Assembly (NCBI GenBank): GCA_002427845.1
Contig: DIYZ01000279.1
Coordinates: 1-62,234, forward strand
Length of the DNA: 62,234 nt
Reading direction: 5' to 3'
Origin: Chloracidobacterium sp. UBA6041
Lineage (GTDB): Bacteria; Acidobacteriota; Blastocatellia; Pyrinomonadales; Pyrinomonadaceae
Shown: positions 1 to 62,234 of the stretch, in pieces
Layout of the letters: each line of letters begins with the position of its first letter
Position numbering within the stretch: the first letter of the stretch is position 1
The notes under the pieces: model-generated
Database searches by the model: none
What the model was told of the DNA's origin: nothing
The model's input: only the letters and a program-made list of their open reading frames with translations
Translations under genes and position numbers: made by a program

Positions 1-142
1 TTACACCATGCACAATCGCCACGCCGACCAGACAAAGAATTCCCACACCGATCCACTTCGGAGGCAGGTGGAGCATGTTGGCTCCGATCGCCAAGCCGAT
101 GATTAGGATAATGTACCCTACGATATAAATCCCGAACGACAT
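1..142 (-). CDS. small hydrophobic membrane protein, 3' end cut by window edge
   Basis: ATG at 142-140 on minus strand, 7 nt after GGAGG (aatGGAGGgaaaacaATG). Hand translation is MSFGIYIVGYIILIIGLAIGANMLHLPPKWIGVGILCLVGVAIVHGV with no stop before position 1. Two hydrophobic helices. Confidence 0.4.
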   Translation of the reverse strand, partial: MSFGIYIVGYIILIIGLAIGANMLHLPPKWIGVGILCLVGVAIVHGV

Positions 143-400
143 TGTTTTCCCTCCATTGATTTCTTTTGCTTGTAGGACTGGGCGGCAAACCAGAACATCC
201 GATCTCTGGGTAGTGATGCAACATTAGCCCTGCAATGAGTAACATACAAGAGAAAAGCCTGTCTGCGCGGGGGCACACATACCGGGTTGAGTAGGACCGC
301 TCGCCGCTGACCACAGCTTTAGGCCAACATCCGACATTGAAGGACAACGAAAATAAATCCAAATCAGCAACTCCTAATGCGGAGTGCGCTGACCTTACAA

Positions 401-435
401 CCACCCCAGCCGGGCTGCCCGGCTCGGGACCCCGG
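401..435. repeat. GC-rich repeat ccaccccagccgggctgccc..gggaccccgg, intergenic copy
   Basis: The 20-nt stretch 401-420 is identical to 3554-3573 inside the oxidoreductase gene. Both copies end in gggaccccgg. Local hairpin agccggg-ctg-cccggct. Confidence 0.6.
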
Positions 436-600
436 TGTCAGCGCTTTGTTCGGCGGCAACCTGTTGCAGCCTTCGCTCAAATCGGATCATTCACCAGCGG
501 CGTCTAAGCCGCCGCGGACCAAAGCGGCGACAGGCGGGGTCCCCAGCGTGGCAACCGCGCTGGGGTGCTCGAGTCGCCGCACTCCAAGGAGAGGAAACTC

Positions 601-925
601 ATGGCAACGATCGAGAAGGGCCGCAAACTCTGACTCTCGTGAACGTCTTCACCGTAAGTCCGGATAAGCAGACCAAGCTGGCCGACCTGCTAGTTCGCGC
701 AACGGAAGAGACAATGCGGCATTTGCCAGGATTTATATCAGCCAGTATCCATCGGAGAGTAGCCGGCACCAAGGTGATCAATTACGCCCAGTGGCGCAGC
801 CAGGCGGATTTTGCTGCATGAAGGACAACCCCGAGGCGCAGCCTCACATGCAAGCGGCGGCGGCGCTAGCGAGCTTCGAGCCAATTGTCTGCGAAGTGGT
901 CGACTCGGTCACTACGGATAAATGA
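601..925 (+). pseudogene. antibiotic biosynthesis monooxygenase (ABM) family gene, apparently frameshifted
   Basis: The ABM-like translation is split over three frames. SD AAGGAGAGG plus ATG 601 gives MATIEKGRKL then a stop. The frame of 639 gives LTLVNVFTVSPDKQTKLADLL..PGFISASIHRRVAGTKVINYAQWRSQADFAA with a stop at 819-821. The frame of 818 gives MKDNPEAQPHMQAAAALASFEPIVCEVVDSVTTDK with a stop at 923-925. 639..925 is 287 nt, one nt short of a ~95-aa ABM domain. Confidence 0.55.
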
Positions 926-955
926 CGAGCAATGCGGTTACGCCGAGTGCGTTCG

Positions 956-2560
956 CTATTGGACTGGGCTCGCCAAAGTAGATCGCACATAGCTGTCTCG
1001 CGCTCTCACGGCAAGGTTGGGCTGATGCACGCGCACTTTGATCTGGCGGCGCTCGCCGCTCTGGACAGCGGATGGCTGGGGATAGTTCTGGGGATAGTAA
1101 CCAAGGCTGTATTGGCGACGCAGCTCCTCGGCAATCGTCGAGAACGCTTGCGCCAACTGCGCCGGATCGTTGGCCTGGTTGAGACGCCCACCAGTCTTCT
1201 CAGCCAGCTCATGTAGGTATTTATCCGCTCGCTCATAGTCGGCCCTGGTTGTTCCCGGCGGCGGAATGCCGCCAGTGGCTGGGCCGCTATAGATTACTTG
1301 TGAAGAGCTTCTGCCCGGAAAGGGCCAGTTACTGCTACTGGTCACGATTGTAATGCTGCCTGCACTTTGGATGGCGCGCAGGTAATCGCTCGTGTCGTAC
1401 TGAATCGGGTAGATGAGCGCGTCCAGCTCTTCGACCTCGCGTAGGGTGCTCTGATATGTTGCAAGGTAGCTTGACGTGTCCACGCCGTCCGTGAAAAGCA
1501 CGATAGCTTTCCGGCCCTTTATCTTGTTCAGACGCTCTTTAATAACGAGGTCAACTGCGTCATAGAGACGCGTGGAGTCGCCAGTGATCGCGTTCTGTTG
1601 AATGACTGTAGTGACAACTTTGAGGTCGTTTGTCGCCTCGGTCAAAAGAAGCACCTGATCGTTGAAGCTCACGACGAGCACGCGATCCTGGGGACGCAGT
1701 TGTGCTGCAAAAGCGATGGCCGCTTCTTTGATCTCCCACAGGTGGAAATGCGTAGAAGCCGAGGTGTCCAGGACGAGTGCCACCGTAAAAGGCTTTTCTG
1801 CGGGTTCGAAATAGGCGATTGACTGCTCGATGCCGTTCTCGAAGACGCTGAAGTCCTCTCGCCGGAGGTTTGGGACGAAACGGCCCTGGCGATCCAGGAC
1901 ACTCACGGGAACTGTGACGAGCGCGGTATCGACGCGCACGACGTCGCCCTCGCCCACCTCTTCTGGCCCAGGTGCGGGAACCGCGTTTGAAGGCGCATTC
2001 ACCGGTGTACCGATCGGCATCATGCCGGTCAATGTAGGTGGGGTAGGTGGGTTCGGCTCTGGCGTGGTCTCCGCGCCACGCAAGGAAGGAATGTCAGTAT
2101 CCGGTTCTACTACGCCAACCCGGCGCGGCCGCGAAACTGACGCGGTGGTTCCCGCCGGCTTTCGCACGCCGCGGTTCACCGCTACCGATCTCCGAGAGCC
2201 AGTATCCCGTTTTTTGTTCGCCGGTACTGAGCTCTCAGACTCAGTCTTCTGTTTTTTGTTCGCCGCTACCGAACTCTCAGACTCAGCATCCTCCTTTTTG
2301 TTCGCCGCTATCGAACTCTCGGACTCTGTATCCTGTTTTTTGATCACGTATGCGCCATGGGGGCAGGCCGACGTCGTCATGTAGGCAGTGATGATGTAGC
2401 CGGCCGGAATGGGAAGGCCCTGGCATATTTTTACAGTCGCACTGGGCGGCTTGCGAGCTGCGCTCCTGCTTACTCTTCGGTGCGTGGTTTGGGCGGGAGC
2501 GATCGCGGCCAGCAGCGTGACGCTCGTGACAAGAAAGAGAGAGGCGACAGGCAATTTCAT
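956..2560 (-). CDS. VWFA-related (acidobacterial-type) von Willebrand factor A domain protein, secreted
   Basis: 534-aa ORF with signal peptide MKLPVASLFLVTSVTLLAAIAPAQ. A beta-sandwich segment VRVDTALVTVPVSVLDRQGRFVPNLRREDFSVFENG precedes the VWA core FTVALVLDTSAS...IVLFTDGVDTSS. Confidence 0.85.
   Translation of the reverse strand: MKLPVASLFLVTSVTLLAAIAPAQTTHRRVSRSAARKPPSATVKICQGLPIPAGYIITAYMTTSACPHGAYVIKKQDTESESSIAANKKEDAESESSVAANKKQKTESESSVPANKKRDTGSRRSVAVNRGVRKPAGTTASVSRPRRVGVVEPDTDIPSLRGAETTPEPNPPTPPTLTGMMPIGTPVNAPSNAVPAPGPEEVGEGDVVRVDTALVTVPVSVLDRQGRFVPNLRREDFSVFENGIEQSIAYFEPAEKPFTVALVLDTSASTHFHLWEIKEAAIAFAAQLRPQDRVLVVSFNDQVLLLTEATNDLKVVTTVIQQNAITGDSTRLYDAVDLVIKERLNKIKGRKAIVLFTDGVDTSSYLATYQSTLREVEELDALIYPIQYDTSDYLRAIQSAGSITIVTSSSNWPFPGRSSSQVIYSGPATGGIPPPGTTRADYERADKYLHELAEKTGGRLNQANDPAQLAQAFSTIAEELRRQYSLGYYPQNYPQPSAVQSGERRQIKVRVHQPNLAVRARDSYVRSTLASPVQ
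2174..2341 (-). repeat. intragenic 42-nt tandem repeat x4 (14-aa units) in the VWFA protein linker
   Basis: Protein units KKQDTESESSIAAN / KKEDAESESSVAAN / KKQKTESESSVPAN / KKRDTGSRRSVAVN. The last unit is the most diverged. Confidence 0.8.
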
Positions 2561-2629
2561 AGTCGCTACCTCCGACGATGATATAAAACTTATTAGGCGG
2601 CATTATAGTCGCGGAACCGCTGTCCAGAC

Positions 2630-2648
2630 CAGTGGGCAGTGGGCAGTG
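2630..2648. repeat. heptamer array CAGTGGG x2.7
   Basis: cagtggg cagtggg cagtg read directly, in the spacer between the oxidoreductase stop and the VWFA start. Confidence 0.7.
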
Positions 2649-2686
2649 TAACAACCTGAATGGCGGCAATCACGATAGAAAGTAAA

Positions 2687-2699
2687 CAGCAATCAGCAA
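2687..2699. repeat. short CAGCAAT-family heptamer array
   Basis: cagcaatcagcaa. Same unit as the arrays at 4062-4089 and 13969-13996. Confidence 0.6.
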
Positions 2700-2713
2700 A
2701 GCACGCGGAAGAA

Positions 2714-2741
2714 CCCACCCGCTAACGCAGGTGGTACTGAC
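2714..2741. repeat. REP-like hairpin element, copy 1
   Basis: cccacccgctaacgcaggtggtactgac with stem ccacc/ggtgg and a 10-nt loop. The related copy at 62179-62207 has stem ccgcc/ggcgg. Confidence 0.55.
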
Positions 2742-2769
2742 AAGCGCCCTTGCTTACGACCGCCCCACA

Positions 2770-4035
2770 TTAATACACTTTTCGCTGTTGCACTTTTTCC
2801 TTAGTTGCCAGGGCAAACCTCGGTTCAACCTTAGCGTCGCCTGATATCAACGCCGCCACATGCTCGCCGACGGCTGGCCCGTGCTTGAATCCGTGGCCTG
2901 ACCCACCGCCTACCAGCCACACATTTTCGAACGCGGGATGCCGGTCGATCAAGAAGTCGCCATTCGAAGTGTTTTCATATTGACATACGCGTGTCTCAGT
3001 CACTACTGCCTTCGCCAACACCGGCATGCGCCGCGCTAGATAGGCGCGCACCGCAGCCAGACTATCAATAGATACAATCCTGTCGCCGGTGTCAGGATCA
3101 AACTGTGGTCCATGTGCATCGATCGCAATCTTGAAACCGCGGTTGTCGAGATTCGGAATACCATAGACGAGATCACTAAAGTCGATCCATGCCGGCATGC
3201 GCTCCGGCCCGAAGCGACTGTCACCTGAGGCATCTCCTGCGGGAACGCCGAAGAAAAAGACTTCCTGTCTGGTGGCGTGAATTAACTGCGCCAGCAACGC
3301 AGGGAAGATCTTTGGCAACCACGGTCCACATGCGAAAACGAATTCGTTGGCGAAGATTTCCCGGCCCGAGACCATATGAAGCGAATCGAGTCTGCTGCGA
3401 GAAGAGTCGGCATCAACATCGCTATCAAGTGGGAGGGTTGCTTCTTCCAGGTAAGTCACTCCGCGCGCCCGCGCTTGCGCGACGACAGCTTGCACTGCCT
3501 GACGCGCCATCAAGACGCCGCTATTCGGTTCGAGAATCCCCCACGTAATCGTCCCACCCCAGCCGGGCTGCCCTCCTCCACCCCAGCGGCGCTGCACCGT
3601 CGGGGACCCCGGAGAACCCAGTTCAAGCTGTGGATAACGCCGGAAAAGTTCAGCACGGTCGAGGCGTTCATACCCGACGTGGCATTGCTGAAGCGTTTCC
3701 AGCGTCGCCTCGCAGTAGGGGTCATTCTCCCGCGCCAGCCACAGGATTCCGGTGGGATGAAAGAGTCGGGGCGATATTCCAGTAGGGCCAATGTGATCGA
3801 AAAGTTCTTGCCAAAGCCCGAGCGAGCGCTGCGCCATCCGCGTGTAGATCTGATCCGGCCCATACCCCATCCGAATCATGCGCGACTCGCCGCCTGAACT
3901 TGCCCGACTATTTCCCGGTCCGTATGCGTCCACCAGGACTACTTCGGCGCGCGCGCGACTTAGTTGGTAGGCTGTCCACGCGCCAAAGACTCCTGCGCCG
4001 ACGACCGCGACATCGAAGGTCTTATTTGTGGTCAC
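2770..4035 (-). CDS. FAD-dependent oxidoreductase (DAO / sarcosine-oxidase-like family)
   Basis: 421-aa ORF with N-terminal dinucleotide fold FDVAVVGAGVFGAWTAYQL, LEPNSGVL and a C-terminal GGGSGHGFKHGP motif. Confidence 0.85.
   Translation of the reverse strand: MTTNKTFDVAVVGAGVFGAWTAYQLSRARAEVVLVDAYGPGNSRASSGGESRMIRMGYGPDQIYTRMAQRSLGLWQELFDHIGPTGISPRLFHPTGILWLARENDPYCEATLETLQQCHVGYERLDRAELFRRYPQLELGSPGSPTVQRRWGGGGQPGWGGTITWGILEPNSGVLMARQAVQAVVAQARARGVTYLEEATLPLDSDVDADSSRSRLDSLHMVSGREIFANEFVFACGPWLPKIFPALLAQLIHATRQEVFFFGVPAGDASGDSRFGPERMPAWIDFSDLVYGIPNLDNRGFKIAIDAHGPQFDPDTGDRIVSIDSLAAVRAYLARRMPVLAKAVVTETRVCQYENTSNGDFLIDRHPAFENVWLVGGGSGHGFKHGPAVGEHVAALISGDAKVEPRFALATKEKVQQRKVY
3544..3615 (-). 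repeat. GC-rich repeat carried in frame inside the oxidoreductase CDS
   Basis: Encodes SPGSPTVQRRWGGGGQPGWGGTIT just upstream of the conserved LEPNSG motif. 3554-3573 is identical to intergenic 401-420. Internally there is an imperfect tandem: ccaccccagccgggctgc / ccaccccagcggcgctgc. Confidence 0.6.
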
Positions 4036-4061
4036 GACGGTGATTGTATCGTGTATAGAAC

Positions 4062-4089
4062 CAGCAATCAGCAGTCAGCAATTAGCAAT
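4062..4089. repeat. heptamer array CAGCAAT CAGCAGT CAGCAAT TAGCAAT (x4)
   Basis: Read directly. On the minus strand it gives TAA, TGA, TGA spaced 7 nt apart, so all three frames are stopped. It supplies the last codons and the stop of the kinase fragment (..LLIADC*). Confidence 0.85.
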
Positions 4090-4388
4090 GACTCGCGCAG
4101 GGTCAGGCCATCAATGAACTCGGTAGCAATGAAGTAGGTGGAGTCTGCTTCTCCTACTTCATGGATAGTGATGATGTGCGGATGATTAAGTGCAGATGCT
4201 ACTTTCGCCTCTTGAAGAAAGCGGCGCACCCGCTGCTCGTTCGAGGCGACGTCAGCAGGAAGTATTTTCAGAGCAACTGTGCGGTCAAGCCGGGTATCAA
4301 CAGCCAGATATACTTCGCCCATGCCACCCGCACCAAGTTGCGAGCGGATCTCATAATGGGAAAGGCGTGTGCCTTTGGCGATGGACAT
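4068..4388 (-). pseudogene. Ser/Thr protein kinase N-lobe fragment (truncated)
   Basis: The 106-aa ORF has the Gly loop [13 protein letters not shown] lysine, alpha-C glutamate (FLQEAKV) and hinge ATEFIDG. It stops before any HRD catalytic loop or DFG motif. Confidence 0.7.
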
Positions 4389-4406
4389 GTGCGATTCCTC
4401 TGCATG

Positions 4407-7400
4407 CTAACCGTGGATGCGCAGGCTGGCATAGTCGACGGCTATGACACCATAAGATAGGGAGAGTCCCTCGACTTCTGGTCGGGCAAAACGGTAAGTC
4501 TGCTCGTGAAAGAGCGGAAGAAGCAGTCTATCGCGCGCGATGATTTCTTCGATCTGCCGATACACCGCATGCCGCGCCGCCGGCGATGTTTCTGATCGTC
4601 CCCGGGCTATCAGACGGTCCACTTCGGTTGAACCACATAGCTGTCCCAACAACCCCTCTTTGGTGGCCAGGATGTTAGCGAAGGTGTCGGCATCCGGATA
4701 GTCAGCCGCCCAGCGCCCCAGCACCACGTCGACGGAGCCCTGGGCCACCGCCTCCAGCCATTCGTCGATGGTCTTATTCATGGGACGAATTGTTACCTGC
4801 TGCTCGCGAAAAGAGCGTGAGATCTCGCGTGAGAAGGCCGCGTATTCTCCAAAGAACACCGGGTTAAGGACCGCGGTCAATTCCATTTCCACGCCTGGTT
4901 GCGGGGGCGCTGACGCGGATGCCGAAGGCATTCGTGGGGCGTATGTAGAATCATGACCAAGCAGTCCAGGCGGAATGAGCCCGTGCGCCGGGACGGCGAG
5001 CCGTCCCAGGGTTTGACGAACCACGCTCGCAACATCGATAGACTGTGCCAGCGTCTGCCGGAGGCGTTTGTCTTTCAGCGGTCCGCGGTGACTGTTGAAT
5101 GCAGCGTAGTAGGTTATGAGCCTGGGCATCTCGTGATAGCCGGACGCAAACTCAGGCTCGCGGCGCAGAACCTCTGCGTCCGCGGGTAACAGATCCGACG
5201 CCAGCGAAAATCGACCGGCACGGAACTGAGAGAGAATGTCCGTCGGCGCAACGCCGAAGTTGAAGGTAAGTCCTTCAATCTTAGGATAGCCACTGCGCCA
5301 GTAGGTTTTATTTCGTTCGAGTTCGAGGCGAACGCCTGGCTCAAACTTCACCACGCGAAAAGGGCCAGTTCCCACGCTGCCCTCCTGCCAGCCCCCCCCG
5401 AACTTGTCACTACCTTCGGGAACAATGGCTGCTGCGTGGTAAGAAATGAGTGCCGGAAAGAACGAGACTGGTTCATCCAGCTCGATCGTAAACTCGTCGG
5501 CAGAGTGAATTCGGAAACCGGCCAGGTCAGACTGCTCTCCGTTAAGGAGCGCCTTGGCACCGCGAATCGGAGAATAGAAGAAGCGGCCGGTGCTGTCAGG
5601 GTTCAGTAGTAGCCTCTCGAACGAATAGCGAACATCGCGCGGTGTCAGTTTGCGTCCATCATGGAAGCGGACATCATCTCGGAGGCGAAAACGATATCTC
5701 TTACCCCCCTGTTCGGCGGTGAAATCAGTCGCCAACCAGGGAACGATCCTCGCGCCGCCGACGTCGCGGGTTAGTGTTTCGAAGATGCTCGGCAGCACCT
5801 CTGCATCTTCCATGGTGCCCGCCAGTGAAGGATCGAGGCGGTGAAGTGTTCCGGTAATCGGGACTTCAATAGTTCCACCGCCCGCCCGTCCGATGTCGGT
5901 CGCTTTGGTCACCGATTCTAATTTGCCTATCTCGGCATAGTTCACATATGGAGCACTACCATGCAGGGTGAGGCCGAGAACTTTTGAGTTGGCCAGGCGA
6001 TAATCGACGTCGTGAAACAGCGGTAACACCATTCCTGATTCCTGCAAAAAACTTTCGTACTTCCTATAAAGTAATGCTCTGACACCGGGACGACTTTCTG
6101 TGCGTGCCTCTTCCAGAATCGGATCCCCTTCGGCCGAGGAGATGTATGCGCGGTATAAACCCACACGCGAATGGAAGAGGCCATAGGTAAAGTCGTCGGG
6201 ATCATCATAATCAGCGTTCCACCTGCCGATGAACAGATCTATGCCGGTACTATTCTGGAAGGATTCCAGGTAGGAGGCCATCGTGGGAGTTGCGACCTCC
6301 ACCTTCACGCCGAGCTCCGACCAGATCGAGAGCAGAGTTGTCAGCAACGACTTATATCGATCCAGGAACAGAGGATGCGCAGCTGCCCTGAGGCTGATTG
6401 GCTCATTGATGCCGGCTGAACCCAGCATGGCAAGGGCCTCGTCGCGAGTGAGTGTTTGGCGTCGCCTGCCAGGATCATACCCCAGCATCGCGGGTGGAAT
6501 CAGGCAGACGGCAGGTTGCGCAAAGCGCCCCAATGTTTGCCAAACGAGATCGTGCGTGCGCACTATCCCCGAGAGCGCCCGACGAAGGTCTGCGTTTCGG
6601 GCGACTGAACCACTCGTAGAATTGAATATGAGAAAGTAAGTATTCTTGCGCGGAGACTCAACCAACCCGCCACGAAAGCGCGGGTCGCGAAGAAACTCTT
6701 CAAGATCCTGGGGCGAGAGATCACGTGCGAGATCAATCGAGCCGGACCGCAACCCTGAAGCTATCTCTGAGGCGCTTAGGCCAGCGCGAAATTCCACCTC
6801 TTCAAGAAACGCTGAAGAACCCTTCCAGTATCTTTCATTGCGCTCAAGCATGATACGGTCAGGGCTGTACGCGGTCATTCGAAACGGACCCGTGCCGATG
6901 GGAATAGAATCGGGCTTTCCATCATCGACGCCTTCATCAACGTTAACAGTGATACCGGTCTTGTAATCTGTTAGCAAGGCGGGATAGATGGAAAGCGGGT
7001 CGGGCAATTGTATTTCCAATTTGTAATCTGAATGGACCAGAATTCCAGCTAGCTCCTTATCATTGCTCTTAGCGAATTCCGCGGCGCCGCGGATCGCCGC
7101 GAGACCTGGAGGTAGCTCGCGAGCCACACGAATGCTCCGCGCGAAGGAATCCTTGATAGCTTGAGCGGTCAGGGCCTGGCCATTCTGGAAGCGGACGTTT
7201 TCTCGCAGAGTAAAGAAGACTGAAGTGCCGTCGTCGGACACTTCCCATTTCTCACAGAGAGCCGGAATCAAATTGCCTTCCAGGTCTGTGGCTAAGAGCG
7301 TCTCAAAAACGTTCGCTAAAATCTCCTGCTCTTCCACGAGTTCCATATTGACCGGATCAATATCACCGAGCGGAGTGGCCAAAGCCACGACCAGTCTGCC

Positions 7401-10082
7401 CCCTTTGGGCATCTCTTCCTGGAGGTCGGTTTCTTTTGGTGCTGGAGCCAGCGAAACAGCCTCTTCGAGGTAGTCATTGGCTTTTTCATACTCTCCACGC
7501 AGGTTGGCGAGCGTGGCAGCCAGAGACAGCACATGCCTGAGGCTATCCTTGTCTCCCGCGGTGCGCGCAGCTTCCATAACCTGCTGGACCAATCTAGTCG
7601 TCTCCTCAACCTTTCTGGATTGCCAGGCAGTCTCTGCTGCGAGCAGGAGTGCGGTCACGGCCCGCGCCTTGTGGCTCTCGCGCTCGAGGATCCGTCCCGC
7701 CGCTTCCGCCTCTTTTAATGCGGCATCCACGTCTCCAGCCATTCGGTGTGCCTGGGCCAGGAGCATTCGCGCGTCTCCCTCCAGCGCCGGGTCACCTACC
7801 CATTCTTCATCGAGAAACTCGAGTACTGTCCTGGCGGCGCGCGCTGCCTCCTCGGGGCTGAAAGCATCGAGCGCAGTCTTGGCCATGCGCAAGCCATACT
7901 CAACTGTTTTGTCTGGAACGTCTCCCTGGGAGAAGTGATGGACCAGCTGCGGGTAGACTCGCTCAAGTCTTCCCCCGTGACGCTTCTCGACCTCCTCAGC
8001 ATATTTACGATGTAACGACCTTCGCTTGCGGCGCGAAATTGCACCGTATAGTACGTCACGAACGACACCACTTGAGAAGGTCAAGCGATCACCACGCGAC
8101 TCCCGCTCTTCCTCGAGGAGTCCCTCATCTACGAGACGGTCAATCGCGTCCTCAACATCCTTTGTGCCGGCCAGCGTTTCCAGGTCGCGAAAGTCAAAAG
8201 CCTTGCCAATGACCGAAGCAATAGAAAGAATCTCACGCAGTTCCTCAGGCAGGCGTTCAATACGTTTTTCAACCGCCTGTTGAATTGTGGCCGGCATATC
8301 ACCGGTTGAGAGTTCAGTGGCCGCACCCAGACTCCAGGCTCCTGTTTGGTCCTTTGAGATGCCGCCGGAATCGAGCAGCGAGCGGACCAGTTCTTTCGTG
8401 AAGAATGGGTTGCCCTCAGTTCCCTCATAGAGTTTCTCCACCAGGCTGTCGGCCAGTTTAGGCCCGCCAATGAGTGTTTCAAGAAACAGGCGATGTTCTG
8501 CTGGTGAGAACGGTCCGAGCGCGATTGCCGAAAAACGGCGGTCTCCGCGGAAACTTTCAAGCATGCGGAGCAGCGGATGGGAGCGGTCTACTTCACTTGA
8601 GCGGTAGGTACCCACGATCAGTGTGGGTGTCGGTCCTAATCGTCGAACGATGTATTGCAATGCCTCGATGGATATCTCTGCCGCATGTAGATCTTCGAGG
8701 AAAAGAATCAGCGGCTTTCCCGCTGCCAGGCGCGTGAGTGTTCGCGCCAGCAGCTCAAAGACCTGGGTCCTGGTTTCGGGTCCCTGTGTTCCGCCAAGCG
8801 ATCCTCCAGTCTGGGCCAACTTTGAATCGCCCATCGCGGCGCCGCGAATCTCACTAATCTCCGTAAGCATGGGAAACAGTGACACGAGATCTGGGGCAAC
8901 ATCTGAAAGCTCTATTAAGTTGTCAGGAGAGCTGGAGGTATCCTTTAGCCGGAAGTATTCCTGAATGGCTTCGCAGAATCCCTGATATGGGAACGCCCCA
9001 TCCTGCTCAATTGATCGCCCATGAAGCACCAGTAGTTTGCGGGCTTTGGCCAGGTTCTCGATCTCGTCCAGGAGTCGTGTCTTGCCTACACCGGGCTCAC
9101 CCGAAACCACGACAAATTGGCATTCACCGCTAATGGCGGCATTGAGTCGCTTCTGCAACTCAGCTTGTTCTTTCTCTCGGCCGATAAACGGAGAGAGCGC
9201 CACCCGCGGTAACATCAGTGTCTTCGTCAATACCACTGATTTGCCAAGATCGCTCTGATGCAGTCGGGTTTGGCAACGCCGTAGAGAATCAGCGATCTCA
9301 CTCGCGCGTTGGGGTCTCTTAGCCGGATCCTTGGCGATACAGGTGAGTATGGCTGCCTCGAGGTCCTCATTGATGTCGGCACCCAATGAGCGCGGCGGCT
9401 GGGGAATCTCATGAACTATGCGATAGAGAATTGACTGGAGCTCACCTGAGAATGGCGGTTCGCCGGTAAGACACTCGTACAGCACAGTGCCGAGAGAGTA
9501 GATGTCCGAACGATGGTCCACACCGCTAGCCGCTACCTGCTCTGGACTCATGTAGGAGAGCGTGCCGGCAATAGTTCCGGTCTTGGTGATGCGACTCTCG
9601 CTAGCCCCTCGGGCAAGACCAAAGTCCATGATCCGAACTCTGACCCGGGCACCATCCTCACGCACCACCATGATGTTCTCCGGTTTAATATCACGATGAA
9701 TTACGCCGCGTGAGTGGCTGTATTCAAGTGCTTCCGCAACCTGAATCCCAATGTCGATAACCTCGCCAAGCGTGAGCCCGCCTTCGCGCTGGAACCAGCG
9801 CAGATTTGTCCCCTGGACGACGGGCATGACAAAGAATAGTGATCCTTCGTGCTTGCCAAAGTCGAAGATTGGCACAACCGCGGGATGATCCATCTGAGCC
9901 ACCAACTGCGCTTCGCGCTGAAAGCGTTGTTCCGTTTCGGGGCTCAGCAGTGTTGGAGGAATAAGCTTGATGGCTACTTCGCGGTTCAATAAGGGATCAT
10001 GTGCTCGATAGACGACGCCCATTCCGCCGCGACCCAACTCCGTCCTGATGTCGTATCGGTTAGAAAGCCTTTGACCGATCAT
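4407..10082 (-). CDS. multidomain Ser/Thr kinase - STAND/AAA_16 NTPase - TPR-like - 2x family-5 solute-binding-protein fusion
   Basis: Single uninterrupted ORF (1898 aa from TTG 10103). The likely start is ATG 10082, preceded by GGAGGGGAG. Motifs are listed in the domain features below. I saw no signal peptide or TM-length hydrophobic stretch. Confidence 0.9.
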   Translation of the reverse strand: MIGQRLSNRYDIRTELGRGGMGVVYRAHDPLLNREVAIKLIPPTLLSPETEQRFQREAQLVAQMDHPAVVPIFDFGKHEGSLFFVMPVVQGTNLRWFQREGGLTLGEVIDIGIQVAEALEYSHSRGVIHRDIKPENIMVVREDGARVRVRIMDFGLARGASESRITKTGTIAGTLSYMSPEQVAASGVDHRSDIYSLGTVLYECLTGEPPFSGELQSILYRIVHEIPQPPRSLGADINEDLEAAILTCIAKDPAKRPQRASEIADSLRRCQTRLHQSDLGKSVVLTKTLMLPRVALSPFIGREKEQAELQKRLNAAISGECQFVVVSGEPGVGKTRLLDEIENLAKARKLLVLHGRSIEQDGAFPYQGFCEAIQEYFRLKDTSSSPDNLIELSDVAPDLVSLFPMLTEISEIRGAAMGDSKLAQTGGSLGGTQGPETRTQVFELLARTLTRLAAGKPLILFLEDLHAAEISIEALQYIVRRLGPTPTLIVGTYRSSEVDRSHPLLRMLESFRGDRRFSAIALGPFSPAEHRLFLETLIGGPKLADSLVEKLYEGTEGNPFFTKELVRSLLDSGGISKDQTGAWSLGAATELSTGDMPATIQQAVEKRIERLPEELREILSIASVIGKAFDFRDLETLAGTKDVEDAIDRLVDEGLLEEERESRGDRLTFSSGVVRDVLYGAISRRKRRSLHRKYAEEVEKRHGGRLERVYPQLVHHFSQGDVPDKTVEYGLRMAKTALDAFSPEEAARAARTVLEFLDEEWVGDPALEGDARMLLAQAHRMAGDVDAALKEAEAAGRILERESHKARAVTALLLAAETAWQSRKVEETTRLVQQVMEAARTAGDKDSLRHVLSLAATLANLRGEYEKANDYLEEAVSLAPAPKETDLQEEMPKGGRLVVALATPLGDIDPVNMELVEEQEILANVFETLLATDLEGNLIPALCEKWEVSDDGTSVFFTLRENVRFQNGQALTAQAIKDSFARSIRVARELPPGLAAIRGAAEFAKSNDKELAGILVHSDYKLEIQLPDPLSIYPALLTDYKTGITVNVDEGVDDGKPDSIPIGTGPFRMTAYSPDRIMLERNERYWKGSSAFLEEVEFRAGLSASEIASGLRSGSIDLARDLSPQDLEEFLRDPRFRGGLVESPRKNTYFLIFNSTSGSVARNADLRRALSGIVRTHDLVWQTLGRFAQPAVCLIPPAMLGYDPGRRRQTLTRDEALAMLGSAGINEPISLRAAAHPLFLDRYKSLLTTLLSIWSELGVKVEVATPTMASYLESFQNSTGIDLFIGRWNADYDDPDDFTYGLFHSRVGLYRAYISSAEGDPILEEARTESRPGVRALLYRKYESFLQESGMVLPLFHDVDYRLANSKVLGLTLHGSAPYVNYAEIGKLESVTKATDIGRAGGGTIEVPITGTLHRLDPSLAGTMEDAEVLPSIFETLTRDVGGARIVPWLATDFTAEQGGKRYRFRLRDDVRFHDGRKLTPRDVRYSFERLLLNPDSTGRFFYSPIRGAKALLNGEQSDLAGFRIHSADEFTIELDEPVSFFPALISYHAAAIVPEGSDKFGGGWQEGSVGTGPFRVVKFEPGVRLELERNKTYWRSGYPKIEGLTFNFGVAPTDILSQFRAGRFSLASDLLPADAEVLRREPEFASGYHEMPRLITYYAAFNSHRGPLKDKRLRQTLAQSIDVASVVRQTLGRLAVPAHGLIPPGLLGHDSTYAPRMPSASASAPPQPGVEMELTAVLNPVFFGEYAAFSREISRSFREQQVTIRPMNKTIDEWLEAVAQGSVDVVLGRWAADYPDADTFANILATKEGLLGQLCGSTEVDRLIARGRSETSPAARHAVYRQIEEIIARDRLLLPLFHEQTYRFARPEVEGLSLSYGVIAVDYASLRIHG
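4410..5882 (-). other. domain: solute-binding protein family 5 module 2 (aa ~1408-1898)
   Basis: PSIFETLTRD..IVPWLATDFTAEQGGKRYRFRLRDDVRFHDGRKLTPRDVRYSFERLL, GTGPFRVV, LERNKTYW, RWAADYPDADTF. Confidence 0.7.
5949..7403 (-). other. domain: solute-binding protein family 5 module 1 (aa ~901-1385)
   Basis: ILANVFETLLATDLEGNLIPALCEKWEVSDDGTSVFFTLRENVRFQNGQALTAQAI, GTGPFRM, LERNERYW, RWNADYDDPDDF. This pattern is typical of DppA/OppA-like proteins. Confidence 0.7.
7449..8486 (-). other. domain: helical / TPR-like region (aa ~540-885)
   Basis: Ala/Leu/Glu-rich repetitive helical sequence, e.g. ARMLLAQAHRMAGDVDAALKEAEAAGRIL and LANLRGEYEKANDYLEEAVSL. Confidence 0.55.
8604..9191 (-). other. domain: P-loop NTPase, AAA_16/STAND-like (aa ~305-500)
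   Basis: FIGREKE..., Walker A GEPGVGKT, Walker B-like LILFLEDLH. The kinase plus AAA plus helical-repeat layout resembles PknK/MalT-type proteins. Confidence 0.75.
9279..10055 (-). other. domain: Hanks-type protein kinase (aa ~17-275)
   Basis: GRGGMGVVY, VAIKLI, HRDIKPEN, MDFGLA, SYMSPEQ. Confidence 0.9.
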
Positions 10083-10528
10083 CTCCCCTCCATGAAAAAA
10101 CAAGTCGAAAAGCTGTTAGAGTAAATCGTGAGTGTTTTGTGAGCGTGAGGAAAAGGAGCGCTCGTTAAGGCGCTCTTTACCAGTGAACCAAGCGGACACG
10201 GAAGTTGTAATAATAGGCCACGCCTTTACGGAATGTATAGTGGCGCGGATGAAACGGTACGGCGCAGTGCACTTGTTTGGTGATCGACTTACCAAAGCGC
10301 TTGCTGACGCGCGGGGCTTTTGCCCCAGCGGTATTAGTTTTTATTCCGAGCAGCGAATCCCACGCGTCCACTGACCTAATTCGGCCGCCCGGTCTCTCGC
10401 GGACACAAGTTGAAGATCCGCTCCGCCTGGGGCACACTCTCTTGTTCAAAGCGCTCATGTTTTTATTCCCGACGTACCTAATCGGAGAATAGCCGCGGTT
10501 AGTTGCGACCTAAAAGGAGGGTGGTCGT

Positions 10529-11149
10529 ATGGATCCTGATCCAATGCAGTATGTGGAAGAGCAGGACGATCATGAGAAAAACAAAGAGGTGGCGGATGCT
10601 AAGAGCTCAAGGAAACTGAATACGCTCGTGGCGATTTCAGTTGCGCTCCTGGCCACCTTCATGGGCATCTGCAAGGTCAAAGACGACAACATCGTTCAGG
10701 CCATGCAGCAGGCCCAAGCCGATAAGATCGACAATTATTCATGGTTTCAGGCGCGCAACGTAAGGGAAGAGATTGCCAAAGCAACCATCGCGGAACTAAC
10801 CGCACAAGCGGCTTCGGCACCGCAGCAAGCACAAGCGGCGTATCAGGAACAGATCAAGGCATATCAGGCGATCGAGCAGGACCAGGCGGAGAAGAAGAAA
10901 ATTCAGCAAGCCGACGCCGAAAAGGCTGACAAGACGTACAACGAACTCAATTATCACGACGACCAGTTTGATCTGTCCGACGCCATGCTGGCCCTGGCTA
11001 TCTCGCTGTTAGCGCTGACCGCACTGACACAAAAGCGCTGGCTCTTCGTTCTCGCAATGGTCCCCACCTTCTTCGGCACACTTATGGGGTTGGCCGGGCT
11101 TTTTGGTTGGGCGATTCATCCGAACGCCCTCACAAGATTGTTGTCTTAG
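10529..11149 (+). CDS. DUF4337-like membrane protein
   Basis: 206-aa ORF with SD AAAAGGAGGG 7-8 nt upstream. It has an N-terminal TM (LNTLVAISVALLATFMGI), NYSWFQARNVRE, a coiled-coil Q/A-rich middle and C-terminal TMs. Confidence 0.7.
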   Translation: MDPDPMQYVEEQDDHEKNKEVADAKSSRKLNTLVAISVALLATFMGICKVKDDNIVQAMQQAQADKIDNYSWFQARNVREEIAKATIAELTAQAASAPQQAQAAYQEQIKAYQAIEQDQAEKKKIQQADAEKADKTYNELNYHDDQFDLSDAMLALAISLLALTALTQKRWLFVLAMVPTFFGTLMGLAGLFGWAIHPNALTRLLS

Positions 11150-11167
11150 TGTTTAGGAAAACGCCGC

Positions 11168-12043
11168 ATGAAAGACTTCAGACTTGGCCTTTACGCGACG
11201 CGGATAACCAGATTCCTGGCTGGGGCACTGGCCCTCTTACTCGCCGGCGCCCTTGGCGGTTTTACCGCTAAGGTGCAAGCGCAAGATCAGAGCACCCCCG
11301 ACGAGCCCGACTTCATCGTCCCGTCCCGGCCCACCGTTTCCAATCCAGCCCAGTTTCAAAAGCCGGGTGTCTTGCAATTAGAAGTTGGTTACAACGCAAA
11401 CTTTCAAGCTCCCGGCATCCATCTCCAACAAGACATGCCGCTGGCGTTACGGTTTGCGGTTAACAGGCGATTGTTGCTGGAGTTTGATGGAGACAGCCCC
11501 AGTTCTCAGACCGTTGCGGGTGTGAGAACGACCGGTGCAGGCGATTCGCAGCTTGGCATTCAAGTAGTGTTGCAACACGAGAAGGAATCGCGCCCCGGAC
11601 TCTCGGTCGCCTATTACATCAAGCTTCCAACGGCAGATAGCGCCCAGGGCTTAGGCACTGGGCGAGTGGACCACAACTTCATCGCGCTGGTGAGCAAGAA
11701 GATCGGCGGGACGACGCTCGACTTTAACACGACCTTCCTGTTAAGTGGACGCACCACTGATAACGGACATGCATTGAGCGGTCAGGGTGCGTTGGCAGCC
11801 TCGCACAACGTGACCAGGCGTATCGGAATTCAGGGAGAGCTCAGCGGCTATTCCCGAAGCGATGCACAGTCCGGCGCGATGTTGGCGCTCGCGGCAGTGA
11901 CTTACCAGATCAATCGAAGATTAGTGTTAGACAGTGGATCACGCTTTGGTCTCACACATGATGCTCCACGCAGCGGCTTATTCGCCGGACTAACAGTCGG
12001 TATTGGCGATCTTTACAAACACCGCCACGCCAGAGGCAGCTAA
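11168..12043 (+). CDS. outer-membrane beta-barrel transporter-like protein (MetA-pathway/phenol-degradation-like family)
   Basis: 291-aa ORF with signal peptide ..ALALLLAGALGGFTAKVQAQ and an alternating beta-strand pattern. Begins PSRPTVSNPAQFQKPGVLQLEVGY. Confidence 0.6.
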   Translation: MKDFRLGLYATRITRFLAGALALLLAGALGGFTAKVQAQDQSTPDEPDFIVPSRPTVSNPAQFQKPGVLQLEVGYNANFQAPGIHLQQDMPLALRFAVNRRLLLEFDGDSPSSQTVAGVRTTGAGDSQLGIQVVLQHEKESRPGLSVAYYIKLPTADSAQGLGTGRVDHNFIALVSKKIGGTTLDFNTTFLLSGRTTDNGHALSGQGALAASHNVTRRIGIQGELSGYSRSDAQSGAMLALAAVTYQINRRLVLDSGSRFGLTHDAPRSGLFAGLTVGIGDLYKHRHARGS

Positions 12044-12295
12044 TCGCGCTTCGTCAGTCCGTTTTCGGGCGCGGGTTCAACACGCACGGAGAAAGCGAAG
12101 CGAAGCGCGCCGAGATTAGAGGTGACTGGAGCGACTAGTAGCATCGGTTTTCCGCCCTGGTCCGTTTGCACCGCCACGGCAGGGCGACGGCCACTTTGCT
12201 CGCGGTGATTATTGTTGGGCATCGTGCGACGCATGAGACTGAATGCTGAATCTTATTGCTTTGCCTGGTAAAAAGTGTGCGACAGAATACGTTTT
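12040..12295 (-). pseudogene. PemK/MazF-family toxin remnant (frameshifted, 3'-truncated)
   Basis: Frame B reads HREQSGRRPAVAVQTDQGGKPMLLVAPVTSNLGALRFAFSVRVEPAPENGLTKRD*, which aligns by eye to the MazF core (SEQGGVRPVLVIQND..IVAAITAQ..). The N-terminal piece FLPGKAIRFSIQSHASH lies in another frame. The stop overlaps the end of the convergent OMP gene. No antitoxin ORF is seen upstream. Confidence 0.5.
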
Positions 12296-12311
12296 GCTCT
12301 TTCGCGTCGAA

Positions 12312-12731
12312 TCAGACAATCTGCTTCTGCAATAGCTCCAGTAATTGCTGCGCCTGCGGCGTGCGGAAGCGATATTCAATCGTCCCTGACCAATCAGCAT
12401 GAAACAGTGCCGCGTCAAGAGCGACGCAAAGAGTTTCTCCATTCTCCAGCGAGTACCGCATCGCACGGAGGCGTTCGTCCGTCAGAGGTACGTTGATGAT
12501 GGGGTTGGAGCCCCACAGGGCAAACAGCCGTGCTTTCGTTAGGCCGATGGAGGTGGTGAACCACCGTCGCTCCCATGCACTTGATTTCCCGGGTCTATGA
12601 AAATTAAGGTATGTAACAGAACCTTTTACGCCCTCATCTAAAAGGACAATGCCTTCAGTCTGCAACTGTGACATATAGGATGCGGGAATCTTTCCGATAC
12701 CAAAGAGCCGATATAAAAATGACTTCGCCAT
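12312..12731 (-). CDS. hypothetical protein
   Basis: 139-aa ORF with a strong SD (GAAGGAGGGGattagtATG). I recognise no family. Confidence 0.6.
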   Translation of the reverse strand: MAKSFLYRLFGIGKIPASYMSQLQTEGIVLLDEGVKGSVTYLNFHRPGKSSAWERRWFTTSIGLTKARLFALWGSNPIINVPLTDERLRAMRYSLENGETLCVALDAALFHADWSGTIEYRFRTPQAQQLLELLQKQIV

Positions 12732-13048
12732 ACTAATCCCCTCCTTCAGCCTTACGATTGCCTCCTCCTGGAAACCACTTCGACAATCTGATTTCGCACT
12801 TTCTGCGGATTCATTTCTTGAAATATACCGTTTGCCAGTGTCTCTGGTGACAAGACTTGCATCTCCTCATAAGGCGTTGCGTACCCGCCGCCTTCCATCG
12901 TATCCGCCCGAATCCCAGACTGACTTCACAACCCTCACACCGAATCATCCATGAGCGCGATTCCGCCTCCATAGACGACGCTAGACTTTTCGGTAAAACC
13001 GAAACTACCTCTGCGCACGGTTCTGATACCGCATTCAGCCGCCGCAAC

Positions 13049-13083
13049 TTCATCATCCCGCATTCATCATTCATCCTTGACCC
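13049..13083. repeat. heptamer array TTCATCA-like (x5, degenerate)
   Basis: ttcatca tcccgca ttcatca ttcatcc ttgaccc. The minus strand reads ggatgaa tgatgaa tgcggga tgatgaa, directly 3' of the exonuclease stop. Confidence 0.65.
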
Positions 13084-13088
13084 GGTCG

Positions 13089-13955
13089 CTACCGCTCGCG
13101 ATTCTGTAGGTCCCGTACACGCGTCGCCAGGCGCGCATCACCAATTTTCCCTTCGACCTTCCCTTCGATCTTCTTTGCCACTGACGGAAATGACGCGGTC
13201 GCTCCGTTCCAGCGAAGTTGTTCGACATCGTCGAAGAGCGGCGCGTCGATTCGCAGCGTCGCGAGGTGCTTGAAGAGCAGCGCGCGTTCGAGATTATTCC
13301 GCTCGGGGTCATTCCTGAGAACATCGTCGGGAAACTGTTCGATGTGGCCGTAGCGGTTGATAAGTGTCGCGGCTGTTTTAGGCCCTAAACCCGGGATGCC
13401 AGGATACCCATCAGCGGCGTCACCCACGAGCGCGAGGTAGTCCGGGATGAACGTGGGCGCGACACCGAACTTCGCGCGAATGGCTTGCTCATCACGAATC
13501 TGACCGCTTCTCCGATCCACTTGAACTACGCGCTCTCCGACGACGCATTGCGCGAGATCCTTGTCCGGCGTCCAGATGCACACCTTCTGCACGCGCTCGT
13601 CCTGGGCCGCAATGTGTGCCGCGGACGCGAGCGCATCGTCAGCCTCGAACTCGATCATGGGCCACACGGCAACGGCCATCGCGGCGAGCGCCTCCTCGAG
13701 CGGGTGGAACTGCGCAAGCAGGGCCGGCTCGATGCCCGCGCCGGTTTTGTACTCCGGCCAAAGATCATTGCGGAACGACTCGATTACGTGATCAGTTGCG
13801 ACACCAATGTGCGTCGCCCCATCTTCGAGCATCTTCGCAACCGTATTAAGCACGCCGGCCACGGCGCCGAAAGGTGGATCGGTTTTCTTGAAACGCCGGA
13901 TGCCGTAGAAGTGACGAAAGAGTTCGTATGTGCCGTCAATGAGGTGAACGATCAT
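13089..13955 (-). CDS. 5'-3' exonuclease / flap endonuclease family protein
   Basis: MIVHLIDGTYELFRHFYG, FEADDALAS, H3TH motif GIPGLGPKTAATLINRYG. The ORF extends to 13982, but those extra codons lie in a heptamer array. Confidence 0.85.
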   Translation of the reverse strand: MIVHLIDGTYELFRHFYGIRRFKKTDPPFGAVAGVLNTVAKMLEDGATHIGVATDHVIESFRNDLWPEYKTGAGIEPALLAQFHPLEEALAAMAVAVWPMIEFEADDALASAAHIAAQDERVQKVCIWTPDKDLAQCVVGERVVQVDRRSGQIRDEQAIRAKFGVAPTFIPDYLALVGDAADGYPGIPGLGPKTAATLINRYGHIEQFPDDVLRNDPERNNLERALLFKHLATLRIDAPLFDDVEQLRWNGATASFPSVAKKIEGKVEGKIGDARLATRVRDLQNRER

Positions 13956-13968
13956 GCGCAGGGAGCGG

Positions 13969-13996
13969 TCAGCAGTCAGCAATCAGCAATCAGTGG
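13969..13996. repeat. heptamer array TCAGCAG TCAGCAA TCAGCAA TCAGTGG (x4)
   Basis: Read directly. The minus strand has four TGA spaced 7 nt apart, starting 1 nt after the VOC gene stop. Confidence 0.85.
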
Positions 13997-13997
13997 A

Positions 13998-14384
13998 TTA
14001 CTTCTGGTCAAGCACGGACAGGATATTACCGGCGGGATCCTTGAACCAGGCAATGTTTGGGCCCTCGCCACTGGCTGTACCGCGAAAGATACCTTTTCCA
14101 TCTGTTTTAATGTCGCCTTCGTAATGCTCAAAGCGTACGCCGAGTTTGGTGAGCTGGTCTACCGCTCGTTCAATATCGTCCACTGGAAAGTTTAGGATCG
14201 TGAACGTGGCTGGTTCATGGTTAGGCTTCGGATATATGAACACCTGACCGCCACCGGCGATCCGCAGCCGTAAGCCTTCTTCTGTTTCGGAAACTTCCAG
14301 CCCAAGTGTTTGCCCGTAGAATTCTTTCGCTTTTTGAATGTCGTCTACTGAAAAACTGCTAAATGCGCGGGTGTCTTTGAACAT
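13998..14384 (-). CDS. VOC (glyoxalase/bleomycin-resistance) family protein
   Basis: 128-aa ORF containing [21 protein letters not shown] ... [12 protein letters not shown]. Confidence 0.8.
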
Positions 14385-14408
14385 AGCGTTACCTCCCTGC
14401 CTTTATAG

Positions 14409-14445
14409 TAAATCGTGGATCGCAAATCGAGTAAATCGTAAATAG
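14409..14445. repeat. heptamer array TAAATCG-like (x5)
   Basis: taaatcg tggatcg caaatcg (ag) taaatcg taaatag. agtaaatcgtg also occurs at about 10119-10130. Confidence 0.65.
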
Positions 14446-14479
14446 TCGCCTTCGGCGTGATTATCTGATCGGCCGGCGT

Positions 14480-15127
14480 TTAATCGGGGTGCACCGTTGG
14501 TGCATCCGCGTGAGGCACAAAGCAACGGCGGCAGCGGGCTTCGTACATACCGCCGGCGCCTACTGCCACGCGTTCTTCAGATTCAAAGGTACGTTGCGAG
14601 TAGTTGGCAGGCTGGCCACACTTCATGCAGATAGCGTGAGTTTTCGTGATGTATTCGGCAACGGCGAGTAGTTGTGGCATTGGTTCCCAGGGCTTGCCGG
14701 TGTAGTCCTGGTCCAAACCGGCGATAATTACACGAACCCCGCGGCGCGCTAATTGAGTGGCCACATCCACTAACGCATTATCGAAAAATTGGCCTTCGTC
14801 GATCCCGACCACTTCCGTGTCAGGGTCAACCTTCGCCAGCACTTCCGAAGCGCTGCGAATGTTTGCCGACTCATGCCGCATCTCTGAATGCGAGACGATG
14901 TGATCGTGCGAAAAGCGCGAATCGATCTCTGGCTTGAATACCTGCACCTTCTGACGCGCAATCTTCGCGCGCCGCAGCCGGCGAATCAGTTCTTCTGATT
15001 TTCCGGAAAACATCGAACCGGCAATCACTTCGATCCAACCTGTGGTTAAGCGTGAATGGTGAGTCGGCTCGCCATCATTAGCCTGTGCAATAAGTTCGTC
15101 CATGTTCGTCCTAACTATTCTTGCCAC
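14480..15127 (-). CDS. tdk: thymidine kinase
   Basis: P-loop [11 protein letters not shown] and a C-terminal zinc-binding pair CMKCG..CRRCF. Start is either GTG 15127 or ATG 15103. Confidence 0.9.
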
Positions 15128-15249
15128 AGAAGCACCGAGTCACGTAGCAACAAAAGTAGCAATATTTTATTGCAATGAATAGACGACCTTTGATGAAACC
15201 CGGCTGGTTTTACTCGCGGACTCCTTTGTGCCTCTGCGCCTCAATTTCT

Positions 15250-15843
15250 TTAAGAGTACATCTCCTTATTATAAAACGGAGCGAAGGCCGCGATCAGCGC
15301 TATCTCGAAGCTCATCGAGCGCGTAACCAGATCGCGAGACAGAATGCCCCAGGCGCCCTGTCGACTGCGCACGTCTTGCATCCCCGCCACTTCATCAATC
15401 ACGAGACCAAGTTCACGACGCCCTTCTATAACTTTTTTCGCAAGTGATGCGGGAACGCAAATCGAAGGTGTGGCTCCAAATGTTCCGTTCTTTCCATCTG
15501 TGGCGTAAGCCCAGCCGCGCAAAAACGTATACCATTCGCCTTCAATCGAAATGGAATGAAAGCCGCCTTCCAATCCCACGTAAATTTCCGCCTCTCGCCG
15601 CTGGGCCCGAAGTTGATCGCGCACCGCCAGGGCCCGTTCGCGCGCGCCCTGCATCAACTGCCAATCATTCAACGGCATCGCCGGCACGTCTGTCTCCACG
15701 GCGCGCGCAAGCACGCTAGCCTCGGCCCATGACGCGTCTATTTCCGCGATGCGCGCGATCGCCGCGCGGACAGCCATAATCTTTGCGGCACGATCCGATC
15801 CTAGCGCGACGGTTTTAACTGTAGTCGGAGCTTGCTGGGACAA
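15250..15843 (-). CDS. yjjX: inosine/xanthosine triphosphatase-like NTPase (DUF84/YjjX family)
   Basis: The 197-aa ORF aligns by eye with YjjX: VGLEGG.., QGAWGILSRDLVTRSMSFEIALIAAFAPFYNKEMY. Confidence 0.75.
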   Translation of the reverse strand: MSQQAPTTVKTVALGSDRAAKIMAVRAAIARIAEIDASWAEASVLARAVETDVPAMPLNDWQLMQGARERALAVRDQLRAQRREAEIYVGLEGGFHSISIEGEWYTFLRGWAYATDGKNGTFGATPSICVPASLAKKVIEGRRELGLVIDEVAGMQDVRSRQGAWGILSRDLVTRSMSFEIALIAAFAPFYNKEMYS

Positions 15844-15943
15844 AGTAGACAGATTAGAACCGAAAACCCGAGTCAGGTGAAACGCATCAGAGGCTATAAC
15901 AGAGCGGCGCTCGGCGTCAAAAGTGTCAGGCGAAACGCGTCGC

Positions 15944-15973
15944 TTGACATTACCTGTAGCTCGTTGCTGTAAT
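15944..15973 (+). promoter_or_regulatory. candidate sigma70-type promoter (TTGACA-N18-TGTAAT)
   Basis: ttgaca at 15944-15949 and tgtaat at 15968-15973, upstream of the 68-nt element and the leuA-like gene. Confidence 0.35.
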
Positions 15974-15986
15974 CAAATTTCTTCCC

Positions 15987-16054
15987 AGTTCAGAGTACCA
16001 GCTTCAGCTTGATGAGTCTGAAAAACGGCAAACTAAAGTTTGAACTCTAAACTT
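15987..16054. repeat. 68-nt structured repeat element, copy A
   Basis: agttcagagtaccagcttcagcttg + 14-nt variable centre + cggcaaactaaagtttgaactctaaactt. It is collinear with copy B at 56739-56806, and the arms are partly self-complementary. Confidence 0.75.
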
Positions 16055-16086
16055 AAGAAGCGTCCGATCGCTGGAGGTTTTCGCGA

Positions 16087-17301
16087 GTGTCTCTCGATGA
16101 ATTAGTTTACGATTGGAACACAATTGACCCCGCAATGGTTCCTCCCAATCGTCACATAGGGTTTGACGACGAGACCTTGCGTGATGGTTTGCAGTCGCCG
16201 TCTGTTAGCGAGCCTCCGATTGAACAAAAAATTGAGCTGCTTCACTTGATGGATGCCTTGGGCATCGACACCGCCGACATCGGTTTGCCGGGAGCCGGCG
16301 GCACGCACGCAGCCGGAGTGGAGCTGATGGCGCGTGAAATAGCGGAAAAGAAGTTGAAGATTCGACCCAACTGTGCGGCACGGACGCACCGCAACGACAT
16401 CCTGCCGATTATTGAAATATCTCAACGCGTTGGTATCCCAATCGAAGCATGCACTTTTATTGGTTCCTCTGCGATACGTTTTTTTGCCGAGGACTGGACG
16501 CTGGACAAGCTCCTCAAGTTGACCGAGGAAGCTGTGACGTTTGCGGTGAGCGAAGGCGTGCCCGTCATGTACGTCACTGAAGACACGACGCGAGCCAACC
16601 CGGAGACTATTCGCGCGCTCTATACGACAGCCATTCAATGCGGAGCAAAAGCCGTTTGCGTCTGCGACACAGTAGGGCATTCAACACCTGATGGGGCGCG
16701 CTCGGTTGTTCGTTTCGTAAAAAACATTATCGAGGAGCAGGGGGGCAACATCCGTCTGGATTGGCATGGCCACCAGGATCGAGGTCTCGGGGTCATAAAT
16801 TCGATAGCCGCAATTCAGGGCGGCGCGGATCAGGTCCATGGTTCAGCGCTGGGAATGGGCGAGCGGGTCGGGAATACACCAATGGATCAGTTGCTCGTTA
16901 ATTTAAAGCTGATGGGATGGATTCAGAACGACCTATCGCGACTTGGTGAGTATTGCGCGCTGGCATCGAAAGCCTGTGGTTGGACCATCCCGGTAAACTA
17001 TCCGGTGTTTGGTCGCGATGCTTTTCGCACGGCCACTGGCGTGCATGCGGCGGCGATAATCAAGAGCTACAAGAAAGGCGATCGCGAACTTGCCGACATG
17101 GTTTATTCGGGCGTGCCGGCCGGCCTTTTTGGCCTCGAACAGCTTGTTGAAATCGGACCAATGAGTGGTAAGTCAAATGTTATCTACTGGCTCGAGAAGC
17201 GAGGCATTGAACCGAGCGAAGATCGCGTCACTAGAATTTACGATCGAGCTAAACAGGCAACTGCCGTTTTGCCAGACGACGAAATCATGCGGCTGGTTTG
17301 A
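16087..17301 (+). CDS. 2-isopropylmalate/homocitrate synthase family protein (HMGL-like catalytic domain only)
   Basis: 404-aa ORF with GTG start 9 nt after GGAGG. Contains DETLRDGLQSP and HGHQDRGLGVINS, with no long C-terminal LeuA regulatory domain. Confidence 0.75.
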   Translation: MSLDELVYDWNTIDPAMVPPNRHIGFDDETLRDGLQSPSVSEPPIEQKIELLHLMDALGIDTADIGLPGAGGTHAAGVELMAREIAEKKLKIRPNCAARTHRNDILPIIEISQRVGIPIEACTFIGSSAIRFFAEDWTLDKLLKLTEEAVTFAVSEGVPVMYVTEDTTRANPETIRALYTTAIQCGAKAVCVCDTVGHSTPDGARSVVRFVKNIIEEQGGNIRLDWHGHQDRGLGVINSIAAIQGGADQVHGSALGMGERVGNTPMDQLLVNLKLMGWIQNDLSRLGEYCALASKACGWTIPVNYPVFGRDAFRTATGVHAAAIIKSYKKGDRELADMVYSGVPAGLFGLEQLVEIGPMSGKSNVIYWLEKRGIEPSEDRVTRIYDRAKQATAVLPDDEIMRLV

Positions 17302-17369
17302 ACAGCGGGCATCATGAAATTAAGCGCTGGATTCGATACTTCCTCCACTTCCAGGCAACCAACTTCCGT

Positions 17370-18599
17370 ATGTCTCTGATGCAAACATTTTCACCCGCTG
17401 CGAGCACTGACGAGTTGATCGACTCTCCAAAGTTACAGAGCGTCTTTAGGCTTATCGATTCGCATTTGGGTGAGATTACGGAAGAGCAGATTCGAATTTG
17501 CTCGATTCCGGCACCACCGTTTGGAGAAAAGCAGCGCGCGGAATATCTCGGCAAGAGATTTAGCGAGGTTGGACTGCAATCCTGGCAACTCGATCAGGAA
17601 GGAAACTGTGTTGCGCTGCGACGGGGCAATTCGCCTGGGCCGCTTTTAGTTGTTAGCGCGCATCTGGATACAGTTTTTCCGCCCGAAACGGATCTTACTG
17701 TTCATCACGCGGGCAACAAACTTCTGGCGCCGGGTATCTCAGACGATTGCTGCGGCCTTGTTGGATTGCTGGCCATCGCTGAAGCTCTCGAGTCCTGCCG
17801 AATTGAAACCGAGGGTTCGCTTTTGTTTGTAGGAACGGTTGGTGAAGAAGGCGAGGGGAATCTTCGCGGAGTCAGATACTTACTAACCCGCGGTGAATGG
17901 GCCAACTGTGTTGACGCATTCTTGAGCTTTGACGGGCCGGGTATTGAACGAATCATAAATAGCGCTCTCGGTTCGCGCCGCTATCGTGTGCAACTGCGTG
18001 GAACCGGAGGACACTCGTGGGCTGACTTTGGCGTTGCTAACCCCGTTCATGCAGTGGCCCGCGCGGTCGCCAAACTTGCTTCGTACCCAGCACCACTGGA
18101 ACCGCGGACAACTTTTAACGTGGGCCGTATTGAAGGCGGCAGCAGCATTAACGCTATTCCACGTGACGCTACGGTGGATGTGGATCTTCGCTCCGCAAGC
18201 AGCGAAGAACTGCTCAAACTTGATGCCTTCTTTCGTCGCGCGATGCGGGAGGCAACCGAGGAGGAAAACGCCGGAGTACGCAACGGTGACCGCCCCTTGG
18301 AACTCAACGCTAGTTTGATTGGTGAACGTCCAAACGGTGAAACCCCTGCTAATTCGCCGCTGGTTAAGCTGGCGTGCGAAGCAACAGAAGCACTGGGCTC
18401 AAAGCCACGACTCGCTCAAGCGTCTACTGATTCGAACTTACCGATCTCTCTCGGCATTCCCGCAATTACCCTCGGCGCGGGAGGCACAGCAGGCAATTCA
18501 CATACTCTTGACGAGTGGTACGATCCACGCGGTCGTGAAGCCGGACTGAAGCGTGCCCTACTCGTCATCCTCGGAATAGTCGGGTTAAAAAACAGGTGA
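17370..18599 (+). CDS. M20/M25/M40 family metallopeptidase
   Basis: VVSAHLDTVF, VGEEGEGNLRG, GGHSW. The ORF is open from TTG 17298, which would overlap the leuA-like stop. ATG 17370 (MSLMQTF..) is preferred, but the start is uncertain. Confidence 0.75.
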   Translation: MSLMQTFSPAASTDELIDSPKLQSVFRLIDSHLGEITEEQIRICSIPAPPFGEKQRAEYLGKRFSEVGLQSWQLDQEGNCVALRRGNSPGPLLVVSAHLDTVFPPETDLTVHHAGNKLLAPGISDDCCGLVGLLAIAEALESCRIETEGSLLFVGTVGEEGEGNLRGVRYLLTRGEWANCVDAFLSFDGPGIERIINSALGSRRYRVQLRGTGGHSWADFGVANPVHAVARAVAKLASYPAPLEPRTTFNVGRIEGGSSINAIPRDATVDVDLRSASSEELLKLDAFFRRAMREATEEENAGVRNGDRPLELNASLIGERPNGETPANSPLVKLACEATEALGSKPRLAQASTDSNLPISLGIPAITLGAGGTAGNSHTLDEWYDPRGREAGLKRALLVILGIVGLKNR

Positions 18600-18601
18600 A
18601 C

Positions 18602-18669
18602 AGAAAGGGTAAGGGGTAAAGAGTAAGCGACCAGAATCTGGCTCTTACTCTTTACCCCCTACCCTTTCT
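18602..18669. repeat. inverted pair of GGGTAAG-type heptamer arrays forming a ~27-bp hairpin between convergent genes
   Basis: agaaagggtaaggggtaaagagtaagc / 12-nt loop / gctcttactctttaccccctaccctttct. Stop triplets are spaced 7 nt apart on both strands. This may be a bidirectional terminator, though T-runs are not adjacent. Confidence 0.8.
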
Positions 18670-18679
18670 ATGGTCCCTT

Positions 18680-19648
18680 TTAATTTATGGGAATCGTAAG
18701 CGTTGTGGAGCCGCCTTTCCCAGCCGGAAATCGCTTCTGACGTGCAATGCGCAGCGCGGTTGCGTCGGCGCCCGATGCCTGCGTAACGCGGCCCGATTCG
18801 TCATAAGTGACTGTTACCGCAACCTTCTTGGGTCCCGGCTTTGCTGATTCAGCCACACCGTTTGCCGGTGCCGGCGCAGGTGATTTTGTTCCAGGCTGAG
18901 TTAGCGCAGCCGCTTTCTCTTCTCGAGCCTTGGCTTTTTCTTTGTCGTGCTGTCGTTTCGCAGCAAGCGCCGCCTCCGAGTTGTGATCGCTCAAGGCTGA
19001 ATTTTCCGAAGGCTGTGCCACTTCGTTCTGCGGAGCCTCAGCTACAGTTGGTTCGGTACTCGTCGATTCAATCCTCGCCGGCTGACTAACAACTGCGCTT
19101 GCCTTCGCGCGACCGTACCAACCCGCAGGGACACCGATCGCTGCAACGCTGGCAATCACTGCCACGACGACGGCTCCCGCAATTATTAATCTTCGCTTCG
19201 CCATTGATTCAGAATTAATAAAGGAAAGGAAAGCCGGCACGCGCAGCTTCTCGATGTCGGTAAACGAATCCGCAGGCGAACCTGCTTCGGGCGCACTACT
19301 TTCATTCGGGTAGTTTGGCGGAAACGCGGATGGCGGGACAACCCCTTCATCGAGCCGGCGCAAGCCTTCTAATACTACCTGCGTCCAGGGTTGATTGATT
19401 GTGCGCTCGACGGATTCTGTAGAAGCGCCAAACTCAAACTTCGCGTTCGGAAGCGTAAGCGCATAGTAGACAGCGTCAATCCCCCGCAGCACGCCAATAC
19501 GGGCGTCAACTACCGAGCCGGTTTGCAGATAAAAGTAGCCATGCCCCTCGGGGTAAAGCACTTTTAGCTGTCCGGTCTTGCGTTGGTTGCAGAAGAACTC
19601 AATCAGTTCGGATAGCGAAAGGTCGCTCAGATGTCCGGTTAGTCCCAT
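18680..19648 (-). CDS. DUF4388 (PATAN-like) domain protein with TM segment
   Basis: LTGHLSDLSLSELIEFFCNQRKTGQLKV..GYFYLQTGSVVDA, TM RRLIIAGAVVVAVIASVAAIGV, SD AGGAG. Confidence 0.75.
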   Translation of the reverse strand: MGLTGHLSDLSLSELIEFFCNQRKTGQLKVLYPEGHGYFYLQTGSVVDARIGVLRGIDAVYYALTLPNAKFEFGASTESVERTINQPWTQVVLEGLRRLDEGVVPPSAFPPNYPNESSAPEAGSPADSFTDIEKLRVPAFLSFINSESMAKRRLIIAGAVVVAVIASVAAIGVPAGWYGRAKASAVVSQPARIESTSTEPTVAEAPQNEVAQPSENSALSDHNSEAALAAKRQHDKEKAKAREEKAAALTQPGTKSPAPAPANGVAESAKPGPKKVAVTVTYDESGRVTQASGADATALRIARQKRFPAGKGGSTTLTIPIN

Positions 19649-19694
19649 CAGAATTAGCTCCTGTTATGGAGAGAGTGTTTGCCGGGGAGAGGGA

Positions 19695-19720
19695 GAGACG
19701 CCAATAAGTTTTGGCGTCTC
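19695..19720. other. 10-bp stem hairpin gagacgccaa-taagtt-ttggcgtctc
   Basis: Perfect inverted repeat just 3' of the TonB-C gene stop, with no U-tract. Confidence 0.5.
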
Positions 19721-19723
19721 ACG

Positions 19724-20836
19724 TTACTGGGCGATGGAGAATTTGTAGTTGATCACGCCCGATACTTTTACAGGCTGGCCGGAAAGCTTGGTGGGTGAAA
19801 ACCGCGCCCGCAGAGCTGCCTGCATTGCAACTTCTCGCAATGCGACTGGTCCACCCGTAGCCAGAGCAGAGATTACTTTTCCTGTTTCATCCACGACGAC
19901 GTCAACCGAAACCAGGCCGGAAACCCTTAAGCGTCTGGCCGATTCGGGATAAGTCGGTGATGGTAAACTGATCGCGGTGCCATTGAGCACGCCGCCAGAG
20001 ACAGGTTTGAGAATCGGCCTCGGAGCAGGCGGCGGTGGGTCTGAATCCAGTTGGACCATCGGGCTCTCGGCGCTCGCGTTTGATTGCGAATTTTTGACTT
20101 CGACTGAACCCATGCTGGTCAGTTTATCCGAGGCCATCATAGCCGGTAATGAAGGCGAGGAGTTTTTGGCAGCGGTGTTCTTGCGGGCTGCCGGCTTATT
20201 AGGTACGACCGGGCTCTTCGCCGCTTCGTTCGAATTGGCGACGCTGTTGGCTGGCACTGTTGACGGTGAAGCTGGCTGTGTCATCTTCATCATGTTCTCG
20301 TCGAGGTAATACATTATCGCCCGGTAGGTTACTTCAGTTGGCTCGAACGACATTTTACCTGCTTCGATCACTGCTACGGACGTTGTCATCTTGTTCCAGT
20401 TGCCCGCGAAATCAGATTCGTATTTGTAAACTTCTTTACTCAACAAAGATCCATCACTGTTGAGCAGCGTCATCTCACTGATGTTTCCTTTGTCGTCATA
20501 CTTGTAAACCTCTTTGCCGGTCAAATTTGCTCCGGCTATGGGGAAGTACTGGTTCTCGGTCTTGTTACCCTTAATGTCGTATGCCACCACTTCAAGAACG
20601 GCATGCTTGCTTTCCAGGAGCTGGCCATTGTCATTTGATAGTTTTGCTATTTCAGTCCTTACTCTGCGCACCGGCCCAACTAATCCATCCCTTAGGCGAT
20701 CACTTTCCACTACAGTGGCGGCAGGCGGCTGAAGAACATTAGCTTTCGCCGTAAGGTTAGACTGTGCCAGCGTTGTCGCGCTGAAAGCCGACAGTGCGAG
20801 AGCACTCAAGGTGAAACGACCGATCTGTCTTAACAT
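19724..20836 (-). CDS. TonB C-terminal domain-containing secreted protein
   Basis: Signal peptide, then C-terminal PTYPESARRLRVSGLVSVDVVVDETGKV...VKVSGVINYKF, which is typical of TonB_C. Confidence 0.75.
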   Translation of the reverse strand: MLRQIGRFTLSALALSAFSATTLAQSNLTAKANVLQPPAATVVESDRLRDGLVGPVRRVRTEIAKLSNDNGQLLESKHAVLEVVAYDIKGNKTENQYFPIAGANLTGKEVYKYDDKGNISEMTLLNSDGSLLSKEVYKYESDFAGNWNKMTTSVAVIEAGKMSFEPTEVTYRAIMYYLDENMMKMTQPASPSTVPANSVANSNEAAKSPVVPNKPAARKNTAAKNSSPSLPAMMASDKLTSMGSVEVKNSQSNASAESPMVQLDSDPPPPAPRPILKPVSGGVLNGTAISLPSPTYPESARRLRVSGLVSVDVVVDETGKVISALATGGPVALREVAMQAALRARFSPTKLSGQPVKVSGVINYKFSIAQ

Positions 20837-21013
20837 ATGATTTAGCTCCTGACTCGAAGAGGTGGGACCGTTCTCAAACTCGCTAGTGAGGCGCTGCTAC
20901 CGACGAAATTGGACTCGCGCCGGTGCGGCAATCCGAATAATAGCGAGTTTAACGACGTTTGTCTAGCGTCAACGTTGGCAAGCTGGGCGAAATTACGAGG
21001 ATTTCTTGGTTTT

Positions 21014-22615
21014 TTAGCTCGGAAGGTCCGGAAAGGCGGCGAGCAGCACAACAATTTGATCGATTAGCCGGATGCTATTGCCTCGGCCGGTCTGATCGTT
21101 ACACATGATGGAGAAGGTCAGAACATCGCCCTTGGAGGTAGTTACATAACCGGAGAGCGAGTTGTCGTAGGTGAGCGACCCGGTCTTCGCTGACACCCGA
21201 TCGACCAGCGTGTTTAGCCGACCCGCCAGCGTTCCATCACGGCCTGAGATTGGTAGCGATTCCCGAAAGGCCTGACCCGAAGCCGTCTTTGATAGCGACA
21301 CCAACAGCCGCGCGGCTGACTCAGGGGTGACAAGATCGAGGCGAGACAGGCCAGAGCCATCATGGAGAGCGATGTGTTCGGTAGCGATGCCCGCCCGCGA
21401 CAGCCACAAGCGCATTACGGCCAAACCTGTCTCATCATCGCCTCGCTCTCGTCCCGCCGGCTCAAATTTGGCGATCTCGCCGCGCTCTCTGCCGAGCGTG
21501 CGGAGAATCAATTCGGCATTTAGATTGATGCTCTCCTTATTTGTTTGTCTGGCAATCTCACTCAGCGGTTGGCTTGTGACGGACGCCAACTCAATCGCCT
21601 GCGTTGGATCAAATCTTTGACTCTGAGGCACTCGCGAATCGCGTGAGAGTGCCTGGCCCTCGACTGTTATGCCGCGTGTCTTCAGCACATCCAGAAAGAT
21701 TTTCGCGGCCCAGAGCGCTGGATTGTACACAGAGAGACGCGCGCCAAATCCTTTTGTGCCCGGCGCAAATTCTCCCCATACCTGAACGTTGTTATCAGAA
21801 AGACCGCGGTGCAAGCCCACTGTGGGACGTACACCTCCCACTCCAGTTATCATCCGGTTTTGAACCGTCACATATCCTTCGGCATCGCTTGTCCTTACAA
21901 CGGGCGGTTCTGACGCTTTGCTCGAAGGAACCACGTTAACGTCTATTTCATTGCCGTTAATCGAGAGGGCGCTTGCTTCCGCGCCGAAGTACCACTGCAG
22001 ATCGGTCCACTGCCAACCATCGCCAAGAAGATCACCACGAAAATAACTCTCGTCTGCGATGACGTTACCGCCAATGTGGCGGATACCGCGTGCATAGAGC
22101 GAATCGGCGAGTGTTGCGAGCGACCCTTGCCCTTTCTTGCTTTGGGACGCGAGGTCCGGCGCACCACGTCCGTAAAGTATCAAGTCACCTTGAATTTTTC
22201 CGCCGGCATCGGGTTGAGCGTTTGCGTAAACGGAAGTTCGCCAGCGATAGTCTGGACCCAGAAGATCCAGCGCAACTCCCGTCGTAAAGATTTTCATGTT
22301 GGAAGCCGGGGTAAAAAGTTGGTCGGCATTTCGCTGGTAGAGGACAGACCCCTCAGAAATGGAGATCACACATACTCCCCAGCGCGCGTAAGCAAGATCG
22401 CTCCCATCAATGGCGTTATCGATTCGTCTGGCTAATTCGTTTGTCTGCGAGGGTCCTGGCTTCGCATCGGAAGCTGGCGGCAGCTTCTGTTGCTCTTTGT
22501 CTTTCGCTTTGCCAGTGATCAGGGGCAGCAGCAACAGCCCACTCAGTATCACCAGAAAAACGATCAAAAGAGCTTTGACGAAGATGCTGCGGCCTGTTTT
22601 GTAAGTGATATCCAT
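21014..22615 (-). CDS. dacB: D-alanyl-D-alanine carboxypeptidase/endopeptidase (PBP4, S13 family)
   Basis: SxxK motif PASNMKIFT, KTG motif SAKTGSL, N-terminal membrane anchor. Confidence 0.85.
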   Translation of the reverse strand: MDITYKTGRSIFVKALLIVFLVILSGLLLLPLITGKAKDKEQQKLPPASDAKPGPSQTNELARRIDNAIDGSDLAYARWGVCVISISEGSVLYQRNADQLFTPASNMKIFTTGVALDLLGPDYRWRTSVYANAQPDAGGKIQGDLILYGRGAPDLASQSKKGQGSLATLADSLYARGIRHIGGNVIADESYFRGDLLGDGWQWTDLQWYFGAEASALSINGNEIDVNVVPSSKASEPPVVRTSDAEGYVTVQNRMITGVGGVRPTVGLHRGLSDNNVQVWGEFAPGTKGFGARLSVYNPALWAAKIFLDVLKTRGITVEGQALSRDSRVPQSQRFDPTQAIELASVTSQPLSEIARQTNKESINLNAELILRTLGRERGEIAKFEPAGRERGDDETGLAVMRLWLSRAGIATEHIALHDGSGLSRLDLVTPESAARLLVSLSKTASGQAFRESLPISGRDGTLAGRLNTLVDRVSAKTGSLTYDNSLSGYVTTSKGDVLTFSIMCNDQTGRGNSIRLIDQIVVLLAAFPDLPS

Positions 22616-22698
22616 TATTCCTTGAGCGCCTGGCGTAGCCTAATGAAAAGAAACCATATGAAGACAAACCATAAAGTTCTAACAAAACTATGACGCGC

Positions 22699-23727
22699 TT
22701 AGCTCGCGAAGAGCGTAGCTGTCCGGCCGGAGGCGAGAATCGACCTGGCCGCGGCGTAAACTTCCTCGACAGTAATATCGCTGATTACGTTGTTATAGAT
22801 CACGCGATGCCGATCACCTTGTGGCAAATAACTTTCAGGGGCGCGTTTATCAAGGAGGAGTACGACGGGCGTTCCGACTGCCGATGCAATATGCATGGGT
22901 CCAGTATCGTTGGAGACAAAAGCGGTAAGCCGAGCTTGAGCGGCAGCAAGTTGGGGGATGGTGAGTTGATCGAGAATTAAAACTGAAGGCGGAAACTGTC
23001 GCCCAATATCTTTGAAGAAGGTGCGCTCCTCTGGTCCCACAAAAACCAAAATTTTTACCTGGTCGTTTCTAATCAAGAAGTCCGCGAGACTGGCGAATTG
23101 CTCAAGCGGCCAGCGGCGGCTCGGATGGCCGGCACCCGGGAAGAGTCCCACAAGCGGTGCGCCTGCGTCAGCTTTTGCTTTTCTCAAAATTCGTTCGATG
23201 GCCGCATCATCCGCGACTCGAGTTTTAAGGGCGGGAAGCCGATCAGCATTCTGAACGTCGAGCGGTATCAGGACATCCAGATAACGATCAATCAGATGTC
23301 GCTTGCGATGATCGATTTCCAACGGCGGACGAGGGCGAAAGTTTGCCAGATAGTCCAGCGAGCGTCCGGGACGACGCGAGTAGAGCCGCTTGGAGGCTCC
23401 GGAAAGAAAACCCAGCAGGTTGGTTTCAGACAGGCTGTGGAGATCAATGACGAAGTCAAACTTCTTCCGTCTGACATCCTGGACGATTTTGAAAACCCGA
23501 TAGATAGAAAGAGGGATGAAGCCGTCGCGCAGCGCCACCCGATCCACGATCAGCGTTTCATCCGCGTCGCCTGATAAATCAACAATCTCAGCTCCTGGCT
23601 TTCCCACCCCCACTGTGATACGCGCTTTCGGAAATCGCTTTCGAATTGCCCGCAGCGCCGGCAAGCTGAGCACGACATCGCCAAGTTGACCGAAGTCAAT
23701 AACGAGTATGTTGCGGGGATCGAACAC
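22699..23727 (-). CDS. glycosyltransferase family 9 (heptosyltransferase-like)
   Basis: ILVIDFGQLGDVVLSLPALRAIRKRFP and NDTGPMHIASAVGTPVV. Confidence 0.85.
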   Translation of the reverse strand: MFDPRNILVIDFGQLGDVVLSLPALRAIRKRFPKARITVGVGKPGAEIVDLSGDADETLIVDRVALRDGFIPLSIYRVFKIVQDVRRKKFDFVIDLHSLSETNLLGFLSGASKRLYSRRPGRSLDYLANFRPRPPLEIDHRKRHLIDRYLDVLIPLDVQNADRLPALKTRVADDAAIERILRKAKADAGAPLVGLFPGAGHPSRRWPLEQFASLADFLIRNDQVKILVFVGPEERTFFKDIGRQFPPSVLILDQLTIPQLAAAQARLTAFVSNDTGPMHIASAVGTPVVLLLDKRAPESYLPQGDRHRVIYNNVISDITVEEVYAAARSILASGRTATLFAS

Positions 23728-23775
23728 TTCTCAAATCTTCCAATATTTTGGTTGACCCTGCTGCGAAAGCGTTGG

Positions 23776-25326
23776 TTAATCCAGCTCTCGAAGATCACGC
23801 CCTGTCATCTCCTGAGGTTTTTCGTTGTCCAGTAAACCGAGCAAGGTGGGACCAACATCCTCAAGCGCGCCGCCTTCTCGCAGTTTTGTTCCTTTCGCCA
23901 CTTCATCGATCAGGTGAAATGGAACCGGATTGGTCGTGTGCGCCGTGTGTGGCCCGCCAGACTGCGGATCTATCATTTGTTCGGCATTGCCGTGGTCCGC
24001 TGTGATTAGTGTAATGCCCCCAGCTTGGCGAATGGCTTTGGTGATCCAGCCGAGGCAGGTATCAACATACTGGCAAGCTTCGATGGTTTTATCGAGTTTA
24101 CCGGTATGGCCCACCATGTCAGGATTAGCGAAATTGACAATAAAAATATCCGTCTTCTTTTCCTGGATTCCGCGCAAGACCTTATCGGTAACCTTGAAAG
24201 CCGACATTTCCGGCTGAAGGTCGTAGGTCGCGATCTTTGGCGAGGGAACAAGCAAGCGCCGCTCGCAGGCATTTTCTTTTTCGACGCCGCCATTGAAGAA
24301 GTAAGTTACGTGGGCATACTTCTCCGTCTCGGCCAAACGGTAATTACGCACACAAATTTTTGCCCACACTTCCGCCAGAACGTTCTTGTGGTCGTGTGGA
24401 GAAAACGCAACGGCCAACGGAAAAGTTCTGTCGTATACGGTAAAGCAAACAAAATCGATTTGGGGGCGACCAGATACGTCAAACTCCTCAAAGCCTGCGA
24501 TCGCCAGGGCCCTCGTAAGCTGCCGCGCACGATCCGGCCGGAAGTTGAAAAAAATAACCGCATCTTCCTTCTGAATAGTTGCGATTGGCTCGCCACCAGC
24601 GCCGACCATTACGATTGGTTCGACAAATTCGTCAGTAACGCCTCGCTCGTATGAACGTTTGATAGCGTCAACCGGGTCAGTACTGCGTTCACCCCTGGCA
24701 TTCACCAACAAATCGTACGCGCGTTGCGTCCTTTCCCAGCGTTTGTCGCGATCCATGGCGTAGTAGCGCCCGATCATTGAAGCGACCTGCCCACAACCAA
24801 TTTCCTCGATCTTCTTCTGGAGGGCGACAATGTAATGGACACCGGACGAAGGAGGCGTGTCGCGGCCATCAAGAAAGCAGTGGATGAACACGCGCTCGAC
24901 GCCACGTTGTTTGGCGAGCTGAAGAAGTGCGTAGAGATGTTCCTGCGATGAATGCACCTGGCCATCAGATAGAAGTCCCATCAAGTGGAGCGCTTTCCCT
25001 CGATTCTTAACCCCATCCATGGCTGCAACTAAAACTTCATTGCGGAAGAACGCACCGGTGGAGATATCGTAATCAACGCGCGAAACGTCCATGCGAATGA
25101 CGCGTCCCGCTCCTATATTCAAATGCCCCACTTCAGAATTGCCCATAACTCCGGCAGGTAAACCCACGCGTGTACCGGAAGCCTCAAGCAAGGTTTGCGG
25201 GTAGTTGTCACAAAGCTCGTCGTAATAGGGTGTGGCGGCTAGCGCAATCGCATTTCCTTCGCGCTTGGGAGAATAACCCCACCCGTCGATTATGATCAGC
25301 GCCAGCGGACCACGCGTGTTAGTCAA
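23776..25326 (-). CDS. gpmI: 2,3-bisphosphoglycerate-independent phosphoglycerate mutase
   Basis: [28 protein letters not shown]. 516 aa. Confidence 0.95.
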
Positions 25327-25352
25327 CCGATCCTCCTGATTTTCGCGATGCC

Positions 25353-25799
25353 TTAGGCATTCTCATCAAACCGTTCCATCCATCGTTCGGGTTGTCGCAT
25401 TTCGGCGAAACCAAACTGCCGGTATAAGCCGTGCGCGTCTCGCGTGGCCAGCACCCAACGGCGCATGCTACTGAGCGCGGGATGGGCCATGATTACTTCC
25501 AACAATAATTTCGACAGCCCAAGGCCGCGATACTTATCTACGACGAATACGTCGGCTAACCATGCGAACGTGCAGTAGTCCGTCACGACGCGCGCGAACC
25601 CGACCTGCTGGTTGTTTTTATAGATTCCGAAGCTTAACGAATTCGCGAGCGCGCGTTCGACAGTTTCCAGTCTGCGGCCCTGCCCCCAATAAGACTCAGT
25701 GGCGATGAAGTGCTGGATCAGGTTAACGTCCAGGCGCTCGTTATCGGTGCTGATTGTGTATTCGCCCCGCTGCCACTGATGCGCCCCGGCTTCCGACAT
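25353..25799 (-). CDS. GNAT family N-acetyltransferase
   Basis: 148-aa ORF with the acetyl-CoA motif region [18 protein letters not shown]. Confidence 0.8.
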
Positions 25800-25817
25800 C
25801 TATCCCTTTTTACTCCT

Positions 25818-27164
<1,347 letters not shown>

Positions 27165-27266
27165 CTAGCACATCGCATTTGGGTGGAACTGCTGTATCGC
27201 AAACGAGGCAACTTTATCATCGCCACTGTTGGAATCGAAGTGTGCGAAGGAAAACTGGAGCTCGAA

Positions 27267-28625
27267 TTAACCGGCGGCACGGGCGCTACCGCTATGCGTT
27301 TCAGAGCTGGCTGTGTTTGCAGCCTGCGGCAGTTCAAGCCGTACACTTATGGCGCGCCGGCGTTCTACACGGTCGACCTCAAAGAGAAGTCCATTGTAGT
27401 TGACCTTATCGCCGGGCTTAAGAATGTGGCCCGCTTCAGTCATCAGGAAGCCGGCAATCGTCGTATAGCTCTCGGACTCGGGCAGGGAAAGTTTGAGTCT
27501 GCGATTCAGATCACGGACAGCTGTGCCACCCGCAATTAGGTACTTATTATCGCCGGCGGAGACGATTTGTTCATTCACTTCTTCATCGTGTTCGTCGGAG
27601 ATGTCGCCCACGATTTCTTCCAACAAATCCTCAAGCGTAATGATGCCTTCGAGTCCGCCATGTTCATCCACGACAAAACCGAAATGCGCTTTTGCCTTCT
27701 GCATTTGGCGCAACACATCCTCGAGGCGCGCCGTGTCTACTACGTACAAAGAGGGCTGCAGTACATCGTCAAGCCGAAACTTCTCCGGGTGGAGGAGATA
27801 AGGCATAACATCCCTGCTATGTATGAACCCAATTACGTCATCGAGTGATTCGCGATAAACGGGCAGACGTGAGCAGCGAAACTCTTCGAATGCCTTCGTG
27901 ATCTGTTCAAGAGAGCTATCGGCCGGAATTGCGGCCATCTCGGTACGCGGCACCATTGCCTCGCGCACTAACGTGTCAGAAAACTCAAAAACGCGGTGGA
28001 TCAAGCGCCTTTCCTCGGCACGCAGGTAGCCGCTTTCGCGCGCGACGTCGATCAACTGCCGTAGTTCTGTTTCTGTGTAAACTGAAGCATGATCGAGCGT
28101 TGATTTTAGGCCAATGAAACGTCCGAGCGTCGAGCCCACTGTGTTGAAGATCCACAACGGTGCGCTAAAAGTCTTGGCAAATATTTCCAGCGGCCGCGAA
28201 CAGAAAAGCGCAACCCTTTCAGCACGTTCAAGCGCAAGCATCTTGGGCATTAACTCACCCAGGACGATATGTAGAAACGTGATTGCCGCGAACGCCACGA
28301 CGATCGCCAGGATGTGGGTAACGTAGCCGGCACGTCCTTCCGAAGCAATACTTCTCGCAAGGGGCTCCAGCAAATACGCTATGGTCGGTTCACCGATCCA
28401 GCCCAGGGCGAGCGAAGCAAGTGTAATTCCCAATTGTACTGCCGAGATGAAGATCGTGGGATTATCCAGGAGGCGAAGCGCAGATCTTGCGTTACTGCTT
28501 CCCGCGGCTGCCCGAGCTTCCAGTCGAGCGCGACGCACTGAGACCAAGGCAAACTCCGTCGCCACGAAAAAACCATTCGTCGCAACCAGAATCGCGACCC
28601 CAAGCAACTTTAGGAGTGTCATCAT
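27267..28625 (-). CDS. hemolysin-family / CNNM transporter-associated protein (DUF21-CBS-CorC_HlyC)
   Basis: N-terminal 4-TM DUF21, a CBS pair (VREAMVPRTEM..) and a CorC C-terminal domain (GHILKPGDKVNYNGLLFEV). Confidence 0.85.
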   Translation of the reverse strand: MMTLLKLLGVAILVATNGFFVATEFALVSVRRARLEARAAAGSSNARSALRLLDNPTIFISAVQLGITLASLALGWIGEPTIAYLLEPLARSIASEGRAGYVTHILAIVVAFAAITFLHIVLGELMPKMLALERAERVALFCSRPLEIFAKTFSAPLWIFNTVGSTLGRFIGLKSTLDHASVYTETELRQLIDVARESGYLRAEERRLIHRVFEFSDTLVREAMVPRTEMAAIPADSSLEQITKAFEEFRCSRLPVYRESLDDVIGFIHSRDVMPYLLHPEKFRLDDVLQPSLYVVDTARLEDVLRQMQKAKAHFGFVVDEHGGLEGIITLEDLLEEIVGDISDEHDEEVNEQIVSAGDNKYLIAGGTAVRDLNRRLKLSLPESESYTTIAGFLMTEAGHILKPGDKVNYNGLLFEVDRVERRRAISVRLELPQAANTASSETHSGSARAAG

Positions 28626-28854
28626 AGGAGCAACCCGCTTGACGCGGGTTTCTGCTGAAAAGTCTTGGCGGGATTACTGCCGGGTTCGTCCATTGGTAAA
28701 GGTGGAAGCTGATTCAGGTTGGCATTATAGCATGTGAGACTGACGCGCTAAGAACACACGCCTGCCGGTGGCTCACGGGGGCCGCAGCAAAAACCGACGA
28801 GAGGCCGCGATTTTTAGAGTTTATTTCGATGAGCAGACTGCTCTGGACCGCTGG

Positions 28855-29400
28855 TCAGTGGCCCGCTACTGCACCGGCGGCGCGAGCCCGGGCAGGCCGA
28901 CGATCATGCTTCACACACGCGCGAGTAAGAGCATGTTCTACACGCGGCTCGATATTACACTCAGGCTGCCGGCAAACAGCGGCCAACTCGGAAATCACGA
29001 GATAGCGCGCTCGTTCAAGCATCCGCTGTTCACGAAATGAAAGGGGCTTGAGGTGACTTAGATAGGTCAAGTGCTTTAGCACGTCCGCAGCCTCAAAGAT
29101 GTCTCCGGTGCGCATCTTCTCGGAAAATTCCTTGAATCGATCCTTCCAATCGTTAGCCGGAAATGAGAAATCATCCGCTAACACTTTGAAAAGCATTTCG
29201 CATTCGCCCGAAGAGATGGGTGATCGAAGACCGACTTCTGTAGCATTTGAAACGGGGACAAGCACCAGCGAGTTATTGGCAGCAAGGCGAAGCGTGTAGA
29301 AAGGGAGTAAGTTAGCGCCTATTTGCTTCTGTTCGATCTGCTCGATGGTCCCAATACCGTGATTTGGATAAACGACTTTCTGGCCGACTTTGAAGCCCAC
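28855..29400 (-). CDS. carD: CarD family transcriptional regulator
   Basis: GFKVGQKVVYPNHGIGTIEQIE. GTG 29400 sits 7 nt after GGAGG. The ORF is open to GTG 29442. Confidence 0.85.
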   Translation of the reverse strand: MGFKVGQKVVYPNHGIGTIEQIEQKQIGANLLPFYTLRLAANNSLVLVPVSNATEVGLRSPISSGECEMLFKVLADDFSFPANDWKDRFKEFSEKMRTGDIFEAADVLKHLTYLSHLKPLSFREQRMLERARYLVISELAAVCRQPECNIEPRVEHALTRACVKHDRRPARARAAGAVAGH

Positions 29401-29809
29401 CGCAGCACCTCCATCGATTTGAAAAATCAGACTCCGCCGCACGCGCGGGTCTGGGGAAATCCGAGCGACGCAGTAAAGCGCCGGGCCCTAATTGGTAAGT
29501 GATTGAAGTCTAGCAACTGGTCTTGCCAGCGTCAAGCGTTTCAGGGAACACCCAAAGCAAGTGAAAACGGTAACAAACATCGTGAGTTTTTGGCCTTGAC
29601 TTTCAATAATTACTGGTATTTGCAATTGACAGTTCAACGACGGAAAACCGTCATGATCTTCGTCAGCCGCAAGTGGTTTATTGAGCGCGATCGCGCATTA
29701 ATCACGACACCTACGTTGCTTTGAACTGCGTTGCTGTTACTCAGTTGGGACGCGGATGTTCGCCAGATCAAGCAACGTTGCCTCAAACATGCCACGGGCC
29801 GGCTACTAC

Positions 29810-31594
29810 TCATTTCGCCGGCGCCGGCTTAAAGGGAAGGCGATAATCACTCACGTTCTGGCACGGCTTGAATTCGATTTCTGTTTTAGCGGCTTCGGCA
29901 GCGCGGCGTATTTGAGCACGCGTTTCCACTTCATCTGGCGAGCGCAGTTTTGCAACAGACTGTGTTTCATTGTCGGCAGCAACGCGAGCGACCGCCCAGT
30001 AGCGGCCGGGTGGCAAATTGTTGAGCGCAAATGTTCCGTCCGAATTAACCTCGCCGGCAAAGAGCCGCAACACATCCTCAACGTTCTCTTTTTCAGCCGG
30101 CACCAGGTGTACGTACAGACTTGGCGGAACATTTTCACCTGGCGCTATTCCGACAGTTCCTCGAAACGAAGCCGCGCCTCCCGCCAGCGTAACCGTCAAA
30201 CCGGTGATGCGCTCGCCAAACTTCAAAGGCATTCCGTTTCGCGCAGCGTCAGTTTGCCTGGCCGCAGGTGCAACTCTTCCAGCGACCGATGGGGTCACGG
30301 AGCCTTCTCGCGTGATTGATTTGAGATACCAGTACTTCGCGAAGAACTGTACGTTCAAATCATATTGGCCTGGGGCGAGATTGCGGATCAGAAAATCTCC
30401 GGACTTGTTCGGTGTTCCCTGTGCGCCGAACAGTGTGGGGAAGCGCGGCCCATCTTTCGGCAAACCCTTTTCGCTTCGGCGCGCGGCAATCAGCGTTTCA
30501 GATAGCAGCGGCTGACGCTTATTCTTGCACTCAACTGCGTCCGATGCTGCTAAAGCCAGATGCCCACCGATCGCGCCCAGCGGCTTGATCGTTAGCTCAA
30601 TGCCGGTGACGTCGGCGCCTTTAACCGAAATACGTCGGGGCTCAGATGCGGTCATCTCCCCAAGGCCTACGGAAGATTGAGCAACCAGATCGTAATCTCC
30701 ATCCGCCAGGCCGTAGAACGAAAAACCCTTGCCATTGGGAGCTTGAAACCCATAGATACTCGACATCGGTACACCGTTTGAAATTTGCGTCAAGTTAAGA
30801 CTGAACTGTGAATAAGAATTGGGATCCGTTGGTCCATTCGCAACGCCGCTGATGACGTGGCCCGGCTCGCCCCGATAGCGAATGTTCACACCGTTGGCTT
30901 CCTCGCCTGCTCGTACCGTGATTTCCGCAGCCGTGTCACGCGTAGAAGATGGCGCGTAGGTTGGCGAGTCGTTTGCATAGGGGTTAGCCGCAAAGCTTAA
31001 TGAACCGCGACCACCTGCTGAGACCACATAGGTACCCGGCAACAAACCGTAAATTCTGTAGATGCCGCGATCATCAGTCAATTTCTGTGATTGATAGAAC
31101 CCGTATTTCGGCCGCTGGCCATTTGCATCCCGAACAAGCACGGCCTGAACCGAAACCTGCACCACGGGTTCACCAGAAGTTGACACGACTGTGCCCGAAA
31201 TCACGCCGCCCTTCACTAGAGTGAGCGTGACCGAGTCGCCAATCCGATAATAGGTCGGTGGAGTGTCCGGATCGCGCGGAGGCGAGACATAGGCAGGCAC
31301 CATCGCCGAAACACCATAGAGCAAGGGTTCAAGACCGGCGGCCTGAAAGTTTCCCTCGCTGTCGGTGGCAGTGATACGAGGTTGAAATAGCGGCATAGAG
31401 CCTCGCAGGTAGACCGTGGCATACGGAAGTGGTTGACCGCTTTCAGTAACTACACGTCCGGTTATCGTCCCGGCAGTGGCTGGAGTTTGAGTTTCGTCTC
31501 TTGGTGATTGGGCGTTTACGTTAACTGAGGACGCTACAATCAAGATGAGTAGCAGCAACCACGAGGCGGTGAGTTTTTTCTCGGTAGAGTTCAT
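29810..31594 (-). CDS. carboxypeptidase-regulatory-like domain repeat protein, secreted
   Basis: Signal peptide, then repeated modules of the type GTITGRVVTESGQPLPYATVYL / GVISGTVVSTSGEPVVQVSV. No TonB-dependent receptor barrel. Confidence 0.75.
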   Translation of the reverse strand: MNSTEKKLTASWLLLLILIVASSVNVNAQSPRDETQTPATAGTITGRVVTESGQPLPYATVYLRGSMPLFQPRITATDSEGNFQAAGLEPLLYGVSAMVPAYVSPPRDPDTPPTYYRIGDSVTLTLVKGGVISGTVVSTSGEPVVQVSVQAVLVRDANGQRPKYGFYQSQKLTDDRGIYRIYGLLPGTYVVSAGGRGSLSFAANPYANDSPTYAPSSTRDTAAEITVRAGEEANGVNIRYRGEPGHVISGVANGPTDPNSYSQFSLNLTQISNGVPMSSIYGFQAPNGKGFSFYGLADGDYDLVAQSSVGLGEMTASEPRRISVKGADVTGIELTIKPLGAIGGHLALAASDAVECKNKRQPLLSETLIAARRSEKGLPKDGPRFPTLFGAQGTPNKSGDFLIRNLAPGQYDLNVQFFAKYWYLKSITREGSVTPSVAGRVAPAARQTDAARNGMPLKFGERITGLTVTLAGGAASFRGTVGIAPGENVPPSLYVHLVPAEKENVEDVLRLFAGEVNSDGTFALNNLPPGRYWAVARVAADNETQSVAKLRSPDEVETRAQIRRAAEAAKTEIEFKPCQNVSDYRLPFKPAPAK

Positions 31595-31633
31595 CAGTCC
31601 TTAATAAACTTAACACCGAAAATCTGCGCGGGT

Positions 31634-33313
31634 TCACGGGTTGGGAGATGGTCCGGGCGCTGGCTTCAGATCAATGACCACCTCAACCTCAGTTACGCCC
31701 CCTTCAATCACGGTGATTGGTTGGCTGACGGAAGGTTGCTTCGTGCGCGATCCCGGTATGAAAGCGCTGACCTGCAATTCGTAAGACCCGGCGGCTATAC
31801 CTTCAAGGACAAAATGACCACGCGCGTCGACCTCCTCGGGCCGCAAATTTGACGGCCACGAATCCCCTGGCTTCACAAGCCGAGCGGTGACGCGTGCGTT
31901 CGGCGGCGGCGGCCCATTCTCGAATTTCACTACCCCGCGAACGACACTATTCCCGTAGCTCACAACAATCTTCACTCCCGAAATCTGCTCCGCCGCTCTG
32001 ATTTCCAGTCCGCGAGCCTGAACCACGTCGTCACGCTCGACCCGCGAGATTGAAAATCCGGTTAGCTGGCTACGGTCTATAGCCCCAAGCGAAAAGTTCG
32101 CCAAACCTGCCTGCAGACCCCCCAGACGAAAGCTTCCGTCCGGGCCAATAGTAGAAAACTGTCCTGAACCATTATTGCCCTCGCTGCGTACGAAGGCCTG
32201 AAGGCGAAACTGAGACAACTTTGCAATGGCGGTTTTGTTCGAAGTTCCTTCGAGTACAACAATGCCAGAAACACTTGCCCCCTTTGAAGTTCTGACCACT
32301 AATCCGGTCACATCCTGATCAACTACTTCAAAGGGCACAGGGTCGCTACGACCATCGCTGTTAGGTTGTGGATAAATAAGAATCGCGTATTTTCCCGGAG
32401 TGATATTTTCAAACCGAAACTCGCCCCGGCTGTTTGAGACTGAAACTATGCCTATCATGGGAGAGTTGCGTTCGCTGACGATGCTCTGAAGTCCAAATCG
32501 GATATCCGTGAGCGGCCGGTCCGTCTCACCATCGACAATCAATCCGCTCGCTGCAAATCCGGGGATGCTTTCGCCTACCGTGATGTCAATATTCGTTGCC
32601 TCGCCACCTTCTTCGAGCTCGATAATTTTGGCTTCGTTCGAATTCGTCACGCCAGGATAGAAGACTCGCTCGTAAGCGGGTCGACCTCGATTAACGATGA
32701 CGTAAGAACCCTCATCGGATTGTCCGACATAGATTTTGTAGCGCCCGGGTGCGAGGCCGTAGAGTCGATAAATCCCACGATCATCTGTCTGAGTAGAAGA
32801 GCCTGGCGTAATCGAAGGACGACCCGGGTTTAGTGGGTCCGCAAACATTGCGGTAATCCGTTCCTCCACAACGGGCCGACCATCCGCGCTGGTAACTTTT
32901 CCCGTAATCACTCCGCCTCGCACGAGCGAAAAGTTTATGCCTTCGACGTTTTCGCCCTCGGCCAGCACTAATGACTTGCCGCCTCGGGGTACCGACGAGT
33001 CCGGATCAGAAACGACAAACGAGGGCGCCATAGGCGCCACTTGATAATTTCCTGGCGGCGCATCCGTGATCCTGTAGTTGCCGCCGGGATCTGTTGTGGT
33101 TTTGTATACCGCACTCTGCGAGAACGAATAATCCGAAGTTCGAAGACCGACGGCGATACCGCCCTTGCCTTTGCCATTAACAGTCACTCGGCCTGAAATA
33201 CTTGCTCCCGGTGGCTTCCCAGGGGGTTTTGTTTGGGAGTTCGCTGTGGCGAGGGTACCCGCGCAGCCGAGCCCCAGGACCAAAATGAATGCGTAGCGAG
33301 GGAGGCTATTCAT
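31634..33313 (-). CDS. carboxypeptidase-regulatory-like domain repeat protein, secreted (tandem paralogue)
   Basis: Same repeat type: ISGRVTVNGKGKGGIAV, ITGKVTSADGRPVVEERI, PGRYKIYV. The likely start is ATG 33313 (MNSLPRYAFILVLGLG..); the ORF is open to 33364. Confidence 0.75.
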   Translation of the reverse strand: MNSLPRYAFILVLGLGCAGTLATANSQTKPPGKPPGASISGRVTVNGKGKGGIAVGLRTSDYSFSQSAVYKTTTDPGGNYRITDAPPGNYQVAPMAPSFVVSDPDSSVPRGGKSLVLAEGENVEGINFSLVRGGVITGKVTSADGRPVVEERITAMFADPLNPGRPSITPGSSTQTDDRGIYRLYGLAPGRYKIYVGQSDEGSYVIVNRGRPAYERVFYPGVTNSNEAKIIELEEGGEATNIDITVGESIPGFAASGLIVDGETDRPLTDIRFGLQSIVSERNSPMIGIVSVSNSRGEFRFENITPGKYAILIYPQPNSDGRSDPVPFEVVDQDVTGLVVRTSKGASVSGIVVLEGTSNKTAIAKLSQFRLQAFVRSEGNNGSGQFSTIGPDGSFRLGGLQAGLANFSLGAIDRSQLTGFSISRVERDDVVQARGLEIRAAEQISGVKIVVSYGNSVVRGVVKFENGPPPPNARVTARLVKPGDSWPSNLRPEEVDARGHFVLEGIAAGSYELQVSAFIPGSRTKQPSVSQPITVIEGGVTEVEVVIDLKPAPGPSPNP

Positions 33314-33524
33314 AAATAGAAACCTCTCTTTTCCAGGTTGCGAGGAGGCGTAGATGGTACTCAATCCAATGGCTATTGTCTCGGTCTAAACGTATTAAGT
33401 TGTCAGAGCTAAATCATACTGCTAGGATCGCCGGAGATTAGTTTGCAATGGTCTCCTACGACACCGGTTGGTTTGTTACTTTCGCAGGGCTACGACCCTC
33501 GTTTAATTCCGACTCTGATCCGCT

Positions 33525-35219
33525 ATGGCATTCCTTAAAATTACCGACGCAAGTGGCCGGCAATGGCAGTACAACTTTCTTCCTCAGGGCATGTGCACCA
33601 TAGGACGCGCGCCTGACAACACCGTCGTCCTCGATGACCCGCGCGCTTCTCGCTATCACGCACATATCAAATCTTCCGACGATGGCTCGTTCACTCTGGT
33701 TGACGGCGCGATGATCAATGGACAGCTCCGCCGCAGCGCCAACAAAGTCTTTGTTAACGGCGGACCGCATTCGGAGTATCAATTAAAGAATGGCGATCGC
33801 GTGACTATCGGCGCGAGCACGCTACGCTTTGAACAACCCGCCGAAGAACGCACCACCGACGTCCGTTACGATGACAAGCCCCTCGGCCACACGCAACTGC
33901 TAATCTCGGCCAACGACGTTATGTCGACGGTCCTGCATACGAAGCCCGGTGAAGGTGTAACAGGAGTAACAACATCGCAGGCTAGTCCGGCGCGGGACAA
34001 AGTGCTCGAAGCGTTGCAACGAAAAGCAAACATCCTCACGGCGCTCTATGAGATGAGCAAGACTTTAGGCTCGGTTTTTGATCTCGACGCGATCTTTGCC
34101 AAGGCAACTGACATTATTTTTCGATCGACTCCTGCTGATCGAGTGGTGGCCCTGCTGGCCGAAGGAAACGGCACTGAAAATCCGGAAGACGTGAAGCTGA
34201 ATCCCATCGCCATGCGGGCCCGCGATGAAAGTCTCAACAATCACGCTCGCAAGCTAACGATTGGCCGCACCATCACGCGGAAAGTGATGAAGGATCGAGT
34301 GGCTTTGCTTTCGCAGGACGCGGCTTCAGACGAACAATTTGCCGGCGTCGATTCGATCGTGTCTCAAGGGGTTCGTTCGACCATTTGTGCTCCACTCGTC
34401 GGCGAGTCGAGAGTTCATGGAGCAATCTACGCGGACCGGCTGGATCCTTTTGCCGCTTTCAAACCAGATGATCTGGAATTAATCAGCGCAGTCGCCGCGC
34501 AAACGGCAATTGCCGTGGAAAATGCTCGGGCGCACGAGCGCCTAGCCCGGGAGGAAGTGGCTCGCGCGAACTACAGCCGGTTCCTTCCCGAATACGTAGT
34601 GAAGCAAATGCTCGAGAACCCCGAGTCGTTTAAGCTTGGCGGCGTTAATCAGACAATCACCGTGCTCTTCGCCGACATTCGCGGCTTTACGCGCATTTCT
34701 GAACACGCGCCGCCGGAGAAGATTGTTGGCTTGCTCAATAGATACTTCTCCGCTATGACCGACATTATTTTTGCCCATGGGGGAACTCTGGATAAGTATC
34801 TCGGCGATGGCTTGATGGCCTTGTTTGGAGCACCGACTGCGACCCCTGAAGATGCATCCAACGCTCTAAACGCAGCGGTGGCGATGCAGCGTCGCATTCT
34901 CGGCATCAACATTGAACTGCGGGAAGAAGGTCTGTTGGAAATTGGCGTGGGTATCGGTCTGCATACGGGTGAAGTGACTGTGGGCTATATCGGCTCCGAA
35001 CGGCGTTCGGAATACACTGCTATCGGAGATACGGTAAACACGGCTTCGCGGCTGGAATCGAACGCGAGAGGTGGCGAGATTCTTTTGAGCGACGCTACCG
35101 CCAAGGCCGCCCGCAGCCGTTACAAACTTCACTCGCGCGATCCAATCACCGTCAAGAATCGTGAGCAGCCGGTTATTCTTTGGGAAGTCGATTGGCAGCG
35201 CGCAAGCGGCGCATTTTGA
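33525..35219 (+). CDS. FHA - GAF - class III adenylate/guanylate cyclase
   Basis: FHA domain (TIGRAPDNTVVLDDPRASRYHAHI), a central GAF-like region, and cyclase motifs VLFADIRGFT, GDGLMALFGAP, GDTVNTASRLE. Confidence 0.85.
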   Translation: MAFLKITDASGRQWQYNFLPQGMCTIGRAPDNTVVLDDPRASRYHAHIKSSDDGSFTLVDGAMINGQLRRSANKVFVNGGPHSEYQLKNGDRVTIGASTLRFEQPAEERTTDVRYDDKPLGHTQLLISANDVMSTVLHTKPGEGVTGVTTSQASPARDKVLEALQRKANILTALYEMSKTLGSVFDLDAIFAKATDIIFRSTPADRVVALLAEGNGTENPEDVKLNPIAMRARDESLNNHARKLTIGRTITRKVMKDRVALLSQDAASDEQFAGVDSIVSQGVRSTICAPLVGESRVHGAIYADRLDPFAAFKPDDLELISAVAAQTAIAVENARAHERLAREEVARANYSRFLPEYVVKQMLENPESFKLGGVNQTITVLFADIRGFTRISEHAPPEKIVGLLNRYFSAMTDIIFAHGGTLDKYLGDGLMALFGAPTATPEDASNALNAAVAMQRRILGINIELREEGLLEIGVGIGLHTGEVTVGYIGSERRSEYTAIGDTVNTASRLESNARGGEILLSDATAKAARSRYKLHSRDPITVKNREQPVILWEVDWQRASGAF

Positions 35220-35258
35220 TTTGAGGCGAAAGAACAAAAAACTTACGAAGTTATATTT

Positions 35259-35316
35259 ATGGTGAATAGAACCGGGAATGACGCCTACGTCCCCGCGTTT
35301 TATTCACCATTCTTTT
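35259..35316 (+). terminator. candidate intrinsic terminator after the cyclase gene
   Basis: atggtgaata (35259-35268) pairs with tattcaccat (35301-35310), followed by tcttttt. The enclosed loop is long (32 nt), so this is tentative. Confidence 0.4.
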
Positions 35317-35326
35317 TGAGATAGTC

Positions 35327-36469
35327 ATGCGCTTTACGGAGGTATTCCAACGCCGGCTGACGATTGCGCGTGTGTATGGCATTCCGGTTCGCATTGACTA
35401 TCGCTGGTTTGCTGTAGTTGCGCTAAGTATCTGGCTCATTGAGAGCAATCTGCAACGCCACGTTATTCAAGTTGGTAATGTGAGCCTGCCGCCCGTCGCG
35501 CCTGCCACCGCCTGGTTCCTCGGACTAATTACAACTGCCGGACTTTTCCTATCGGTCTTTGGCCACGAACTCTCACACGCGTTGATGGCCAGAGCGGAGG
35601 GGATTGAAATCGAAGAGATCGTTCTTCATCCCTTTGGCGGCTTAGCCCGACTGCGAACCGAACCACAGAATCCACGGGCCGAACTGCGCATAGCGTTTGC
35701 TGGTCCTGCGGCCAGTTTCCTGTTTGCATTGCTCGCTTTTGGTGGCGCAAAAATTGCGGCGCTCGGAGATCATGTTGCGACTGTCGTTGTCTTCTTCTTG
35801 ATCGCCTCGGGAAATCTACTGCTCGCTCTCTTCAATCTCTTCCCTGGTTATCCACTCGATGGCGGTCGAGTACTGCGCGCCATTCTTTGGCGCCGCAGTG
35901 GAAATATTAAGGAGGCGACGCGCCTGGCAGGTATCTGCGGCGTTCTGATCGCCGGTACGCTTATCCTGTTTGGAATCTACATAATGATTGCACCAAACTG
36001 GAGACCATCGCAGCCTTACTTCATGGGTGGCTGGTCGATCTTAGTAGGACTGTTCTTGCTCGATACTGCCGCGAAAGTTGTGAAAGGCTCGCAAGGCGCA
36101 AGGCTGGTGACAGTAGGCGAAGCGATGTCAGCGCCGATCGCAATTGAACCAGAGCTTGTCGTTCGCAGATTTGTGGACGATGTCCTTCCCCTTCATCGCC
36201 AAACGAGTTTTCCCGTCGCGATAAACGGGCGGCTGCACGGGATACTCACGCTCGAAGATTTGAAATCACTTCCGCCCGAACGTTGGGCCGACACGCGCGT
36301 ACAAACCGTGATGCGCCCAATCGTGGCAGGATTCTTTGTTGAAACAGCCACAACCCTCGATTCAGCACAGGAGTTGATGAAGGGAAACGGCGTTGGTTCG
36401 GTGGCGGTGCTAAATACTCGTGGCGAACTGGTCGGGTTTCTGCAGCGCGGAAAGATCCGCAGGAGATAA
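35327..36469 (+). CDS. site-2 protease (M50) family protein with CBS pair
   Basis: HELSHALMA, NLFPGYPLDGGR, and C-terminal CBS-like repeats. Confidence 0.85.
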   Translation: MRFTEVFQRRLTIARVYGIPVRIDYRWFAVVALSIWLIESNLQRHVIQVGNVSLPPVAPATAWFLGLITTAGLFLSVFGHELSHALMARAEGIEIEEIVLHPFGGLARLRTEPQNPRAELRIAFAGPAASFLFALLAFGGAKIAALGDHVATVVVFFLIASGNLLLALFNLFPGYPLDGGRVLRAILWRRSGNIKEATRLAGICGVLIAGTLILFGIYIMIAPNWRPSQPYFMGGWSILVGLFLLDTAAKVVKGSQGARLVTVGEAMSAPIAIEPELVVRRFVDDVLPLHRQTSFPVAINGRLHGILTLEDLKSLPPERWADTRVQTVMRPIVAGFFVETATTLDSAQELMKGNGVGSVAVLNTRGELVGFLQRGKIRRR

Positions 36470-36588
36470 AAACGGTAGCTCACTCCTTCGTAGTTCTGAA
36501 TTCTCGCGCCACAGTTCCTCCTACTTTTTAGGACCCCAAAACTTCTTCACTGAACCTTAAACTTAACCACTTCGCAACCGAAACGCCA

Positions 36589-36617
36589 TTGCCACAGTTC
36601 TAATTTTTCGCGATAAT
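36589..36617 (+). promoter_or_regulatory. candidate promoter TTGCCA-N17-GATAAT
   Basis: ttgcca at 36589-36594 and gataat at 36612-36617, 41 nt upstream of the CDF start. Confidence 0.4.
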
Positions 36618-36657
36618 CCACGCGGAGCTATCATTTCGTAGCCGAAGGAAATCGCTG

Positions 36658-37605
36658 ATGCTTGCAGTATTGGGCGCGCTCTTTGCCAATGCTCTAATCG
36701 CAGTTCTTAAGCTTGGGGCGGCTTTTGTTACGGGGTCTTCCGGCATGATGGCCGAAGCCCTGCACTCGGTTGCAGACACGACCAATCAGGTCTTTCTGCT
36801 TCTCGGATTGAGTTTCTTCAAGCGCCCGGCTTCAAAGAAACATCCTTTCGGCTACGGCAAAGAGCGCTTCTTCTGGTCTTTCATAGCCGCGATCTTTATT
36901 TTCGGAGTTGGATCGACCTATGCAATCTACGAAGGCGTAGTAAAACTAGGTCATCCGCACACTCCGGAAAACCTGAATTGGGCCTATTTGGTTCTTGGCA
37001 TCTCGTTTGTTCTTGAAGGCGCTTCAATCGCCCTGGCGATCTATCAGGAGAAAAAAGAAGCACGGCATGAAGGTCTAACGTTCCTTGATTATCTTCGCGA
37101 GTCGAAGGATCCAACAGCGAAGACGGTGATCTTTGAAGATTCTGCCGCGCTGCTTGGTCTGGTTATTGCCGCCGGGGGACTCTTTCTCACCGAGCATCAC
37201 ACTGGGCCAAATGGTGGAGCGTATTGGGATGGCGTCGCTTCAATACTCATCGGCGTAGTGCTGGCGATTGTAGCTTTTATTTTGGCCCGCAGTTCGCGCG
37301 GCTTGTTACTCGGCGAAGCTGCGAATCCAAAGAGCGTGCGCGCTATCGCGCTGGCCATCCAAAGTCATCCGAATGTAGTAAAGGTGGTCGAGCTTTTGAC
37401 AATGCACCTGGCGCCGAAACAGATTTTAATTAACGCGCACATAAATCTTCGCGATGATCTTCTGACTGCCGATATCGTTAAGACAGTCGAAGAGGTAGAA
37501 GAGCTGATTAAACGAGCGGAGCCAAAAGTTGAAATGATTTTTTTGGAGACGGCTCGCCAGAGCGATAGCCCCGAAGAGGAGTGTGTGTCGGAGCATGTTG
37601 CGTAG
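36658..37605 (+). CDS. cation diffusion facilitator family transporter
   Basis: AEALHSVADT and six TM segments with a C-terminal cytoplasmic domain. SD GAAGGA lies 8 nt upstream. Confidence 0.85.
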   Translation: MLAVLGALFANALIAVLKLGAAFVTGSSGMMAEALHSVADTTNQVFLLLGLSFFKRPASKKHPFGYGKERFFWSFIAAIFIFGVGSTYAIYEGVVKLGHPHTPENLNWAYLVLGISFVLEGASIALAIYQEKKEARHEGLTFLDYLRESKDPTAKTVIFEDSAALLGLVIAAGGLFLTEHHTGPNGGAYWDGVASILIGVVLAIVAFILARSSRGLLLGEAANPKSVRAIALAIQSHPNVVKVVELLTMHLAPKQILINAHINLRDDLLTADIVKTVEEVEELIKRAEPKVEMIFLETARQSDSPEEECVSEHVA

Positions 37606-37655
37606 GTGGTAAGGATTTTTCGATTACGGTTTGGTGAAACTAAATTGCTGCCTCT

Positions 37656-37690
37656 GAATCGCAATTCGCAACTCCGAAATTTCAAACTAA
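37656..37690. repeat. degenerate 7-nt-periodic array abutting the cdaA start
   Basis: gaatcgc aattcgc aactccg aaatttc aaactaa cag ATG. Confidence 0.45.
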
Positions 37691-37693
37691 CAG

Positions 37694-38551
37694 ATGCTGT
37701 TACTACTGCCATACACGGAGTACCTGGGAAGGCTTAGTGAGCCGCGTAACGTCGCGGATGTCATTCTTGTCTTCTTGCTTGTGTATGCAGTTTTGAAACT
37801 TGTTCGGGGAACTCGGGCCGCTCCCATGGCCGCTGCGATCGGGGCCTTTGCCCTTCTGTACTGGCTCGCCGTCAAACAAGACCTGGCAACCCTGGCATTT
37901 ATCCTGCGCGGCGCCCTGCTCTACATTGGCGTCGCCATAATCGTTCTCTTCCAAAACGAAATCCGGCAGGCGCTGATTACATTCGGCAATCGATTTCGTT
38001 TGCCTTTCACGCAAAAGCACCTCGGCCAGTTTGGCGAAGGTGTGTATGACGAAATAATCCTCGCTGCCACGACCTTATCGTCCACCAAAACAGGCGCGCT
38101 AATCGTCATCGAGCGCAACATCGGGCTCAAAAACATAATTGATGGCGGCGTGAAATTGGATGCCGACCTCAGTTACGATCTTTTGATTAGTATCTTCAAT
38201 ACCGAGTCTCCGCTTCATGACGGCGCCGTTGTAGTTCGTCGTCATCGCGTCGCCGCGGCATCATGCTTTCTCCCGTTAACCTTGAATCCCCGCCTCTCGC
38301 GAGACCTGGGCACAAGGCACCGTGCAGCATTAGGCGTGACAGAAGATACTGACGCTGTGGCGGTGGTGGTTTCGGAGGAGTCCGGCTTAATCTCGATAGT
38401 TCAGCGCGGTGAAATAAGACGAGGCCTGGACGCGCCCAAACTTCGGGCCGCAATCTCCGCTGCTCTTGAAGTCTCGCCTAAGCGGGAAAAAACGAAACAG
38501 ATTGAAAAAGGCGAACCAGAGGTTGAAACTGAAGAAGTCGCCTCGGTCTGA
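37694..38551 (+). CDS. cdaA: diadenylate cyclase CdaA
   Basis: N-terminal TMs and a DAC domain with SPLHDGAVVV and LGTRHRAALG. Confidence 0.9.
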   Translation: MLLLLPYTEYLGRLSEPRNVADVILVFLLVYAVLKLVRGTRAAPMAAAIGAFALLYWLAVKQDLATLAFILRGALLYIGVAIIVLFQNEIRQALITFGNRFRLPFTQKHLGQFGEGVYDEIILAATTLSSTKTGALIVIERNIGLKNIIDGGVKLDADLSYDLLISIFNTESPLHDGAVVVRRHRVAAASCFLPLTLNPRLSRDLGTRHRAALGVTEDTDAVAVVVSEESGLISIVQRGEIRRGLDAPKLRAAISAALEVSPKREKTKQIEKGEPEVETEEVASV

Positions 38552-38567
38552 ACTAACCTGGGATTTT

Positions 38568-38618
38568 CGATCTGAAATCTGAAGTCTGAGGTTTGAGATC
38601 TGGATCTGAAATCTAAAG
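38568..38618. repeat. heptamer array NATCTGA x7 filling the cdaA-cdaR spacer
   Basis: cgatctg aaatctg aagtctg aggtttg agatctg gatctg aaatcta aag ATG. TGA/TAA at 38573, 38580, 38587, 38594, 38607 and 38614 cover all three frames. Confidence 0.85.
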
Positions 38619-39431
38619 ATGCCCTTTCAAGACATAGAAGATACCGCCGCGACGCCGATACCTCGTTCGCCAACTCGCTTTGAGCGATGGTTGCGCAAAA
38701 TATTTCTTGAGGATTGGAGCCTAAAACTTCTCGCGCTTTCCATAACAGTCGTCCTCTGGCTGGCAGTCACCGGTCAAAATCAACCAGTGACGATGCGTGT
38801 TTCGGGTGTTCAACTCAATTTTCTGAAGCATGAAGGACTGGAAATAAGTAACGAGGTTCCCAGCACTGTGGAAGTGACACTCACCGGAAGCCCCGGGAAA
38901 CTTGATCAACTGGGACGCGGCTTAGTGGCCACCGTCGATGTTAGCGATCAGAAAGCGGGAGAAAGAGTCATTAGGTTGTCGCTTGACCGGGTGAAAATGG
39001 CGCTGCCGGACGGAGTGAAAATCCAAAGTTTCCAGCCGGCCACCATTCCCATACGCCTTGAGCCGAACATCGAAACACAAGTCGATGTCGAGGTTAAGTT
39101 TGAAGGTAAATTGCCCGACGATTATGAGGTGGTAGCCGTCAGAGCAAATCCGAGTAAGGTTAGGTTGCGGGGTCCCTCTGATCGCCTGGGTTCGTTACAT
39201 AAAGCGATGACCGAGACCGTTTGGTTGGATGGCAAAAGAGAAAGCTTCAGCCTCTCTCAAGTTGCAATTAATATTCCTGATCCAAAGATCGATATCCTCG
39301 ACCCTACTGTGGACGTTTACGTGGAGATCGCGGAGAAGAAACGCAACGAGATCCATATCGGATTGGACACGCCCGAAGGATCATCCTACATAGCCAGCAT
39401 CATGGTGCTCTTACCCGCTCATCATCAGTAA
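38619..39431 (+). CDS. cdaR: CdaR (YbbR-like domain) c-di-AMP cyclase regulator
   Basis: The N-terminal TM (LKLLALSITVVLWLAV), repeated YbbR-like beta modules and the position between cdaA and glmM all fit CdaR. Confidence 0.75.
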   Translation: MPFQDIEDTAATPIPRSPTRFERWLRKIFLEDWSLKLLALSITVVLWLAVTGQNQPVTMRVSGVQLNFLKHEGLEISNEVPSTVEVTLTGSPGKLDQLGRGLVATVDVSDQKAGERVIRLSLDRVKMALPDGVKIQSFQPATIPIRLEPNIETQVDVEVKFEGKLPDDYEVVAVRANPSKVRLRGPSDRLGSLHKAMTETVWLDGKRESFSLSQVAINIPDPKIDILDPTVDVYVEIAEKKRNEIHIGLDTPEGSSYIASIMVLLPAHHQ

Positions 39432-39462
39432 AGCTGCGACACTTGGGGTCGTCCAATTTTCG

Positions 39463-40836
39463 ATGAAGAAACTTTTCGGCACGGATGGCATGCGCGGTGA
39501 AGCGGGAAAGTTTCCGCTGGATGCGTTAACTATTGAGATTGTAGGAGCCTCGCTTGCAACACATCTTAAGGAGAAATTGGAACGCACTCCACTAATCTTA
39601 ATCGGTAGAGACACGCGCGAGTCGGGCGATTGGCTGGAGCAGGCGTTGGTGCTGGGTGCAGCGACGGCCGGCGCTGACTCGAAATCAGCCGGCGTGATAA
39701 CGACTCCCGGCGTTGCTTTCCTGGCTCGTACGCTGCCTGCCGACGCAGGAGTCGTGATAAGCGCGTCTCACAATGCTTACCAGGACAACGGTATAAAGAT
39801 CTTCGCCCCTTCCGGACGGAAGCTCGACGAAGAGACTGAACGACTAATAGAAAGCGATGTTTTTTCCGCATATCAGTTCAAACGAAGCATAACTCCAAAC
39901 CCAACGACTGCTAACGAAGTCACCAGTAACAGCAATGAAGACGCAGTCGAGCTCAAAGCACGTTACTTAAAGTTTCTGGCGAGCGAAATCGGCCAGGGCA
40001 TGTCGCTACGCGGGATCAGTCTTGTCCTTGATTGTGCGAACGGCGCTGCATCAAGTCTCGCGCCGGAATTGTTTGAACAACTGGGTGCCGATGTCACCAC
40101 AATTAACAACAGTCCTGATGGTCGCAACATAAATCTCGATTGCGGTTCACTTCATACTGAAGAGCTTCAGCGTGAAGTGCTCAAGCAAAATGCGGCTCTC
40201 GGCGTCGCCTTCGATGGCGATGCCGATCGCGCGTTGTTTGTTGACTCGAAGGGTCGATTAACAAACGGTGATGCTACGCTCTGGGTTCTTGCTAAGTATA
40301 TGCACGCTCGCCGTCAATTGGAGCACGAGACAGTTGTGGCGACGGTGATGAGCAATATTGGTTTGGAGATCGCCTTGAAGTCGCTGGGAATAGATCTAGT
40401 GCGGACGGACGTTGGCGATAAATATGTATTGGACGAGCTATTGCGTCTGGGCGCCAGTCTCGGAGGGGAACAATCGGGACATATTATCTTCCCAAAGTTG
40501 AGCCTTGCTGGAGATGGGATGATCACTACGCTCGGCCTACTGCGGGCCATTACGGAAGAAGGCGAACCTCTCGAAAAACTGTGTCGAGGTTTTCAGACTT
40601 TGCCGCAGATTTTAGTGAACGTCCAGGTCAAGGTGAAGCAGCCATTCGCCGAAATACCCTCGATCCAAAGCGCCGCCAAGGACGTCGAAGGTCAACTCGG
40701 CTCCCGGGGAAGATTGCTGCTACGCTATTCCGGCACTGAACCGCTAGCGCGCGTGATGATCGAAGGTGAAAGCCAGGCCGAGATTGAAGAACATGCAAAC
40801 AAACTTGCAAGCTTGATAAGAAAAACGCTGGGATAG
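39463..40836 (+). CDS. glmM: phosphoglucosamine mutase
   Basis: MKKLFGTDGMRG, active-site SASHNAYQDNGIK, FDGDADR, GGEQSGH. Confidence 0.95.
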   Translation: MKKLFGTDGMRGEAGKFPLDALTIEIVGASLATHLKEKLERTPLILIGRDTRESGDWLEQALVLGAATAGADSKSAGVITTPGVAFLARTLPADAGVVISASHNAYQDNGIKIFAPSGRKLDEETERLIESDVFSAYQFKRSITPNPTTANEVTSNSNEDAVELKARYLKFLASEIGQGMSLRGISLVLDCANGAASSLAPELFEQLGADVTTINNSPDGRNINLDCGSLHTEELQREVLKQNAALGVAFDGDADRALFVDSKGRLTNGDATLWVLAKYMHARRQLEHETVVATVMSNIGLEIALKSLGIDLVRTDVGDKYVLDELLRLGASLGGEQSGHIIFPKLSLAGDGMITTLGLLRAITEEGEPLEKLCRGFQTLPQILVNVQVKVKQPFAEIPSIQSAAKDVEGQLGSRGRLLLRYSGTEPLARVMIEGESQAEIEEHANKLASLIRKTLG

Positions 40837-40990
40837 TTTAGGTTAATTCAGCGAGGATATTTTACGCGCAAGATCTGCAAATATTACACTGGTCACGCGC
40901 GCTGGTGGGCGGACTGCTTGTACCCGCAACCGGACTTCTGTCAAGAATTATGGGTTATTTCCACCCCAGTTTTCTCCTCCTAAAAGTCTC

Positions 40991-41020
40991 TTGCGCGGCA
41001 TAAGCGTTGCGATGTATATT
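40991..41020 (+). promoter_or_regulatory. candidate promoter TTGCGC-N18-TATATT
   Basis: ttgcgc at 40991-40996 and tatatt at 41015-41020. Confidence 0.3.
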
Positions 41021-41026
41021 GTGGGG

Positions 41027-41141
41027 CAAGAGAGACGGTTGGTGAATCCTCCGTCTCAAGTGGTTGCTGGGGTGAGGACAGTGACCACGAATATGAATGG
41101 GCGCGACGCACTCCCACGTTTGTCGCGCCCATTCGCTTTTT
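41027..41141 (+). ncRNA. candidate small RNA (~115 nt, three stem-loops)
   Basis: Lies between the candidate promoter and an intrinsic terminator. Stems are gagacgg/ccgtctc (41032-41057), gtggt/accac (41060-41088) and the terminator stem. No convincing ORF and no Rfam family recognised by eye. Confidence 0.3.
41096..41141 (+). terminator. intrinsic terminator
   Basis: 12-bp stem aatgggcgcgac / gtcgcgcccatt with a 14-nt loop, followed by cgcttttt. Confidence 0.6.
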
Positions 41142-41308
41142 CCGCAAGACTCTTCAACTCGAACTTACTATCCAACCGCTCCATGCTTAACGTGCCCGCA
41201 TTAAGCTCATGCCTCTCGCTAGAGTGCACGCTTGCTGGAACTGCATTACACTCAACCAGTAAATTCTGTGCTTGCAACCCTGAGATTCTGTGAGAGGAAG
41301 TTTGGACA

Positions 41309-42439
41309 TTGCCGCGCCTACAAGTTCGAACAAAAACGCGACAACACGAATACAAGATCGCAATTGGCCGCGGAATTCTGTCCGGTGCCGGAAAAGCCGC
41401 GCGTGAACGTTTCGGCTCGCCGTCACAGCGCATTGCTGTCATCTCAAACAGGAAAGTTTTCTCTCTTTATGGGCCGGTTCTTTTAAGAAGTCTTCAGTCC
41501 AGCGGTTTCGCTACGCCGCATTGGTTAATGCGTGATGGTGAACGTTACAAGTCGATTCAGACGGCTGAAGAAGCTTTGAATTTTCTTAGTAAAAACGGTA
41601 TCGAACGAGGTGATGCACTGATCGCTATGGGTGGAGGAGTCGTTGGTGACCTGGCAGGTTTCGTCGCGGCTACTTATCTGCGGGGCATTCCCTTTATCCA
41701 AGTTCCTACGACACTGCTCGCGCAAATCGATTCATCGGTGGGCGGCAAAACGGGTGTGAATCTGCCGACAGGAAAGAATCTAGTTGGATGTTTTCATCAA
41801 CCGGACGCAGTCATCGTAGACATCGAAACGCTGACTACGTTGCCGCCGCGCGAGCTTGTTGCCGGATGGTGCGAAACAATCAAACAAGGAGCTGTAGGAA
41901 GTATGGAGTTATTCAACCAAACAACTGCGTTGCTGGGCAAAATCGATTCCAGAAACGTTCTGATTTCCTCCAAAATGGAAAAACTCGTTGCCGCGCACTG
42001 TGCTTTCAAAGCTTCAATTGTGGCAGCGGACGAACGTGAGAATGTCGCGCGTCGCGATCGCCGTTCACGCCGGATTTTAAACTTTGGTCACACCATCGGT
42101 CACGCACTGGAAGCAGTCACCAGCTACCGGCGGTTTCGGCACGGCGAAGCTGTGGGCCACGGAATATTGGTAGCGGGAGAGCTGTCGAAAAACATGGGTT
42201 TGTTGGACGAATCAGAGTTAGAATTGCTTCGCCACGGAGTGAGCCTTTGTGGGCCACTTCCATCAGCCAAAGACTTGGACGAGACTGCGATACTTAATGC
42301 AATTGCACGGGACAAGAAGCGAGCAAGAGGATACATCCAATGGGTCTTGCTCGAAGGGATCGGGCAACCGACGATCGTAGATGGAAAAGAGATTGGCCAA
42401 AATCTGTTGAAGCAATCAGTGCGCAACTCCTTGCGATGA
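41309..42439 (+). CDS. aroB: 3-dehydroquinate synthase
   Basis: GGGVVGDLAGFVAATYLRGIPFIQVPTTLLAQIDSSVGGKTGVN and NFGHTIGHALE. TTG start. Confidence 0.9.
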   Translation: MPRLQVRTKTRQHEYKIAIGRGILSGAGKAARERFGSPSQRIAVISNRKVFSLYGPVLLRSLQSSGFATPHWLMRDGERYKSIQTAEEALNFLSKNGIERGDALIAMGGGVVGDLAGFVAATYLRGIPFIQVPTTLLAQIDSSVGGKTGVNLPTGKNLVGCFHQPDAVIVDIETLTTLPPRELVAGWCETIKQGAVGSMELFNQTTALLGKIDSRNVLISSKMEKLVAAHCAFKASIVAADERENVARRDRRSRRILNFGHTIGHALEAVTSYRRFRHGEAVGHGILVAGELSKNMGLLDESELELLRHGVSLCGPLPSAKDLDETAILNAIARDKKRARGYIQWVLLEGIGQPTIVDGKEIGQNLLKQSVRNSLR

Positions 42440-42852
42440 AATTTAGTCCGCTACGTCAAGAAGTGCCGATGAGCCCGGTAACAAAACCGAGTGAGCGCGG
42501 AAGCGCACGCCTCAAATTTTTAGTTGTTGTCGCGATTATTGCCAGTGTTGCTTACGCCGGATATCTCTACATTCCGGTCGCCTATCAAGCATATCTCTTC
42601 AAAGATTTGATGCAACACGACGTCGATGTGGCAGCAACTCAGGGATATCCCGCGTCATGGGTAAAAGATCAACTGACAAAAGCTGCCCCAGAATATGGTG
42701 TTCCACCCGATGCAGTGATTGCGCCGACGCAACGCGAGAATCGCGTTGAAGTGACGGTCCAGTTTGTACGCCCGATTGAGTTTTCCGGTTACACCTACCA
42801 ATATGATTTCGATCATACCGCCAAGAGTTCATCTTTCCTGGCGTTTAAGTAA
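42436..42852 (+). CDS. membrane-anchored hypothetical protein
   Basis: ATG overlaps the aroB stop (ATGA). It has a single TM (LKFLVVVAIIASVAYAGYLYI). The ORF-track N-terminus from 42340 lies inside aroB. Confidence 0.55.
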   Translation: MKFSPLRQEVPMSPVTKPSERGSARLKFLVVVAIIASVAYAGYLYIPVAYQAYLFKDLMQHDVDVAATQGYPASWVKDQLTKAAPEYGVPPDAVIAPTQRENRVEVTVQFVRPIEFSGYTYQYDFDHTAKSSSFLAFK

Positions 42853-42924
42853 TTAGGTCTTGCGCAAGAAAAATGGGACGCCGAACCGACAAGTCTCTGC
42901 GCCCCATAACTACCTTGAACCAAG

Positions 42925-44658
42925 CTATCGCTGTGTATTGTCCAGAAATGCTTTGAGCTTGCGCGAGCGAGAAGGGTGACGTAATTTGCGCAGCGCTTTT
43001 GCCTCGATTTGACGGATACGCTCGCGAGTGACTGCGAAGTGCTGGCCAACTTCCTCCAGCGTGTGCTCTGACCCGGTGTTCCCGAGACCAAAGCGCATCT
43101 TGATGACTTTCTCTTCACGCGGCGTTAGCGTGGCCAAAACCTCGTCGGTGATTTCGCGCAGATTAGAAGCAACCACCGCGTCCGCCGGGTTTAGTATAGA
43201 CTTGTCTTCGATAAAGTCGCCAAGATGCGAATCTTCTTCTTCACCAATCGGCGTCTCCAGCGAGATGGGTTCCTGCGCGATCTTCAGAACCTTGCGAACT
43301 TTCGACACAGGAATGTCCATTTTCCTGGCAATCTCTTCGCTCGTCGGTTCCCGGCCCAGCTCCTGCACGAGCGCACGCGACGTGCGAATTAGCTTGTTGA
43401 TGGTTTCAATCATGTGCACGGGAATGCGAATAGTGCGAGCTTGATCGGCAATCGCCCGCGTAATTGCCTGCCGAATCCACCAGGTGGCGTAGGTGGAAAA
43501 CTTGTAACCGCGCCGCCATTCAAACTTGTCGACCGCTTTCATCAAACCAATGTTGCCTTCCTGAATCAGATCCAGAAACTGAAGACCTCGATTTGTGTAC
43601 TTCTTGGCGATCGATACCACCAGGCGCAAATTTGCTTCGACAAGTTCACGCTTCGCCTGCCCCGTCTGTTGTTCACCTATGACAATTGCCTGCAGCGCGC
43701 GCTTGATTTCAACAGGACTAATATTGTGGTCAACGTCAACCTGCTGTAGCCGTTTACGGGCAGCCGAAACCCGCCGCTTATATTCCTTTTGATCGTCGAC
43801 TTTGATCCGTTTCCGGTTGAGCTTTTCAGTAAAACTGTCTATCTCGCGCTCAGCCTCGCGCACTTCTTTTTGCACGGACCGTATTGAGTTGATCAAACGT
43901 TGGCGTGCGCGCTCGGTAACGTTTAGCCGGCCAATCTCCTGGGCAATCTCCAGCCGCAGCCGCGCAACTTTCCGGCGCAGCCGCGTGAGCTTTTTGCTCT
44001 TTTTGCCGCGCGTCGCTTTCTGCTCGTCCCGAAGTTTCTCCCATTCTTTCAGTGCTTGCTTGAAAACCTTGCGAATGTTTTGAATTCCTTCGACGGTCCA
44101 GGCACGATACTCCTCAGCCTTGTCTTTATCTTCATCGCCGGTTAGTTCAGCCTGTTCGGCAAAGATAACGATCTCGCGAATGTTCGCAGTGCCCGCCTCA
44201 AGCTCATCGCCAATTCTTATGAGTTCCTTGACTGCAATTGGTGATCGGGCAATTGCCTTTTGAGTTTTGAGTTGTCCACGTTCGATTCGCTTTGCAATAG
44301 CCACTTCGCCTTCGCGCGTTAGCAAGGGAACGACTCCCATCTCGCGCAGATAAAGCCGAACCGGATCGTTGGTTTTCTCGAGGGCGCCGGCAGAGAGGTC
44401 GAGTTCCACCTCCTCCTCGCTGCCTTCCTCGTCATCAACCACAACCACGGCCGCCTGTTCCAGCAATCTTTCGTCCGAGTCAGCAACGGGGATGTTTGAA
44501 CCTTCGAGTTTTTGCAGGACGTCTTCAATGTCGTCAGGAGAAACGACATTGTCAGGTAGCTCGCGATTCAAATCGTCGAACGTGAGATATTTCTTGTCGC
44601 CACCCAACTCCAGCAGGCGCTCCATTACATCGTCACGATCTTTGTCCTCAATAGTCAC
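42925..44658 (-). CDS. rpoD: RNA polymerase sigma factor RpoD
   Basis: Regions 1.1 to 4 are present: acidic N-terminus, [61 protein letters not shown]. Confidence 0.95.
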
Positions 44659-44782
44659 TACTCTCTGCTCCGTACTTCAGATCCGAACTGTGCGCTGGTG
44701 AGAAAATCCAGTTTTGGCAGCGACCGCATTAGGAACTTCCGGAGAACGATGCCCCTGTCGGTAACCCCTAAGGTGAGACCGA

Positions 44783-46609
44783 CTATGAAGGTCCGGTTTG
44801 CATTGCTTCCGCTTTTGGCAACAAAGCGCTTCTAAGCCTTGCAAGCTCAAGGTGCTCAGTGGAGAGTTGATCGCGACGCTCCACTTCGCCATTTCGCTCT
44901 GCGGCGGCGATTTCCGAGGTTAAGTCGCTGATGAGGCGATCGACTTTCATCAATCGTAACGCGTCGAGGCACCGTTCGGCAGCTAACTGCCGCGCGCTGA
45001 ATTGCCCTTCTTCGCTTTCATCAAACTCGATCATTAGCAGACTGGGCAAAAGATCAGAAACTGGGTTCCCTTCCGTTCTCTGGCTCAGGAAGTCGAAGTT
45101 AATCGTGGCGCCTTCACGCTCACCATCGATCAAAGCGCGGAAAATAGGCGCGGTTGCCAGGTCGTCGTAATCGCCGGGTTCTAGTTTTGGCAAAACACCG
45201 TGGCGTAACTCGGCATCGGCCAGCAACAACTCCAGCAGACGCTGTTCCGCTACTGTCGGCTTAACCATCCGCATACTGACAGGTTGCGCGACGCGCGAGC
45301 CATCAGCGGCACCCACTCTAATTGATTGCCATAATTCTCGCCGTAACGTCGCGTCGCCTATTCGCAGAGAGTCCATCGCAATATCGAAATACTCGCGCTT
45401 CTGAATGCGACTGCGGACCGCGCGAATGTACGGCAGCACCTCATCAATCGCTGCCTCTTTATCGGCCGGATTGCTGAGCTTGCGATTCCGCACAGCCTGA
45501 TCGATCACAAATTGTATGTGGGGTTGTGCCTCGCCACGTTGCCGTCCGTATTCACTAGCGCCGGACTTCCTGATGAACTCATCCGGATCAGAGTTATCCG
45601 GCAGCACCAGGATTTTAACTTCGATATCTTCCGCGAGAAGTATTTCAATCGCCTTTTTTGCTGCCTGCACACCCGCGTTATCGCCATCATAATTGACCAC
45701 GACTTTGCGGGCAAATCGCCCTAATAATCCGGCCTGTTCAGGCGTCAGGGCGGTTCCTAAACTCGCCACGACGTTCCGAATTCCGAATTGATACGGCACT
45801 ATAAGATCCAGAAAACCCTCTACCAGAATGGCGAACCCGTCGCGTCGAATTTCATCACGGGTCAGATGAAGACCAAACAGATTTCGCCCCTTAACATAAG
45901 CTGCTGTTTCCGGCGAGTTAATATATTTGGCGTCTTCATTCCGCAGCGTGCGCCCGCCAAAGGCGATCGGCTTTCGCTGAATATCTAACACCGGAAAAAT
46001 TAGCCGGCCGCGGAAACGATCGTAAGAACCGCCTTCTTCTTTTTTGACGACGAGCCCACTCCGTTCAATTTGTTCCTGACTCGCGCCCTTCTGTCTGAGA
46101 TGGATAGAAAGCGCGTCCCAACTATCAGGCGCGTAGCCGAGTCGAAAGGTCTTGCGTGTTTCTTCTGTAATCTCGCGTTGAAGCAAATAATCACGAGCGA
46201 CGCGAGCTTCCCCGCTCGACTCGAGCTGCTGCTCCCACCATTCCAGCGCCCACTTGTTAAGCTCAATAACTTCGTCAGCTTCATGACGTTTCGCTTCGAA
46301 GCGACTGTCGTCGATCAACTTCGGTAAAGGCACGCCCGACTTTTCCGCCACCAGCTTGATGGCTTCAGGAAAAGATACGCGCTCCATCTCCATTACAAAG
46401 TTGAAGACCGATCCGCCCTTGTGGCAACCAAAGCAGTAGAAGATCTCCTTTGCCGGACTGACGGAAAACGACGGCGTCTTCTCCTTGTGAAAGGGACAGC
46501 ACGCCATCCAATTCGCGCCCTTCTTTTTTAGCTGGACGTAGTCCTGTACGACGCGCACGATGTCAGCCTGGCGCTTGAGGTCGTCGATGAATGTTTGTGG
46601 ATAGCGCAT
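44783..46609 (-). CDS. dnaG: DNA primase
   Basis: Zinc ribbon CPFHKEKTPSFSVS..YCFGCHKGG and Toprim LVEGFLDLI..NYDGDNAG. Confidence 0.95.
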   Translation of the reverse strand: MRYPQTFIDDLKRQADIVRVVQDYVQLKKKGANWMACCPFHKEKTPSFSVSPAKEIFYCFGCHKGGSVFNFVMEMERVSFPEAIKLVAEKSGVPLPKLIDDSRFEAKRHEADEVIELNKWALEWWEQQLESSGEARVARDYLLQREITEETRKTFRLGYAPDSWDALSIHLRQKGASQEQIERSGLVVKKEEGGSYDRFRGRLIFPVLDIQRKPIAFGGRTLRNEDAKYINSPETAAYVKGRNLFGLHLTRDEIRRDGFAILVEGFLDLIVPYQFGIRNVVASLGTALTPEQAGLLGRFARKVVVNYDGDNAGVQAAKKAIEILLAEDIEVKILVLPDNSDPDEFIRKSGASEYGRQRGEAQPHIQFVIDQAVRNRKLSNPADKEAAIDEVLPYIRAVRSRIQKREYFDIAMDSLRIGDATLRRELWQSIRVGAADGSRVAQPVSMRMVKPTVAEQRLLELLLADAELRHGVLPKLEPGDYDDLATAPIFRALIDGEREGATINFDFLSQRTEGNPVSDLLPSLLMIEFDESEEGQFSARQLAAERCLDALRLMKVDRLISDLTSEIAAAERNGEVERRDQLSTEHLELARLRSALLPKAEAMQTGPS

Positions 46610-46621
46610 TTGGAATCTCGC

Positions 46622-49129
46622 CTACTGCCGCAATTCTACGAGGGTGGCCCCAGAGCCACCCTGATCCTGCGGCGCGGCAGCGAAGCGCGCAACGTGCGGA
46701 TGATCCTGCAACATCTCAGCGATTGCGCGGCGCAACGCCCCGGTGCCGTGGCCATGCACGATTCGCACCTGGCTCCGACTCCCGAGCGACGCCTCGTCAA
46801 GAAACTTGTCTACCGCGTCAACCGCTTGATCAGTCGTTTGCCCGATCACGTTCAGCTCAGTTCGGCCGTTTCCCTCTGTAGCTTTCAGATGGATTTCGGT
46901 GCCCCGTGATTGACGCAGACTGGCGAACTTTTCGGTTTTGGATTTCGCAGGATCTGCCAGTTCGACCAGTTCGAGGTTATCAAGCTTTTCCCTGAAGCGC
47001 AGAGACTTAACGCGCACTTCAGCTTCATCGCCTTTCAAACTATCAACAATTCCTATTGAGCCAAACGAGCGAAGCTTCACTTTATCACCCACAACAATTT
47101 CGCGTGCTGCACCGGAGACATAGCGCACATCCTCGGCCTCGTTAGCCGCCAGATTCGCATCACTACTATCTTTTTGAACGAACTGTCCATCACGCATCAC
47201 CCGCACGCCGCGCCCACTGGTGCTCGGGACGGCACTCGCCGACGGTTCCCGCTTGCGCCCTTCACTCGTGGCGCGTTGTGCTTCACGTTTCAGCTCCGCA
47301 ACGCGGCGTTGCGATTCACGTTCGACCTTCAAACGTTCCGAACGATCCTGGATCGTGGCTACAAGCTCGCGTGATCGCTTTTCAAATTCATGGATCGTGA
47401 TGTCCAGGGATTTTTGAAACAAGGCCTGCCGTTCGCGTTCCCGCCGTTCAGCTTGCTTATCGAGCGAAGCAAATTTCTCGGCCACGGCCGCACGCTCCTC
47501 CTCAAGCGTCTGGCGCAAACTTTTAGCCTCTTCCGCTTCGCGTTTAATTCGGCGCAAATATTCCGAAGCTTGCCGCGTCGAATCTTTTACTGACTCCAAC
47601 GCGACGTCTATTACCAGGCCTGGCATGCCAAACCTCCTCGCGATCTCAAGACCCGAAGACGCGCCCGCTACACCGATAAGAAGCCGGTAAGTTGGCTGCA
47701 AAGTCTTTTCATCAAACTCCACGCTCGCGTTAAGCACGCCTTCTTCATTCGCGGCGTACATCTTCAGACCGCTGTAATGCGTGGTGGCCATGACATGCGC
47801 GCCGCAAACTTTACGAAAGTGATCGACCACAGCTACGCCCAGTGCCGAGCCTTCTTCAGGATCAGTGCCGGTGCCGACCTCATCAAGCAGTACCAGCGCG
47901 GGTGGTTCACACAATTCAATCATGCGCGAGATGTTTGCGACGTGCGAAGTGAAGGTCGAAAGATTCGCCGCGAGCGATTGATGGTCGCCGATGTCGGCGA
48001 GCACCGAAGCATAATGTGGAATCCGGGCTTCGCGTGCGGGAACCGACAAGCCGGAAAGTCCCATCAATGAAAGTAGTCCTGCTGTTTTGAGCACTACGGT
48101 CTTGCCGCCGGCATTCGCACCCGAGATCACAATGGCGTCGTGGTTTTCATCAAGCGAGAAACTTACGGGCACAACCGCGCCGCCGGAGCCGCGAAGGTTT
48201 TCTTCGAGCAGCGGGTGACGCGCTTCGATTAATTCGAGACGGGTGGTTCCAGTTTCCGGAATCACGCAATTGAATTTTTGATGAAAGACCGCCTTGGCGT
48301 TTATCAAGTCCAGCTCGGCGACTGCTTGAGCGGCCAATTCAATACTCGGCAACTGCCCGCGCAATTCTTCAGTTAAGCCAAACAGGATTTTGAAAATTTC
48401 GCGCGCTTCTGATTCGTGAAGCGCTTGCAGCTCGTTATTCGCTTCAATTGTTTCGAGAGGCTCAACGAAAGCCGTAGCTCCGGATGAAGAGTAACCGTGC
48501 GCCACACCGTTGACGCGTGCCCGGTGATCGGATTTAACCGGGATTACGAAACGGTCGTTGCGAATCGTGACCAGTTCATCCTGGATGGCCTCTCCCGACT
48601 TGCGCATCACACTTTCGAGCGCGCGGGTGATGCGCGAACGCAGGGAGGCAATCTCATGGCGTATTTTCGCCAGCTCGGGACTTGCGCGATCGTCTATTTC
48701 GCCAGTTGGCAAGATCTTGTTGGCGATACGGGCACTTAGTCGATTCAATTCGGGCGGCAAACTTCCGATTAAGTTCCACAACACTGGCGAAGCTTCGCGC
48801 TCGGCGAGAATTGCTGCGCGCGCCGACATCGCCTGTTCACAGAGTGATCTGATTTCGAGAATTGCAGTCGACTCCAGGGTCGCGCCTTCCACTTGCAGCA
48901 ATGCAATTTTTTCTGACGGATCACTAAGCTCACTGAACGTCCAGGCAGATCCTCGTTTTCGTAAATTGACACACTCCGCCAGCGCCGCAAGCTTCCCCTG
49001 CAAGTCGGCATTATTCCTTAGCGGCCGGAGCGCAGCCGCGCGCGCCTTACCCATGGGCGTCTGGGCGCCGCGCCGGATCAGCCCCAGGAGCTCATGATAT
49101 TCAAGGATTGAAAAAGCCTGTTCGTGCAT
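46622..49129 (-). CDS. mutS2: endonuclease MutS2 (MutS domain V ATPase plus Smr)
   Basis: Walker A GANAGGKT and a C-terminal Smr domain VRIVHGHGTGALR. Confidence 0.9.
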   Translation of the reverse strand: MHEQAFSILEYHELLGLIRRGAQTPMGKARAAALRPLRNNADLQGKLAALAECVNLRKRGSAWTFSELSDPSEKIALLQVEGATLESTAILEIRSLCEQAMSARAAILAEREASPVLWNLIGSLPPELNRLSARIANKILPTGEIDDRASPELAKIRHEIASLRSRITRALESVMRKSGEAIQDELVTIRNDRFVIPVKSDHRARVNGVAHGYSSSGATAFVEPLETIEANNELQALHESEAREIFKILFGLTEELRGQLPSIELAAQAVAELDLINAKAVFHQKFNCVIPETGTTRLELIEARHPLLEENLRGSGGAVVPVSFSLDENHDAIVISGANAGGKTVVLKTAGLLSLMGLSGLSVPAREARIPHYASVLADIGDHQSLAANLSTFTSHVANISRMIELCEPPALVLLDEVGTGTDPEEGSALGVAVVDHFRKVCGAHVMATTHYSGLKMYAANEEGVLNASVEFDEKTLQPTYRLLIGVAGASSGLEIARRFGMPGLVIDVALESVKDSTRQASEYLRRIKREAEEAKSLRQTLEEERAAVAEKFASLDKQAERRERERQALFQKSLDITIHEFEKRSRELVATIQDRSERLKVERESQRRVAELKREAQRATSEGRKREPSASAVPSTSGRGVRVMRDGQFVQKDSSDANLAANEAEDVRYVSGAAREIVVGDKVKLRSFGSIGIVDSLKGDEAEVRVKSLRFREKLDNLELVELADPAKSKTEKFASLRQSRGTEIHLKATEGNGRTELNVIGQTTDQAVDAVDKFLDEASLGSRSQVRIVHGHGTGALRRAIAEMLQDHPHVARFAAAPQDQGGSGATLVELRQ

Positions 49130-49353
49130 AAACTCAGCGAATAAGGACGAGTGAAGAGTGATTCAGCAGGGCAACGGCATTGACCGCGCCATCTGGAATT
49201 CTCTGATTGTCGTGCGATTTCGATTCTAACATTCAGGCGCGAAATTCACATTCAGTCGAGAACAGAGAAAGCATTGTTCCACCCGGGTATCGCATGCGCT
49301 TGGGAGAAATGTTGTGGAATCGGTTGGCATGCGCGGTGATGCAGGTGGCGAGT

Positions 49354-49848
49354 TTATGAGGTCTGGAAACGACGCCGGCGCCGCTCGCGCCCCTGAATTG
49401 CGGTTGGGAAGAGTTCCTTCACGTTGAGAATGTTTATCTCACCGCCTCCATGATTCAGAACGCCTGAGACAAGTGTTCCCGCCCTTTCTCGCGTTGCGGC
49501 GAATTCGTCGTCCGCGATCTCGATGAGTTCGCCCAAATTTTCCACCGCCAGCGCCAGTTGCTCATCACCGCGCAGCGCGACGATGTGTTGGAACGGTTCA
49601 TCGCTTGATGAAGATTCGCCGAGCAGCGTCGCGAGATCAAAGACTGTCAACATTCGGGCCTGAACGCTCGCCACACCAAGTACAGATTTCGGCGCGTGTG
49701 GCAAGGGAGTCGGCTCGCGCCAATCGACGATAGCGGCGATCTCATCCGCAAGAATGGCGAACTGAACAGAACCCGCGCGAAGGAGTTGCAGCTTGCGAAT
49801 TTTCCCTCCACAGCTTGGCTCATCGGAATCGTGTAGACTTTTGTTCAT
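49354..49848 (-). CDS. cheW: CheW-like coupling protein
   Basis: 164-aa ORF with a CheW-like fold pattern: LLRAGSVQFAILADEIAAIV..PHAPKSVLGVASVQARMLTVFDLATLLG. Confidence 0.75.
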   Translation of the reverse strand: MNKSLHDSDEPSCGGKIRKLQLLRAGSVQFAILADEIAAIVDWREPTPLPHAPKSVLGVASVQARMLTVFDLATLLGESSSSDEPFQHIVALRGDEQLALAVENLGELIEIADDEFAATRERAGTLVSGVLNHGGGEINILNVKELFPTAIQGRERRRRRFQTS

Positions 49849-50066
49849 GTGTTAATAGGACCGCTCCAGGCGCATTCTAGTGTACTCAACAATGCGCCGG
49901 CTAAGAAAACGGCGTTGCTCGTGTTTACCATCGCCCCAGTCTCTGGCGACTTCCTGTTTGCGCAGATAGAATAGCTTTGCAAGTAACTCCCCAAAACCAT
50001 TGTCGTTAATCCGCGCCGCAGGATAGATAGCCGGTGAGCAGCGGCGCGGCGGAAAGGCTTCTTTAG

Positions 50067-50432
50067 ATGGATGAATTCGACCGTTACCGGGCGGACATGA
50101 ACGAAAAACTGCTCGGCAGCAATCATCTCGGAATCAAGCGGTTCTTCGCGCTCGACACGCAAGCCTACGAAGATGGCGCCCTCGACAAACGCACGAAGGA
50201 ATTGTTGGGCTTAGTGGCTTCTATCGTGCTGCGCTGCGATGATTGCATTACCTATCACGTCAAACAGTGTGTCACGGCCGGCGTGACCAGGCCCGAGTTT
50301 CTCGACGCCTTCAATGTTGCCCTTGTTGTCGGTGGCTCGATAACCATTCCCCATTTACGCCGCGTCGTCGATTGCCTGGACCAGATTTTAGCGGGTACGA
50401 TTGATAACTCAACGCCACATACGCACGCTTAG
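50067..50432 (+). CDS. carboxymuconolactone decarboxylase (AhpD-like) family protein
   Basis: 121-aa ORF with KELLGLVASIVLRCDDCITYH (CxxC). Confidence 0.8.
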   Translation: MDEFDRYRADMNEKLLGSNHLGIKRFFALDTQAYEDGALDKRTKELLGLVASIVLRCDDCITYHVKQCVTAGVTRPEFLDAFNVALVVGGSITIPHLRRVVDCLDQILAGTIDNSTPHTHA

Positions 50433-50511
50433 AACTGGCGACCGTCGCCTGGGAAACCGGACACAAAAAATGTGACGACCGAAACACAACTATCTTCGTA
50501 TACCCACTGTC

Positions 50512-52578
50512 TTGAAAAGCAACAACCACATTAGTCGACTGGTCAGAACTGTTTGCATGGTTGCGCTCGCGACCGTTTTATTTCTTTCCTATTCATCTAA
50601 CTCGACTTACATGAAGGGTTCTATTATGTCTGCTCAGGAGAAGGTTCGCGTGCGTGCGCCGGAACTAACCGGCGGTCGTGGCTGGCTTAACACCGATAAG
50701 CCGCTTTCGCTTCAGGCGCTCAAAGGAAAAGTGGTGCTGCTGGATTTCTGGACCTATGGCTGCATCAACTGCATTCATATCATTCCAGACCTAAAACGGC
50801 TCGAAGCGAAGTATCCAAACCAGCTCGTGGTTATCGGTGTTCACTCTGCCAAGTTTGAAAATGAAAAGGACACCGAAAACATCAGGCGCATCATTTTGCG
50901 ATATGAATTGGAGCATCCGGTTTACAACGATGCGGAATTTACGGTTTGGCAAAGCTATGGCGTGCGCGCCTGGCCCACGCAGGTTTTGATCGACCCCGCC
51001 GGGTATGTAATCGGCGGAGTTTCAGGCGAAGGCAACTACGAGCTCATCGATCAAGTCGTAGCCAGGGCTGTTGATGAATTTCGCAAGCGCGGCGAACTCA
51101 ACGAAGAACCGCTGAAGCTAACGCTGGAACGCGCCAAGGTGGGGGACATGCCACTCGCCTTTCCCGGCAAGCTTCTGGCCGACGCCAGGAGCGATCGTCT
51201 GTATATCGCTGACTCAAATCACAATCGCATCGTCATAACGAAACTGGACGGCACGCTGGTCGACATAATAGGAACGGGGACGCGCGGAGCGGCGGATGGC
51301 GCCTTCGACAAGACCAGTTTTTATCGACCGCAAGGCCTGGCGCTCGACGGCGACAGTTTGTACGTGGCGGATACGGAGAATCACTTGATTCGCCGCGTTG
51401 ATTTAAAGTCGAAGACAGTCGAGACAGTGGCGGGGACCGGCCGGCAATCGCGCGACTATTTCCAACACGGCCCGGCACGAACCATCGACTTGAGTTCGCC
51501 CTGGGATGTGCAACTCGTCGGACGGCAGCTTTACATCACCATGGCCGGCACGCATCAGATTTGGCAGCTGGATCTCGACAAGCACGAGGTCTCGACTTTC
51601 GCCGGCTCTGGTCGGGAAGCGCGACAGGACGGGCCGCTGCTCCAAGCCGGGTTCGCGCAGCCTTCGGGCATTGCTTCTGACGGTAAACGACTCTATATCG
51701 CGGACAGCGAGTCGAATATTATCCGTCAGATCGATATAGCCAGCGGTCAAGTCGAAACACTGGTGGGTGGCGACTTGTTTGAGTTTGGCGATGTTGACGG
51801 CGCCGGTGATGACGTCCGTTTACAACATCCTCTTGGTGTGTTTTCTGCCGGCGACAAAATACTGATCGCCGATACTTACAATCACAAGATCAAAGAACTC
51901 GATCCCAAAACGCGGTCAGTCAAAACATTCCTCGGCGTCGGCAAGCCGGGACAATCCGACGGCGTCCCGGCGTCTTTCTACGAACCTGCGGGTTTGAGTA
52001 TTGCAAACGGCAAGCTTTACATCGCCGACACGAACAACCATGCCATTCGAGTGGTGGATTTGAAAACTAAAGAGACTTCTACGTTGCGAGTCAAAGGACT
52101 TGAGCCGCCCACGGTATTGGTCCAATTGCCAAATGATGAGGGGGCGCCAAACGCGCAAGAGATCAAAATTGCTACGCAGCATCTTCGCGGACACAGCAAC
52201 GGAGAGCTGGTTGTCAATATTGAGCTGCCACCGGGTTATCACCTTAATCCCGCAGCGCCACAACGTTATCGAGTTTCAGTGGAAACTGGCGAGCAGCGAC
52301 TCGGCCTGATCTCGGCTTCCATAATCGGAGTGATCGGACGCGACACGAGCGTAAGCCAGACGTCGAAGAGTCTCCAGTTTCCTTTACGAATTCCCTTCCA
52401 CGCCTTTGAACCTGGCGCGGCTGAACTTCGCGTGCAGCTCACGCTCTTCTATTGCCGCGAAGACAACACCGGCACCTGCCGCATAAAGACATTTGTGTGG
52501 CGCGTACTCGTGGAAGTTACAAACGATGCGAGCGCGGCAAAAGAAATGAGTATTCAGGGAAAACTCACCGCTGATTAA
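50512..52578 (+). CDS. thioredoxin-like domain plus NHL-repeat beta-propeller protein (NHLRC2-like)
   Basis: GKVVLLDFWTYGCINCIHIIPDL, then NHL repeats LYIADSNHNRIV, LYVADTENHLIRRV, LYIADSESNIIRQI, ILIADTYNHKIKEL, LYIADTNNHAIRVV. The start is uncertain (TTG 50512 or ATG 50557/50611/50626). Confidence 0.85.
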   Translation: MKSNNHISRLVRTVCMVALATVLFLSYSSNSTYMKGSIMSAQEKVRVRAPELTGGRGWLNTDKPLSLQALKGKVVLLDFWTYGCINCIHIIPDLKRLEAKYPNQLVVIGVHSAKFENEKDTENIRRIILRYELEHPVYNDAEFTVWQSYGVRAWPTQVLIDPAGYVIGGVSGEGNYELIDQVVARAVDEFRKRGELNEEPLKLTLERAKVGDMPLAFPGKLLADARSDRLYIADSNHNRIVITKLDGTLVDIIGTGTRGAADGAFDKTSFYRPQGLALDGDSLYVADTENHLIRRVDLKSKTVETVAGTGRQSRDYFQHGPARTIDLSSPWDVQLVGRQLYITMAGTHQIWQLDLDKHEVSTFAGSGREARQDGPLLQAGFAQPSGIASDGKRLYIADSESNIIRQIDIASGQVETLVGGDLFEFGDVDGAGDDVRLQHPLGVFSAGDKILIADTYNHKIKELDPKTRSVKTFLGVGKPGQSDGVPASFYEPAGLSIANGKLYIADTNNHAIRVVDLKTKETSTLRVKGLEPPTVLVQLPNDEGAPNAQEIKIATQHLRGHSNGELVVNIELPPGYHLNPAAPQRYRVSVETGEQRLGLISASIIGVIGRDTSVSQTSKSLQFPLRIPFHAFEPGAAELRVQLTLFYCREDNTGTCRIKTFVWRVLVEVTNDASAAKEMSIQGKLTAD

Positions 52579-52581
52579 AAA

Positions 52582-52737
52582 GCGGCTTTGCCGCCTTCCG
52601 TGCGGAAAGGCTAAGCCTTTCCGGTAAGCGCCTAAATTTTATAATGAGGCTGCGCCTCCAGAGCTGAGGCGTAGCCTCGAGAAATTAAGAGCGGACGGAA
52701 AGCCGTAGGCTTTCCGCACGGAGAGCGGCCAAGCCGC
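52582..52737. repeat. dyad-symmetric cluster of six tri-loop mini-hairpins
   Basis: H1 gcggc-ttt-gccgc 52582-52594. H2 cggaaaggc-taa-gcctttccg 52603-52623. H3 gaggc-tgc-gcctc 52646-52658. H4 gaggc-gta-gcctc 52666-52678. H5 cggaaagcc-gta-ggctttccg 52696-52716. H6 gcggc-caa-gccgc 52725-52737. Confidence 0.8.
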
Positions 52738-52861
52738 AAAATCTGTCGCGAGGACAAGCGAAGACGAACGGGCATGACTTTAAGTCACGGGTTGACTTGC
52801 TCCCCATGCACGAGGCGAGTAACATCAAGCTTCCCCTAATTTAATCACCAGGAGTAAAGCC

Positions 52862-53428
52862 GTGGCTGACCAACCAGGAGTAAAACCTGTGCCTGATAAA
52901 CCATTTCTTACCGACATCAAAACTTTACGCGAGCGCGCCCGCCAACACATTGAAAAAGGCGCCGTAACCGAAGGGTACCGGGCTGACCGCGACACAGTCG
53001 TCAAAATATTGAACGAAGCACTGGCGACTGAAATAGTCTGCGTGTTGCGTTACAAGCGGCATTATTTCATGGCTACCGGCATCAACGCTGAAAGCGTCGC
53101 CGCGGAGTTTTTACAACACGCCAATGAGGAGCAGGGACACGCGGATCAGATTGCTCAACGTATCGTGCAATTGGGTGGCGAGCCCAACTTCAATCCCGAT
53201 GGCCTGACAACGCGCAGCCACGCGGAATATGTGGAGGGTGAAACGCTCTTAGACATGATCAAAGAAGATTTAGTTGCCGAACGCATTGCGATCGACAGCT
53301 ATCGCGAGATGATCAACTATGTCGCCAACGACGATCCGACTACGCGCCGCATGCTGGAGGGCATTCTGGCGATGGAAGAAGAACACGCTGACGATCTGGT
53401 GAGCCTGCTGGAAACAATGGGCAACTAG
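52862..53428 (+). CDS. ferritin-like (bacterioferritin-related) domain protein
   Basis: 188-aa ORF with GTG start 7 nt after AGGAG. Di-iron-type motifs EEQGHADQIAQRI and MEEEHADDL. Confidence 0.75.
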   Translation: MADQPGVKPVPDKPFLTDIKTLRERARQHIEKGAVTEGYRADRDTVVKILNEALATEIVCVLRYKRHYFMATGINAESVAAEFLQHANEEQGHADQIAQRIVQLGGEPNFNPDGLTTRSHAEYVEGETLLDMIKEDLVAERIAIDSYREMINYVANDDPTTRRMLEGILAMEEEHADDLVSLLETMGN

Positions 53429-53514
53429 ACGATATTCGTGGAACGGATTACTTCGTTCGGAAACTTCAGCTTAAAATCCTTTTGCATTAACATTTCATTT
53501 TTCCAAACTCTGGG

Positions 53515-53544
53515 GCGTGATGCTTTCGATCCGAAGCATCACGC
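53515..53544. other. 11-bp stem hairpin gcgtgatgctt-tcgatccg-aagcatcacgc
   Basis: Perfect inverted repeat 19 nt upstream of the rhomboid ORF start. Confidence 0.5.
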
Positions 53545-53562
53545 TTGTTAGCGTAAAGACAC

Positions 53563-54930
53563 TTGCGTAATAACCCGCCAAACGAAGCCGGCAAAAATTC
53601 CAATGCCGGCCGCCCTTCGATGTGTCGCAGTTGCGGCGCGATCATCGGCGGGGGGCAACCGCAATGCGCCGTTTGCGGCGCGTCGGTTACCGGTCCCGCT
53701 ACGGACCCGGGTCAACCTCGCGTGGCTGCCGACGGCGAGACGATGCGATTTGCGCGGGCGGTCTTAAGCCGGCCTTATAAATTCACGATCATTCTGCTGA
53801 TGGCGAACTTTTTTGTCTTCCTGTTGATGTGGGAGGCGAGCGGAACAACTGGCGGGTCGCTATGGGGGTTTCCCGAACCTGTGCTGGTGGCCTTTGGCGC
53901 GAAAGTGAACTTCCTAATCAATCAACAGCATCAGTGGTGGCGATTTGTCACGCCGATGTTTGTGCACGTGAATCTGCTGCACGTGCTCGTTAACATGTAC
54001 AGTTTGTGGATTGTTGGTCCATATGTTGAAAAGCTTTACGGCTCGGCAAAATTCATTGTCTTCTGGGTGCTGACCGGCGTGGCCGGCGTCCTTGCCAGTT
54101 ATCTGACTGTCAGGCCCGGGCTCTCTGTCGGTTCAATGGGACGTTTCCTCTTTAAGACTGCTGACGTGCCGTCCGCGGGGGCATCGGGTGCGCTCTTCGG
54201 GCTGGTTGGAGTGCTGTTTGTCTTCGGCATTAAGTTTCGCCACGAGCTACCCGAAGGCTTCAAACGCGCGTTTGGCACGGGCTTGTTACCGATGATAATG
54301 CTCAATCTATTCATCGGATACGTGGGCCGCGGCTTTATCGATAACGCAGCACACCTCGGGGGTATGATCTCGGGTGGAATTCTGGCCGTCGCCGTTGGCT
54401 ATCAGAGACCAGGTGAAAAATCAGGTATCACGACGCTGTGGCAGGTACTGCAAATTGCCGCAATCGCTCTCGTCGCTATCAGTTTCATAAAGACCGGGCA
54501 GCATTACGGAGATCCTTTGCCGCCACCATTGGTGGCCGTGCAGCCGGTTCAATCTGTAAACCCAAAAAACGACAAGTTTGTTTCCTACGCGAAAGCAATG
54601 AATGATGCTCAGGAAGCGTTTTACCTGGTCGTGAATGATGGCGATGTAGCCAGCGCAGAGCGTGCTGTTAAAGATCTCCAGGCAGCGCCGCAACTCGATG
54701 CAACGGCCGACGAGCTGAAAAACAGGTTGCAGGCACTGCTGATCAAGGCCAGGGAAATGAAAGCTGCACAGAATTCCGGCACGCCTGACATAAAAAATCC
54801 GCAACCGGGACGCGATCTAACAACCAGTTTCGTTGCCTGGAGCAGGGACTATAATGCCTGGCTGAAAACCAGCGGTAGAAAATATAGCAGTCTAACCAAA
54901 CTGGCCGGGTCAGAATCGCCGCCAAAGTAA
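53563..54930 (+). CDS. rhomboid family intramembrane serine protease with N-terminal zinc ribbon
   Basis: CRSCGAIIGGGQPQCAVCG, catalytic GASGALFGL and HLGGMISG. The C-terminal region is soluble. Start is TTG 53563 or ATG 53620. Confidence 0.85.
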   Translation: MRNNPPNEAGKNSNAGRPSMCRSCGAIIGGGQPQCAVCGASVTGPATDPGQPRVAADGETMRFARAVLSRPYKFTIILLMANFFVFLLMWEASGTTGGSLWGFPEPVLVAFGAKVNFLINQQHQWWRFVTPMFVHVNLLHVLVNMYSLWIVGPYVEKLYGSAKFIVFWVLTGVAGVLASYLTVRPGLSVGSMGRFLFKTADVPSAGASGALFGLVGVLFVFGIKFRHELPEGFKRAFGTGLLPMIMLNLFIGYVGRGFIDNAAHLGGMISGGILAVAVGYQRPGEKSGITTLWQVLQIAAIALVAISFIKTGQHYGDPLPPPLVAVQPVQSVNPKNDKFVSYAKAMNDAQEAFYLVVNDGDVASAERAVKDLQAAPQLDATADELKNRLQALLIKAREMKAAQNSGTPDIKNPQPGRDLTTSFVAWSRDYNAWLKTSGRKYSSLTKLAGSESPPK

Positions 54931-54960
54931 TCTGAGTCTGAGAACTAAGAGGAGAAAGAG

Positions 54961-55854
54961 ATGGAAATTAAGAGAGTGGGTGTATTGGGCTGCGGACTGA
55001 TGGGTTCGGGTATAGCTCAAACTGCGGCGAGCGCGGGATTTGAAACTATCGTGCGAGAAGTTTCCGATGAGTTGCTGCAAAAAGGATTTGCGGGAATTGA
55101 AAAGTCGCTTTCCAGGTTTGCCGAGAAGGGCACCATCACTGCGGAGCAACAGAAGGCCATTCGCGATCGCTTGTCCGGCACCACATCTTTTGCAGACCTT
55201 GCCGATTGCGACATCGTGATCGAAGCGATTATTGAGAACATTGAAGAGAAAAGAAAGACGTATGCAGAGCTTGACCGCATATGTAAGCCGGAAACGATCT
55301 TCGCGTCTAATACTTCGTCGATCTCGATTACGGAGATGATGACGGCAACATCACCCAGCCGACAACAGCGCTTCATTGGTCTGCACTTTTTCAATCCCGT
55401 ACCGATCATGAAGCTGGTCGAAGTTGTGAAAACGATATTGACCGACGACGCCATCTACGAACGGGCAATTGAGTTTGGCAAGCAACTGGGGAAGGTGCCG
55501 GTGCGGGCCGGCGACAAGACCGGGTTCATCGTCAATCGCCTGCTCGTGCCTTATATGCTCGATGCCATTCGAGCGCTGGAAGAAGGTGTCGGTTCGATTG
55601 TGGATATAGATACGTCGATGAAGCTCGGTCTGGGTTATCCGATGGGTCCGTTTACCTTAGGCGACTTCGTTGGCCTGGACACGACCTACTACATTGCCGA
55701 AATCATGTTCAACGAGTTTCGCGAGAAGCGATTTGCGCCCCCGCCATTATTGAAGCGTATGGTATTAGCAGGTTTGTATGGACGGAAATCCGGCCGCGGG
55801 TTTTACGACTACACGAAAGATCCAAAAAATCCGACGCCGATGAAGTTGGTATAG
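54961..55854 (+). CDS. hbd: 3-hydroxybutyryl-CoA / 3-hydroxyacyl-CoA dehydrogenase
   Basis: VGVLGCGLMGSGIAQ, FFNPVPIMKLVEV, GFIVNRLL. Confidence 0.9.
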   Translation: MEIKRVGVLGCGLMGSGIAQTAASAGFETIVREVSDELLQKGFAGIEKSLSRFAEKGTITAEQQKAIRDRLSGTTSFADLADCDIVIEAIIENIEEKRKTYAELDRICKPETIFASNTSSISITEMMTATSPSRQQRFIGLHFFNPVPIMKLVEVVKTILTDDAIYERAIEFGKQLGKVPVRAGDKTGFIVNRLLVPYMLDAIRALEEGVGSIVDIDTSMKLGLGYPMGPFTLGDFVGLDTTYYIAEIMFNEFREKRFAPPPLLKRMVLAGLYGRKSGRGFYDYTKDPKNPTPMKLV

Positions 55855-55856
55855 CA

Positions 55857-55955
55857 GTTTCGAGTTTCGGGTTTCGAGTTTCGAGTTGCCTCCCAGGGGA
55901 TCGACGCACGACCACATTCAACCCGGAACTCGGAAACTCGGAACTCGAAACTAGT
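55857..55955. repeat. inverted pair of heptamer arrays (GTTTCGA x4-5 / AACTCGG x5) forming an imperfect long hairpin
   Basis: gtttcga gtttcgg gtttcga gtttcga gttgcct ... aacccgg aactcgg aaactcgg aactcga aactagt. It fills the hbd-crotonase spacer. Confidence 0.85.
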
Positions 55956-55960
55956 AACGC

Positions 55961-56734
55961 ATGTCTTCCATCCTTTTCGAGCGACACCAGCAAGTCGCGA
56001 TCATTCGCCTCAACCGGCCGGAAAAGTTCAATGCGCTTTCGCGTGAGATGATTCTGGCGTTGACCGATCTGTTTAAAGGCTTCGAGCGCCAGTCGGAGTT
56101 GCGCGCCGTGATCCTGACAGGCGCCGGCGAAAAGGCCTTCTGTGCCGGCACGGACATCACCGAACTGACCGGGCTTGATAAAGCTGGCGCGCGCGAGGTG
56201 GCTGAACGCGGCCAGACACTTTGCAATGAAATCGAAAATTGCGGTGTACCGGTGATCGCGGCGATCAATGGAATCGCGGCGGGTGGCGGCTGCGAACTGG
56301 CGCTTGCCTGCCATATTCGAATCGCGGCGCCAAACGCCTCATTCAGTTTGCCTGAAACAAAGCTCGGAATTATTCCGGGTTACGGCGGCACGCAGCGGCT
56401 GGCTCGCGAGATCGGCGAGGGACGAGCACTCGAGATGATGCTCACAGCAAGAAGCGTTAACGCTGAAGAAGCTTTGCGAGTGGGCTTGATCAATCGCATC
56501 ACTTCCCGCGATGTGTTAGCGGAAGCAGAAGCGTTGGCAAAAGAAATTGCGAGTCTCGCCCCTCTGGCCCTTCGCGCTTGCCTCGAGGCAGTAACGCGAG
56601 GTTTAGCGTTACCCATCGCAGAAGGGCTTGCTTTGGAAACAAAACTTTTCGCTAGTCTGTTTGCCACTGGCGATGTGAAAGAAGGCACGCGCGCGTTTCT
56701 GGAAAAACGCCCACCTGTTTTCAAAGGAATTTAG
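55961..56734 (+). CDS. enoyl-CoA hydratase (crotonase family)
   Basis: IIRLNRPEKFNAL, GAGEKAFCAGTDI, AAINGIAAGGGCELALACHIRIA. Confidence 0.9.
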   Translation: MSSILFERHQQVAIIRLNRPEKFNALSREMILALTDLFKGFERQSELRAVILTGAGEKAFCAGTDITELTGLDKAGAREVAERGQTLCNEIENCGVPVIAAINGIAAGGGCELALACHIRIAAPNASFSLPETKLGIIPGYGGTQRLAREIGEGRALEMMLTARSVNAEEALRVGLINRITSRDVLAEAEALAKEIASLAPLALRACLEAVTRGLALPIAEGLALETKLFASLFATGDVKEGTRAFLEKRPPVFKGI

Positions 56735-56738
56735 AACA

Positions 56739-56806
56739 AGTTTAGAGTACAAGCTTTAGCTTGCGTCTTTCGCCGAGCGGCAACCTAAAGGTTGAACTCT
56801 GAACTT
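56739..56806. repeat. 68-nt structured repeat element, copy B
   Basis: agtttagagtacaagctttagcttg + 14-nt variable centre + cggcaacctaaaggttgaactctgaactt. Segment lengths are the same as copy A (25+14+29). Confidence 0.75.
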
Positions 56807-56820
56807 CAATAAACCCCAAC

Positions 56821-56849
56821 TTGCTGCCCTCAAAGGCATCACCTATACT
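56821..56849 (+). promoter_or_regulatory. candidate promoter TTGCTG-N17-TATACT for ribH-nusB
   Basis: ttgctg at 56821-56826 and tatact at 56844-56849. Confidence 0.4.
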
Positions 56850-56892
56850 GCGAAATGCCTTCTAAAGGGCGGGAAACGGAGCCACTTAGTTC

Positions 56893-57372
56893 TTGCAGCC
56901 TGCAATTCACGAAGGACATCTCAACGCTCAGGGATTTCGTTTTGCGATTGTCGCCAGTCGCTGGAACGACTTCATTAGCGCTCGACTGGTTGAGGGTGCG
57001 CTCGATGCGCTTGAACGTTTAGGAGCCGAAGAGAAAGAAGTTGCGGTCTACAAAGTTCCCGGCGCTTTCGAGATTCCGCTGTTGGCGCTGAAGCTGGCCG
57101 GCTCCGGTAACTTTGACGCAGTCATCTGCGTCGGTACAATTATTCGCGGCCAAACTCCACACTTCGAGTACATTGCAAATGAAGTTGCCGGCGGCATCGC
57201 GCGGGCGGGTTTGCAAACCGGGATACCGGTAGTTTTCGGAGTCATTACCGCAGACAATTTTGACCAGGCAATCGAACGCGCGGGGGTCAAGTTGGGAAAC
57301 AAGGGTTTTGAGGCCGCTACGACGGCGGTTGAGTTAGTAAATCTTTACAAGGAAGCTTTTGGAGAACGGTGA
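56893..57372 (+). CDS. ribH: 6,7-dimethyl-8-ribityllumazine synthase
   Basis: [30 protein letters not shown] start. Confidence 0.93.
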
Positions 57373-57434
57373 ACGATGAACGCGGAACGATGAACAGAAA
57401 GCTTTCTTCATCGTTCATAGTTCATAGTTCATCC
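57370..57434. repeat. inverted pair of heptamer arrays (TGAACGA x4 / TTCATAG x4) forming a hairpin in the ribH-nusB spacer
   Basis: tgaacga tgaacgc ggaacga tgaacag aaagctttc ttcatcg ttcatag ttcatag ttcatcc. The first TGA is the ribH stop codon. Confidence 0.85.
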
Positions 57435-57444
57435 TTGAAGCATT

Positions 57445-57951
57445 ATGGGTTCGCGACGTAAGGCGCGCGAGTGCGCCTTGCAAATGCTCTTTGCGGCTGA
57501 TGTTGCCGACACTGTCCCCGCTGAGGTCCTGAATACCTACTGGGCAGAGCTTGGCGACTCCGACACGGAGGAAGCGGCGCGTGAATTCGCGACGCGCCTC
57601 GCGGCGGGAACGCTTGCGCACCTGGAGGCCCTCGACGAGCGCATACGTTCGCGCGCGGAACACTGGCGCATTCCCCGTATGGCGATCGTCGATCGAAACA
57701 TTCTCCGGCTGGCAGTTTACGAATTCCTCTACGAACCCACTCCTCGCACTGTCGCCATCAACGAAGCCCTCGAGATCGCCCGGCGCTTTTCGACGTACGA
57801 AGCAACGCAGTTTATTAACGGTATTCTCGACGCGATAAAACGCGACCTCGACGAAGAGCAGCCACAGGAACACATGGACTCCCAGGAGCTTGAAGCGGAG
57901 TCTGAATCCGAGCAACCTCCGGACGACGAACAGTCAGCATCCTCTGCCTAG
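57445..57951 (+). CDS. nusB: transcription antitermination factor NusB
   Basis: RRKARECALQMLF, VDRNILRLAVYE, INEALEIARRF. There is an acidic C-terminal tail. Confidence 0.9.
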   Translation: MGSRRKARECALQMLFAADVADTVPAEVLNTYWAELGDSDTEEAAREFATRLAAGTLAHLEALDERIRSRAEHWRIPRMAIVDRNILRLAVYEFLYEPTPRTVAINEALEIARRFSTYEATQFINGILDAIKRDLDEEQPQEHMDSQELEAESESEQPPDDEQSASSA

Positions 57952-58099
57952 CGGTCGCGTCACTGGAAGTTTAAAGTCCCTGTCATTAGCACCTGCCTTG
58001 AGCCAGATGAGAGAGTATCTATGGCAACCTCCGAAACTGTTTAAACGGTTGCCTGCCCCAAGAATAAAGTCCAGTCTGAAATTAAAACTGGCAACTAAT

Positions 58100-58148
58100 C
58101 TTTATTCTTTCTTATTCACTATTCACCATTTACCATTTACTATTCTTT
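58100..58148. repeat. heptamer array ATTYACY-like x7 abutting the cheA start
   Basis: ctttatt ctttctt attcact attcacc atttacc atttact attcttt c GTG. Confidence 0.8.
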
Positions 58149-58149
58149 C

Positions 58150-60225
58150 GTGGACCAAACTCAGCGCGAATTTCTGGTGGAGATCGAAGAGCTTGTCGAG
58201 CAAATCTTCGGCGATCTCGCCGACTTGCGCGACACCCGCGTCGACGGCCGGCCTCGGCGTCAGTCAGTCGATCGAATATTCCGCCGCGTCCACAGCGTTA
58301 AAGGCCTCGCTTCATCGTGTGGCCTCGCAGCGGTGAATCATATCGCCCATGAATTCGAGAACGTACTGGATGCTATTCGTGCCGGTCGCGTTGCGGTTAG
58401 CGATAACGTGTTGGACACGTGTGACTGTGCCGCTGATGCTGTCGCCGAAAGTTTGAGTCTGGCTGCTGCGGGAATCGTCGAGCCATCGCGCCGGGCACTT
58501 TTTGATCGGCTTAAGGCGGCCGCAGCGGGCGAAAACAAAGAGCCGAGCCGCACTGCAGAAGCGCTTGTCGCGCCGGTTCCTTTTGAAATCTGGCAAGCAC
58601 TAAGTGGATCCGAAAAACAGCACCTGAACAGTATAGTCGAGGAAAACATCCCCGTTTTCATTGTGACCACAAACTTCGCTATCGCTAATTTTGATGAAGA
58701 GTTCTCTCGACTGAAGCAGAAGCTGATGGAACACGGCGAAGTGATTTCGACCTCACCGACTGTCGCTAAGGACCATGCTGACAGAGTCAGCTTTCGCGTT
58801 CTTTACGCAAGTAAGGCGAGCACTCAAGAATTACAGACAAGTGTTAACGGCTTCCCGGATGTGGCCTTCAACAAAGTTTCAAATGGCGGGAGCACGCAGC
58901 ATGCCGACCTGCAAGGGCGCCCTGGGCCAGTGCCTGCTTTCGTTTCAGCTTCGTCCCTGTCGAATTTCGTGCACACAGACCTCGATAAACTCGATGGCCT
59001 CATCTCCTCAACGCACGAACTCTTTCGCACGACCGCAAAGGCGCTGGACCTCGCGCTGTCGCAAAAAGAAATAACAACAACCGGGCGTGCAGAACTGCAA
59101 AATTTATACGCGCAGATCAGAAGTTCTTTTTTGGGCGTCGAAGATGAACTCATCAACCTGCGGATGGTTTCATTAGGTCCGACATTGCAACGTGCCACGC
59201 GCGCCGGACGAGCGGCAGCGCGTTCCGCTGCCAGGGAAATCGACTTCGAGATTGCCGGCATTGATCTCCAAATCGACAAACTGCTCGCAGAAGCGATCGT
59301 CGATCCACTTATTCATCTGGTCCGCAACGCCGTGGATCACGGCATTGAAAGCGCGGCAGAGCGCATTAAGGCGGGTAAGAAGAAGCGGGGCACTATTCGG
59401 ATCGAAGCTATGAACGAAGGAAGCCAATCACGGGTGAGAGTGACGGATGATGGCCGTGGCATTGACGCAAATCTGATTTCAGCAGCAGCGGCTAGACTCG
59501 GGATTGTCCAGGGTGCCGGCCTTGATTTGGAGCGCAGCCTGCGCCTTATTTTCCGTCCGGGTTTTACAACTTTTGCCGCAGCGTCCGAGGTATCGGGACG
59601 GGGTGTTGGGCTTGACGTAGTGGAAACTGCGGTCGAGCAGGTTGGCGGCGAGTTGCGCGTTTCCAGCAAACCCGGCGTGGGAACTTCTTTCGAAATCCGC
59701 TTACCGGTGACCTTCGGACTGCTCCGGGCGACGGTGGTTGTGTCGGCAAAAAATCGCTATTGCATTCCCTCTAGTCAGACCGTTGTTATTGAGCCGCTCG
59801 CCGCGGGTAACGATCTCGAAAATCGTGTCGCCTTCAATCCACCGCAACCGCATGAGGATCAGAAGTCAGAGACGAATGAATCGAGTGCCGATCAGTTGCC
59901 CCTCGTCTCGTTACGCGCATTACTTGGGGAGCATGAAGAACCCCAGGGCGAGGATGAAGGTTCGAGCAGGCAATCCTACGTTGTCACTTGCCAGTTTCCA
60001 GATGAGGAAGCAGATGCGAGCGGCAGCGGCACAAAGCGGGTCGGCCTCATCGTTGATGCCGTCGAAGGGACGCAGGAAGTACTGGTTCGCAATCTTGGCC
60101 GTCACGCCGGCCGCTGGTATGGCGTGGCGGGGGCAACAGAATTACAAGATGGGACGGTTGCGTTGGTCCTGGATATCCCTCGTTTGTTAAGCCGCACAGG
60201 CTCCGGTTTTCATTATGCTCAGTAG
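58150..60225 (+). CDS. cheA: chemotaxis histidine kinase CheA
   Basis: Hpt motif RRVHSVKGLASSCGL, N-box DPLIHLVRNAVDHGIE, DDGRGID, GRGVGLDVV, and a C-terminal CheW-like domain. GTG start. Confidence 0.88.
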   Translation: MDQTQREFLVEIEELVEQIFGDLADLRDTRVDGRPRRQSVDRIFRRVHSVKGLASSCGLAAVNHIAHEFENVLDAIRAGRVAVSDNVLDTCDCAADAVAESLSLAAAGIVEPSRRALFDRLKAAAAGENKEPSRTAEALVAPVPFEIWQALSGSEKQHLNSIVEENIPVFIVTTNFAIANFDEEFSRLKQKLMEHGEVISTSPTVAKDHADRVSFRVLYASKASTQELQTSVNGFPDVAFNKVSNGGSTQHADLQGRPGPVPAFVSASSLSNFVHTDLDKLDGLISSTHELFRTTAKALDLALSQKEITTTGRAELQNLYAQIRSSFLGVEDELINLRMVSLGPTLQRATRAGRAAARSAAREIDFEIAGIDLQIDKLLAEAIVDPLIHLVRNAVDHGIESAAERIKAGKKKRGTIRIEAMNEGSQSRVRVTDDGRGIDANLISAAAARLGIVQGAGLDLERSLRLIFRPGFTTFAAASEVSGRGVGLDVVETAVEQVGGELRVSSKPGVGTSFEIRLPVTFGLLRATVVVSAKNRYCIPSSQTVVIEPLAAGNDLENRVAFNPPQPHEDQKSETNESSADQLPLVSLRALLGEHEEPQGEDEGSSRQSYVVTCQFPDEEADASGSGTKRVGLIVDAVEGTQEVLVRNLGRHAGRWYGVAGATELQDGTVALVLDIPRLLSRTGSGFHYAQ

Positions 60226-60297
60226 CAGAATCTTCCACGACGTTTCGGGCCAGCCCGCAGTCTGTTTGCGCTTGCCGGGCCGCAACTCAAATCGCTT

Positions 60298-62112
60298 TCA
60301 TGCCCAATCCATCTTCGGATGCATCGTGTGCCATTGGGTCGCGCGCTCGTAAGCAAGCGCCACTCGCAGCGGCGCACCTTCGTTGTAAAGTCCGCCGGTA
60401 AACATGATTGATTGCGGCAGGCCTTTGGGAAAGCCGCAGGGGACGGCGACGGCCGGATGACCGGTGAGATTTGTGATCAGCAAACTAAGACTTCCGGGCG
60501 CGGGCGAAACAAACACATCCCATTTTGACATCAACGCATCCATCTCGCGCATCAGGAGCGTGCGGGCACGTTGCGCGCGTATGTATTCAACCGCCGGAAT
60601 GAAACGTGAACTGCGAAACGTGTTGGGCCAATCGCCTGGCTCCTGTCCGGAAAGTTGATTGACTCGCCCATCGCGAGTGATGTCGTCGAAGGCAGTCGCC
60701 GCCTCCGCGACCAGAATGATGCGCAACGCCGCGACGGAAAACTTCGGCATTTCGATTGGCTCCAGGTTTGCGCCGGCCGACTTCAAGTCGTCGAGCGCTT
60801 GCTGGTAGATCGCTTTTCGCTCCGGATCCTGCTGCTGGTCAAACTCAGTTTTCAAGTACCCAATTCTCATGCTGCCGAGCGGTCGTGCCGGCTCCCAGCT
60901 AAACGGGACGTCGCCCACCGTGAGATCGCGCTGGTCCGGACCAGACATCGCATTTAGAGCTGCGGCACAGTCTTCAACTCCACGGCAGATCGGTCCGATC
61001 TTATCCATGGTCCAACTCAAACCCATCGCACCATAGCGACTAACGCGGCCATACGTCGGCCGCAGGCCCACAACACCACACCGCGACGATGGCGAAATGA
61101 TTGAGCCAAGCGTTTCCGTGCCGACTGAAAAACCAACCAGGCCAGCCGCGGTGGCGGAAGCAGGCCCGGCTGAGGATCCACTCGAGCCGATCTTGTCTTC
61201 CTCAACTTGCCAGGGATTTCGGGTCATGCCGGCAAACCAGCGGCCACCCTGCGCCAGTGCCCCCATCGAAAGTTTTGCAACCAACACGGCGCCAGCAGCA
61301 CGCAAACGCTCGACGACTGTCGCGTCGTAGTCGATCACCTGGTCGCGATAGGGTTCAGCTCCCCAGGTGGTGCGAATTCCCTTCGTCGCGAAAAGATCTT
61401 TAGCGCCCCAGGCGATGCCGTGAAGTGGGCCGCGATACTTCCCGGCTTTGATTTCGCGCTCGGCTTCCGCAGCTTGTGTCAACGCCAGATCTTCCGTAAG
61501 CGTCACCACGCAATTCAGCTTTGGTCCATACTTCTTCAACCGCGCGAGATACATCTTCGTCAGCTCCACGGGCGAAACTTTGCGTGTGCGAACCAACTCG
61601 GCTAGCTGCGGCACTGTGGCAAACGCCAAATCTTCAAGCGAACCAAACTGAGGCGTTTCAACCTTGCTTAATTTGAATCTGGCGGGCCTGACGTTGAACT
61701 TCCTGCCGGGCAACGCCGGATGAAACAGAGTGGCAGGCTCGGTGTCCAGCGGAATGTCGATCTTCCTGAGGGCTTCGTATCGTTCCAGGTTGGTGTTCGC
61801 GTTGGGCAGGGCCATCGCTTCCTGCGCGTCGGTGAGTTCGATTCCCATGAGCTTCTCGGCCTGCCGCAGCATATCTTTTGTCACGCGCAAAGGAGTCAGC
61901 GAAGGTGAAGGCGAGGGCATGGGCGTGGGACTCACCGGCGGAGTGGGCGAAGGACTCTGCGACAGCGCGGAGGTGATGTTTAGTTGAGGAGTAACGACTA
62001 CTGCGGCGCCCAGTGCCGGCACAAGCTTTACAAACGCGCGCCGGTTCAAGCTTTTGGTTTGAGATCCGGCTGATTCTCTGACTCGCTTTTTTTTAGCTGC
62101 GGGGGGTTTCAT
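60298..62112 (-). CDS. amidase-signature family amidase with Tat signal and Pro/Ser linker
   Basis: Twin-arginine motif NRRAFVKL, linker SPSPTPPVSPTPMPSPSPS, and AS motif GSSGSSAGPASATAAG..GTETLGSIISPS. Confidence 0.85.
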   Translation of the reverse strand: MKPPAAKKKRVRESAGSQTKSLNRRAFVKLVPALGAAVVVTPQLNITSALSQSPSPTPPVSPTPMPSPSPSLTPLRVTKDMLRQAEKLMGIELTDAQEAMALPNANTNLERYEALRKIDIPLDTEPATLFHPALPGRKFNVRPARFKLSKVETPQFGSLEDLAFATVPQLAELVRTRKVSPVELTKMYLARLKKYGPKLNCVVTLTEDLALTQAAEAEREIKAGKYRGPLHGIAWGAKDLFATKGIRTTWGAEPYRDQVIDYDATVVERLRAAGAVLVAKLSMGALAQGGRWFAGMTRNPWQVEEDKIGSSGSSAGPASATAAGLVGFSVGTETLGSIISPSSRCGVVGLRPTYGRVSRYGAMGLSWTMDKIGPICRGVEDCAAALNAMSGPDQRDLTVGDVPFSWEPARPLGSMRIGYLKTEFDQQQDPERKAIYQQALDDLKSAGANLEPIEMPKFSVAALRIILVAEAATAFDDITRDGRVNQLSGQEPGDWPNTFRSSRFIPAVEYIRAQRARTLLMREMDALMSKWDVFVSPAPGSLSLLITNLTGHPAVAVPCGFPKGLPQSIMFTGGLYNEGAPLRVALAYERATQWHTMHPKMDWA

Positions 62113-62178
62113 TTGGGTCCGCTTCTCCTGAAACTACGCGCTCGCTGACGGTCGGCCTACTGCTCCCTGCTTCTCAAA

Positions 62179-62207
62179 CCCGCCCGCTACCGCAGGCGGT
62201 ACTGACC
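62179..62207. repeat. REP-like hairpin element, copy 2
   Basis: acccgcccgctaccgcaggcggtactgac with stem ccgcc/ggcgg (62181-62185 / 62196-62200). It is flanked by CTGCTCC-like 7-nt-periodic sequence. Confidence 0.55.
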
Positions 62208-62234
62208 TGCTCGTGCTTCCGCTCCTGCTCCTGC

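Follow-up and report, generated by a model that had tools for sequence, protein, structure and literature searches.

The intergenic spacers of this 62,234-nt stretch of DNA (the window) are enriched in tandem arrays of heptanucleotides, for which slippage-type polymorphism, local seeding, hairpin covariation and a bias in genomic context are also established here. We regard it as reasonably probable that these are heptanucleotide SSR arrays, STRR-like in form and remodelled by slippage, which exist as solo arrays or as hairpins, the latter with a predicted role at the mRNA level. Repeats of this kind were already known from cyanobacteria, Xanthomonas, Beggiatoaceae and Bacteroidetes; the present ones belong to a soil acidobacterium of the Pyrinomonadaceae (Blastocatellia, Acidobacteriota), in agreement with the acidobacterial gene content recognised in an earlier, sequence-only reading of the window.

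Period-7 arrays in the window

The window was searched with the tandem-array caller TRF and with a second, purpose-written detector. Over its whole length the latter retrieved 10 arrays of period 7 versus 0.32 in dinucleotide shuffles, and 0-2 arrays for each of the other periods from 4 to 15. When the 38 spacers were each dinucleotide-shuffled separately, 8 period-7 arrays were observed versus 0.12 expected (0/200 shuffles match) and the remaining periods from 4 to 12 yielded 0-1, so that only period 7 is over-represented. Autocorrelation of the intergenic DNA has its maxima at lags 7 (0.281) and 14 (0.283), over a baseline of about 0.25; coding DNA displays the lag-3 series alone. Because identical arrays are present in 10-20 independent assemblies, an assembly artefact can be dismissed. 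The intergenic heptamer arrays described in the sequence-only reading, which had named shuffled intergenic controls as the check, are thereby confirmed. The loci are listed below with their strand (percentages are those of TRF, z is relative to shuffles, dG is in kcal/mol).

2630-2648, minus: solo array of CAGTGGG (sense CCCACTG), 2.7 copies, 100%, also found by the second detector; spacer between the DAO gene (2770-4035, minus) and the VWA gene (956-2560, minus), fold z +1.1
2687-2699, minus: 1.9 copies of CAGCAAT, read from the sequence and sub-threshold in TRF; a weak member of the 4062/13969 unit family
4062-4089, minus: solo array, sense ATTGCTR/ACTGCTG (4.0 copies, 85%), both detectors; the DAO start codon lies 26 nt downstream, and the array also forms the end of a truncated kinase ORF (4068-4388)
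13049-13083, minus: degenerate solo array, sense GATGAAT/GCGGGAT (TRF 13049-13075, 3.9 copies, 70%), beginning 12 nt past the exonuclease stop codon
13969-13996, minus: solo array, sense TTGCTGA (TRF 13969-13993, 3.6 copies, 94%), both detectors; fills the 40-nt glyoxalase-to-exonuclease spacer, z +0.3
14409-14445, minus: degenerate solo array, sense CGATTTA, five units (TRF 14408-14443, 4.9 copies, 67%, with indels); thymidine kinase-to-glyoxalase spacer, 5' of a GGGAGG Shine-Dalgarno (SD) sequence, z +1.1
18602-18669, no strand assigned: hairpin with arms of degenerate GTAARNN heptamers between convergent genes; dG -49.9 (plus) and -55.3 (minus), z -8 and -10
37656-37690, plus: AAATCGC-type direct repeats in a strongly conserved cdaA promoter/leader block
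38568-38618, plus: solo array of ATCTGAA (TRF 38570-38614, 6.6 copies, 79%), both detectors; fills the cdaA-cdaR spacer within the cdaA-cdaR-glmM operon, z -1.6 (weak structure)
55856-55955, plus: hairpin, 5' arm GTTTCGA and complementary 3' arm (TRF 55856-55887 and 55920-55952, 4.6 copies each); 3-hydroxyacyl-CoA dehydrogenase/enoyl-CoA hydratase spacer, dG -49.4, z -6.4
57364-57434, plus: hairpin, 5' arm TGAACGA and 3' arm TCGTTCA/TAGTTCA (TRF 57364-57395 and 57407-57432); ribH-nusB spacer, dG -31.4, z -4.5
58100-58148, plus: solo array of ATTYACY, 4.7 clear units (7 with degenerate ones; TRF 58113-58145, 84%), both detectors; stops 4 nt short of the cheA GTG start, dG -1.2, essentially unstructured

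Most of the loci given in the sequence-only reading were thus called by TRF, the exceptions being the short 2687-2699 repeat and those at 18602 and 37656, neither of which TRF called as an array in the window; unit identity is about 60-70% at the latter two, as at 13049 and 14409. The accompanying statement that no array was seen within an intact coding sequence, save a few terminal codons of doubtful ORF ends, holds for the arrays, which are non-coding, but two perfect 2.3-copy repeats do occur in rpoD (44258-44273) and dnaG (45774-45789).

Solo arrays are unstructured relative to shuffles (z -1.6 to +1.1) and mostly occupy the gap from a stop codon to a downstream start that is SD-less; no SD sequence was found upstream of the cheA GTG, for instance. 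Such arrays may act as unstructured filler or leader, their unit number setting the distance from gene to gene. The cheA leader array is kept in 4 of 5 species, the remainder of that spacer not being conserved, and has ATTTAC units and a ATTTACTAT end in common with the 14409-14445 array. At 37656-37690, two to three AAATCGC repeats are kept in about 45 relatives (CdaA identity 76-94%), and this locus is therefore atypical among the arrays, being conserved rather than fast-evolving.

Array distribution and growth in relatives

Among 165 related loci (about 2 Mb, with genes mapped by crude longest-ORF calls), period 7 is the commonest class of intergenic array: 68 are intergenic and 13 fall in these rough ORFs, non-coding DNA making up 16% of the total. 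The longest reach about 14 units. Recurrence across the family disposes of the concern, raised with the first description, that all might derive from a single recent duplication. Tandem spacers contain 0.62 arrays per kb, versus 0.44 for convergent and 0.14 for divergent ones, a bias that points to transcribed spacers as the preferred sites. The restriction of arrays to non-coding DNA would follow from the 7-nt period, which disrupts reading frames.

Between strains more than 99.9% identical, one of the two indels reported by BLAST is the deletion of a 7-nt unit in the 55856 array (strains L084 and L086), and unit number at a given spacer differs between species. The cdaA-cdaR arrays begin at the ancestral terminal ATCTGA of cdaA and repeat it. 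These observations suggest that arrays grow by replication slippage, arising and being remodelled in place in 7-nt steps; some blocks may in addition be copied from locus to locus. Positions 4063-4089 and 13964-13990 are 89% identical, with unit variants in matching order, and 13048-13080 is 76% identical to 57406-57438, with termini in common. Since the 13049-13083 array matches the 3' arm of the ribH-nusB hairpin on the plus strand, and in its sense orientation resembles the 5' arm, it is, judging from this unit-by-unit similarity, a paralogue of the hairpin array. Slippage alone leaves unexplained the common order of unit variants between loci, the recurrence of a limited motif set and the G-richness of 5' arms. 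Periods of 8-10 at the same spacers in relatives argue against a universal 7-nt polymerase footprint. Neither the paralogous blocks nor the inverted pairs as conserved, compensatorily evolving hairpins had figured in the sequence-only reading.

Hairpins and the alternatives

The three hairpins, near 18602, 55857 and 57370, have dG values of -31 to -55 kcal/mol and z of -4.5 to -10. In the ribH-nusB spacer the 5' arm begins at the ribH stop codon and the 3' arm ends 12 nt before the nusB ATG, a position kept in 5 species while the unit changes on both arms. In an alignment of these 5 sequences only, 88% of positions are paired and 13 of 25 pairs are compensatory, a figure matched by 0/500 shuffles and compared with at most 2 in slid controls; in all units of the two arms, the pair at one unit position changes from C-G to G-C to U-A. 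Orthologous glyoxalase-exonuclease spacers likewise carry hairpins with differing, mutually complementary units, and the relatives have different hairpins, not array-built, at the position of 55856-55955. The 18602-18669 hairpin has an A-tract on one side (18587-18592) and a T-tract on the other (18677-18687), both read from the sequence, and for this reason is probably a bidirectional terminator; a simple terminator scan gave no call there. Neither of the two hairpins located inside operons has a U-tract, and scans for consensus sequences gave nothing above shuffles.

In the explanation we favour, an array and its inverted copy would form a hairpin of 25-35 bp that either bridges the gap between two genes, from the stop codon of the first to about 12 nt short of the start of the second, or lies between convergent genes, and that is maintained through selection for pairing. 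By analogy with REP sequences, it most likely works on the mRNA: it could serve as a 3'-end barrier or processing site, terminate transcription where convergent genes meet, or mask the start of the downstream gene and so couple translation of both genes. RNA-level action, and any effect on expression, are inferred.

The arrays could instead be neutral by-products, the debris of slippage-prone replication or repair tolerated outside genes, with arm complementarity produced by quasi-palindrome correction. Such a view accommodates the variation among close relatives, some of which lack arrays at these positions: in about 60 relatives the cdaA-cdaR spacer measures anything between 8 and more than 100 nt (8-14 nt in array-free ones), and the glyoxalase-exonuclease spacer, in 9 relatives, from 29 nt without an array to 277 nt with arrays and hairpins. 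Unit types are also numerous (47 among 78 arrays), and folding does not clearly favour the sense strand. We nevertheless consider neutrality rather unlikely, given the compensatory change at a fixed position in ribH-nusB, the conservation of the cheA array within a non-conserved spacer, the 3-4-fold rarity of arrays in divergent spacers, the G-rich 5' arm in 28/35 hairpins and the orientation bias of CTGA-type and ATTYAC-type solo arrays. The pairing may also reflect a DNA-level cruciform, or hairpin-templated repair enforcing complementarity without selection: among the 25 hairpins (26 in total) whose strands differ in folding, the sense strand folds better in just 16, which is not significant.

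Recognition of the heptamers as multivalent sites by a sequence-specific DNA- or RNA-binding protein, in a regulon-like network, was earlier proposed for the TAACTGA repeats of Beggiatoaceae and for Nostoc heptamers. Certain motifs are indeed in excess among unit types (AATC/GATT 9 vs 2.9 expected, CTGA 9 vs 3.7, CCAA 9 vs 1.7), the same unit families turn up again in different genomes and at loci unrelated to each other, the cdaA leader repeats are conserved, and solo arrays adjoin SD-less start codons, as in PMC4679880. However, one genome holds at least nine unrelated unit families in 62 kb and orthologous spacers exchange unit and even period (7, 8, 9 or 10), a pattern that a single specific binder would hardly explain; with no candidate protein either, this proposal appears quite improbable. 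That the arrays and hairpins are minute MITE-, REP- or SDR-like elements, mobile or copy-pasted, that insert into spacers is highly doubtful. The paralogous blocks, the relatives (L064, L050) that each carry one hairpin family at several spacers, and the true REP-like dispersed hairpins also present in the window would fit it, but shared flanks, terminal inverted repeats and target-site duplications are absent, strain polymorphism consists of unit indels rather than element presence or absence, the cdaA array extends from the gene's own terminal sequence, and ectopic gene conversion could yield the blocks.

Least credible is the view of the three-frame stops remarked on in the sequence-only reading as pads selected against read-through or frameshifted ribosomes: all-frame sense stops do occur, as stated there, at 4062, 13969 and 38568, TGA/TCA is the top enriched trinucleotide among unit types (19/47 vs a null of 11.6) and CTGA-type units favour the sense strand 15:3, but orthologous loci, numerous among them, inflate this bias, solo arrays between co-directional genes show a mere tendency (12/35 sense vs 6/35 antisense, not significant), and the well-conserved arrays at 58113, 55856, 2630 and 14409 have no sense-strand stop. 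Stops are expected regardless if the unit copies a stop-codon heptamer; those of the cdaA-cdaR array exist because it is a tandem copy of the terminal ATCTGA, and in our explanation stop triplets of solo arrays would largely derive from such seeds.

Comparison with known systems

The STRRs of cyanobacteria are reportedly the short tandemly repeated repetitive sequences of Mazel et al. (1990, cited in PMC4692102). The present arrays resemble them in form, as had been proposed, being tandem heptanucleotides that fall into several unit families in each genome, are dispersed over many non-coding loci and include adjacent unit mosaics, but they are short, with 3-7 units per array in the window, their host is an acidobacterium rather than a heterocystous cyanobacterium, and no classic STRR unit (STRR1-3), TAACTGA or Nostoc unit is present, apart from one GGGAATC dimer in a single relative.

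REP/BIME sequences are intergenic palindromes of Proteobacteria, with one consensus per genome and a link to RAYT transposases. They share with our hairpins stability, location in operon-internal transcribed spacers and at convergent gene ends, and rarity in divergent promoter regions, and they provide the model for the putative role in mRNA 3'-end protection or attenuation; the stems described here differ in consisting of variable tandem heptamers with no known partner gene.

Heptamer arrays, named in the sequence-only reading as a classic feature of heterocyst-forming cyanobacteria, are not specific to these: in the summaries given by PMC4679880 and PMC4692102, Mrazek, Guo & Shah (2007) found heptanucleotides to predominate among long SSRs (5-11-nt units) in many bacteria. 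Polymerase slippage has been put forward as the cause (PMC4679880, PMC4692102). Heptanucleotide predominance, exclusion of non-multiples of 3 from genes and slippage-type length change are, as far as those summaries go, common to these SSRs and ours; going by the summaries, that survey did not place Acidobacteriota among the most repeat-rich genomes, and the periods 8-10 at the same spacers constitute a difference. Inverted pairs and between-species variation at the same spacer are known from Xanthomonas (PMC4679880, PMC4692102). The GGGAATC/GGGGAYT units of Xanthomonas and Nostoc (Rehm et al. 2015, PMC4692102) are G-rich and quadruplex-forming, whereas the present ones are diverse, about 48% GC and mostly without G4 potential. 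Finally, the TAACTGA direct repeats of marine Beggiatoaceae, cyanobacteria and Bacteroidetes (MacGregor 2015, PMC4679880) similarly lie a few nt 5' of SD-less starts, contain stop triplets and occur even in essential operons; a single unit dominates in those genomes and inverted pairs almost never occur, whereas here many units coexist and pairs account for about 40% of arrays.

Period-7 arrays in spacers

Heptanucleotide units arranged head-to-tail were recovered by Tandem Repeats Finder (TRF) and by our own lag-match detector, in which all periods are weighted alike, at 11-12 dispersed loci within 62 kb, all in spacers. The sequences are as the earlier sequence-only reading gave them. Weak members are 2687-2699, with 1.9 copies, and the degenerate ones at 13049, 14409, 18602 and 37656.

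Table. Solo arrays (single orientation) and hairpins (inverted array pairs) of the window, with TRF period-7 starts, folding energies and z scores.
2630: solo array; TRF 2630
4062: solo array; TRF 4062
13049: solo array; TRF 13049
13969: solo array, glyoxalase-exonuclease spacer; TRF 13969
14409: solo array, thymidine kinase-glyoxalase spacer; TRF 14408
38568: solo array, cdaA-cdaR spacer; TRF 38570
58100: solo array, cheA leader; TRF 58113
18595-18680: hairpin between convergent genes; -49.9 and -55.3 kcal/mol on the two strands; z -8 and -10
55850-55960: hairpin between the 3-hydroxyacyl-CoA dehydrogenase and enoyl-CoA hydratase (ECH) genes; TRF 55856 and 55920; -49.4 kcal/mol; z -6.4
57360-57445: hairpin between ribH and nusB; TRF 57364 and 57407; -31.4 kcal/mol; z -4.5

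Across the window the lag-match detector found 10 period-7 arrays, compared with 0.32 in dinucleotide shuffles, and 0-2 arrays for each other period among 4-15. When the 38 spacers were shuffled one by one, period 7 exceeded these dinucleotide-shuffled intergenic controls: 8 arrays were observed and 0.12 expected, with 0 of 200 shuffles reaching 8, and every other period gave 0-1 arrays. Autocorrelation peaks at lags 7 and 14 in intergenic DNA, coding DNA displaying the lag-3 series only. The array sequences are the same in 10-20 independent assemblies (ENA, JGI, NCBI, Logan), and an assembly artefact is therefore ruled out as their source.

The proposed absence of heptamer arrays from coding sequence holds for those of at least three units, but two perfect 2.3-copy repeats do lie within genes (TTTTGAG at 44258-44273 in rpoD and TTCCGAA at 45774-45789 in dnaG), slightly above the chance expectation of ~0.2. 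Gene 956-2560 (-), encoding a von Willebrand factor A-domain protein, carries a 42-nt repeat (14 aa) in four copies of ~80% identity at 2174-2342. The 106-aa ORF at 4068-4388 (-) matches only the N-lobe of protein kinases (profile positions 1-87 of 263) and ends inside array 4062-4089, so that it is a truncated gene remnant; neither a syntenic locus nor a full-length copy that would reveal a deletion scar was found among the fetched relatives.

MAGs carrying the label Pyrinomonadaceae, Blastocatellia or Acidobacteriota are the nearest genomes, in keeping with the acidobacterial gene content noted earlier and not with the heterocyst-forming cyanobacteria in which such repeats are classically known. 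The array-flanking genes are ordinary housekeeping ones (the cdaA-cdaR-glmM operon, ribH-nusB, cheA, 5'-3' exonuclease, thymidine kinase, rpoD, dnaG, mutS2); an exact-protein look-up of the thymidine kinase gave no record. For comparison, 165 non-redundant loci (~1.97 Mb, ~16% of it non-coding) were fetched around three window genes, their gene maps being longest-ORF approximations, and arrays of at least three copies were counted. Period 7 yielded 68 intergenic arrays and 13 in crude ORFs, period 8 yielded 18 and 3, and period 9 yielded 24 and 7. Among the counts made over window and relatives, several are inflated by orthologous loci. At least one period-7 array is present in 48 of the 165 related loci, which disposes of a single recent duplication confined to the window. 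Period-7 arrays are thus real, family-wide and non-coding.

In some lineages the same spacers hold units of period 8 (CGCAAAGA) or of period 9-10 instead. Period-8 arrays and hairpins (CGCAAAGA/TCTTTGCG) were seen in seven related loci (L012, L040, L041, L053, L057, L062, L066), period 9-10 ones (CACAGATTA, CACGGATNN) in eight (L029, L033, L048, L049, L058, L062, L065, L079), and TAGGACCTA in L159-L169, from other Pyrinomonadaceae lineages; many of the period 8 and 9-10 arrays occupy spacers that hold heptamers in the window genome. Co-directional spacers hold 0.62 arrays per kb (7.2% of spacers with an array), convergent ones 0.44 (7.0%) and divergent ones 0.14 (2.6%). Arrays are scarcest per kb in divergent spacers, and thus promoter-only spacers are avoided, as they are by REP-type elements.

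Unit turnover, local seeding and stop codons

Among strains more than 99.9% identical, BLAST reported two indels over up to 20 kb, one of which removes exactly one GTTTCGA unit from the 5' arm of the hairpin at 55856 and is seen in 2 of 10 strains. Unit number also differs between species at the same spacers; arrays change by whole units. A mobile-element (MITE) origin was rejected, as loci of the same family show no shared flanks, defined ends (terminal inverted repeats) or target-site duplications, and the strain differences found within arrays are unit indels rather than presence/absence polymorphisms.

In the cheA leader the array ATT(T/C)AC(C/T/G) is kept in four of five species, the remainder of the spacer being unalignable. 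In the nusB-cheA spacer (~window 58060) one strain only, L084, has 35 inserted nt (CGCTAAATGATCACCTGGCTGAAGCCGGTGCTAAT, which include a small hairpin) that are unrelated to the array. Across the family the cdaA-cdaR spacer measures between 8 nt and >100 nt. ATCTGAA or ATTTGAG units fill it in the clade closest to the window; they begin at, and repeat, the conserved terminal ...ATC TGA of cdaA itself. Other clades carry different units that also begin at the stop codon. This array therefore arose locally from the terminal heptamer of the gene. Upstream of cdaA, the block at 37620-37693 (TTTCGATTACGGTTTGGTGAAACTAAATTGC...GAATCGCAAATCGCAAATCC.GGATTTCAAA) is conserved nearly base for base in ~45 relatives with CdaA identities of 76-94%; it matches no Rfam family, looks like a promoter with its 5' leader, and is possibly a regulatory element of the c-di-AMP synthase operon.

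Arrays at different loci can also be related to one another. The segments 4063-4089 and 13964-13990 match at 89%, and 13048-13080 matches 57406-57438 with identical termini, in both cases with the unit variants in the same order. Blocks have therefore also been copied or converted between loci, and arrays can be paralogous. Single-linkage clustering of units was discarded, its one 32-member cluster being a chaining artefact (~22 random links expected), and unit families were assessed instead by k-mer enrichment relative to within-unit shuffles.

One rival explanation regards the arrays as pads of stop codons in all three frames. The examples from which that pattern had been proposed are correct, TGA/TCA is the most enriched trinucleotide in the 47 unit types (19, null mean 11.6), and solo arrays of CTGA type show a sense bias of 15:3, many of them being orthologues of two spacers. 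As a rule, however, the pattern is weak: stops in all three sense frames occur in 12 of 35 solo arrays and in 6 of 35 on the antisense strand, a non-significant difference, and the well-conserved arrays at 58113, 55856 and 14409 have no sense-strand stop. Copying of a stop-codon heptamer, as at cdaA and at ribH, whose TGA sits inside the first unit of the ribH-nusB array, explains much of the stop-triplet tendency.

The folding of solo arrays is not stronger than that of shuffles (z -1.6 to +1.1). In four cases the array ends 4-26 nt upstream of a start codon, with the Shine-Dalgarno sequence (SD) absent wherever checked; the arrays before cdaR and cheA stop 4 nt short of SD-less starts, and an SD is likewise lacking at the exonuclease start and at the two starts preceded by hairpin 3' arms, those of nusB and ECH. 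An SD is missing from 4 of 4 checked genes after an array or hairpin arm but also from 9 of 21 others (13 of 25 genes in all), which makes its absence uninformative. Solo arrays may serve as adjustable, unstructured spacers.

Paired arrays and their complementarity

Each of the two operon-internal hairpins (55857 and 57370) begins at the stop codon of the upstream gene and ends 12-14 nt short of the following ATG. Intrinsic terminators combine a GC-rich stem with a directly adjoining U-tract; these two hairpins have no T-run, whereas at 18602-18669, between convergent genes, an A-tract and a T-tract lie 8-9 nt from the main stem. The latter looks like a bidirectional terminator, judging from its sequence. 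Promoter and terminator consensus scans gave the same counts as shuffles and called no array hairpin, and an Rfam scan of the whole window gave no match at gathering score.

Other palindromes are present as well. Three copies of a REP-like hairpin family (AGTTYAGAGTACMAGCTTYAGCTTG ... CTAAAGKTTGAACTCTRAACTT) lie dispersed, at 15986-16062, at 56737-56812 and at 10560-10640 of the related locus L102; their mean column identity is 77%, and they are not heptamer-built. At ~2700-2740 and 13084-13100, CAGTACCACCTGCGTTAGCGGGTGGGTTCTTCCG and GGTCGCTACCGCT are fragments of further REP-like palindromes and resemble long hairpins in the L103 and L104 spacers. A nested palindrome of ~160 nt (52579-52745) downstream of the AhpC/NHL gene lies in the most structured long spacer of the window (-127 kcal/mol, -0.45 per nt).

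At genus level (NusB 85-91% identical) all five species carry the ribH-nusB hairpin. Three of them have TGAACGA as the unit, a fourth has TGAAGGA and the fifth ACTTGTN, and each time the opposite arm has changed to match. In the alignment 88% of cells pair, with both-side changes in 13 of 25 pairs, a degree of compensation reached by 0 of 500 shuffles; slid controls give at most two compensations. Across these five species, paired arrays thus keep their complementarity through unit turnover. The same holds, less formally, for the truly orthologous glyoxalase-exonuclease spacer, which varies from 29 nt without an array to 277 nt and has TTGCTGA/CTGCTGA, CTTCTGA or TTGGACA units, the partner arm being complementary where present. 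Such comparisons argue either that pairing is under selection or that some templating process acts on the arms. Neutral debris and protein-binding sites are further, less likely rival readings of the arrays.

About 38 array hairpins were found in ~2 Mb (window and related loci). G exceeds C in the 5' arm of 28 of 35, an excess independent of the strand read because a palindrome reads alike on both strands; one idea is that a G-rich 5' arm may avoid exposing a C-rich, Rho-binding stretch. When sense and antisense energies of 26 hairpins were compared, the sense strand folded better in 16 and worse in 9 of 25 informative cases (not significant). An advantage in only 16 of 25 cases means that structure at the DNA level, or correction templated by the hairpin itself in the absence of selection, may also account for arm pairing. 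The likelier reading is that the hairpins act on mRNA, where they might protect or process 3' ends, terminate transcription at convergent gene ends, or occlude the downstream start until a terminating ribosome relieves the occlusion.

Significance and relation to known repeats

An extended and rather unlikely reading is that the short-period arrays of Pyrinomonadaceae (7 nt; 8-10 nt in sister lineages) are actively propagated, self-renewing material from which RNA hairpins and leaders between genes are built, with multi-unit blocks copied between loci, the G-rich arm always first, arms homogenised in concert, and unit number tuning operon coupling or stoichiometry. If true, the arrays would form a novel class of regulatory repeat, minimal and convertible, that is copied or templated by a mechanism of its own, and would not be plain slippage debris. 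Hundreds of MAGs are available for this acidobacterial family, and in their syntenic spacers heptamer repeats can be followed: the birth of an array from the terminal heptamer of a gene, unit-number change between near-identical strains, and a paired array that stays complementary while its unit sequence turns over are all visible there. The question of what short tandemly repeated repetitive sequences (STRRs) do thereby becomes specific and testable. Heptamer arrays are no cyanobacterial marker, and where they occur gene callers may make ORFs too long or too short.

Bacterial heptamer repeats were first described in 1990 as STRRs, and their function and origin are unsettled in the literature examined; the role of those in Nostoc is still speculative. 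For Calothrix, PMC4692102 cites the description of three tandem heptamers. STRRs share with the window arrays the head-to-tail heptanucleotide units and the many dispersed non-coding loci (here 11-12 in 62 kb), but their host is a heterocyst-forming cyanobacterium rather than a member of the Pyrinomonadaceae/Blastocatellia, and their canonical units CCCCAGT, TTGGTCA and CAACAGT form no tandem dimer in the window or 164 related loci. According to the summary of Mrazek (2007) in PMC4679880, heptanucleotide repeats are the commonest class of long simple sequence repeats (SSRs) in most bacterial genomes, with polymerase slippage suggested as their cause. As summarised, the 5-11-nt long-SSR class is characterised by longer-than-chance repeats and whole-unit length polymorphism (slippage), and both are found here (8 arrays in spacers where 0.12 are expected, and the 7-nt deletion at 55856).

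REP-like hairpins are stable imperfect palindromes in transcribed spacers, and the array hairpins resemble them (three loci, z -4.5 to -10, in spacers predicted to be transcribed), arrays being likewise scarce in divergent spacers; REP elements, however, follow one genome-wide consensus and are associated with a RAYT transposase, whereas the three array hairpins have unrelated units. The TAACTGA repeats of Beggiatoaceae lie directly upstream of SD-less start codons (PMC4679880), a position shared by the cdaR and cheA arrays in a window where 13 of 25 genes are SD-less anyway; the unit is not shared, no TAACTGA dimer being found in the window and its relatives. In Xanthomonas, GGGAATC repeats are flanked by the same gene pair from one related species to another although their length and sequence differ, and inverted pairs are among them (PMC4692102); one GGGAATC dimer was found, in a single relative, the Xanthomonas, Nostoc and Beggiatoaceae units being otherwise absent. 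Our search found no relevant report of heptamer repeats in Acidobacteria or Pyrinomonadaceae. To the published descriptions of heptamer repeats, the present arrays add comparative evidence that hairpins are maintained through compensatory change, that arrays are seeded at stop codons and that blocks can be paralogous.

Follow-up and report, generated by a model that had tools for sequence, protein, structure and literature searches.

The 62,234-nucleotide stretch of Acidobacteriota DNA analysed here (the window) encodes a 1891-residue soil-Acidobacteria protein that was confirmed to be real and strongly conserved. According to the Pfam and NCBIfam matches, a Hanks kinase is followed in this protein by an AAA_16/STAND NTPase, an arm with TPR-like helices, and two full-length SBP_bac_5 (SBP5) modules. 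We think it reasonably probable that it is a soluble cytoplasmic kinase built on the STAND plan and equipped with SBP5 flytrap sensors; the architecture, its conservation, the lack of export signals and transporter partners, the complete fold of module 2 and the effector swapping in relatives are results of the analysis, while the binding of a ligand, its nature, a switch by oligomerisation and the kinase targets are what we infer. The protein is an uncharacterised, apparently undescribed variant of a known signalling design.

Gene and domain organization

The ORF listing of the window contained a single uninterrupted ORF at 4407..10103 of the reverse strand, with 1898 aa if counted from its TTG codon. 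The true start is most likely the ATG at position 10082 rather than the TTG at 10103, because GGAGGGGAG directly precedes this ATG and all the orthologues begin with MIGQ; the predicted protein thus has 1891 aa. The features of the gene and its product are listed in Table 1.

Table 1. Features of the kinase-STAND-SBP5 gene, in window positions.
Feature	Position	Strand	Basis or remark
Kinase-STAND-TPR-SBP5-SBP5 CDS, complete, 1891 aa plus stop	4407..10082	(-)	Likely start ATG 10082..10080
Shine-Dalgarno-like GGAGGGGAG	10083..10091	(-)	Read in the sequence, immediately upstream of ATG 10082
Hanks-type Ser/Thr protein kinase (aa 10-260)	9303..10055	(-)	Pfam PF00069
AAA_16 P-loop NTPase, nucleotide-binding part of the STAND NOD (aa 298-490)	8613..9191	(-)	PF13191
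Walker A GEPGVGKT	9078..9101	(-)	Within the AAA_16 domain
Helical/winged-helix 'arm' of the STAND core (aa 491-700)	7983..8612	(-)	TIGR03903 alignment; boundaries estimated
TPR-like helical repeats (aa 701-885)	7428..7982	(-)	Weak Pfam TPR_12 and TPR_15 matches
SBP_bac_5 module 1 (aa 898-1385), predicted full-length cluster-C solute-binding fold	5928..7391	(-)	Pfam, alignments
Inter-module linker, about 20 aa, poorly conserved	5868..5927	(-)	Mean identity 51%
SBP_bac_5 module 2 (aa 1406-1891)	4410..5867	(-)	Pfam, alignments, AF2 model

Over aa 10-260, the kinase domain matched PF00069 with an E-value of 3e-51; the score was 174.7 bits and the model's cut-off is 31.7. In the translation, the catalytic set was complete (GRGGMGVVY, VAIK, REAQ with the alphaC Glu, HRDIKPEN, DFG, and SPE), and these motifs were at least 80% conserved in 61 family members. 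As a Hanks Ser/Thr kinase, the effector looks active. With the exception of REAQ, these motifs had been quoted in a preliminary description of this DNA made from the sequence, as had GEPGVGKT, LILFLEDLH, VRFHDGRKLTPRDVRYSFERLL, GTGPFR, and RW.ADY; all of them were found in the translation, and the claim of one uninterrupted ORF was also borne out by the ORF listing.

The AAA_16/STAND NTPase that the same description had proposed was supported by a PF13191 match above the cut-off (E 8e-21, 75.7 bits vs. 32.6) and by the conservation of both Walker motifs. Within Walker A (GxxGxGK[ST]), the three glycines were invariant and the lysine was present in 59 of the 61 family members; for Walker B (hhhhE[DN]), which reads LILFLEDLH here, the glutamate was found in 55/61. 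The arm region contained conserved motifs that include EGNPFF and RRKRRSLH, and aa 297-888 aligned to the AAA-TPR part of the NCBIfam model TIGR03903. The TPR_12 match at aa 810-880 reached 20.3 bits, under the curated Pfam cut-off of 30.1. A family profile matched TPR proteins (best E 9e-10), and its match to domain III of MalT (1hz4) was marginal (E 1.3e-3); when the STAND region was compared with the PDB sequences by phmmer, no real solved homologue was detected. The Pfam and NCBIfam matches are arranged in the STAND modular order of effector, NOD, arm and sensor.

The two SBP5 modules

The presence of two SBP5 modules, also claimed in the preliminary description, was confirmed by very strong PF00496 matches in both (E 3e-117, 392 bits, split over two stretches). 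The modules were 32% identical to one another; module 2 corresponds to the one common to the single-SBP relatives, and module 1 is without a counterpart in them. Among the orthologues, the mean identity was about 71% in the SBP5 modules vs. 51% in the inter-module linker. Residues 12-475 of module 2 aligned to residues 10-490 of 8upi, a protein of 523 aa, and module 1 aligned to residues 30-516 of 6ofq. In these alignments, each module matches solved SBP5 proteins almost from end to end; fold completeness was judged from sequence alone for module 1, and from sequence and an AF2 model for module 2.

The structure prediction that had been suggested as a check yielded, for module 2, a complete cluster-C SBP5 at high confidence (pLDDT 90.7). 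The best Foldseek matches of this model were the open form of MppA (TM 0.86), apo DppE, and YliB, with TM 0.85-0.86 over the three, and the identity to solved SBP5 structures in the structural alignments was about 16-22%. The modelled module 2 is a canonical open flytrap, nearest to the open unliganded MppA, DppE, and YliB. The AF2 model obtained for the two-module region (aa 886-1891) from an input that included seven close orthologues had a pLDDT of 46.8 and could not be used.

In OppA, D419 is the aspartate that anchors the alpha-amino group of the peptide. In the alignment with solved SBP5 sequences, the D of RW.ADY aligned with this residue, and an acidic residue (D or E) occupied the equivalent position in 39 of 46 sequences of module 1 and in 49 of 55 of module 2, although the motif recurs in the aligned solved SBP5s and its conservation is thus weak evidence on the ligand class. 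The NCBIfam scores for the curated SBP equivalogs (OppA, DppA, NikA, GsiB, and others) were far under their cut-offs, e.g., 214 vs. 947 for OppA.

Predicted cellular location and gene neighbourhood

The highest Kyte-Doolittle 19-residue mean in the protein was 1.29, and the usual threshold for a transmembrane segment is 1.6. Judged by hydropathy and domain position, no TM-grade hydrophobic segment, signal peptide or lipobox context was found, which agrees with what had been reported previously for this ORF; moreover, the kinase domain begins at residue 10, leaving no room for a signal peptide. The SBP5 modules (aa 898-1891) sit behind cytoplasmic domains, and the linkers between the TPR-like region and module 1 (about 12 aa) and between the two modules (about 20 aa) are polar. 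Hydropathy maxima above 1.6 were observed in some relatives, and these were rejected as TM segments, as they fall inside the Walker B strand or the SBP5 core and not in the linkers. Other relatives carry DNA-binding heads on the same NTPase-TPR-SBP5 cassette, an arrangement that requires a cytoplasmic location. On these grounds, the SBP5 folds of the predicted protein must lie inside the cell.

The neighbours of the gene in the window were a VWA-type protein, an FAD oxidoreductase-like gene and small ORFs without known function, and neither here nor at the related loci were genes for an ABC permease or ATPase found nearby. Clustering of the neighbourhoods of 83 loci revealed no conserved neighbour or partner, and the neighbours differed between genomes. 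The largest neighbour cluster over these loci resembled Arg-rich antisense ORFs. A PP2C/SpoIIE phosphatase recurred near the gene in only 6 of the 83 loci.

Conservation and distribution of the family

More than 120 protein clusters, 72-94% identical to the protein and derived from NCBI, JGI, ENA, and Logan assemblies, had the same layout, one of them on a 6.1-Mb contig. When the wider family was clustered at 50% identity, at least 79 clusters were obtained; at least 50 of them had two SBP5 modules and at least 29 had one. A search of species-representative genomes from a five-sequence alignment returned 554 relatives; the best 80 of these 554 were titled as Acidobacteriota lineages (Pyrinomonadaceae/Blastocatellia, Vicinamibacteria, and Thermoanaerobaculia), except for two MAGs titled Clostridia. 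The complete layout was encoded as one uninterrupted ORF at 56 of these best 80 loci, all in independent Acidobacteriota assemblies. Some genomes contained two copies of the gene.

The dN/dS values were 0.04-0.17 over all the domains (SBP5 modules, 0.11-0.17; rest of the protein, 0.04-0.11), and codon-level purifying selection extended across all the domain junctions; the SBP5 modules do not diversify fast among the orthologues. The NOD-TPR-SBP5 cassette was also found in relatives bearing OmpR-type wHTH, XRE-HTH or SIR2 plus kinase heads. Such an exchange of heads is what one would expect of STAND proteins, whose effectors are interchangeable. In a more distant relative, SBP5 was found behind an adenylate cyclase-AAA_16 protein.

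Proposed mechanism and alternative explanations

In the mechanism that we propose, the protein would follow the STAND plan from an N-terminal effector kinase through the NOD NTPase and the arm to a C-terminal sensor, this being the TPR-like region lengthened by two complete SBP5 Venus-flytrap modules of the DppA/OppA/MppA type. At rest, the sensor and the arm would keep the NOD closed on ADP. Capture of a small cytoplasmic ligand by the SBP5 cleft or clefts would close the hinge and lift the autoinhibition; the ligand is probably peptide-like or otherwise amine-bearing, such as a peptide that was taken up, released by proteolysis or derived from cell-wall recycling. The NOD would then swap ADP for ATP and multimerise, and the multimer would gather the kinase domains for trans-autophosphorylation and for phosphorylation of putative targets. 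The preliminary description had already placed the SBP folds as intracellular sensors of a STAND switch; this role is still one that we infer, now with independent support from the DNA-binding heads on the cassette of the relatives and the lack of transporter genes nearby. More tentatively, and with slightly less than even confidence, we suggest that SBP5 was domesticated at least twice as a hitherto overlooked class of intracellular STAND sensor, giving a phylum-wide, paralogue-rich set of Acidobacteriota STAND kinases with one or two flytraps that would read peptide-type metabolites of the cytoplasm. These kinases may convert metabolites such as cell-wall recycling peptides or imported oligopeptides into Ser/Thr phosphorylation, and the two non-identical modules might constitute a two-ligand or cooperative detector.

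A rather unlikely alternative is that the SBP5 modules are protein- or peptide-docking scaffolds instead of small-molecule sensors, which would recruit kinase substrates, hold unfolded proteins by their termini or let the protein associate with itself; the true STAND sensor would then be the TPR region, as in MalT. Large or unusual partners do occur within this fold, since PDB titles describe SapA solved with dsRNA and PrgZ as binding a peptide pheromone, and an accessory role would fit both the tandem modules and the relatives with only one. Moreover, members of this STAND clade usually sense through TPR/SUPR (PMC4381067, PMC6468293), and the TPR-like region has been kept upstream of the SBP5 modules. 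Both modules, however, appear to retain full-length folds under purifying selection, and the open flytrap modelled for module 2 and the mostly conserved acidic residue equivalent to OppA D419 are also features at odds with a mere scaffold. The cyclase mentioned above is a second, distantly related AAA_16 protein that recruited SBP5, suggesting a generic sensor role.

It is improbable that the protein is an anti-phage or conflict STAND of the Avs-like kind, in which the SBP5 modules would detect a peptide or protein of the invader and defence would be carried out by the kinase. One relative has a SIR2_2 domain, a type common in defence effectors, and some genomes have the gene twice; however, a well-conserved orthologue is present across the Pyrinomonadaceae with the low dN/dS values given above, and the sensor modules are not fast-diversifying. 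The kinase domain scored strongly against PADLOC kinase models (e.g., PD-T4-6, mad6, and PglW), but the matches were limited to the generic kinase domain, aa 1-320, and were rejected as defence evidence. Likewise, the NCBI name of some orthologues is 'BREX system ATP-binding domain-containing protein', but the BrxC_BrxD Pfam match was a 56-residue P-loop stretch at the cut-off; the neighbours in the window and at the related loci were of the housekeeping type, with no defence island or conserved partner seen. The habitual export of SBP5 proteins, together with the PGAP and JGI annotation as a transporter substrate-binding protein, could suggest that a TM segment was overlooked, or that export or cleavage is unconventional, so that the SBP5 half lies outside the cytoplasm and signals to the kinase as a classical receptor. 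This arrangement is very hard to credit in view of the hydropathy profile, the absence of signal peptide or lipobox context, the polar inter-domain linkers, the DNA-binding heads of the relatives and the lack of permease and ATPase genes nearby. The artefact considered in the preliminary description, fusion of separate kinase-STAND and SBP genes by misassembly or frameshift, is effectively refuted by the identical architecture in the more than 120 clusters from four sources, the 56 unbroken ORFs and the purifying selection in every domain and across all the junctions.

Comparison with known systems

In the cytoplasm, PBP folds as a whole are long familiar as effector domains. SBP5 had been described as a fold that normally acts outside the cytoplasm, and this statement has to be corrected, as SgrR and DsvR, which are HTH plus SBP_bac_5 transcription factors, provide a precedent for SBP_bac_5 as a cytoplasmic ligand-sensing domain (PMC13060122). 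Unlike the present protein, SgrR and DsvR are one-component regulators with a single SBP5 and without an NTPase switch or kinase. The SgrR model NF010149 gave 44 bits with module 2, far under its cut-off of 476, and the N-terminus found here was a kinase and not an HTH. The periplasmic SBPs of ABC importers (DppA, OppA, MppA, GsiB (YliB), and NikA) share the PF00496 fold and family with full-length alignments, whereas the present modules lack a signal peptide or lipobox, have no permease or ATPase genes next to them, and are fused in tandem to a cytoplasmic signalling protein.

How STAND proteins function, and that PknK is a kinase of this type, has been described before (PMC4381067, PMC6468293). 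PknK (M. tuberculosis Rv3080c) and other kinase-AAA_16-TPR STAND kinases, among them the TIGR03903 TOMM kinase/cyclase class, share with our protein the succession of an N-terminal Hanks kinase, a MalT-clade NOD/AAA_16 and, probably, helical repeats, and are soluble and cytoplasmic, as is predicted for our protein. With respect to PknK, about 1000 extra residues were found after the TPR region, corresponding to the two predicted complete SBP5 folds, and the PknK and MalT layouts in PMC4381067 include no SBP5 module. MalT from E. coli, the reference bacterial STAND, undergoes inducer- plus ATP-dependent multimerisation (PMC4381067, PMC6468293) and shares the logic of NOD, arm and superhelical sensor. 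Its effector, however, is a C-terminal LuxR DNA-binding domain, in place of the N-terminal kinase observed here, and maltotriose is bound by the SUPR repeat, which acts as its sensor, whereas the present protein appends a globular flytrap fold to the repeats. In the GlnH-GlnX-PknG system of Actinobacteria (PMC8546545, PMC8050422), an SBP reports nutrients to a soluble, TPR-bearing Ser/Thr kinase; there, GlnH is a separate extracytoplasmic SBP of another family that signals via the membrane protein GlnX, while the SBP folds of our protein are covalently fused and predicted to be intracellular, with a STAND NTPase between them and the kinase.

Significance and database names

STAND proteins, e.g., MalT, PknK, AfsR, NLRs, and Avs, occupy a central place in signalling, and we know of no ligand for most of the bacterial members. 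A STAND family with a well-understood flytrap sensor would offer a tractable route to the inducer, SBP5 ligand screens being routine. Soil Acidobacteriota are abundant, have many Ser/Thr kinases and are difficult to grow in the laboratory, and this family could reveal how they sense their internal nutrient or cell-wall state. STAND sensors have so far been described as repeat domains, i.e., LRR, TPR, WD40, and ankyrin (PMC4381067).

Whether the architecture was already catalogued had been left undecided in the preliminary description; the sequences are abundant in the databases under automatic names, and our literature search, which combined SBP_bac_5 with kinase, AAA_16 or PF00069, retrieved no paper describing it. 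In the 12 of 16 passages covered, a review of SBP signalling (PMC8050422) brings up SBP_bac_5 solely in connection with stand-alone extracytosolic SBPs. In the sequence databases, the orthologues are automatically named 'ABC transporter substrate-binding protein'. This name and the BREX one cited above are a misfit for the architecture, and hundreds of proteins carry them; these pipeline names would inflate the counts of transporter and defence genes in metagenome surveys.

Gene and Domain Layout

The gene was found as a single minus-strand ORF without interruption in the ORF listing of the window, and the first codon of this mechanical ORF is TTG. Since GGAGGGGAG lies immediately 5' of an ATG at 10082, and MIGQ is the N-terminus in all the orthologues, the start was placed at this ATG, giving a protein of 1891 aa. 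The preliminary description had proposed a kinase-STAND NTPase-TPR-double SBP5 fusion; every motif quoted there was found in the translation, and the PF00496 matches anticipated for the C-terminal half were recovered by Pfam as SBP_bac_5 in two stretches. In the NCBIfam scan, aa 297-888 aligned with the AAA-TPR portion of the TOMM kinase/cyclase model, and the C-terminal half matched OppA, NikA, DppA, GsiB and, weakly, SgrR, all far under the equivalog cut-offs; neither Pfam nor NCBIfam returned a curated family covering the entire protein. The features checked in the sequence were those of a Hanks kinase and an AAA_16/STAND NTPase, and the kinase and Walker motifs are kept across the family, so both enzymatic parts look functional. 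Modules 1 and 2 each aligned to solved SBP5 proteins over essentially their full length; they are 32% identical (241 bits), a closer match than either has with a solved SBP5 (148 bits at most).

Positions of the gene, its domains and the adjacent kinase N-lobe ORF
Feature	Position	Strand	Basis or remark
Kinase-STAND NTPase-arm-TPR-SBP5-SBP5 gene (mechanical ORF)	4407..10103	-	ORF listing
Pkinase	aa 10-260		Pfam, E 3e-51
AAA_16, nucleotide-binding STAND core (NOD)	aa 298-490		Pfam, E 8e-21
Arm	~ aa 491-700		
TPR-like region	~ aa 701-885		
TPR_12 + TPR_15	~ aa 790-888		Pfam, sub-threshold
SBP_bac_5, module 1	aa 898-1385		Pfam, two stretches, E 3e-117
SBP_bac_5, module 2	aa 1406-1891		Pfam, two stretches, E 3e-117
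106-aa kinase N-lobe ORF	4068..4388	-	19 nt downstream of the large gene

Conservation

More than 120 clusters with 72-94% identity, about 100% coverage and the same Pfam content emerged from an orthologue search among 5.8 billion proteins; they were drawn from NCBI, JGI, ENA and Logan assemblies, one of them on a 6.1-Mb contig. When species-representative genomes were scanned with the module 2 alignment, 554 relatives were detected; the best 80 carried Acidobacteriota titles, two MAGs excepted, with 69-94% identity in the Pyrinomonadaceae/Blastocatellia loci and 53-60% in those of Vicinamibacteria and Thermoanaerobaculia. Loci L032 and L035, MAG records titled 'uncultured Clostridia bacterium', hold orthologues that share 69% identity with the window protein; since this is otherwise a Blastocatellia-level similarity, these MAGs are likely mis-binned or mislabelled. 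ORFs were re-derived for each locus and annotated with the protein's own domains: the full kinase-NTPase-arm-TPR-SBP-SBP layout was present as one uncut, unbroken ORF in 56 loci and with a duplicated kinase in two more; contig ends truncate most of the others. When codons were compared with those of three close loci, dN/dS was 0.11-0.17 in modules 1 and 2 and 0.04-0.11 across the four regions before them (kinase, NTPase, arm, TPR). Mean identity among orthologues (n = 15) was 84% for the kinase, 71% for each SBP5 module and only 51% for the inter-module linker. These substitution patterns indicate that selection maintains all the domains.

Cellular Location and Ligand Site

The earlier statement that the protein has no signal peptide or TM segment agreed with hydropathy and domain logic: the Kyte-Doolittle 19-residue mean peaks at 1.29, the kinase starts at residue 10 and leaves no room for a signal peptide, and the linkers between domains are polar. 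In more distant relatives, peaks of 1.6-1.9 fall in the Walker-B strand or the SBP5 core, not in linkers. Separately from the hydropathy argument, relatives with DNA-binding heads on the same cassette support cytoplasmic SBP5 folds, because such heads work only in the cytoplasm.

The AF2 model of both modules, built on a shallow alignment, had a pLDDT of 46.8; a model of module 2 only, made with 18 diverse sequences from the family, reached a pLDDT of 90.7 and a pTM of 0.88. Upon Foldseek comparison with the PDB, the latter fell squarely among cluster-C SBPs, and its best global superpositions were with open or unliganded forms of MppA (4toz, TM 0.86), DppE (8azb, 0.85) and YliB (1uqw, 0.85). 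The Asp in RW.ADY aligned with D419 of E. coli OppA, which forms a salt bridge to the peptide alpha-amino group; an acidic residue (D or E) occupies the site in 39 of 46 sequences of module 1 and in 49 of 55 of module 2. Such a residue would fit a ligand that is peptide-like or carries an amine, though this is weak evidence, as RW.ADY is also seen in the solved SBP5 proteins of the alignment.

Wider Family and Effector Swapping

Residues 290-1400 were searched exhaustively and profile-free against 1.84 billion 50%-identity representatives, and the top 150 matches were annotated. Among these, the double-SBP layout comprised at least 50 clusters (about 1850-1950 aa, identity down to 31%), and a single-SBP5 form 29 clusters (about 1350-1400 aa). 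In the joint alignment, the one SBP5 of most single-SBP5 proteins lined up with module 2, which is therefore the shared module; this and the identity between the modules suggest that module 1 is most likely the product of an internal duplication. The NTPase-arm-TPR-SBP5 cassette, with one or two SBP5 copies, was also found under other heads (P0135, P0202, P0220, P0225, P0164, P0152): an OmpR-type winged helix (Trans_reg_C) replaced the kinase in four representatives, two XRE-type HTH (HTH_3) domains headed the cassette in one, and a SIR2_2 domain stood ahead of the kinase in one. Effectors swapped on a constant NOD-sensor cassette are a STAND hallmark (PMC4381067). The winged-helix-headed form was seemingly rare in a separate search (3 clusters). 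Class III adenylate cyclase-AAA_16-SBP_bac_5 proteins of about 1200 aa were also detected (P0390, P0429), and with just 24% identity (87 bits) between their SBP5 and module 2, AAA_16 STAND proteins seem to have recruited SBP5 a second, independent time.

In a subfamily of about 2120-2170 aa (P0279-P0311, loci L063 and L081), two kinase domains in tandem precede NTPase-TPR-SBP5-SBP5; P0280 shows two Pkinase stretches, the first also overlapped by APH and ABC1 matches. Several Acidobacteriota genomes contain two full-length gene copies (L039 and L045, both on contig CAVOPG010000002.1; L043 and L083, assembly DATFEN01; L073 and L074, assembly JBBQNC01); paralogues of the family thus coexist within genomes.

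Genomic Context

The 106-aa ORF encodes the N-lobe of a Hanks kinase only and then stops, with about 30 nt between its end and the next gene. It is 39% identical to the kinase of the large gene and 50-67% identical to kinase-like sequences in related loci, e.g., L011 and L001, and is apparently what is left of an adjacent kinase gene that was deleted or truncated; within the 62-kb window, it is the only second copy of any of the protein's domains. A FAD-oxidoreductase-like gene and then a VWA-type protein follow downstream, and divergent small ORFs lie upstream of the large gene. Two orthologous loci had wholly different neighbours, and clustering of all ORFs from 83 loci gave no recurrent partner gene; moreover, no ABC permease or ATPase gene was associated with the gene or its orthologues in the window, the orthologous loci or this clustering. 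A PP2C/SpoIIE phosphatase, a few kb away in only 6 of the 83 loci (L002/L003, 15871-16860; L020; L022; L032; L043), could be the cognate phosphatase of the STAND kinase, the association being weak. At L001 (6.1-Mb contig), three adjoining genes, each encoding Pkinase fused to a Tricorn_N/PD40 beta-propeller in about 880-910 aa (13650-21646), lie directly downstream of the orthologue and a 268-aa kinase gene upstream, forming a local Ser/Thr kinase cluster.

Proposed Mechanism and Known Systems

The best-supported reading of the protein is a MalT/PknK-type STAND switch (PMC4381067, PMC6468293), which would work like these proteins with an added sensor type. At rest, it would be a monomer whose NOD, closed on ADP, is kept inactive by the arm and sensor; binding of ligand in one or both SBP5 flytraps would lift this autoinhibition, nucleotide exchange and multimerisation would follow, and the N-terminal kinase domains, once gathered, would be activated. 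The earlier view of the SBP folds as intracellular sensors of a STAND switch with kinase output was supported as the leading hypothesis, under which one or two SBP5 folds were domesticated as an extension of the sensor region of a STAND signalling ATPase. That these modules are instead docking scaffolds, with the TPR region as the true sensor, seems rather unlikely. A defence-type STAND is improbable, as generic kinase matches in PADLOC and one SIR2-bearing relative are all that favour it, whereas vertical conservation, low dN/dS and the housekeeping context argue against it. Still harder to sustain is a periplasmic SBP5 half, given the hydropathy profile and the DNA-binding heads, and an assembly artefact can practically be dismissed, with the same content in more than 120 clusters, an unbroken ORF in 56 loci and dN/dS of 0.04-0.17.

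PBP folds shuffled into cytoplasmic regulators are already familiar, LacI- and LysR-family regulators having PBP-type effector domains. A cytoplasmic SBP_bac_5 has precedent in SgrR and in DsvR, its homologue from Vibrio, both regulators of HTH-SBP_bac_5 type (PMC13060122), and SBP-to-Ser/Thr-kinase signalling occurs in trans across the membrane in GlnH-GlnX-PknG (PMC8546545, PMC8050422). Our literature search, of incomplete coverage, found no paper naming SBP_bac_5 with AAA_16 or PF00069, and broader searches, similarly incomplete, no description of the kinase-STAND-TPR-SBP5 architecture. It would be unexpected for a STAND protein to have a globular flytrap as its sensor, and for this type, recruited on more than one occasion, to dominate the STAND-kinase repertoire of a phylum; the inducer could then be approached directly by experiment. 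The protein shares the SBP5 fold with transporter SBPs but lacks three of their defining features, an export signal, transporter gene context and an equivalog score; whatever its name in databases, it should therefore not be classed among ABC transporter components. In Acidobacteriota, the STAND-SBP5 family is both widespread and paralogous, and databases misname it. None of the four names in use reflects the full architecture: one orthologous protein (P0002, P0029, P0106, P0119 and others) appears variously as 'ABC transporter substrate-binding protein', 'BREX system ATP-binding domain-containing protein', 'DUF2791 family P-loop domain-containing protein' and 'protein kinase'.

What the first reader, a model, noticed from the sequence alone, without database searches (positions are those of the whole stretch)
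52582..52737. Dyad-symmetric cluster of six tri-loop hairpins with a compensatory stem swap
The cluster lies between the Trx-NHL gene stop (52578) and the ferritin-like gene. The 156-nt segment contains six short hairpins, all with 3-nt loops. They are gcggc-ttt-gccgc, cggaaaggc-taa-gcctttccg, gaggc-tgc-gcctc, gaggc-gta-gcctc, cggaaagcc-gta-ggctttccg and gcggc-caa-gccgc. They are arranged as mirror pairs H1/H6, H2/H5 and H3/H4 around ~52662. H5 differs from the inverse of H2 by a double change (ggc..gcc to gcc..ggc). That change keeps the local 9-bp stem but breaks long-range H2:H5 pairing. This suggests the local hairpins, in DNA or RNA, are what is maintained. No hairpin has a plus-strand U-tract, so it is not a canonical terminator for the upstream gene. 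A TATAAT hexamer (52639-52644) sits between H2 and H3.
Basis: seen in the sequence. Interest (0 to 1): 0.65.

Follow-up and report, generated by a model that had tools for sequence, protein, structure and literature searches.

The report
REPIN-like mobile repeat, three-hairpin arms
The six-hairpin cluster is one copy of a small mobile DNA repeat found about 25 times in this soil acidobacterium's genome and linked to a RAYT tyrosine transposase; it is not a regulator specific to the two neighbouring genes, so it is an ordinary kind of element in a lineage where it had not been described.

Summary
Window 52582-52737 holds six perfect hairpins with 3-nt loops in mirror order. This is the only such cluster in the 62 kb.

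It is not a locus-specific element. The outer 42 nt (H1 + 8-nt linker + H2) and its inverted partner (H5 + linker' + H6) are a dispersed repeat. About 22-29 copies occur in this Pyrinomonadaceae-like genome, with unrelated flanks.

More than 120 soil-metagenome contigs carry the unit. Many show the same H1-H2-H3 / H4-H5-H6 doublet.

In six of those contigs a REP-associated tyrosine transposase (RAYT) gene sits exactly between H3 and H4. The window element is therefore a REPIN-like doublet without the transposase gene.

The G-C/C-G flip in H2/H5 is always compensated inside each hairpin (167 complementary, 0 G..G or C..C). It is often discordant between the two arms.

RNAfold still prefers one long hairpin (-100 to -104 kcal/mol, against -58 to -60 for six local hairpins).

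The four closest relatives (Trx-NHL 82-84% identical) lack the element. The TATAAT is not a family feature. There are no target-site duplications.

Any terminator or mRNA-stabiliser role is untested because no RNA data were found.

Verdict: a new member of a known kind; moderate interest.

The parts
50557..52578 (+). Upstream gene: thioredoxin-like/NHL-repeat protein (673 aa as called in public contigs). Its stop codon TAA is at 52576-52578, 3 nt before the element.
   Evidence: Pfam Thioredoxin_8, AhpC-TSA and NHL; gene calls in L001-L006
52582..52737 (.). The whole REPIN-like doublet (156 nt): two inverted three-hairpin half-elements joined head to head, with no transposase gene between them.
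52582..52623 (+). Left 42-nt repeat unit. It comprises H1 (52582-52594), the linker CTTCCGTG (52595-52602, ending in the near-invariant GTG foot) and H2 (52603-52623).
   Evidence: Metagenome and MAG contig depth rises 22-29 fold over exactly this stretch, with unrelated flanks; family consensus
52624..52645 (+). AT-rich spacer between H2 and H3. It contains the TATAAT at 52640-52645, which is not conserved in the family.
   Evidence: Family spacer is 63-69% A+T at positions 11-18, with no excess of -10-like hexamers
52646..52658 (+). H3 hairpin, GAGGC-TGC-GCCTC. This is the inner hairpin of the left half. In autonomous copies the RAYT gene starts about 10-20 nt after it.
52659..52665 (.). 7-nt junction (CAGAGCT) at the position where RAYT-bearing relatives carry the transposase gene.
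   Evidence: L094, L100, L101, L206 and L201
52666..52678 (-). H4 hairpin, GAGGC-GTA-GCCTC. It is the inverted copy of an H3-type hairpin (loop GNA is the reverse complement of TNC).
52679..52695 (-). AT-rich spacer of the right half-element.
   Evidence: family alignment
52696..52737 (-). Right 42-nt repeat unit in inverted orientation. It comprises H5 (52696-52716, GCC..GGC variant of the 8th stem pair), linker' CACGGAGA (52717-52724) and H6 (52725-52737).
52797..52825 (+). Not part of the element: the promoter-like region of the ferritin-like gene. It has -35 TTGCTC (52797-52802), a 17-nt spacer and -10 TAACAT (52820-52825). This is the only part of the spacer shared with relatives that lack the element.
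   Evidence: Alignment with L211-L214. A relative's metatranscriptome contig starts at TCCCCTAATT, just downstream.
52862..53428 (+). Downstream gene: ferritin-like/rubrerythrin-fold protein (188 aa; an alternative GTG start at 52889 gives 179 aa).
   Evidence: Pfam Ferritin 2.9e-28; gene calls differ between 188 and 179 aa

Best explanation
The 156-nt segment is one copy of a REPIN-like, non-autonomous mobile repeat. It belongs to a REP family associated with RAYTs (REP-associated tyrosine transposases, HUH/Y1 enzymes related to IS200/IS605 TnpA) in soil Acidobacteriota.

Each half-element is about 65-77 nt long in this copy. It consists of three short hairpins with 3-nt loops. These are H1 (GCGGC-TNN-GCCGC), then an 8-nt lineage-specific linker ending in GTG, then H2 (CGGAAAGSC-TNN-GSCTTTCCG), then an AT-rich spacer, then H3 (GAGGC-TNC-GCCTC).

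In autonomous copies two half-elements flank the RAYT gene in inverted orientation. The window copy has the same two halves joined with only 7 nt between H3 and H4.

Shown here: the dispersal, the copy number, the doublet architecture, the association with RAYT genes, the local compensatory changes, the absence of target-site duplications, and the absence of the element from the closest orthologous spacers.

Inferred from what is known of RAYT and IS200/IS605 enzymes: the hairpins fold in single-stranded DNA and are bound by the RAYT. This would explain why each local stem and the first loop T are maintained, and why the linker differs between RAYT lineages. Under this view the element reached its place 3 nt after the Trx-NHL stop codon by RAYT-mediated copying.

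If the element is transcribed with the upstream gene it would form a very stable 3' structure. That structure could stabilise or end the transcript, as REPs do in enterobacteria. This was not tested.
For: (1) Dispersed repeat. Contigs from soil and permafrost metagenomes, and from three 4.2-5.2 Mb runs of the organism itself, pile up only on 52582-52623 and 52696-52737. Depth rises from 11-16x to 258-366x there, 23-29 contigs are laid, and the flanks are unrelated.
Exact pattern matches gave 31 convergent pairs and relaxed matching gave 53, all with the same six-hairpin layout.
(3) RAYT genes lie between H3 and H4 in L094, L100, L101 and L206. L201 carries a frameshifted copy, and L147 carries a copy cut by the contig start, so only its downstream flank could be checked. 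NCBIfam REP_Tyr_transpos scores 79 and 87 bits (cut-off 80), and Pfam Y1_Tnp matches. The DHxH and Y..H.NP motifs are invariant. Public sources name the homologues RayT.
(4) The 200-nt centre of L170 keeps a weak match (E 7e-4, 16 of 25 residues) to the first 25 RAYT codons. This would be a deletion intermediate.
(5) Local covariation. The 8th pair of H2 is G-C in 115 units, C-G in 52, and never G..G or C..C. Pairs 25-39, 27-37, 1-13 and 2-12 also show changes on both sides. The covariation score is 0.174 against 0.071 in shuffles.
(6) No target-site duplication above chance was found in 51 doublets. HUH/Y1 transposition makes none.
(7) Copies are intergenic, and many start 3-40 nt after a stop codon. 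This is the known REP distribution (PMC3733652).
(8) The four closest orthologous spacers lack the element.
Against: No RAYT gene was located in the window's own genome. There is none in the 62-kb window, and the L201 RAYT is absent from the organism's runs.

The canonical REP 5' tetranucleotide GTAG/GTGG is not present. The foot is NGTG.

Mobility is inferred from distribution, not observed.

The family alignment is ascertainment-biased. The search pattern fixed part of H2 and the GTG foot in at least one arm, and some metagenome loci are the same locus in related strains.

Thermodynamics favours one long hairpin over six local ones for the isolated strand.

Palindrome-templated mutation could contribute to the compensatory changes without selection.
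Confidence: 0.88

Rival explanations
1. The repeat copy has been put to use by the host. Transcribed as the 3' end of the Trx-NHL mRNA, it would act as a U-tract-less terminator or a 3'-exonuclease barrier. It could also insulate the ferritin-like gene's own promoter from read-through. This is a possible secondary role and is compatible with the main explanation, not a replacement for it.
For: The element starts 3 nt after the stop codon and ends 59 nt before the conserved -35 of the next gene. The fold is extremely stable, -104 kcal/mol with z -9.5. Many relatives carry unrelated long hairpins at the same position after this gene. Family copies cluster just after stop codons. REPs are reported to stabilise or terminate transcripts (PMC3733652, background section).
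Against: There is no U-tract. No RNA run covering the element was found. The closest relatives do without it, and several relatives have a spacer of only 36-66 nt with no hairpin. Location after stop codons may only reflect where insertions are tolerated.
Confidence: 0.3
2. A locus-specific cis-regulatory structure that evolved in place, for example tandem terminator hairpins or a structured RNA for the Trx-NHL/ferritin pair.
For: The position between two redox and iron genes. No match to any Rfam family, so it could be undescribed.
Against: The same sequence occurs about 25 times in the genome and in more than 120 unrelated metagenome contexts. It is absent from the four closest orthologous spacers. 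It flanks RAYT genes.
Confidence: 0.03
3. A classical MITE: an internally deleted DDE-transposase insertion sequence with terminal inverted repeats, moved by cut-and-paste.
For: Size of 156 nt, long inverted termini, folds into one long hairpin, multi-copy, and intergenic.
Against: Target-site duplications are not above chance. The only recurrent protein family found next to the units, in an all-against-all comparison of 283 neighbouring ORFs, is a Y1/HUH RAYT and not a DDE enzyme. Local hairpins covary, rather than the terminal sequence being conserved.
Confidence: 0.04
4. Operator array: the perfect 21-bp and 13-bp palindromes are binding sites on double-stranded DNA for dimeric regulators of the ferritin-like gene.
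For: The dyads are perfect. H2 and H5 are 93 bp apart and H3 and H4 are 20 bp apart.
Against: The sites lie upstream of, not over, the conserved promoter, and relatives with the same promoter lack them. The compensated G-C to C-G flips change the double-stranded sequence that a regulator would read but keep the hairpin. Copies lie next to unrelated genes.
Confidence: 0.02
5. The hairpins are kept perfect by mutation, not selection. Intrastrand template switching in quasi-palindromes would copy a change from one arm to the other, so the 'compensatory' flips would carry no functional meaning.
For: This genome is rich in long intergenic hairpins built from tandem heptamers, with slippage polymorphism between strains. 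That suggests active repeat and palindrome mutagenesis.
Against: It does not explain the dispersal, the RAYT linkage, the conserved loop T, or the conserved order and spacing of three different hairpins. It may still contribute to stem repair.
Confidence: 0.03

Closest known systems
REPINs (REP doublets forming hairpins) and their RAYTs in Pseudomonas and Enterobacteria (Bertels and Rainey 2011, PMC3116915; PMC3337134)
   Same: Short extragenic palindromic units repeated tens of times. Units are arranged as inverted doublets that can fold into one long hairpin. A RAYT gene is flanked by the same units in inverted orientation. There are no target-site duplications. Stems keep pairing through compensatory changes.
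   Different: Each arm here is a compound of three different hairpins plus a variable linker (about 65-77 nt), not one imperfect 20-40-nt palindrome. The foot is NGTG, not GTAG/GTGG. The host is Acidobacteriota (Blastocatellia and Terriglobia), not Gammaproteobacteria. Copy number is modest, about 25.
TIRtrons and TIRYTs (Di Nocera et al. 2013, PMC3733652)
   Same: RAYT-like genes flanked by long inverted repeats unrelated to GTAG REPs. Some of those repeats are described as 'double palindromic' and as members of moderately abundant repeat families arranged as dimers. One sharply defined TIRYT group is from Acidobacteria (Terriglobus, Koribacter, Acidobacterium, Granulicella).
   Different: I could not compare sequences with their figures, so identity with any described TIR family is untested. 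Quentin et al. place most TIRYTs in subclass 2.1, which has HTH extensions and NHVH motifs. The proteins here are 182-200 aa with DHxH and no such extension.
TnpA_Y1 class 2 (TnpA_REP/RAYT) subclasses with 'atypical secondary structures' (Quentin et al. 2018, PMC6006769)
   Same: The Y---NP signature of class 2, a DH[LM]H HUH motif, a proximal SS motif (YRWSS), a length of about 180 aa, and genes flanked by several non-canonical hairpins that recur elsewhere in the genome.
   Different: Their subclass 2.6 is mainly Bacteroidetes, with NH[LIV]H. Assignment of the present clade to a subclass was not tested.
E. coli BIMEs / REP elements
   Same: Clusters of inverted palindromic units in 3' untranslated and intercistronic regions. 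They are reported to affect mRNA stability and termination.
   Different: BIMEs are mosaics of Y and Z REPs with defined linkers and known IHF and gyrase binding. None of that was tested here, and there is no sequence similarity.
IS200/IS605 insertion sequences and their PATE derivatives
   Same: A Y1 HUH transposase, subterminal hairpins recognised as single-stranded DNA, and no target duplication.
   Different: The NCBIfam IS200 model scores only 18.7 bits (cut-off 55), against 79-87 bits for the RAYT model. The ends are inverted copies of each other, unlike the dissimilar left and right ends of IS608.

Membership tests
REP/REPIN-RAYT system | Short palindromic unit present in many copies per genome, with unrelated flanks | tested here: met
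   23-29 contigs per run, and a 22-29 fold depth excess confined to the 42-nt units, in X1, X3, X4, X6 and X7. More than 120 metagenome contigs carry the unit.
REP/REPIN-RAYT system | Units paired in inverted orientation so that the doublet can form a hairpin (REPIN) | tested here: met
   53 convergent pairs, mostly 55-100 nt apart. The window doublet folds as one hairpin at -100 to -104 kcal/mol.
REP/REPIN-RAYT system | A RAYT gene flanked by the same units in inverted orientation | tested here: met
   Seen in L094, L100, L101 and L206, in L201 (frameshifted), and in L147 (cut at the contig start, so only its downstream flank was checked). This was found in related genomes only, not in the window organism itself.
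REP/REPIN-RAYT system | Conserved GTAG/GTGG tetranucleotide at the 5' foot of the hairpin | tested here: not met
   The foot of H2 is (T/C)GTG, and GTG is kept in 46 of 47 arms on each side. It resembles GT[AG]G but does not fit it. One arm per locus was fixed by the search pattern.
REP/REPIN-RAYT system | Extragenic location, mostly downstream of genes | tested here: met
   Copies lie between ORFs, and many start 3-40 nt after a stop codon. Divergent flanks are the rarer case (crude ORF calls).
REP/REPIN-RAYT system | No target-site duplication | tested here: met
   The distribution of flanking direct repeats equals that of shuffled pairings in 51 doublets.
REP/REPIN-RAYT system | RAYT binds and cleaves the unit as single-stranded DNA; the element is mobile | not testable with these tools
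   Only indirect evidence: the element is present here but absent from the four closest orthologous spacers.
RAYT (TnpA_REP) protein family, for the partner protein | HUH motif and catalytic Tyr in a Y---NP context; passes the curated family model | tested here: met
   DHxH and Y.H.NP are invariant in 7 sequences. NF047646 scores 87.3 bits (above the cut-off of 80) for L100 and 79.0 bits (just below it) for L094.
MITE derived from a DDE insertion sequence | Terminal inverted repeats plus target-site duplication; a cognate DDE transposase | tested here: not met
   No duplication above chance. The recurrent neighbouring gene is a Y1 enzyme.
Intrinsic (Rho-independent) terminator | GC-rich hairpin followed by a U-tract on the transcribed strand | tested here: not met
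   The scan finds none in 52579-52861. The sequence after each hairpin lacks a T-run.
Any Rfam RNA family | Score at or above the family's gathering threshold | tested here: not met
   No hit at gathering thresholds. The best hit in E-value mode is Fibro-purF at 16 bits, against a threshold of 60.
TIRtron/TIRYT (Di Nocera 2013) | RAYT-like gene flanked by long inverted repeats that lack the GTAG tag, some forming repeat families | tested here: inconclusive
   The description fits. No sequence comparison with the published Acidobacterial TIRs or TIRYT proteins was possible.

The most novel reading that the evidence does not exclude
The 8-nt linker between H1 and H2 may be a lineage-specific 'address'. 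It differs between RAYT lineages (CTGATGTG, CTTCCGTG, GCACAGTG, CTGCTGTG and others). It is nearly always matched by its complement in the other arm, while H1, H2 and H3 stay constant. It could work like the guide sequences of IS608 TnpA, pairing with the cleavage site, or it could pair across the arms to close a four-hairpin junction. That would make this Acidobacterial RAYT clade a three-hairpin, guide-carrying single-strand DNA recognition system distinct from GTAG-type REPs.
Probability: 0.2. Interest if true: 0.6.

Novelty: new member of a known kind. Interest (0 to 1): 0.35.

Why it matters
This explains a striking structure without invoking new biology at this locus. Annotators should mask it as a repeat rather than read it as a regulator of the redox and iron genes.

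For people who study REPINs and RAYTs it adds a well-populated family outside the Proteobacteria, in abundant but poorly cultured soil Acidobacteriota. The family has an unusual compound arm of three hairpins plus a variable linker. It also gives clean natural mutagenesis data showing which pairs must pair and which loop bases are fixed. That is useful for working out how these transposases read single-stranded DNA.

The repeat also breaks short-read assemblies of these genomes: contigs end inside the unit.

Tried and rejected
- A search of the 62-kb window for the stems found no second copy. CGGAAAGGC occurs at the chance rate, and the one extra GAGGCNNNGCCTC at 833 lies in coding-like sequence. 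On its own this wrongly suggested a unique element.
- Rfam gave nothing, at gathering thresholds and in E-value mode.
- The ten public contigs carrying the identical locus (L001-L010) are at least 99.77% identical to the window overall. Their invariant spacer therefore says nothing about constraint.
- Orthologous spacers in 80 species-level relatives mostly hold unrelated hairpins or none. Only L016 has a homologous, partly decayed copy. I could not decide whether it is orthologous or an independent insertion.
- The sigma-70 promoter scan found no promoter using the TATAAT, and the family test shows the hexamer is not conserved.
- I looked for RNA evidence. No RNA run holds the element. One metatranscriptome contig covers only a relative's ferritin-like mRNA.
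- I looked for the RAYT in the organism's own runs, using the L201 locus because it has the same linker type. Only the repeat units matched, not the gene.
- A sequence search of RAYT against solved structures gave no hit at E < 0.01.
- Target-site duplications: the AAAA/AAAA flanking the window copy is at the chance level.
- A multibranch fold with six local hairpins plus linker pairing scores -68 kcal/mol as RNA. As DNA it is less stable than the local hairpins alone (-34 against -40). Thermodynamics therefore does not favour it.

Full report
**1. The observation**

The sequence at 52582-52737 is exactly as described. It holds six perfect hairpins, all with 3-nt loops:
- H1, 52582-52594
- H2, 52603-52623
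- H3, 52646-52658
- H4, 52666-52678
- H5, 52696-52716
- H6, 52725-52737

They begin 3 nt after the TAA stop (52576-52578) of a thioredoxin-like/NHL-repeat gene. A ferritin-like gene follows (Pfam). The repeat finder reports the outer 42 nt as inverted arms that are 86% complementary.

The window contains 84 perfect hairpins with a 5-bp stem and 3-nt loop, against 62.5 in shuffles. Six of them lie in these 156 nt. No other 156-nt stretch has more than two, and 50 shuffles never exceeded four.

**2. Folding**

As an isolated RNA strand the region folds into one long hairpin. The energy is -104.1 kcal/mol on the + strand (z = -9.5) and -95.1 on the - strand (z = -8.5). The six local hairpins together give only -58 to -60 kcal/mol. 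With DNA parameters the figures are -59 to -60 against -40. Rfam has no matching family, and there is no U-tract terminator or sigma-70-type promoter in the spacer.

**3. Whose genome**

The neighbouring 3-hydroxyacyl-CoA dehydrogenase is encoded identically on 22 public contigs. These come from soil-type metagenomes and four NCBI MAGs. The ten contigs fetched are at least 99.77% identical to the window, so their identical spacer carries no information. Orthologues of the Trx-NHL protein are named Pyrinomonadaceae or Blastocatellia (Acidobacteriota).

**4. The turning point: it is a dispersed repeat**

I laid the contigs of public soil and permafrost metagenomes on the locus. Depth is flat at 9-25x across the genes. 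It jumps to 366x (X1), 654x (X3) and 959x (X10) over 52585-52620 only, and to a lesser degree over 52696-52737. There are 28-43 separate contigs, with 2-7 mismatches in those shown. Their flanks do not agree with each other.

In X1 and X3 these contigs have the same depth as the locus itself, about 12x and about 24x. Three runs labelled with the organism's own name (4.2-5.2 Mb each) give 23-27 contigs and a 22-27 fold excess.

The 42-nt block H1 + linker + H2 is therefore present about 22-29 times in this genome. The H3/H4 centre shows about a 2-3 fold excess. The short-read contigs for the locus end inside the unit. The 62-kb window holds no second copy, as expected at about one copy per 200 kb.

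**5. The family**

I scanned JGI metagenome contigs for GTGCGGAAAGSCNNNGSCTTTCCG. Thirty-one had convergent exact matches and 53 had convergent relaxed matches.

All show the window's layout:
- GCGGC-TNN-GCCGC, then
- an 8-nt linker ending in GTG, then
- CGGAAAGSC-TNN-GSCTTTCCG, then
- about 18-26 nt of A+T-rich spacer, then
- GAGGC-TNC-GCCTC, often with an extended stem, then
- a few nt, followed by the mirror image of all of the above.

An H3-type perfect hairpin follows H2 in 125 of 148 half-elements. Its stems vary in a compensated way: GAGGC/GCCTC, AAGGC/GCCTT, GGGGC/GCCCC and GCGGC/GCCGC.

**6. The transposase**

I compared 283 ORFs lying within 400 nt of a unit all against all. One of the two largest recurrent families (three members each) was a 182-200-aa protein. 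It matches NCBIfam REP_Tyr_transpos (87.3 and 79.0 bits; cut-off 80) and Pfam Y1_Tnp.

tblastn finds it in L094, L100, L101, L206, L147 (cut by the contig start) and L201 (frameshifted). Wherever both flanks are present, the gene lies exactly between an H3-type and an H4-type hairpin, with complete half-elements on both sides in inverted orientation. For L147 only the downstream flank could be checked.

The 200-nt centre of L170 keeps a weak match (E 7e-4, 16 of 25 residues) to the first 25 codons. This would be an internal-deletion intermediate.

The proteins keep DHxH and Y.H.NP invariant, plus SLW and YRWSS. Y---NP is the class 2 (TnpA_REP/RAYT) signature of Quentin et al. (PMC6006769). More than 2000 homologues exist. 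Public sources call them 'REP element-mobilizing transposase RayT' or 'REP-associated tyrosine transposase [Terriglobia bacterium]'.

The window element is thus the gene-less doublet form, a REPIN in the sense of Bertels and Rainey (PMC3116915).

**7. What is maintained**

On a gapless alignment of 47 distinct doublets (A2) I counted two structures.

Local hairpins plus linker pairing:
- 96.0% of cells are paired, against 89.7% in shuffles and 37-43% when the partner is slid.
- 14 pairs show changes on both sides, and the covariation score is 0.174 against 0.071.
- The 8th pair of H2 is G-C in 34, C-G in 11 and other in 2. In H5 it is G-C in 28, C-G in 17 and U-A in 1.
- Pairs 25-39 (A-U to U-A), 27-37 and 52-62 (A-U to G-C), 1-13 and 2-12 also flip with compensation.

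All long-range pairing:
- The same H2/H5 positions fail. Pair 29-60 is unpaired in 19 of 47, pair 35-54 in 21, pair 25-64 in 8 and pair 39-50 in 10.

Over all 170 H2-type cores in the fetched loci, the 8th pair is G..C in 115, C..G in 52, C..A in 2 and T..A in 1. It is never G..G or C..C, although the search pattern admitted both. Independence would predict about 72.

The first loop base is T in 144 of 153 H1 loops and 148 of 153 H2 loops. This points to base-specific recognition on one strand of each arm.

The linkers do covary between arms. Pair 17-72 is A-U in 32 and C-G in 15, with none unpaired. However, each RAYT-bearing locus has its own linker, and the sequences come from different genomes. 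This signal is therefore confounded with lineage. It may reflect matching to the resident RAYT rather than base pairing.

Caveats:
- The search pattern fixed part of one arm per locus.
- Relaxed matching allowed at most 5 changes.
- A few loci are the same site in related strains.

**8. Insertion behaviour**

Direct repeats flanking 51 doublets match the shuffled expectation. This includes the window's AAAA/AAAA. There is no target consensus. That fits HUH/Y1 transposition and argues against a DDE-type MITE. Copies are intergenic and often begin 3-40 nt after a stop codon. Unidirectional or convergent neighbours are commoner than divergent ones (crude ORF calls). This is the distribution described for REPs (PMC3733652).

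**9. This locus in relatives**

The four closest Trx-NHL orthologues found (82-84% identical; L211-L214) keep the same gene order but lack the element. Their spacers are 95-220 nt long. Only the last 90 nt or so align, and that part carries the following features:
- -35 TTGCTC (52797-52802), a 17-nt spacer and -10 TAACAT (52820-52825)
- CCCCTAATTT
- the ribosome-binding site

A metatranscriptome contig from a relative starts at TCCCCTAATT, consistent with a transcription start just after that -10.

More distant relatives have spacers of 36-265 nt. Some have no hairpin at all. Many have long hairpins of unrelated sequence. L016 (75% identical orthologue) has a homologous copy with H1-H4 intact, H5 decayed and H6 lost. 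I cannot tell orthology from independent insertion.

The element is therefore an insertion between the upstream stop codon and the downstream promoter, not a conserved part of this operon's control. TANNNT at the TATAAT position occurs in 24 of 148 half-elements, against 36 +/- 5 expected.

**10. Mechanism**

Shown here:
- a multi-copy, RAYT-linked, doublet-forming repeat with locally compensated stems
- no target duplication
- lineage-specific presence

Inferred from the known biochemistry of RAYT and IS200/IS605 enzymes:
- The hairpins form in single-stranded DNA and are bound by the RAYT, with the GTG foot and linker near the cleavage or recognition site.
- Doublets are copied as units.

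Untested:
- Whether this copy affects expression. No RNA run covers it. Its position and stability make a role as a 3' barrier or terminator plausible.
- Whether the window's organism still encodes a RAYT. It was not found in the window, and the L201 gene is absent from the organism's runs.

**11. Comparison with known systems**

It works like, and meets most defining features of, a REPIN-RAYT system. It fails the GTAG/GTGG tag.

It also fits the broader 'TIRtron/TIRYT' description of Di Nocera et al. They noted RAYT-like genes flanked by long, sometimes 'double palindromic' inverted repeats that form repeat families, and they described an Acidobacterial TIRYT group. It also fits the 'atypical secondary structures' that Quentin et al. 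found flanking some TnpA_Y1 subclasses.

I found no paper linking RAYTs with Blastocatellia or Pyrinomonadaceae. That shows only that none is in the searched library.

Verdict: a new member of a known kind, with an unusual three-hairpin compound arm.

Noticed in passing
window 55856-55958 (also 57364-57436, 18602-18669, about 58100-58140): Several intergenic spacers are filled by long hairpins whose arms are tandem heptamers. Examples are AGTTTCG x4.5 facing its complement between the 3HCDH and enoyl-CoA hydratase genes, and GAACGNT repeats between ribH and nusB. The first one differs between strains by exactly one AGTTTCG unit (L003 and L006 lack it). These resemble cyanobacterial STRR heptamer repeats (from memory). 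They are not related in sequence to the REPIN-like family.
   Followed up: partly
window 402-567: Another long inverted repeat (33-nt arms, 82% complementary, 100 nt apart) with nested GC-rich hairpins (CAGCCGGGCTGCCCGGCTC..., GCGTGGCAACCGCGC) lies just upstream of an ORF starting at 602. It was not tested for dispersal.
   Followed up: no
L038 (Pyrinomonadaceae SMAG_U8543), +25..+221 after the Trx-NHL stop: A 197-nt 'palindrome of palindromes' of unrelated sequence sits at the same genomic position. It runs AGCCCC-GTA-GGGGCT, CCCAGCAC-TTCA-GTGCTGGG, GTCCC-GTA-GGGAC and then their mirror copies. It is probably a different compound REP-like family.
   Followed up: no
L011, L013, L031, downstream of the Trx-NHL stop: Three relatives share a different long inverted repeat of about 110 nt (GGACTGCGGCGGCTTGACGCCGCTTTCGCG ... 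AAAGCGGCGTCAAGCCGCCGCAGTCC) at this position. L017 and L044 carry GGGAGCGCGGGC.TCCCTGCCCGC-type arms. The spacer after this gene seems to be a recurrent landing site for hairpin repeats.
   Followed up: partly
window 52847-52891: A 15-nt direct repeat duplicates the ribosome-binding site region (ACCAGGAGTAAAGCC-GTG and ACCAGGAGTAAAACC-TGTG). This gives two candidate GTG starts for the ferritin-like gene, at 52862 and 52889. Public gene calls split between 188 and 179 aa.
   Followed up: partly
L003, about 13093-13127 (window about 58059): One strain carries an extra segment of about 28 nt (…CGCTAAATGATCACCTGGCTGAAGCCGGTGCT…) with its own small hairpin in an intergenic spacer. It is absent from the window.
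   Followed up: no
L170 4052-4227: A family doublet with an unusually long centre of about 176 nt between the two units (one search's 200 is the start-to-start spacing of the pattern matches). The centre gives a weak tblastn match (E 7e-4, 16 of 25 residues) to the first 25 codons of the RAYT gene. It is an apparent intermediate between the autonomous and the gene-less forms.
   Followed up: partly
L007/L008 about 5683-5827 (window 50703-50787): Two NCBI MAG contigs have a run of N inside the Trx-NHL gene, which explains their truncated 596-aa gene calls. This is an assembly gap, not biology.
   Followed up: yes
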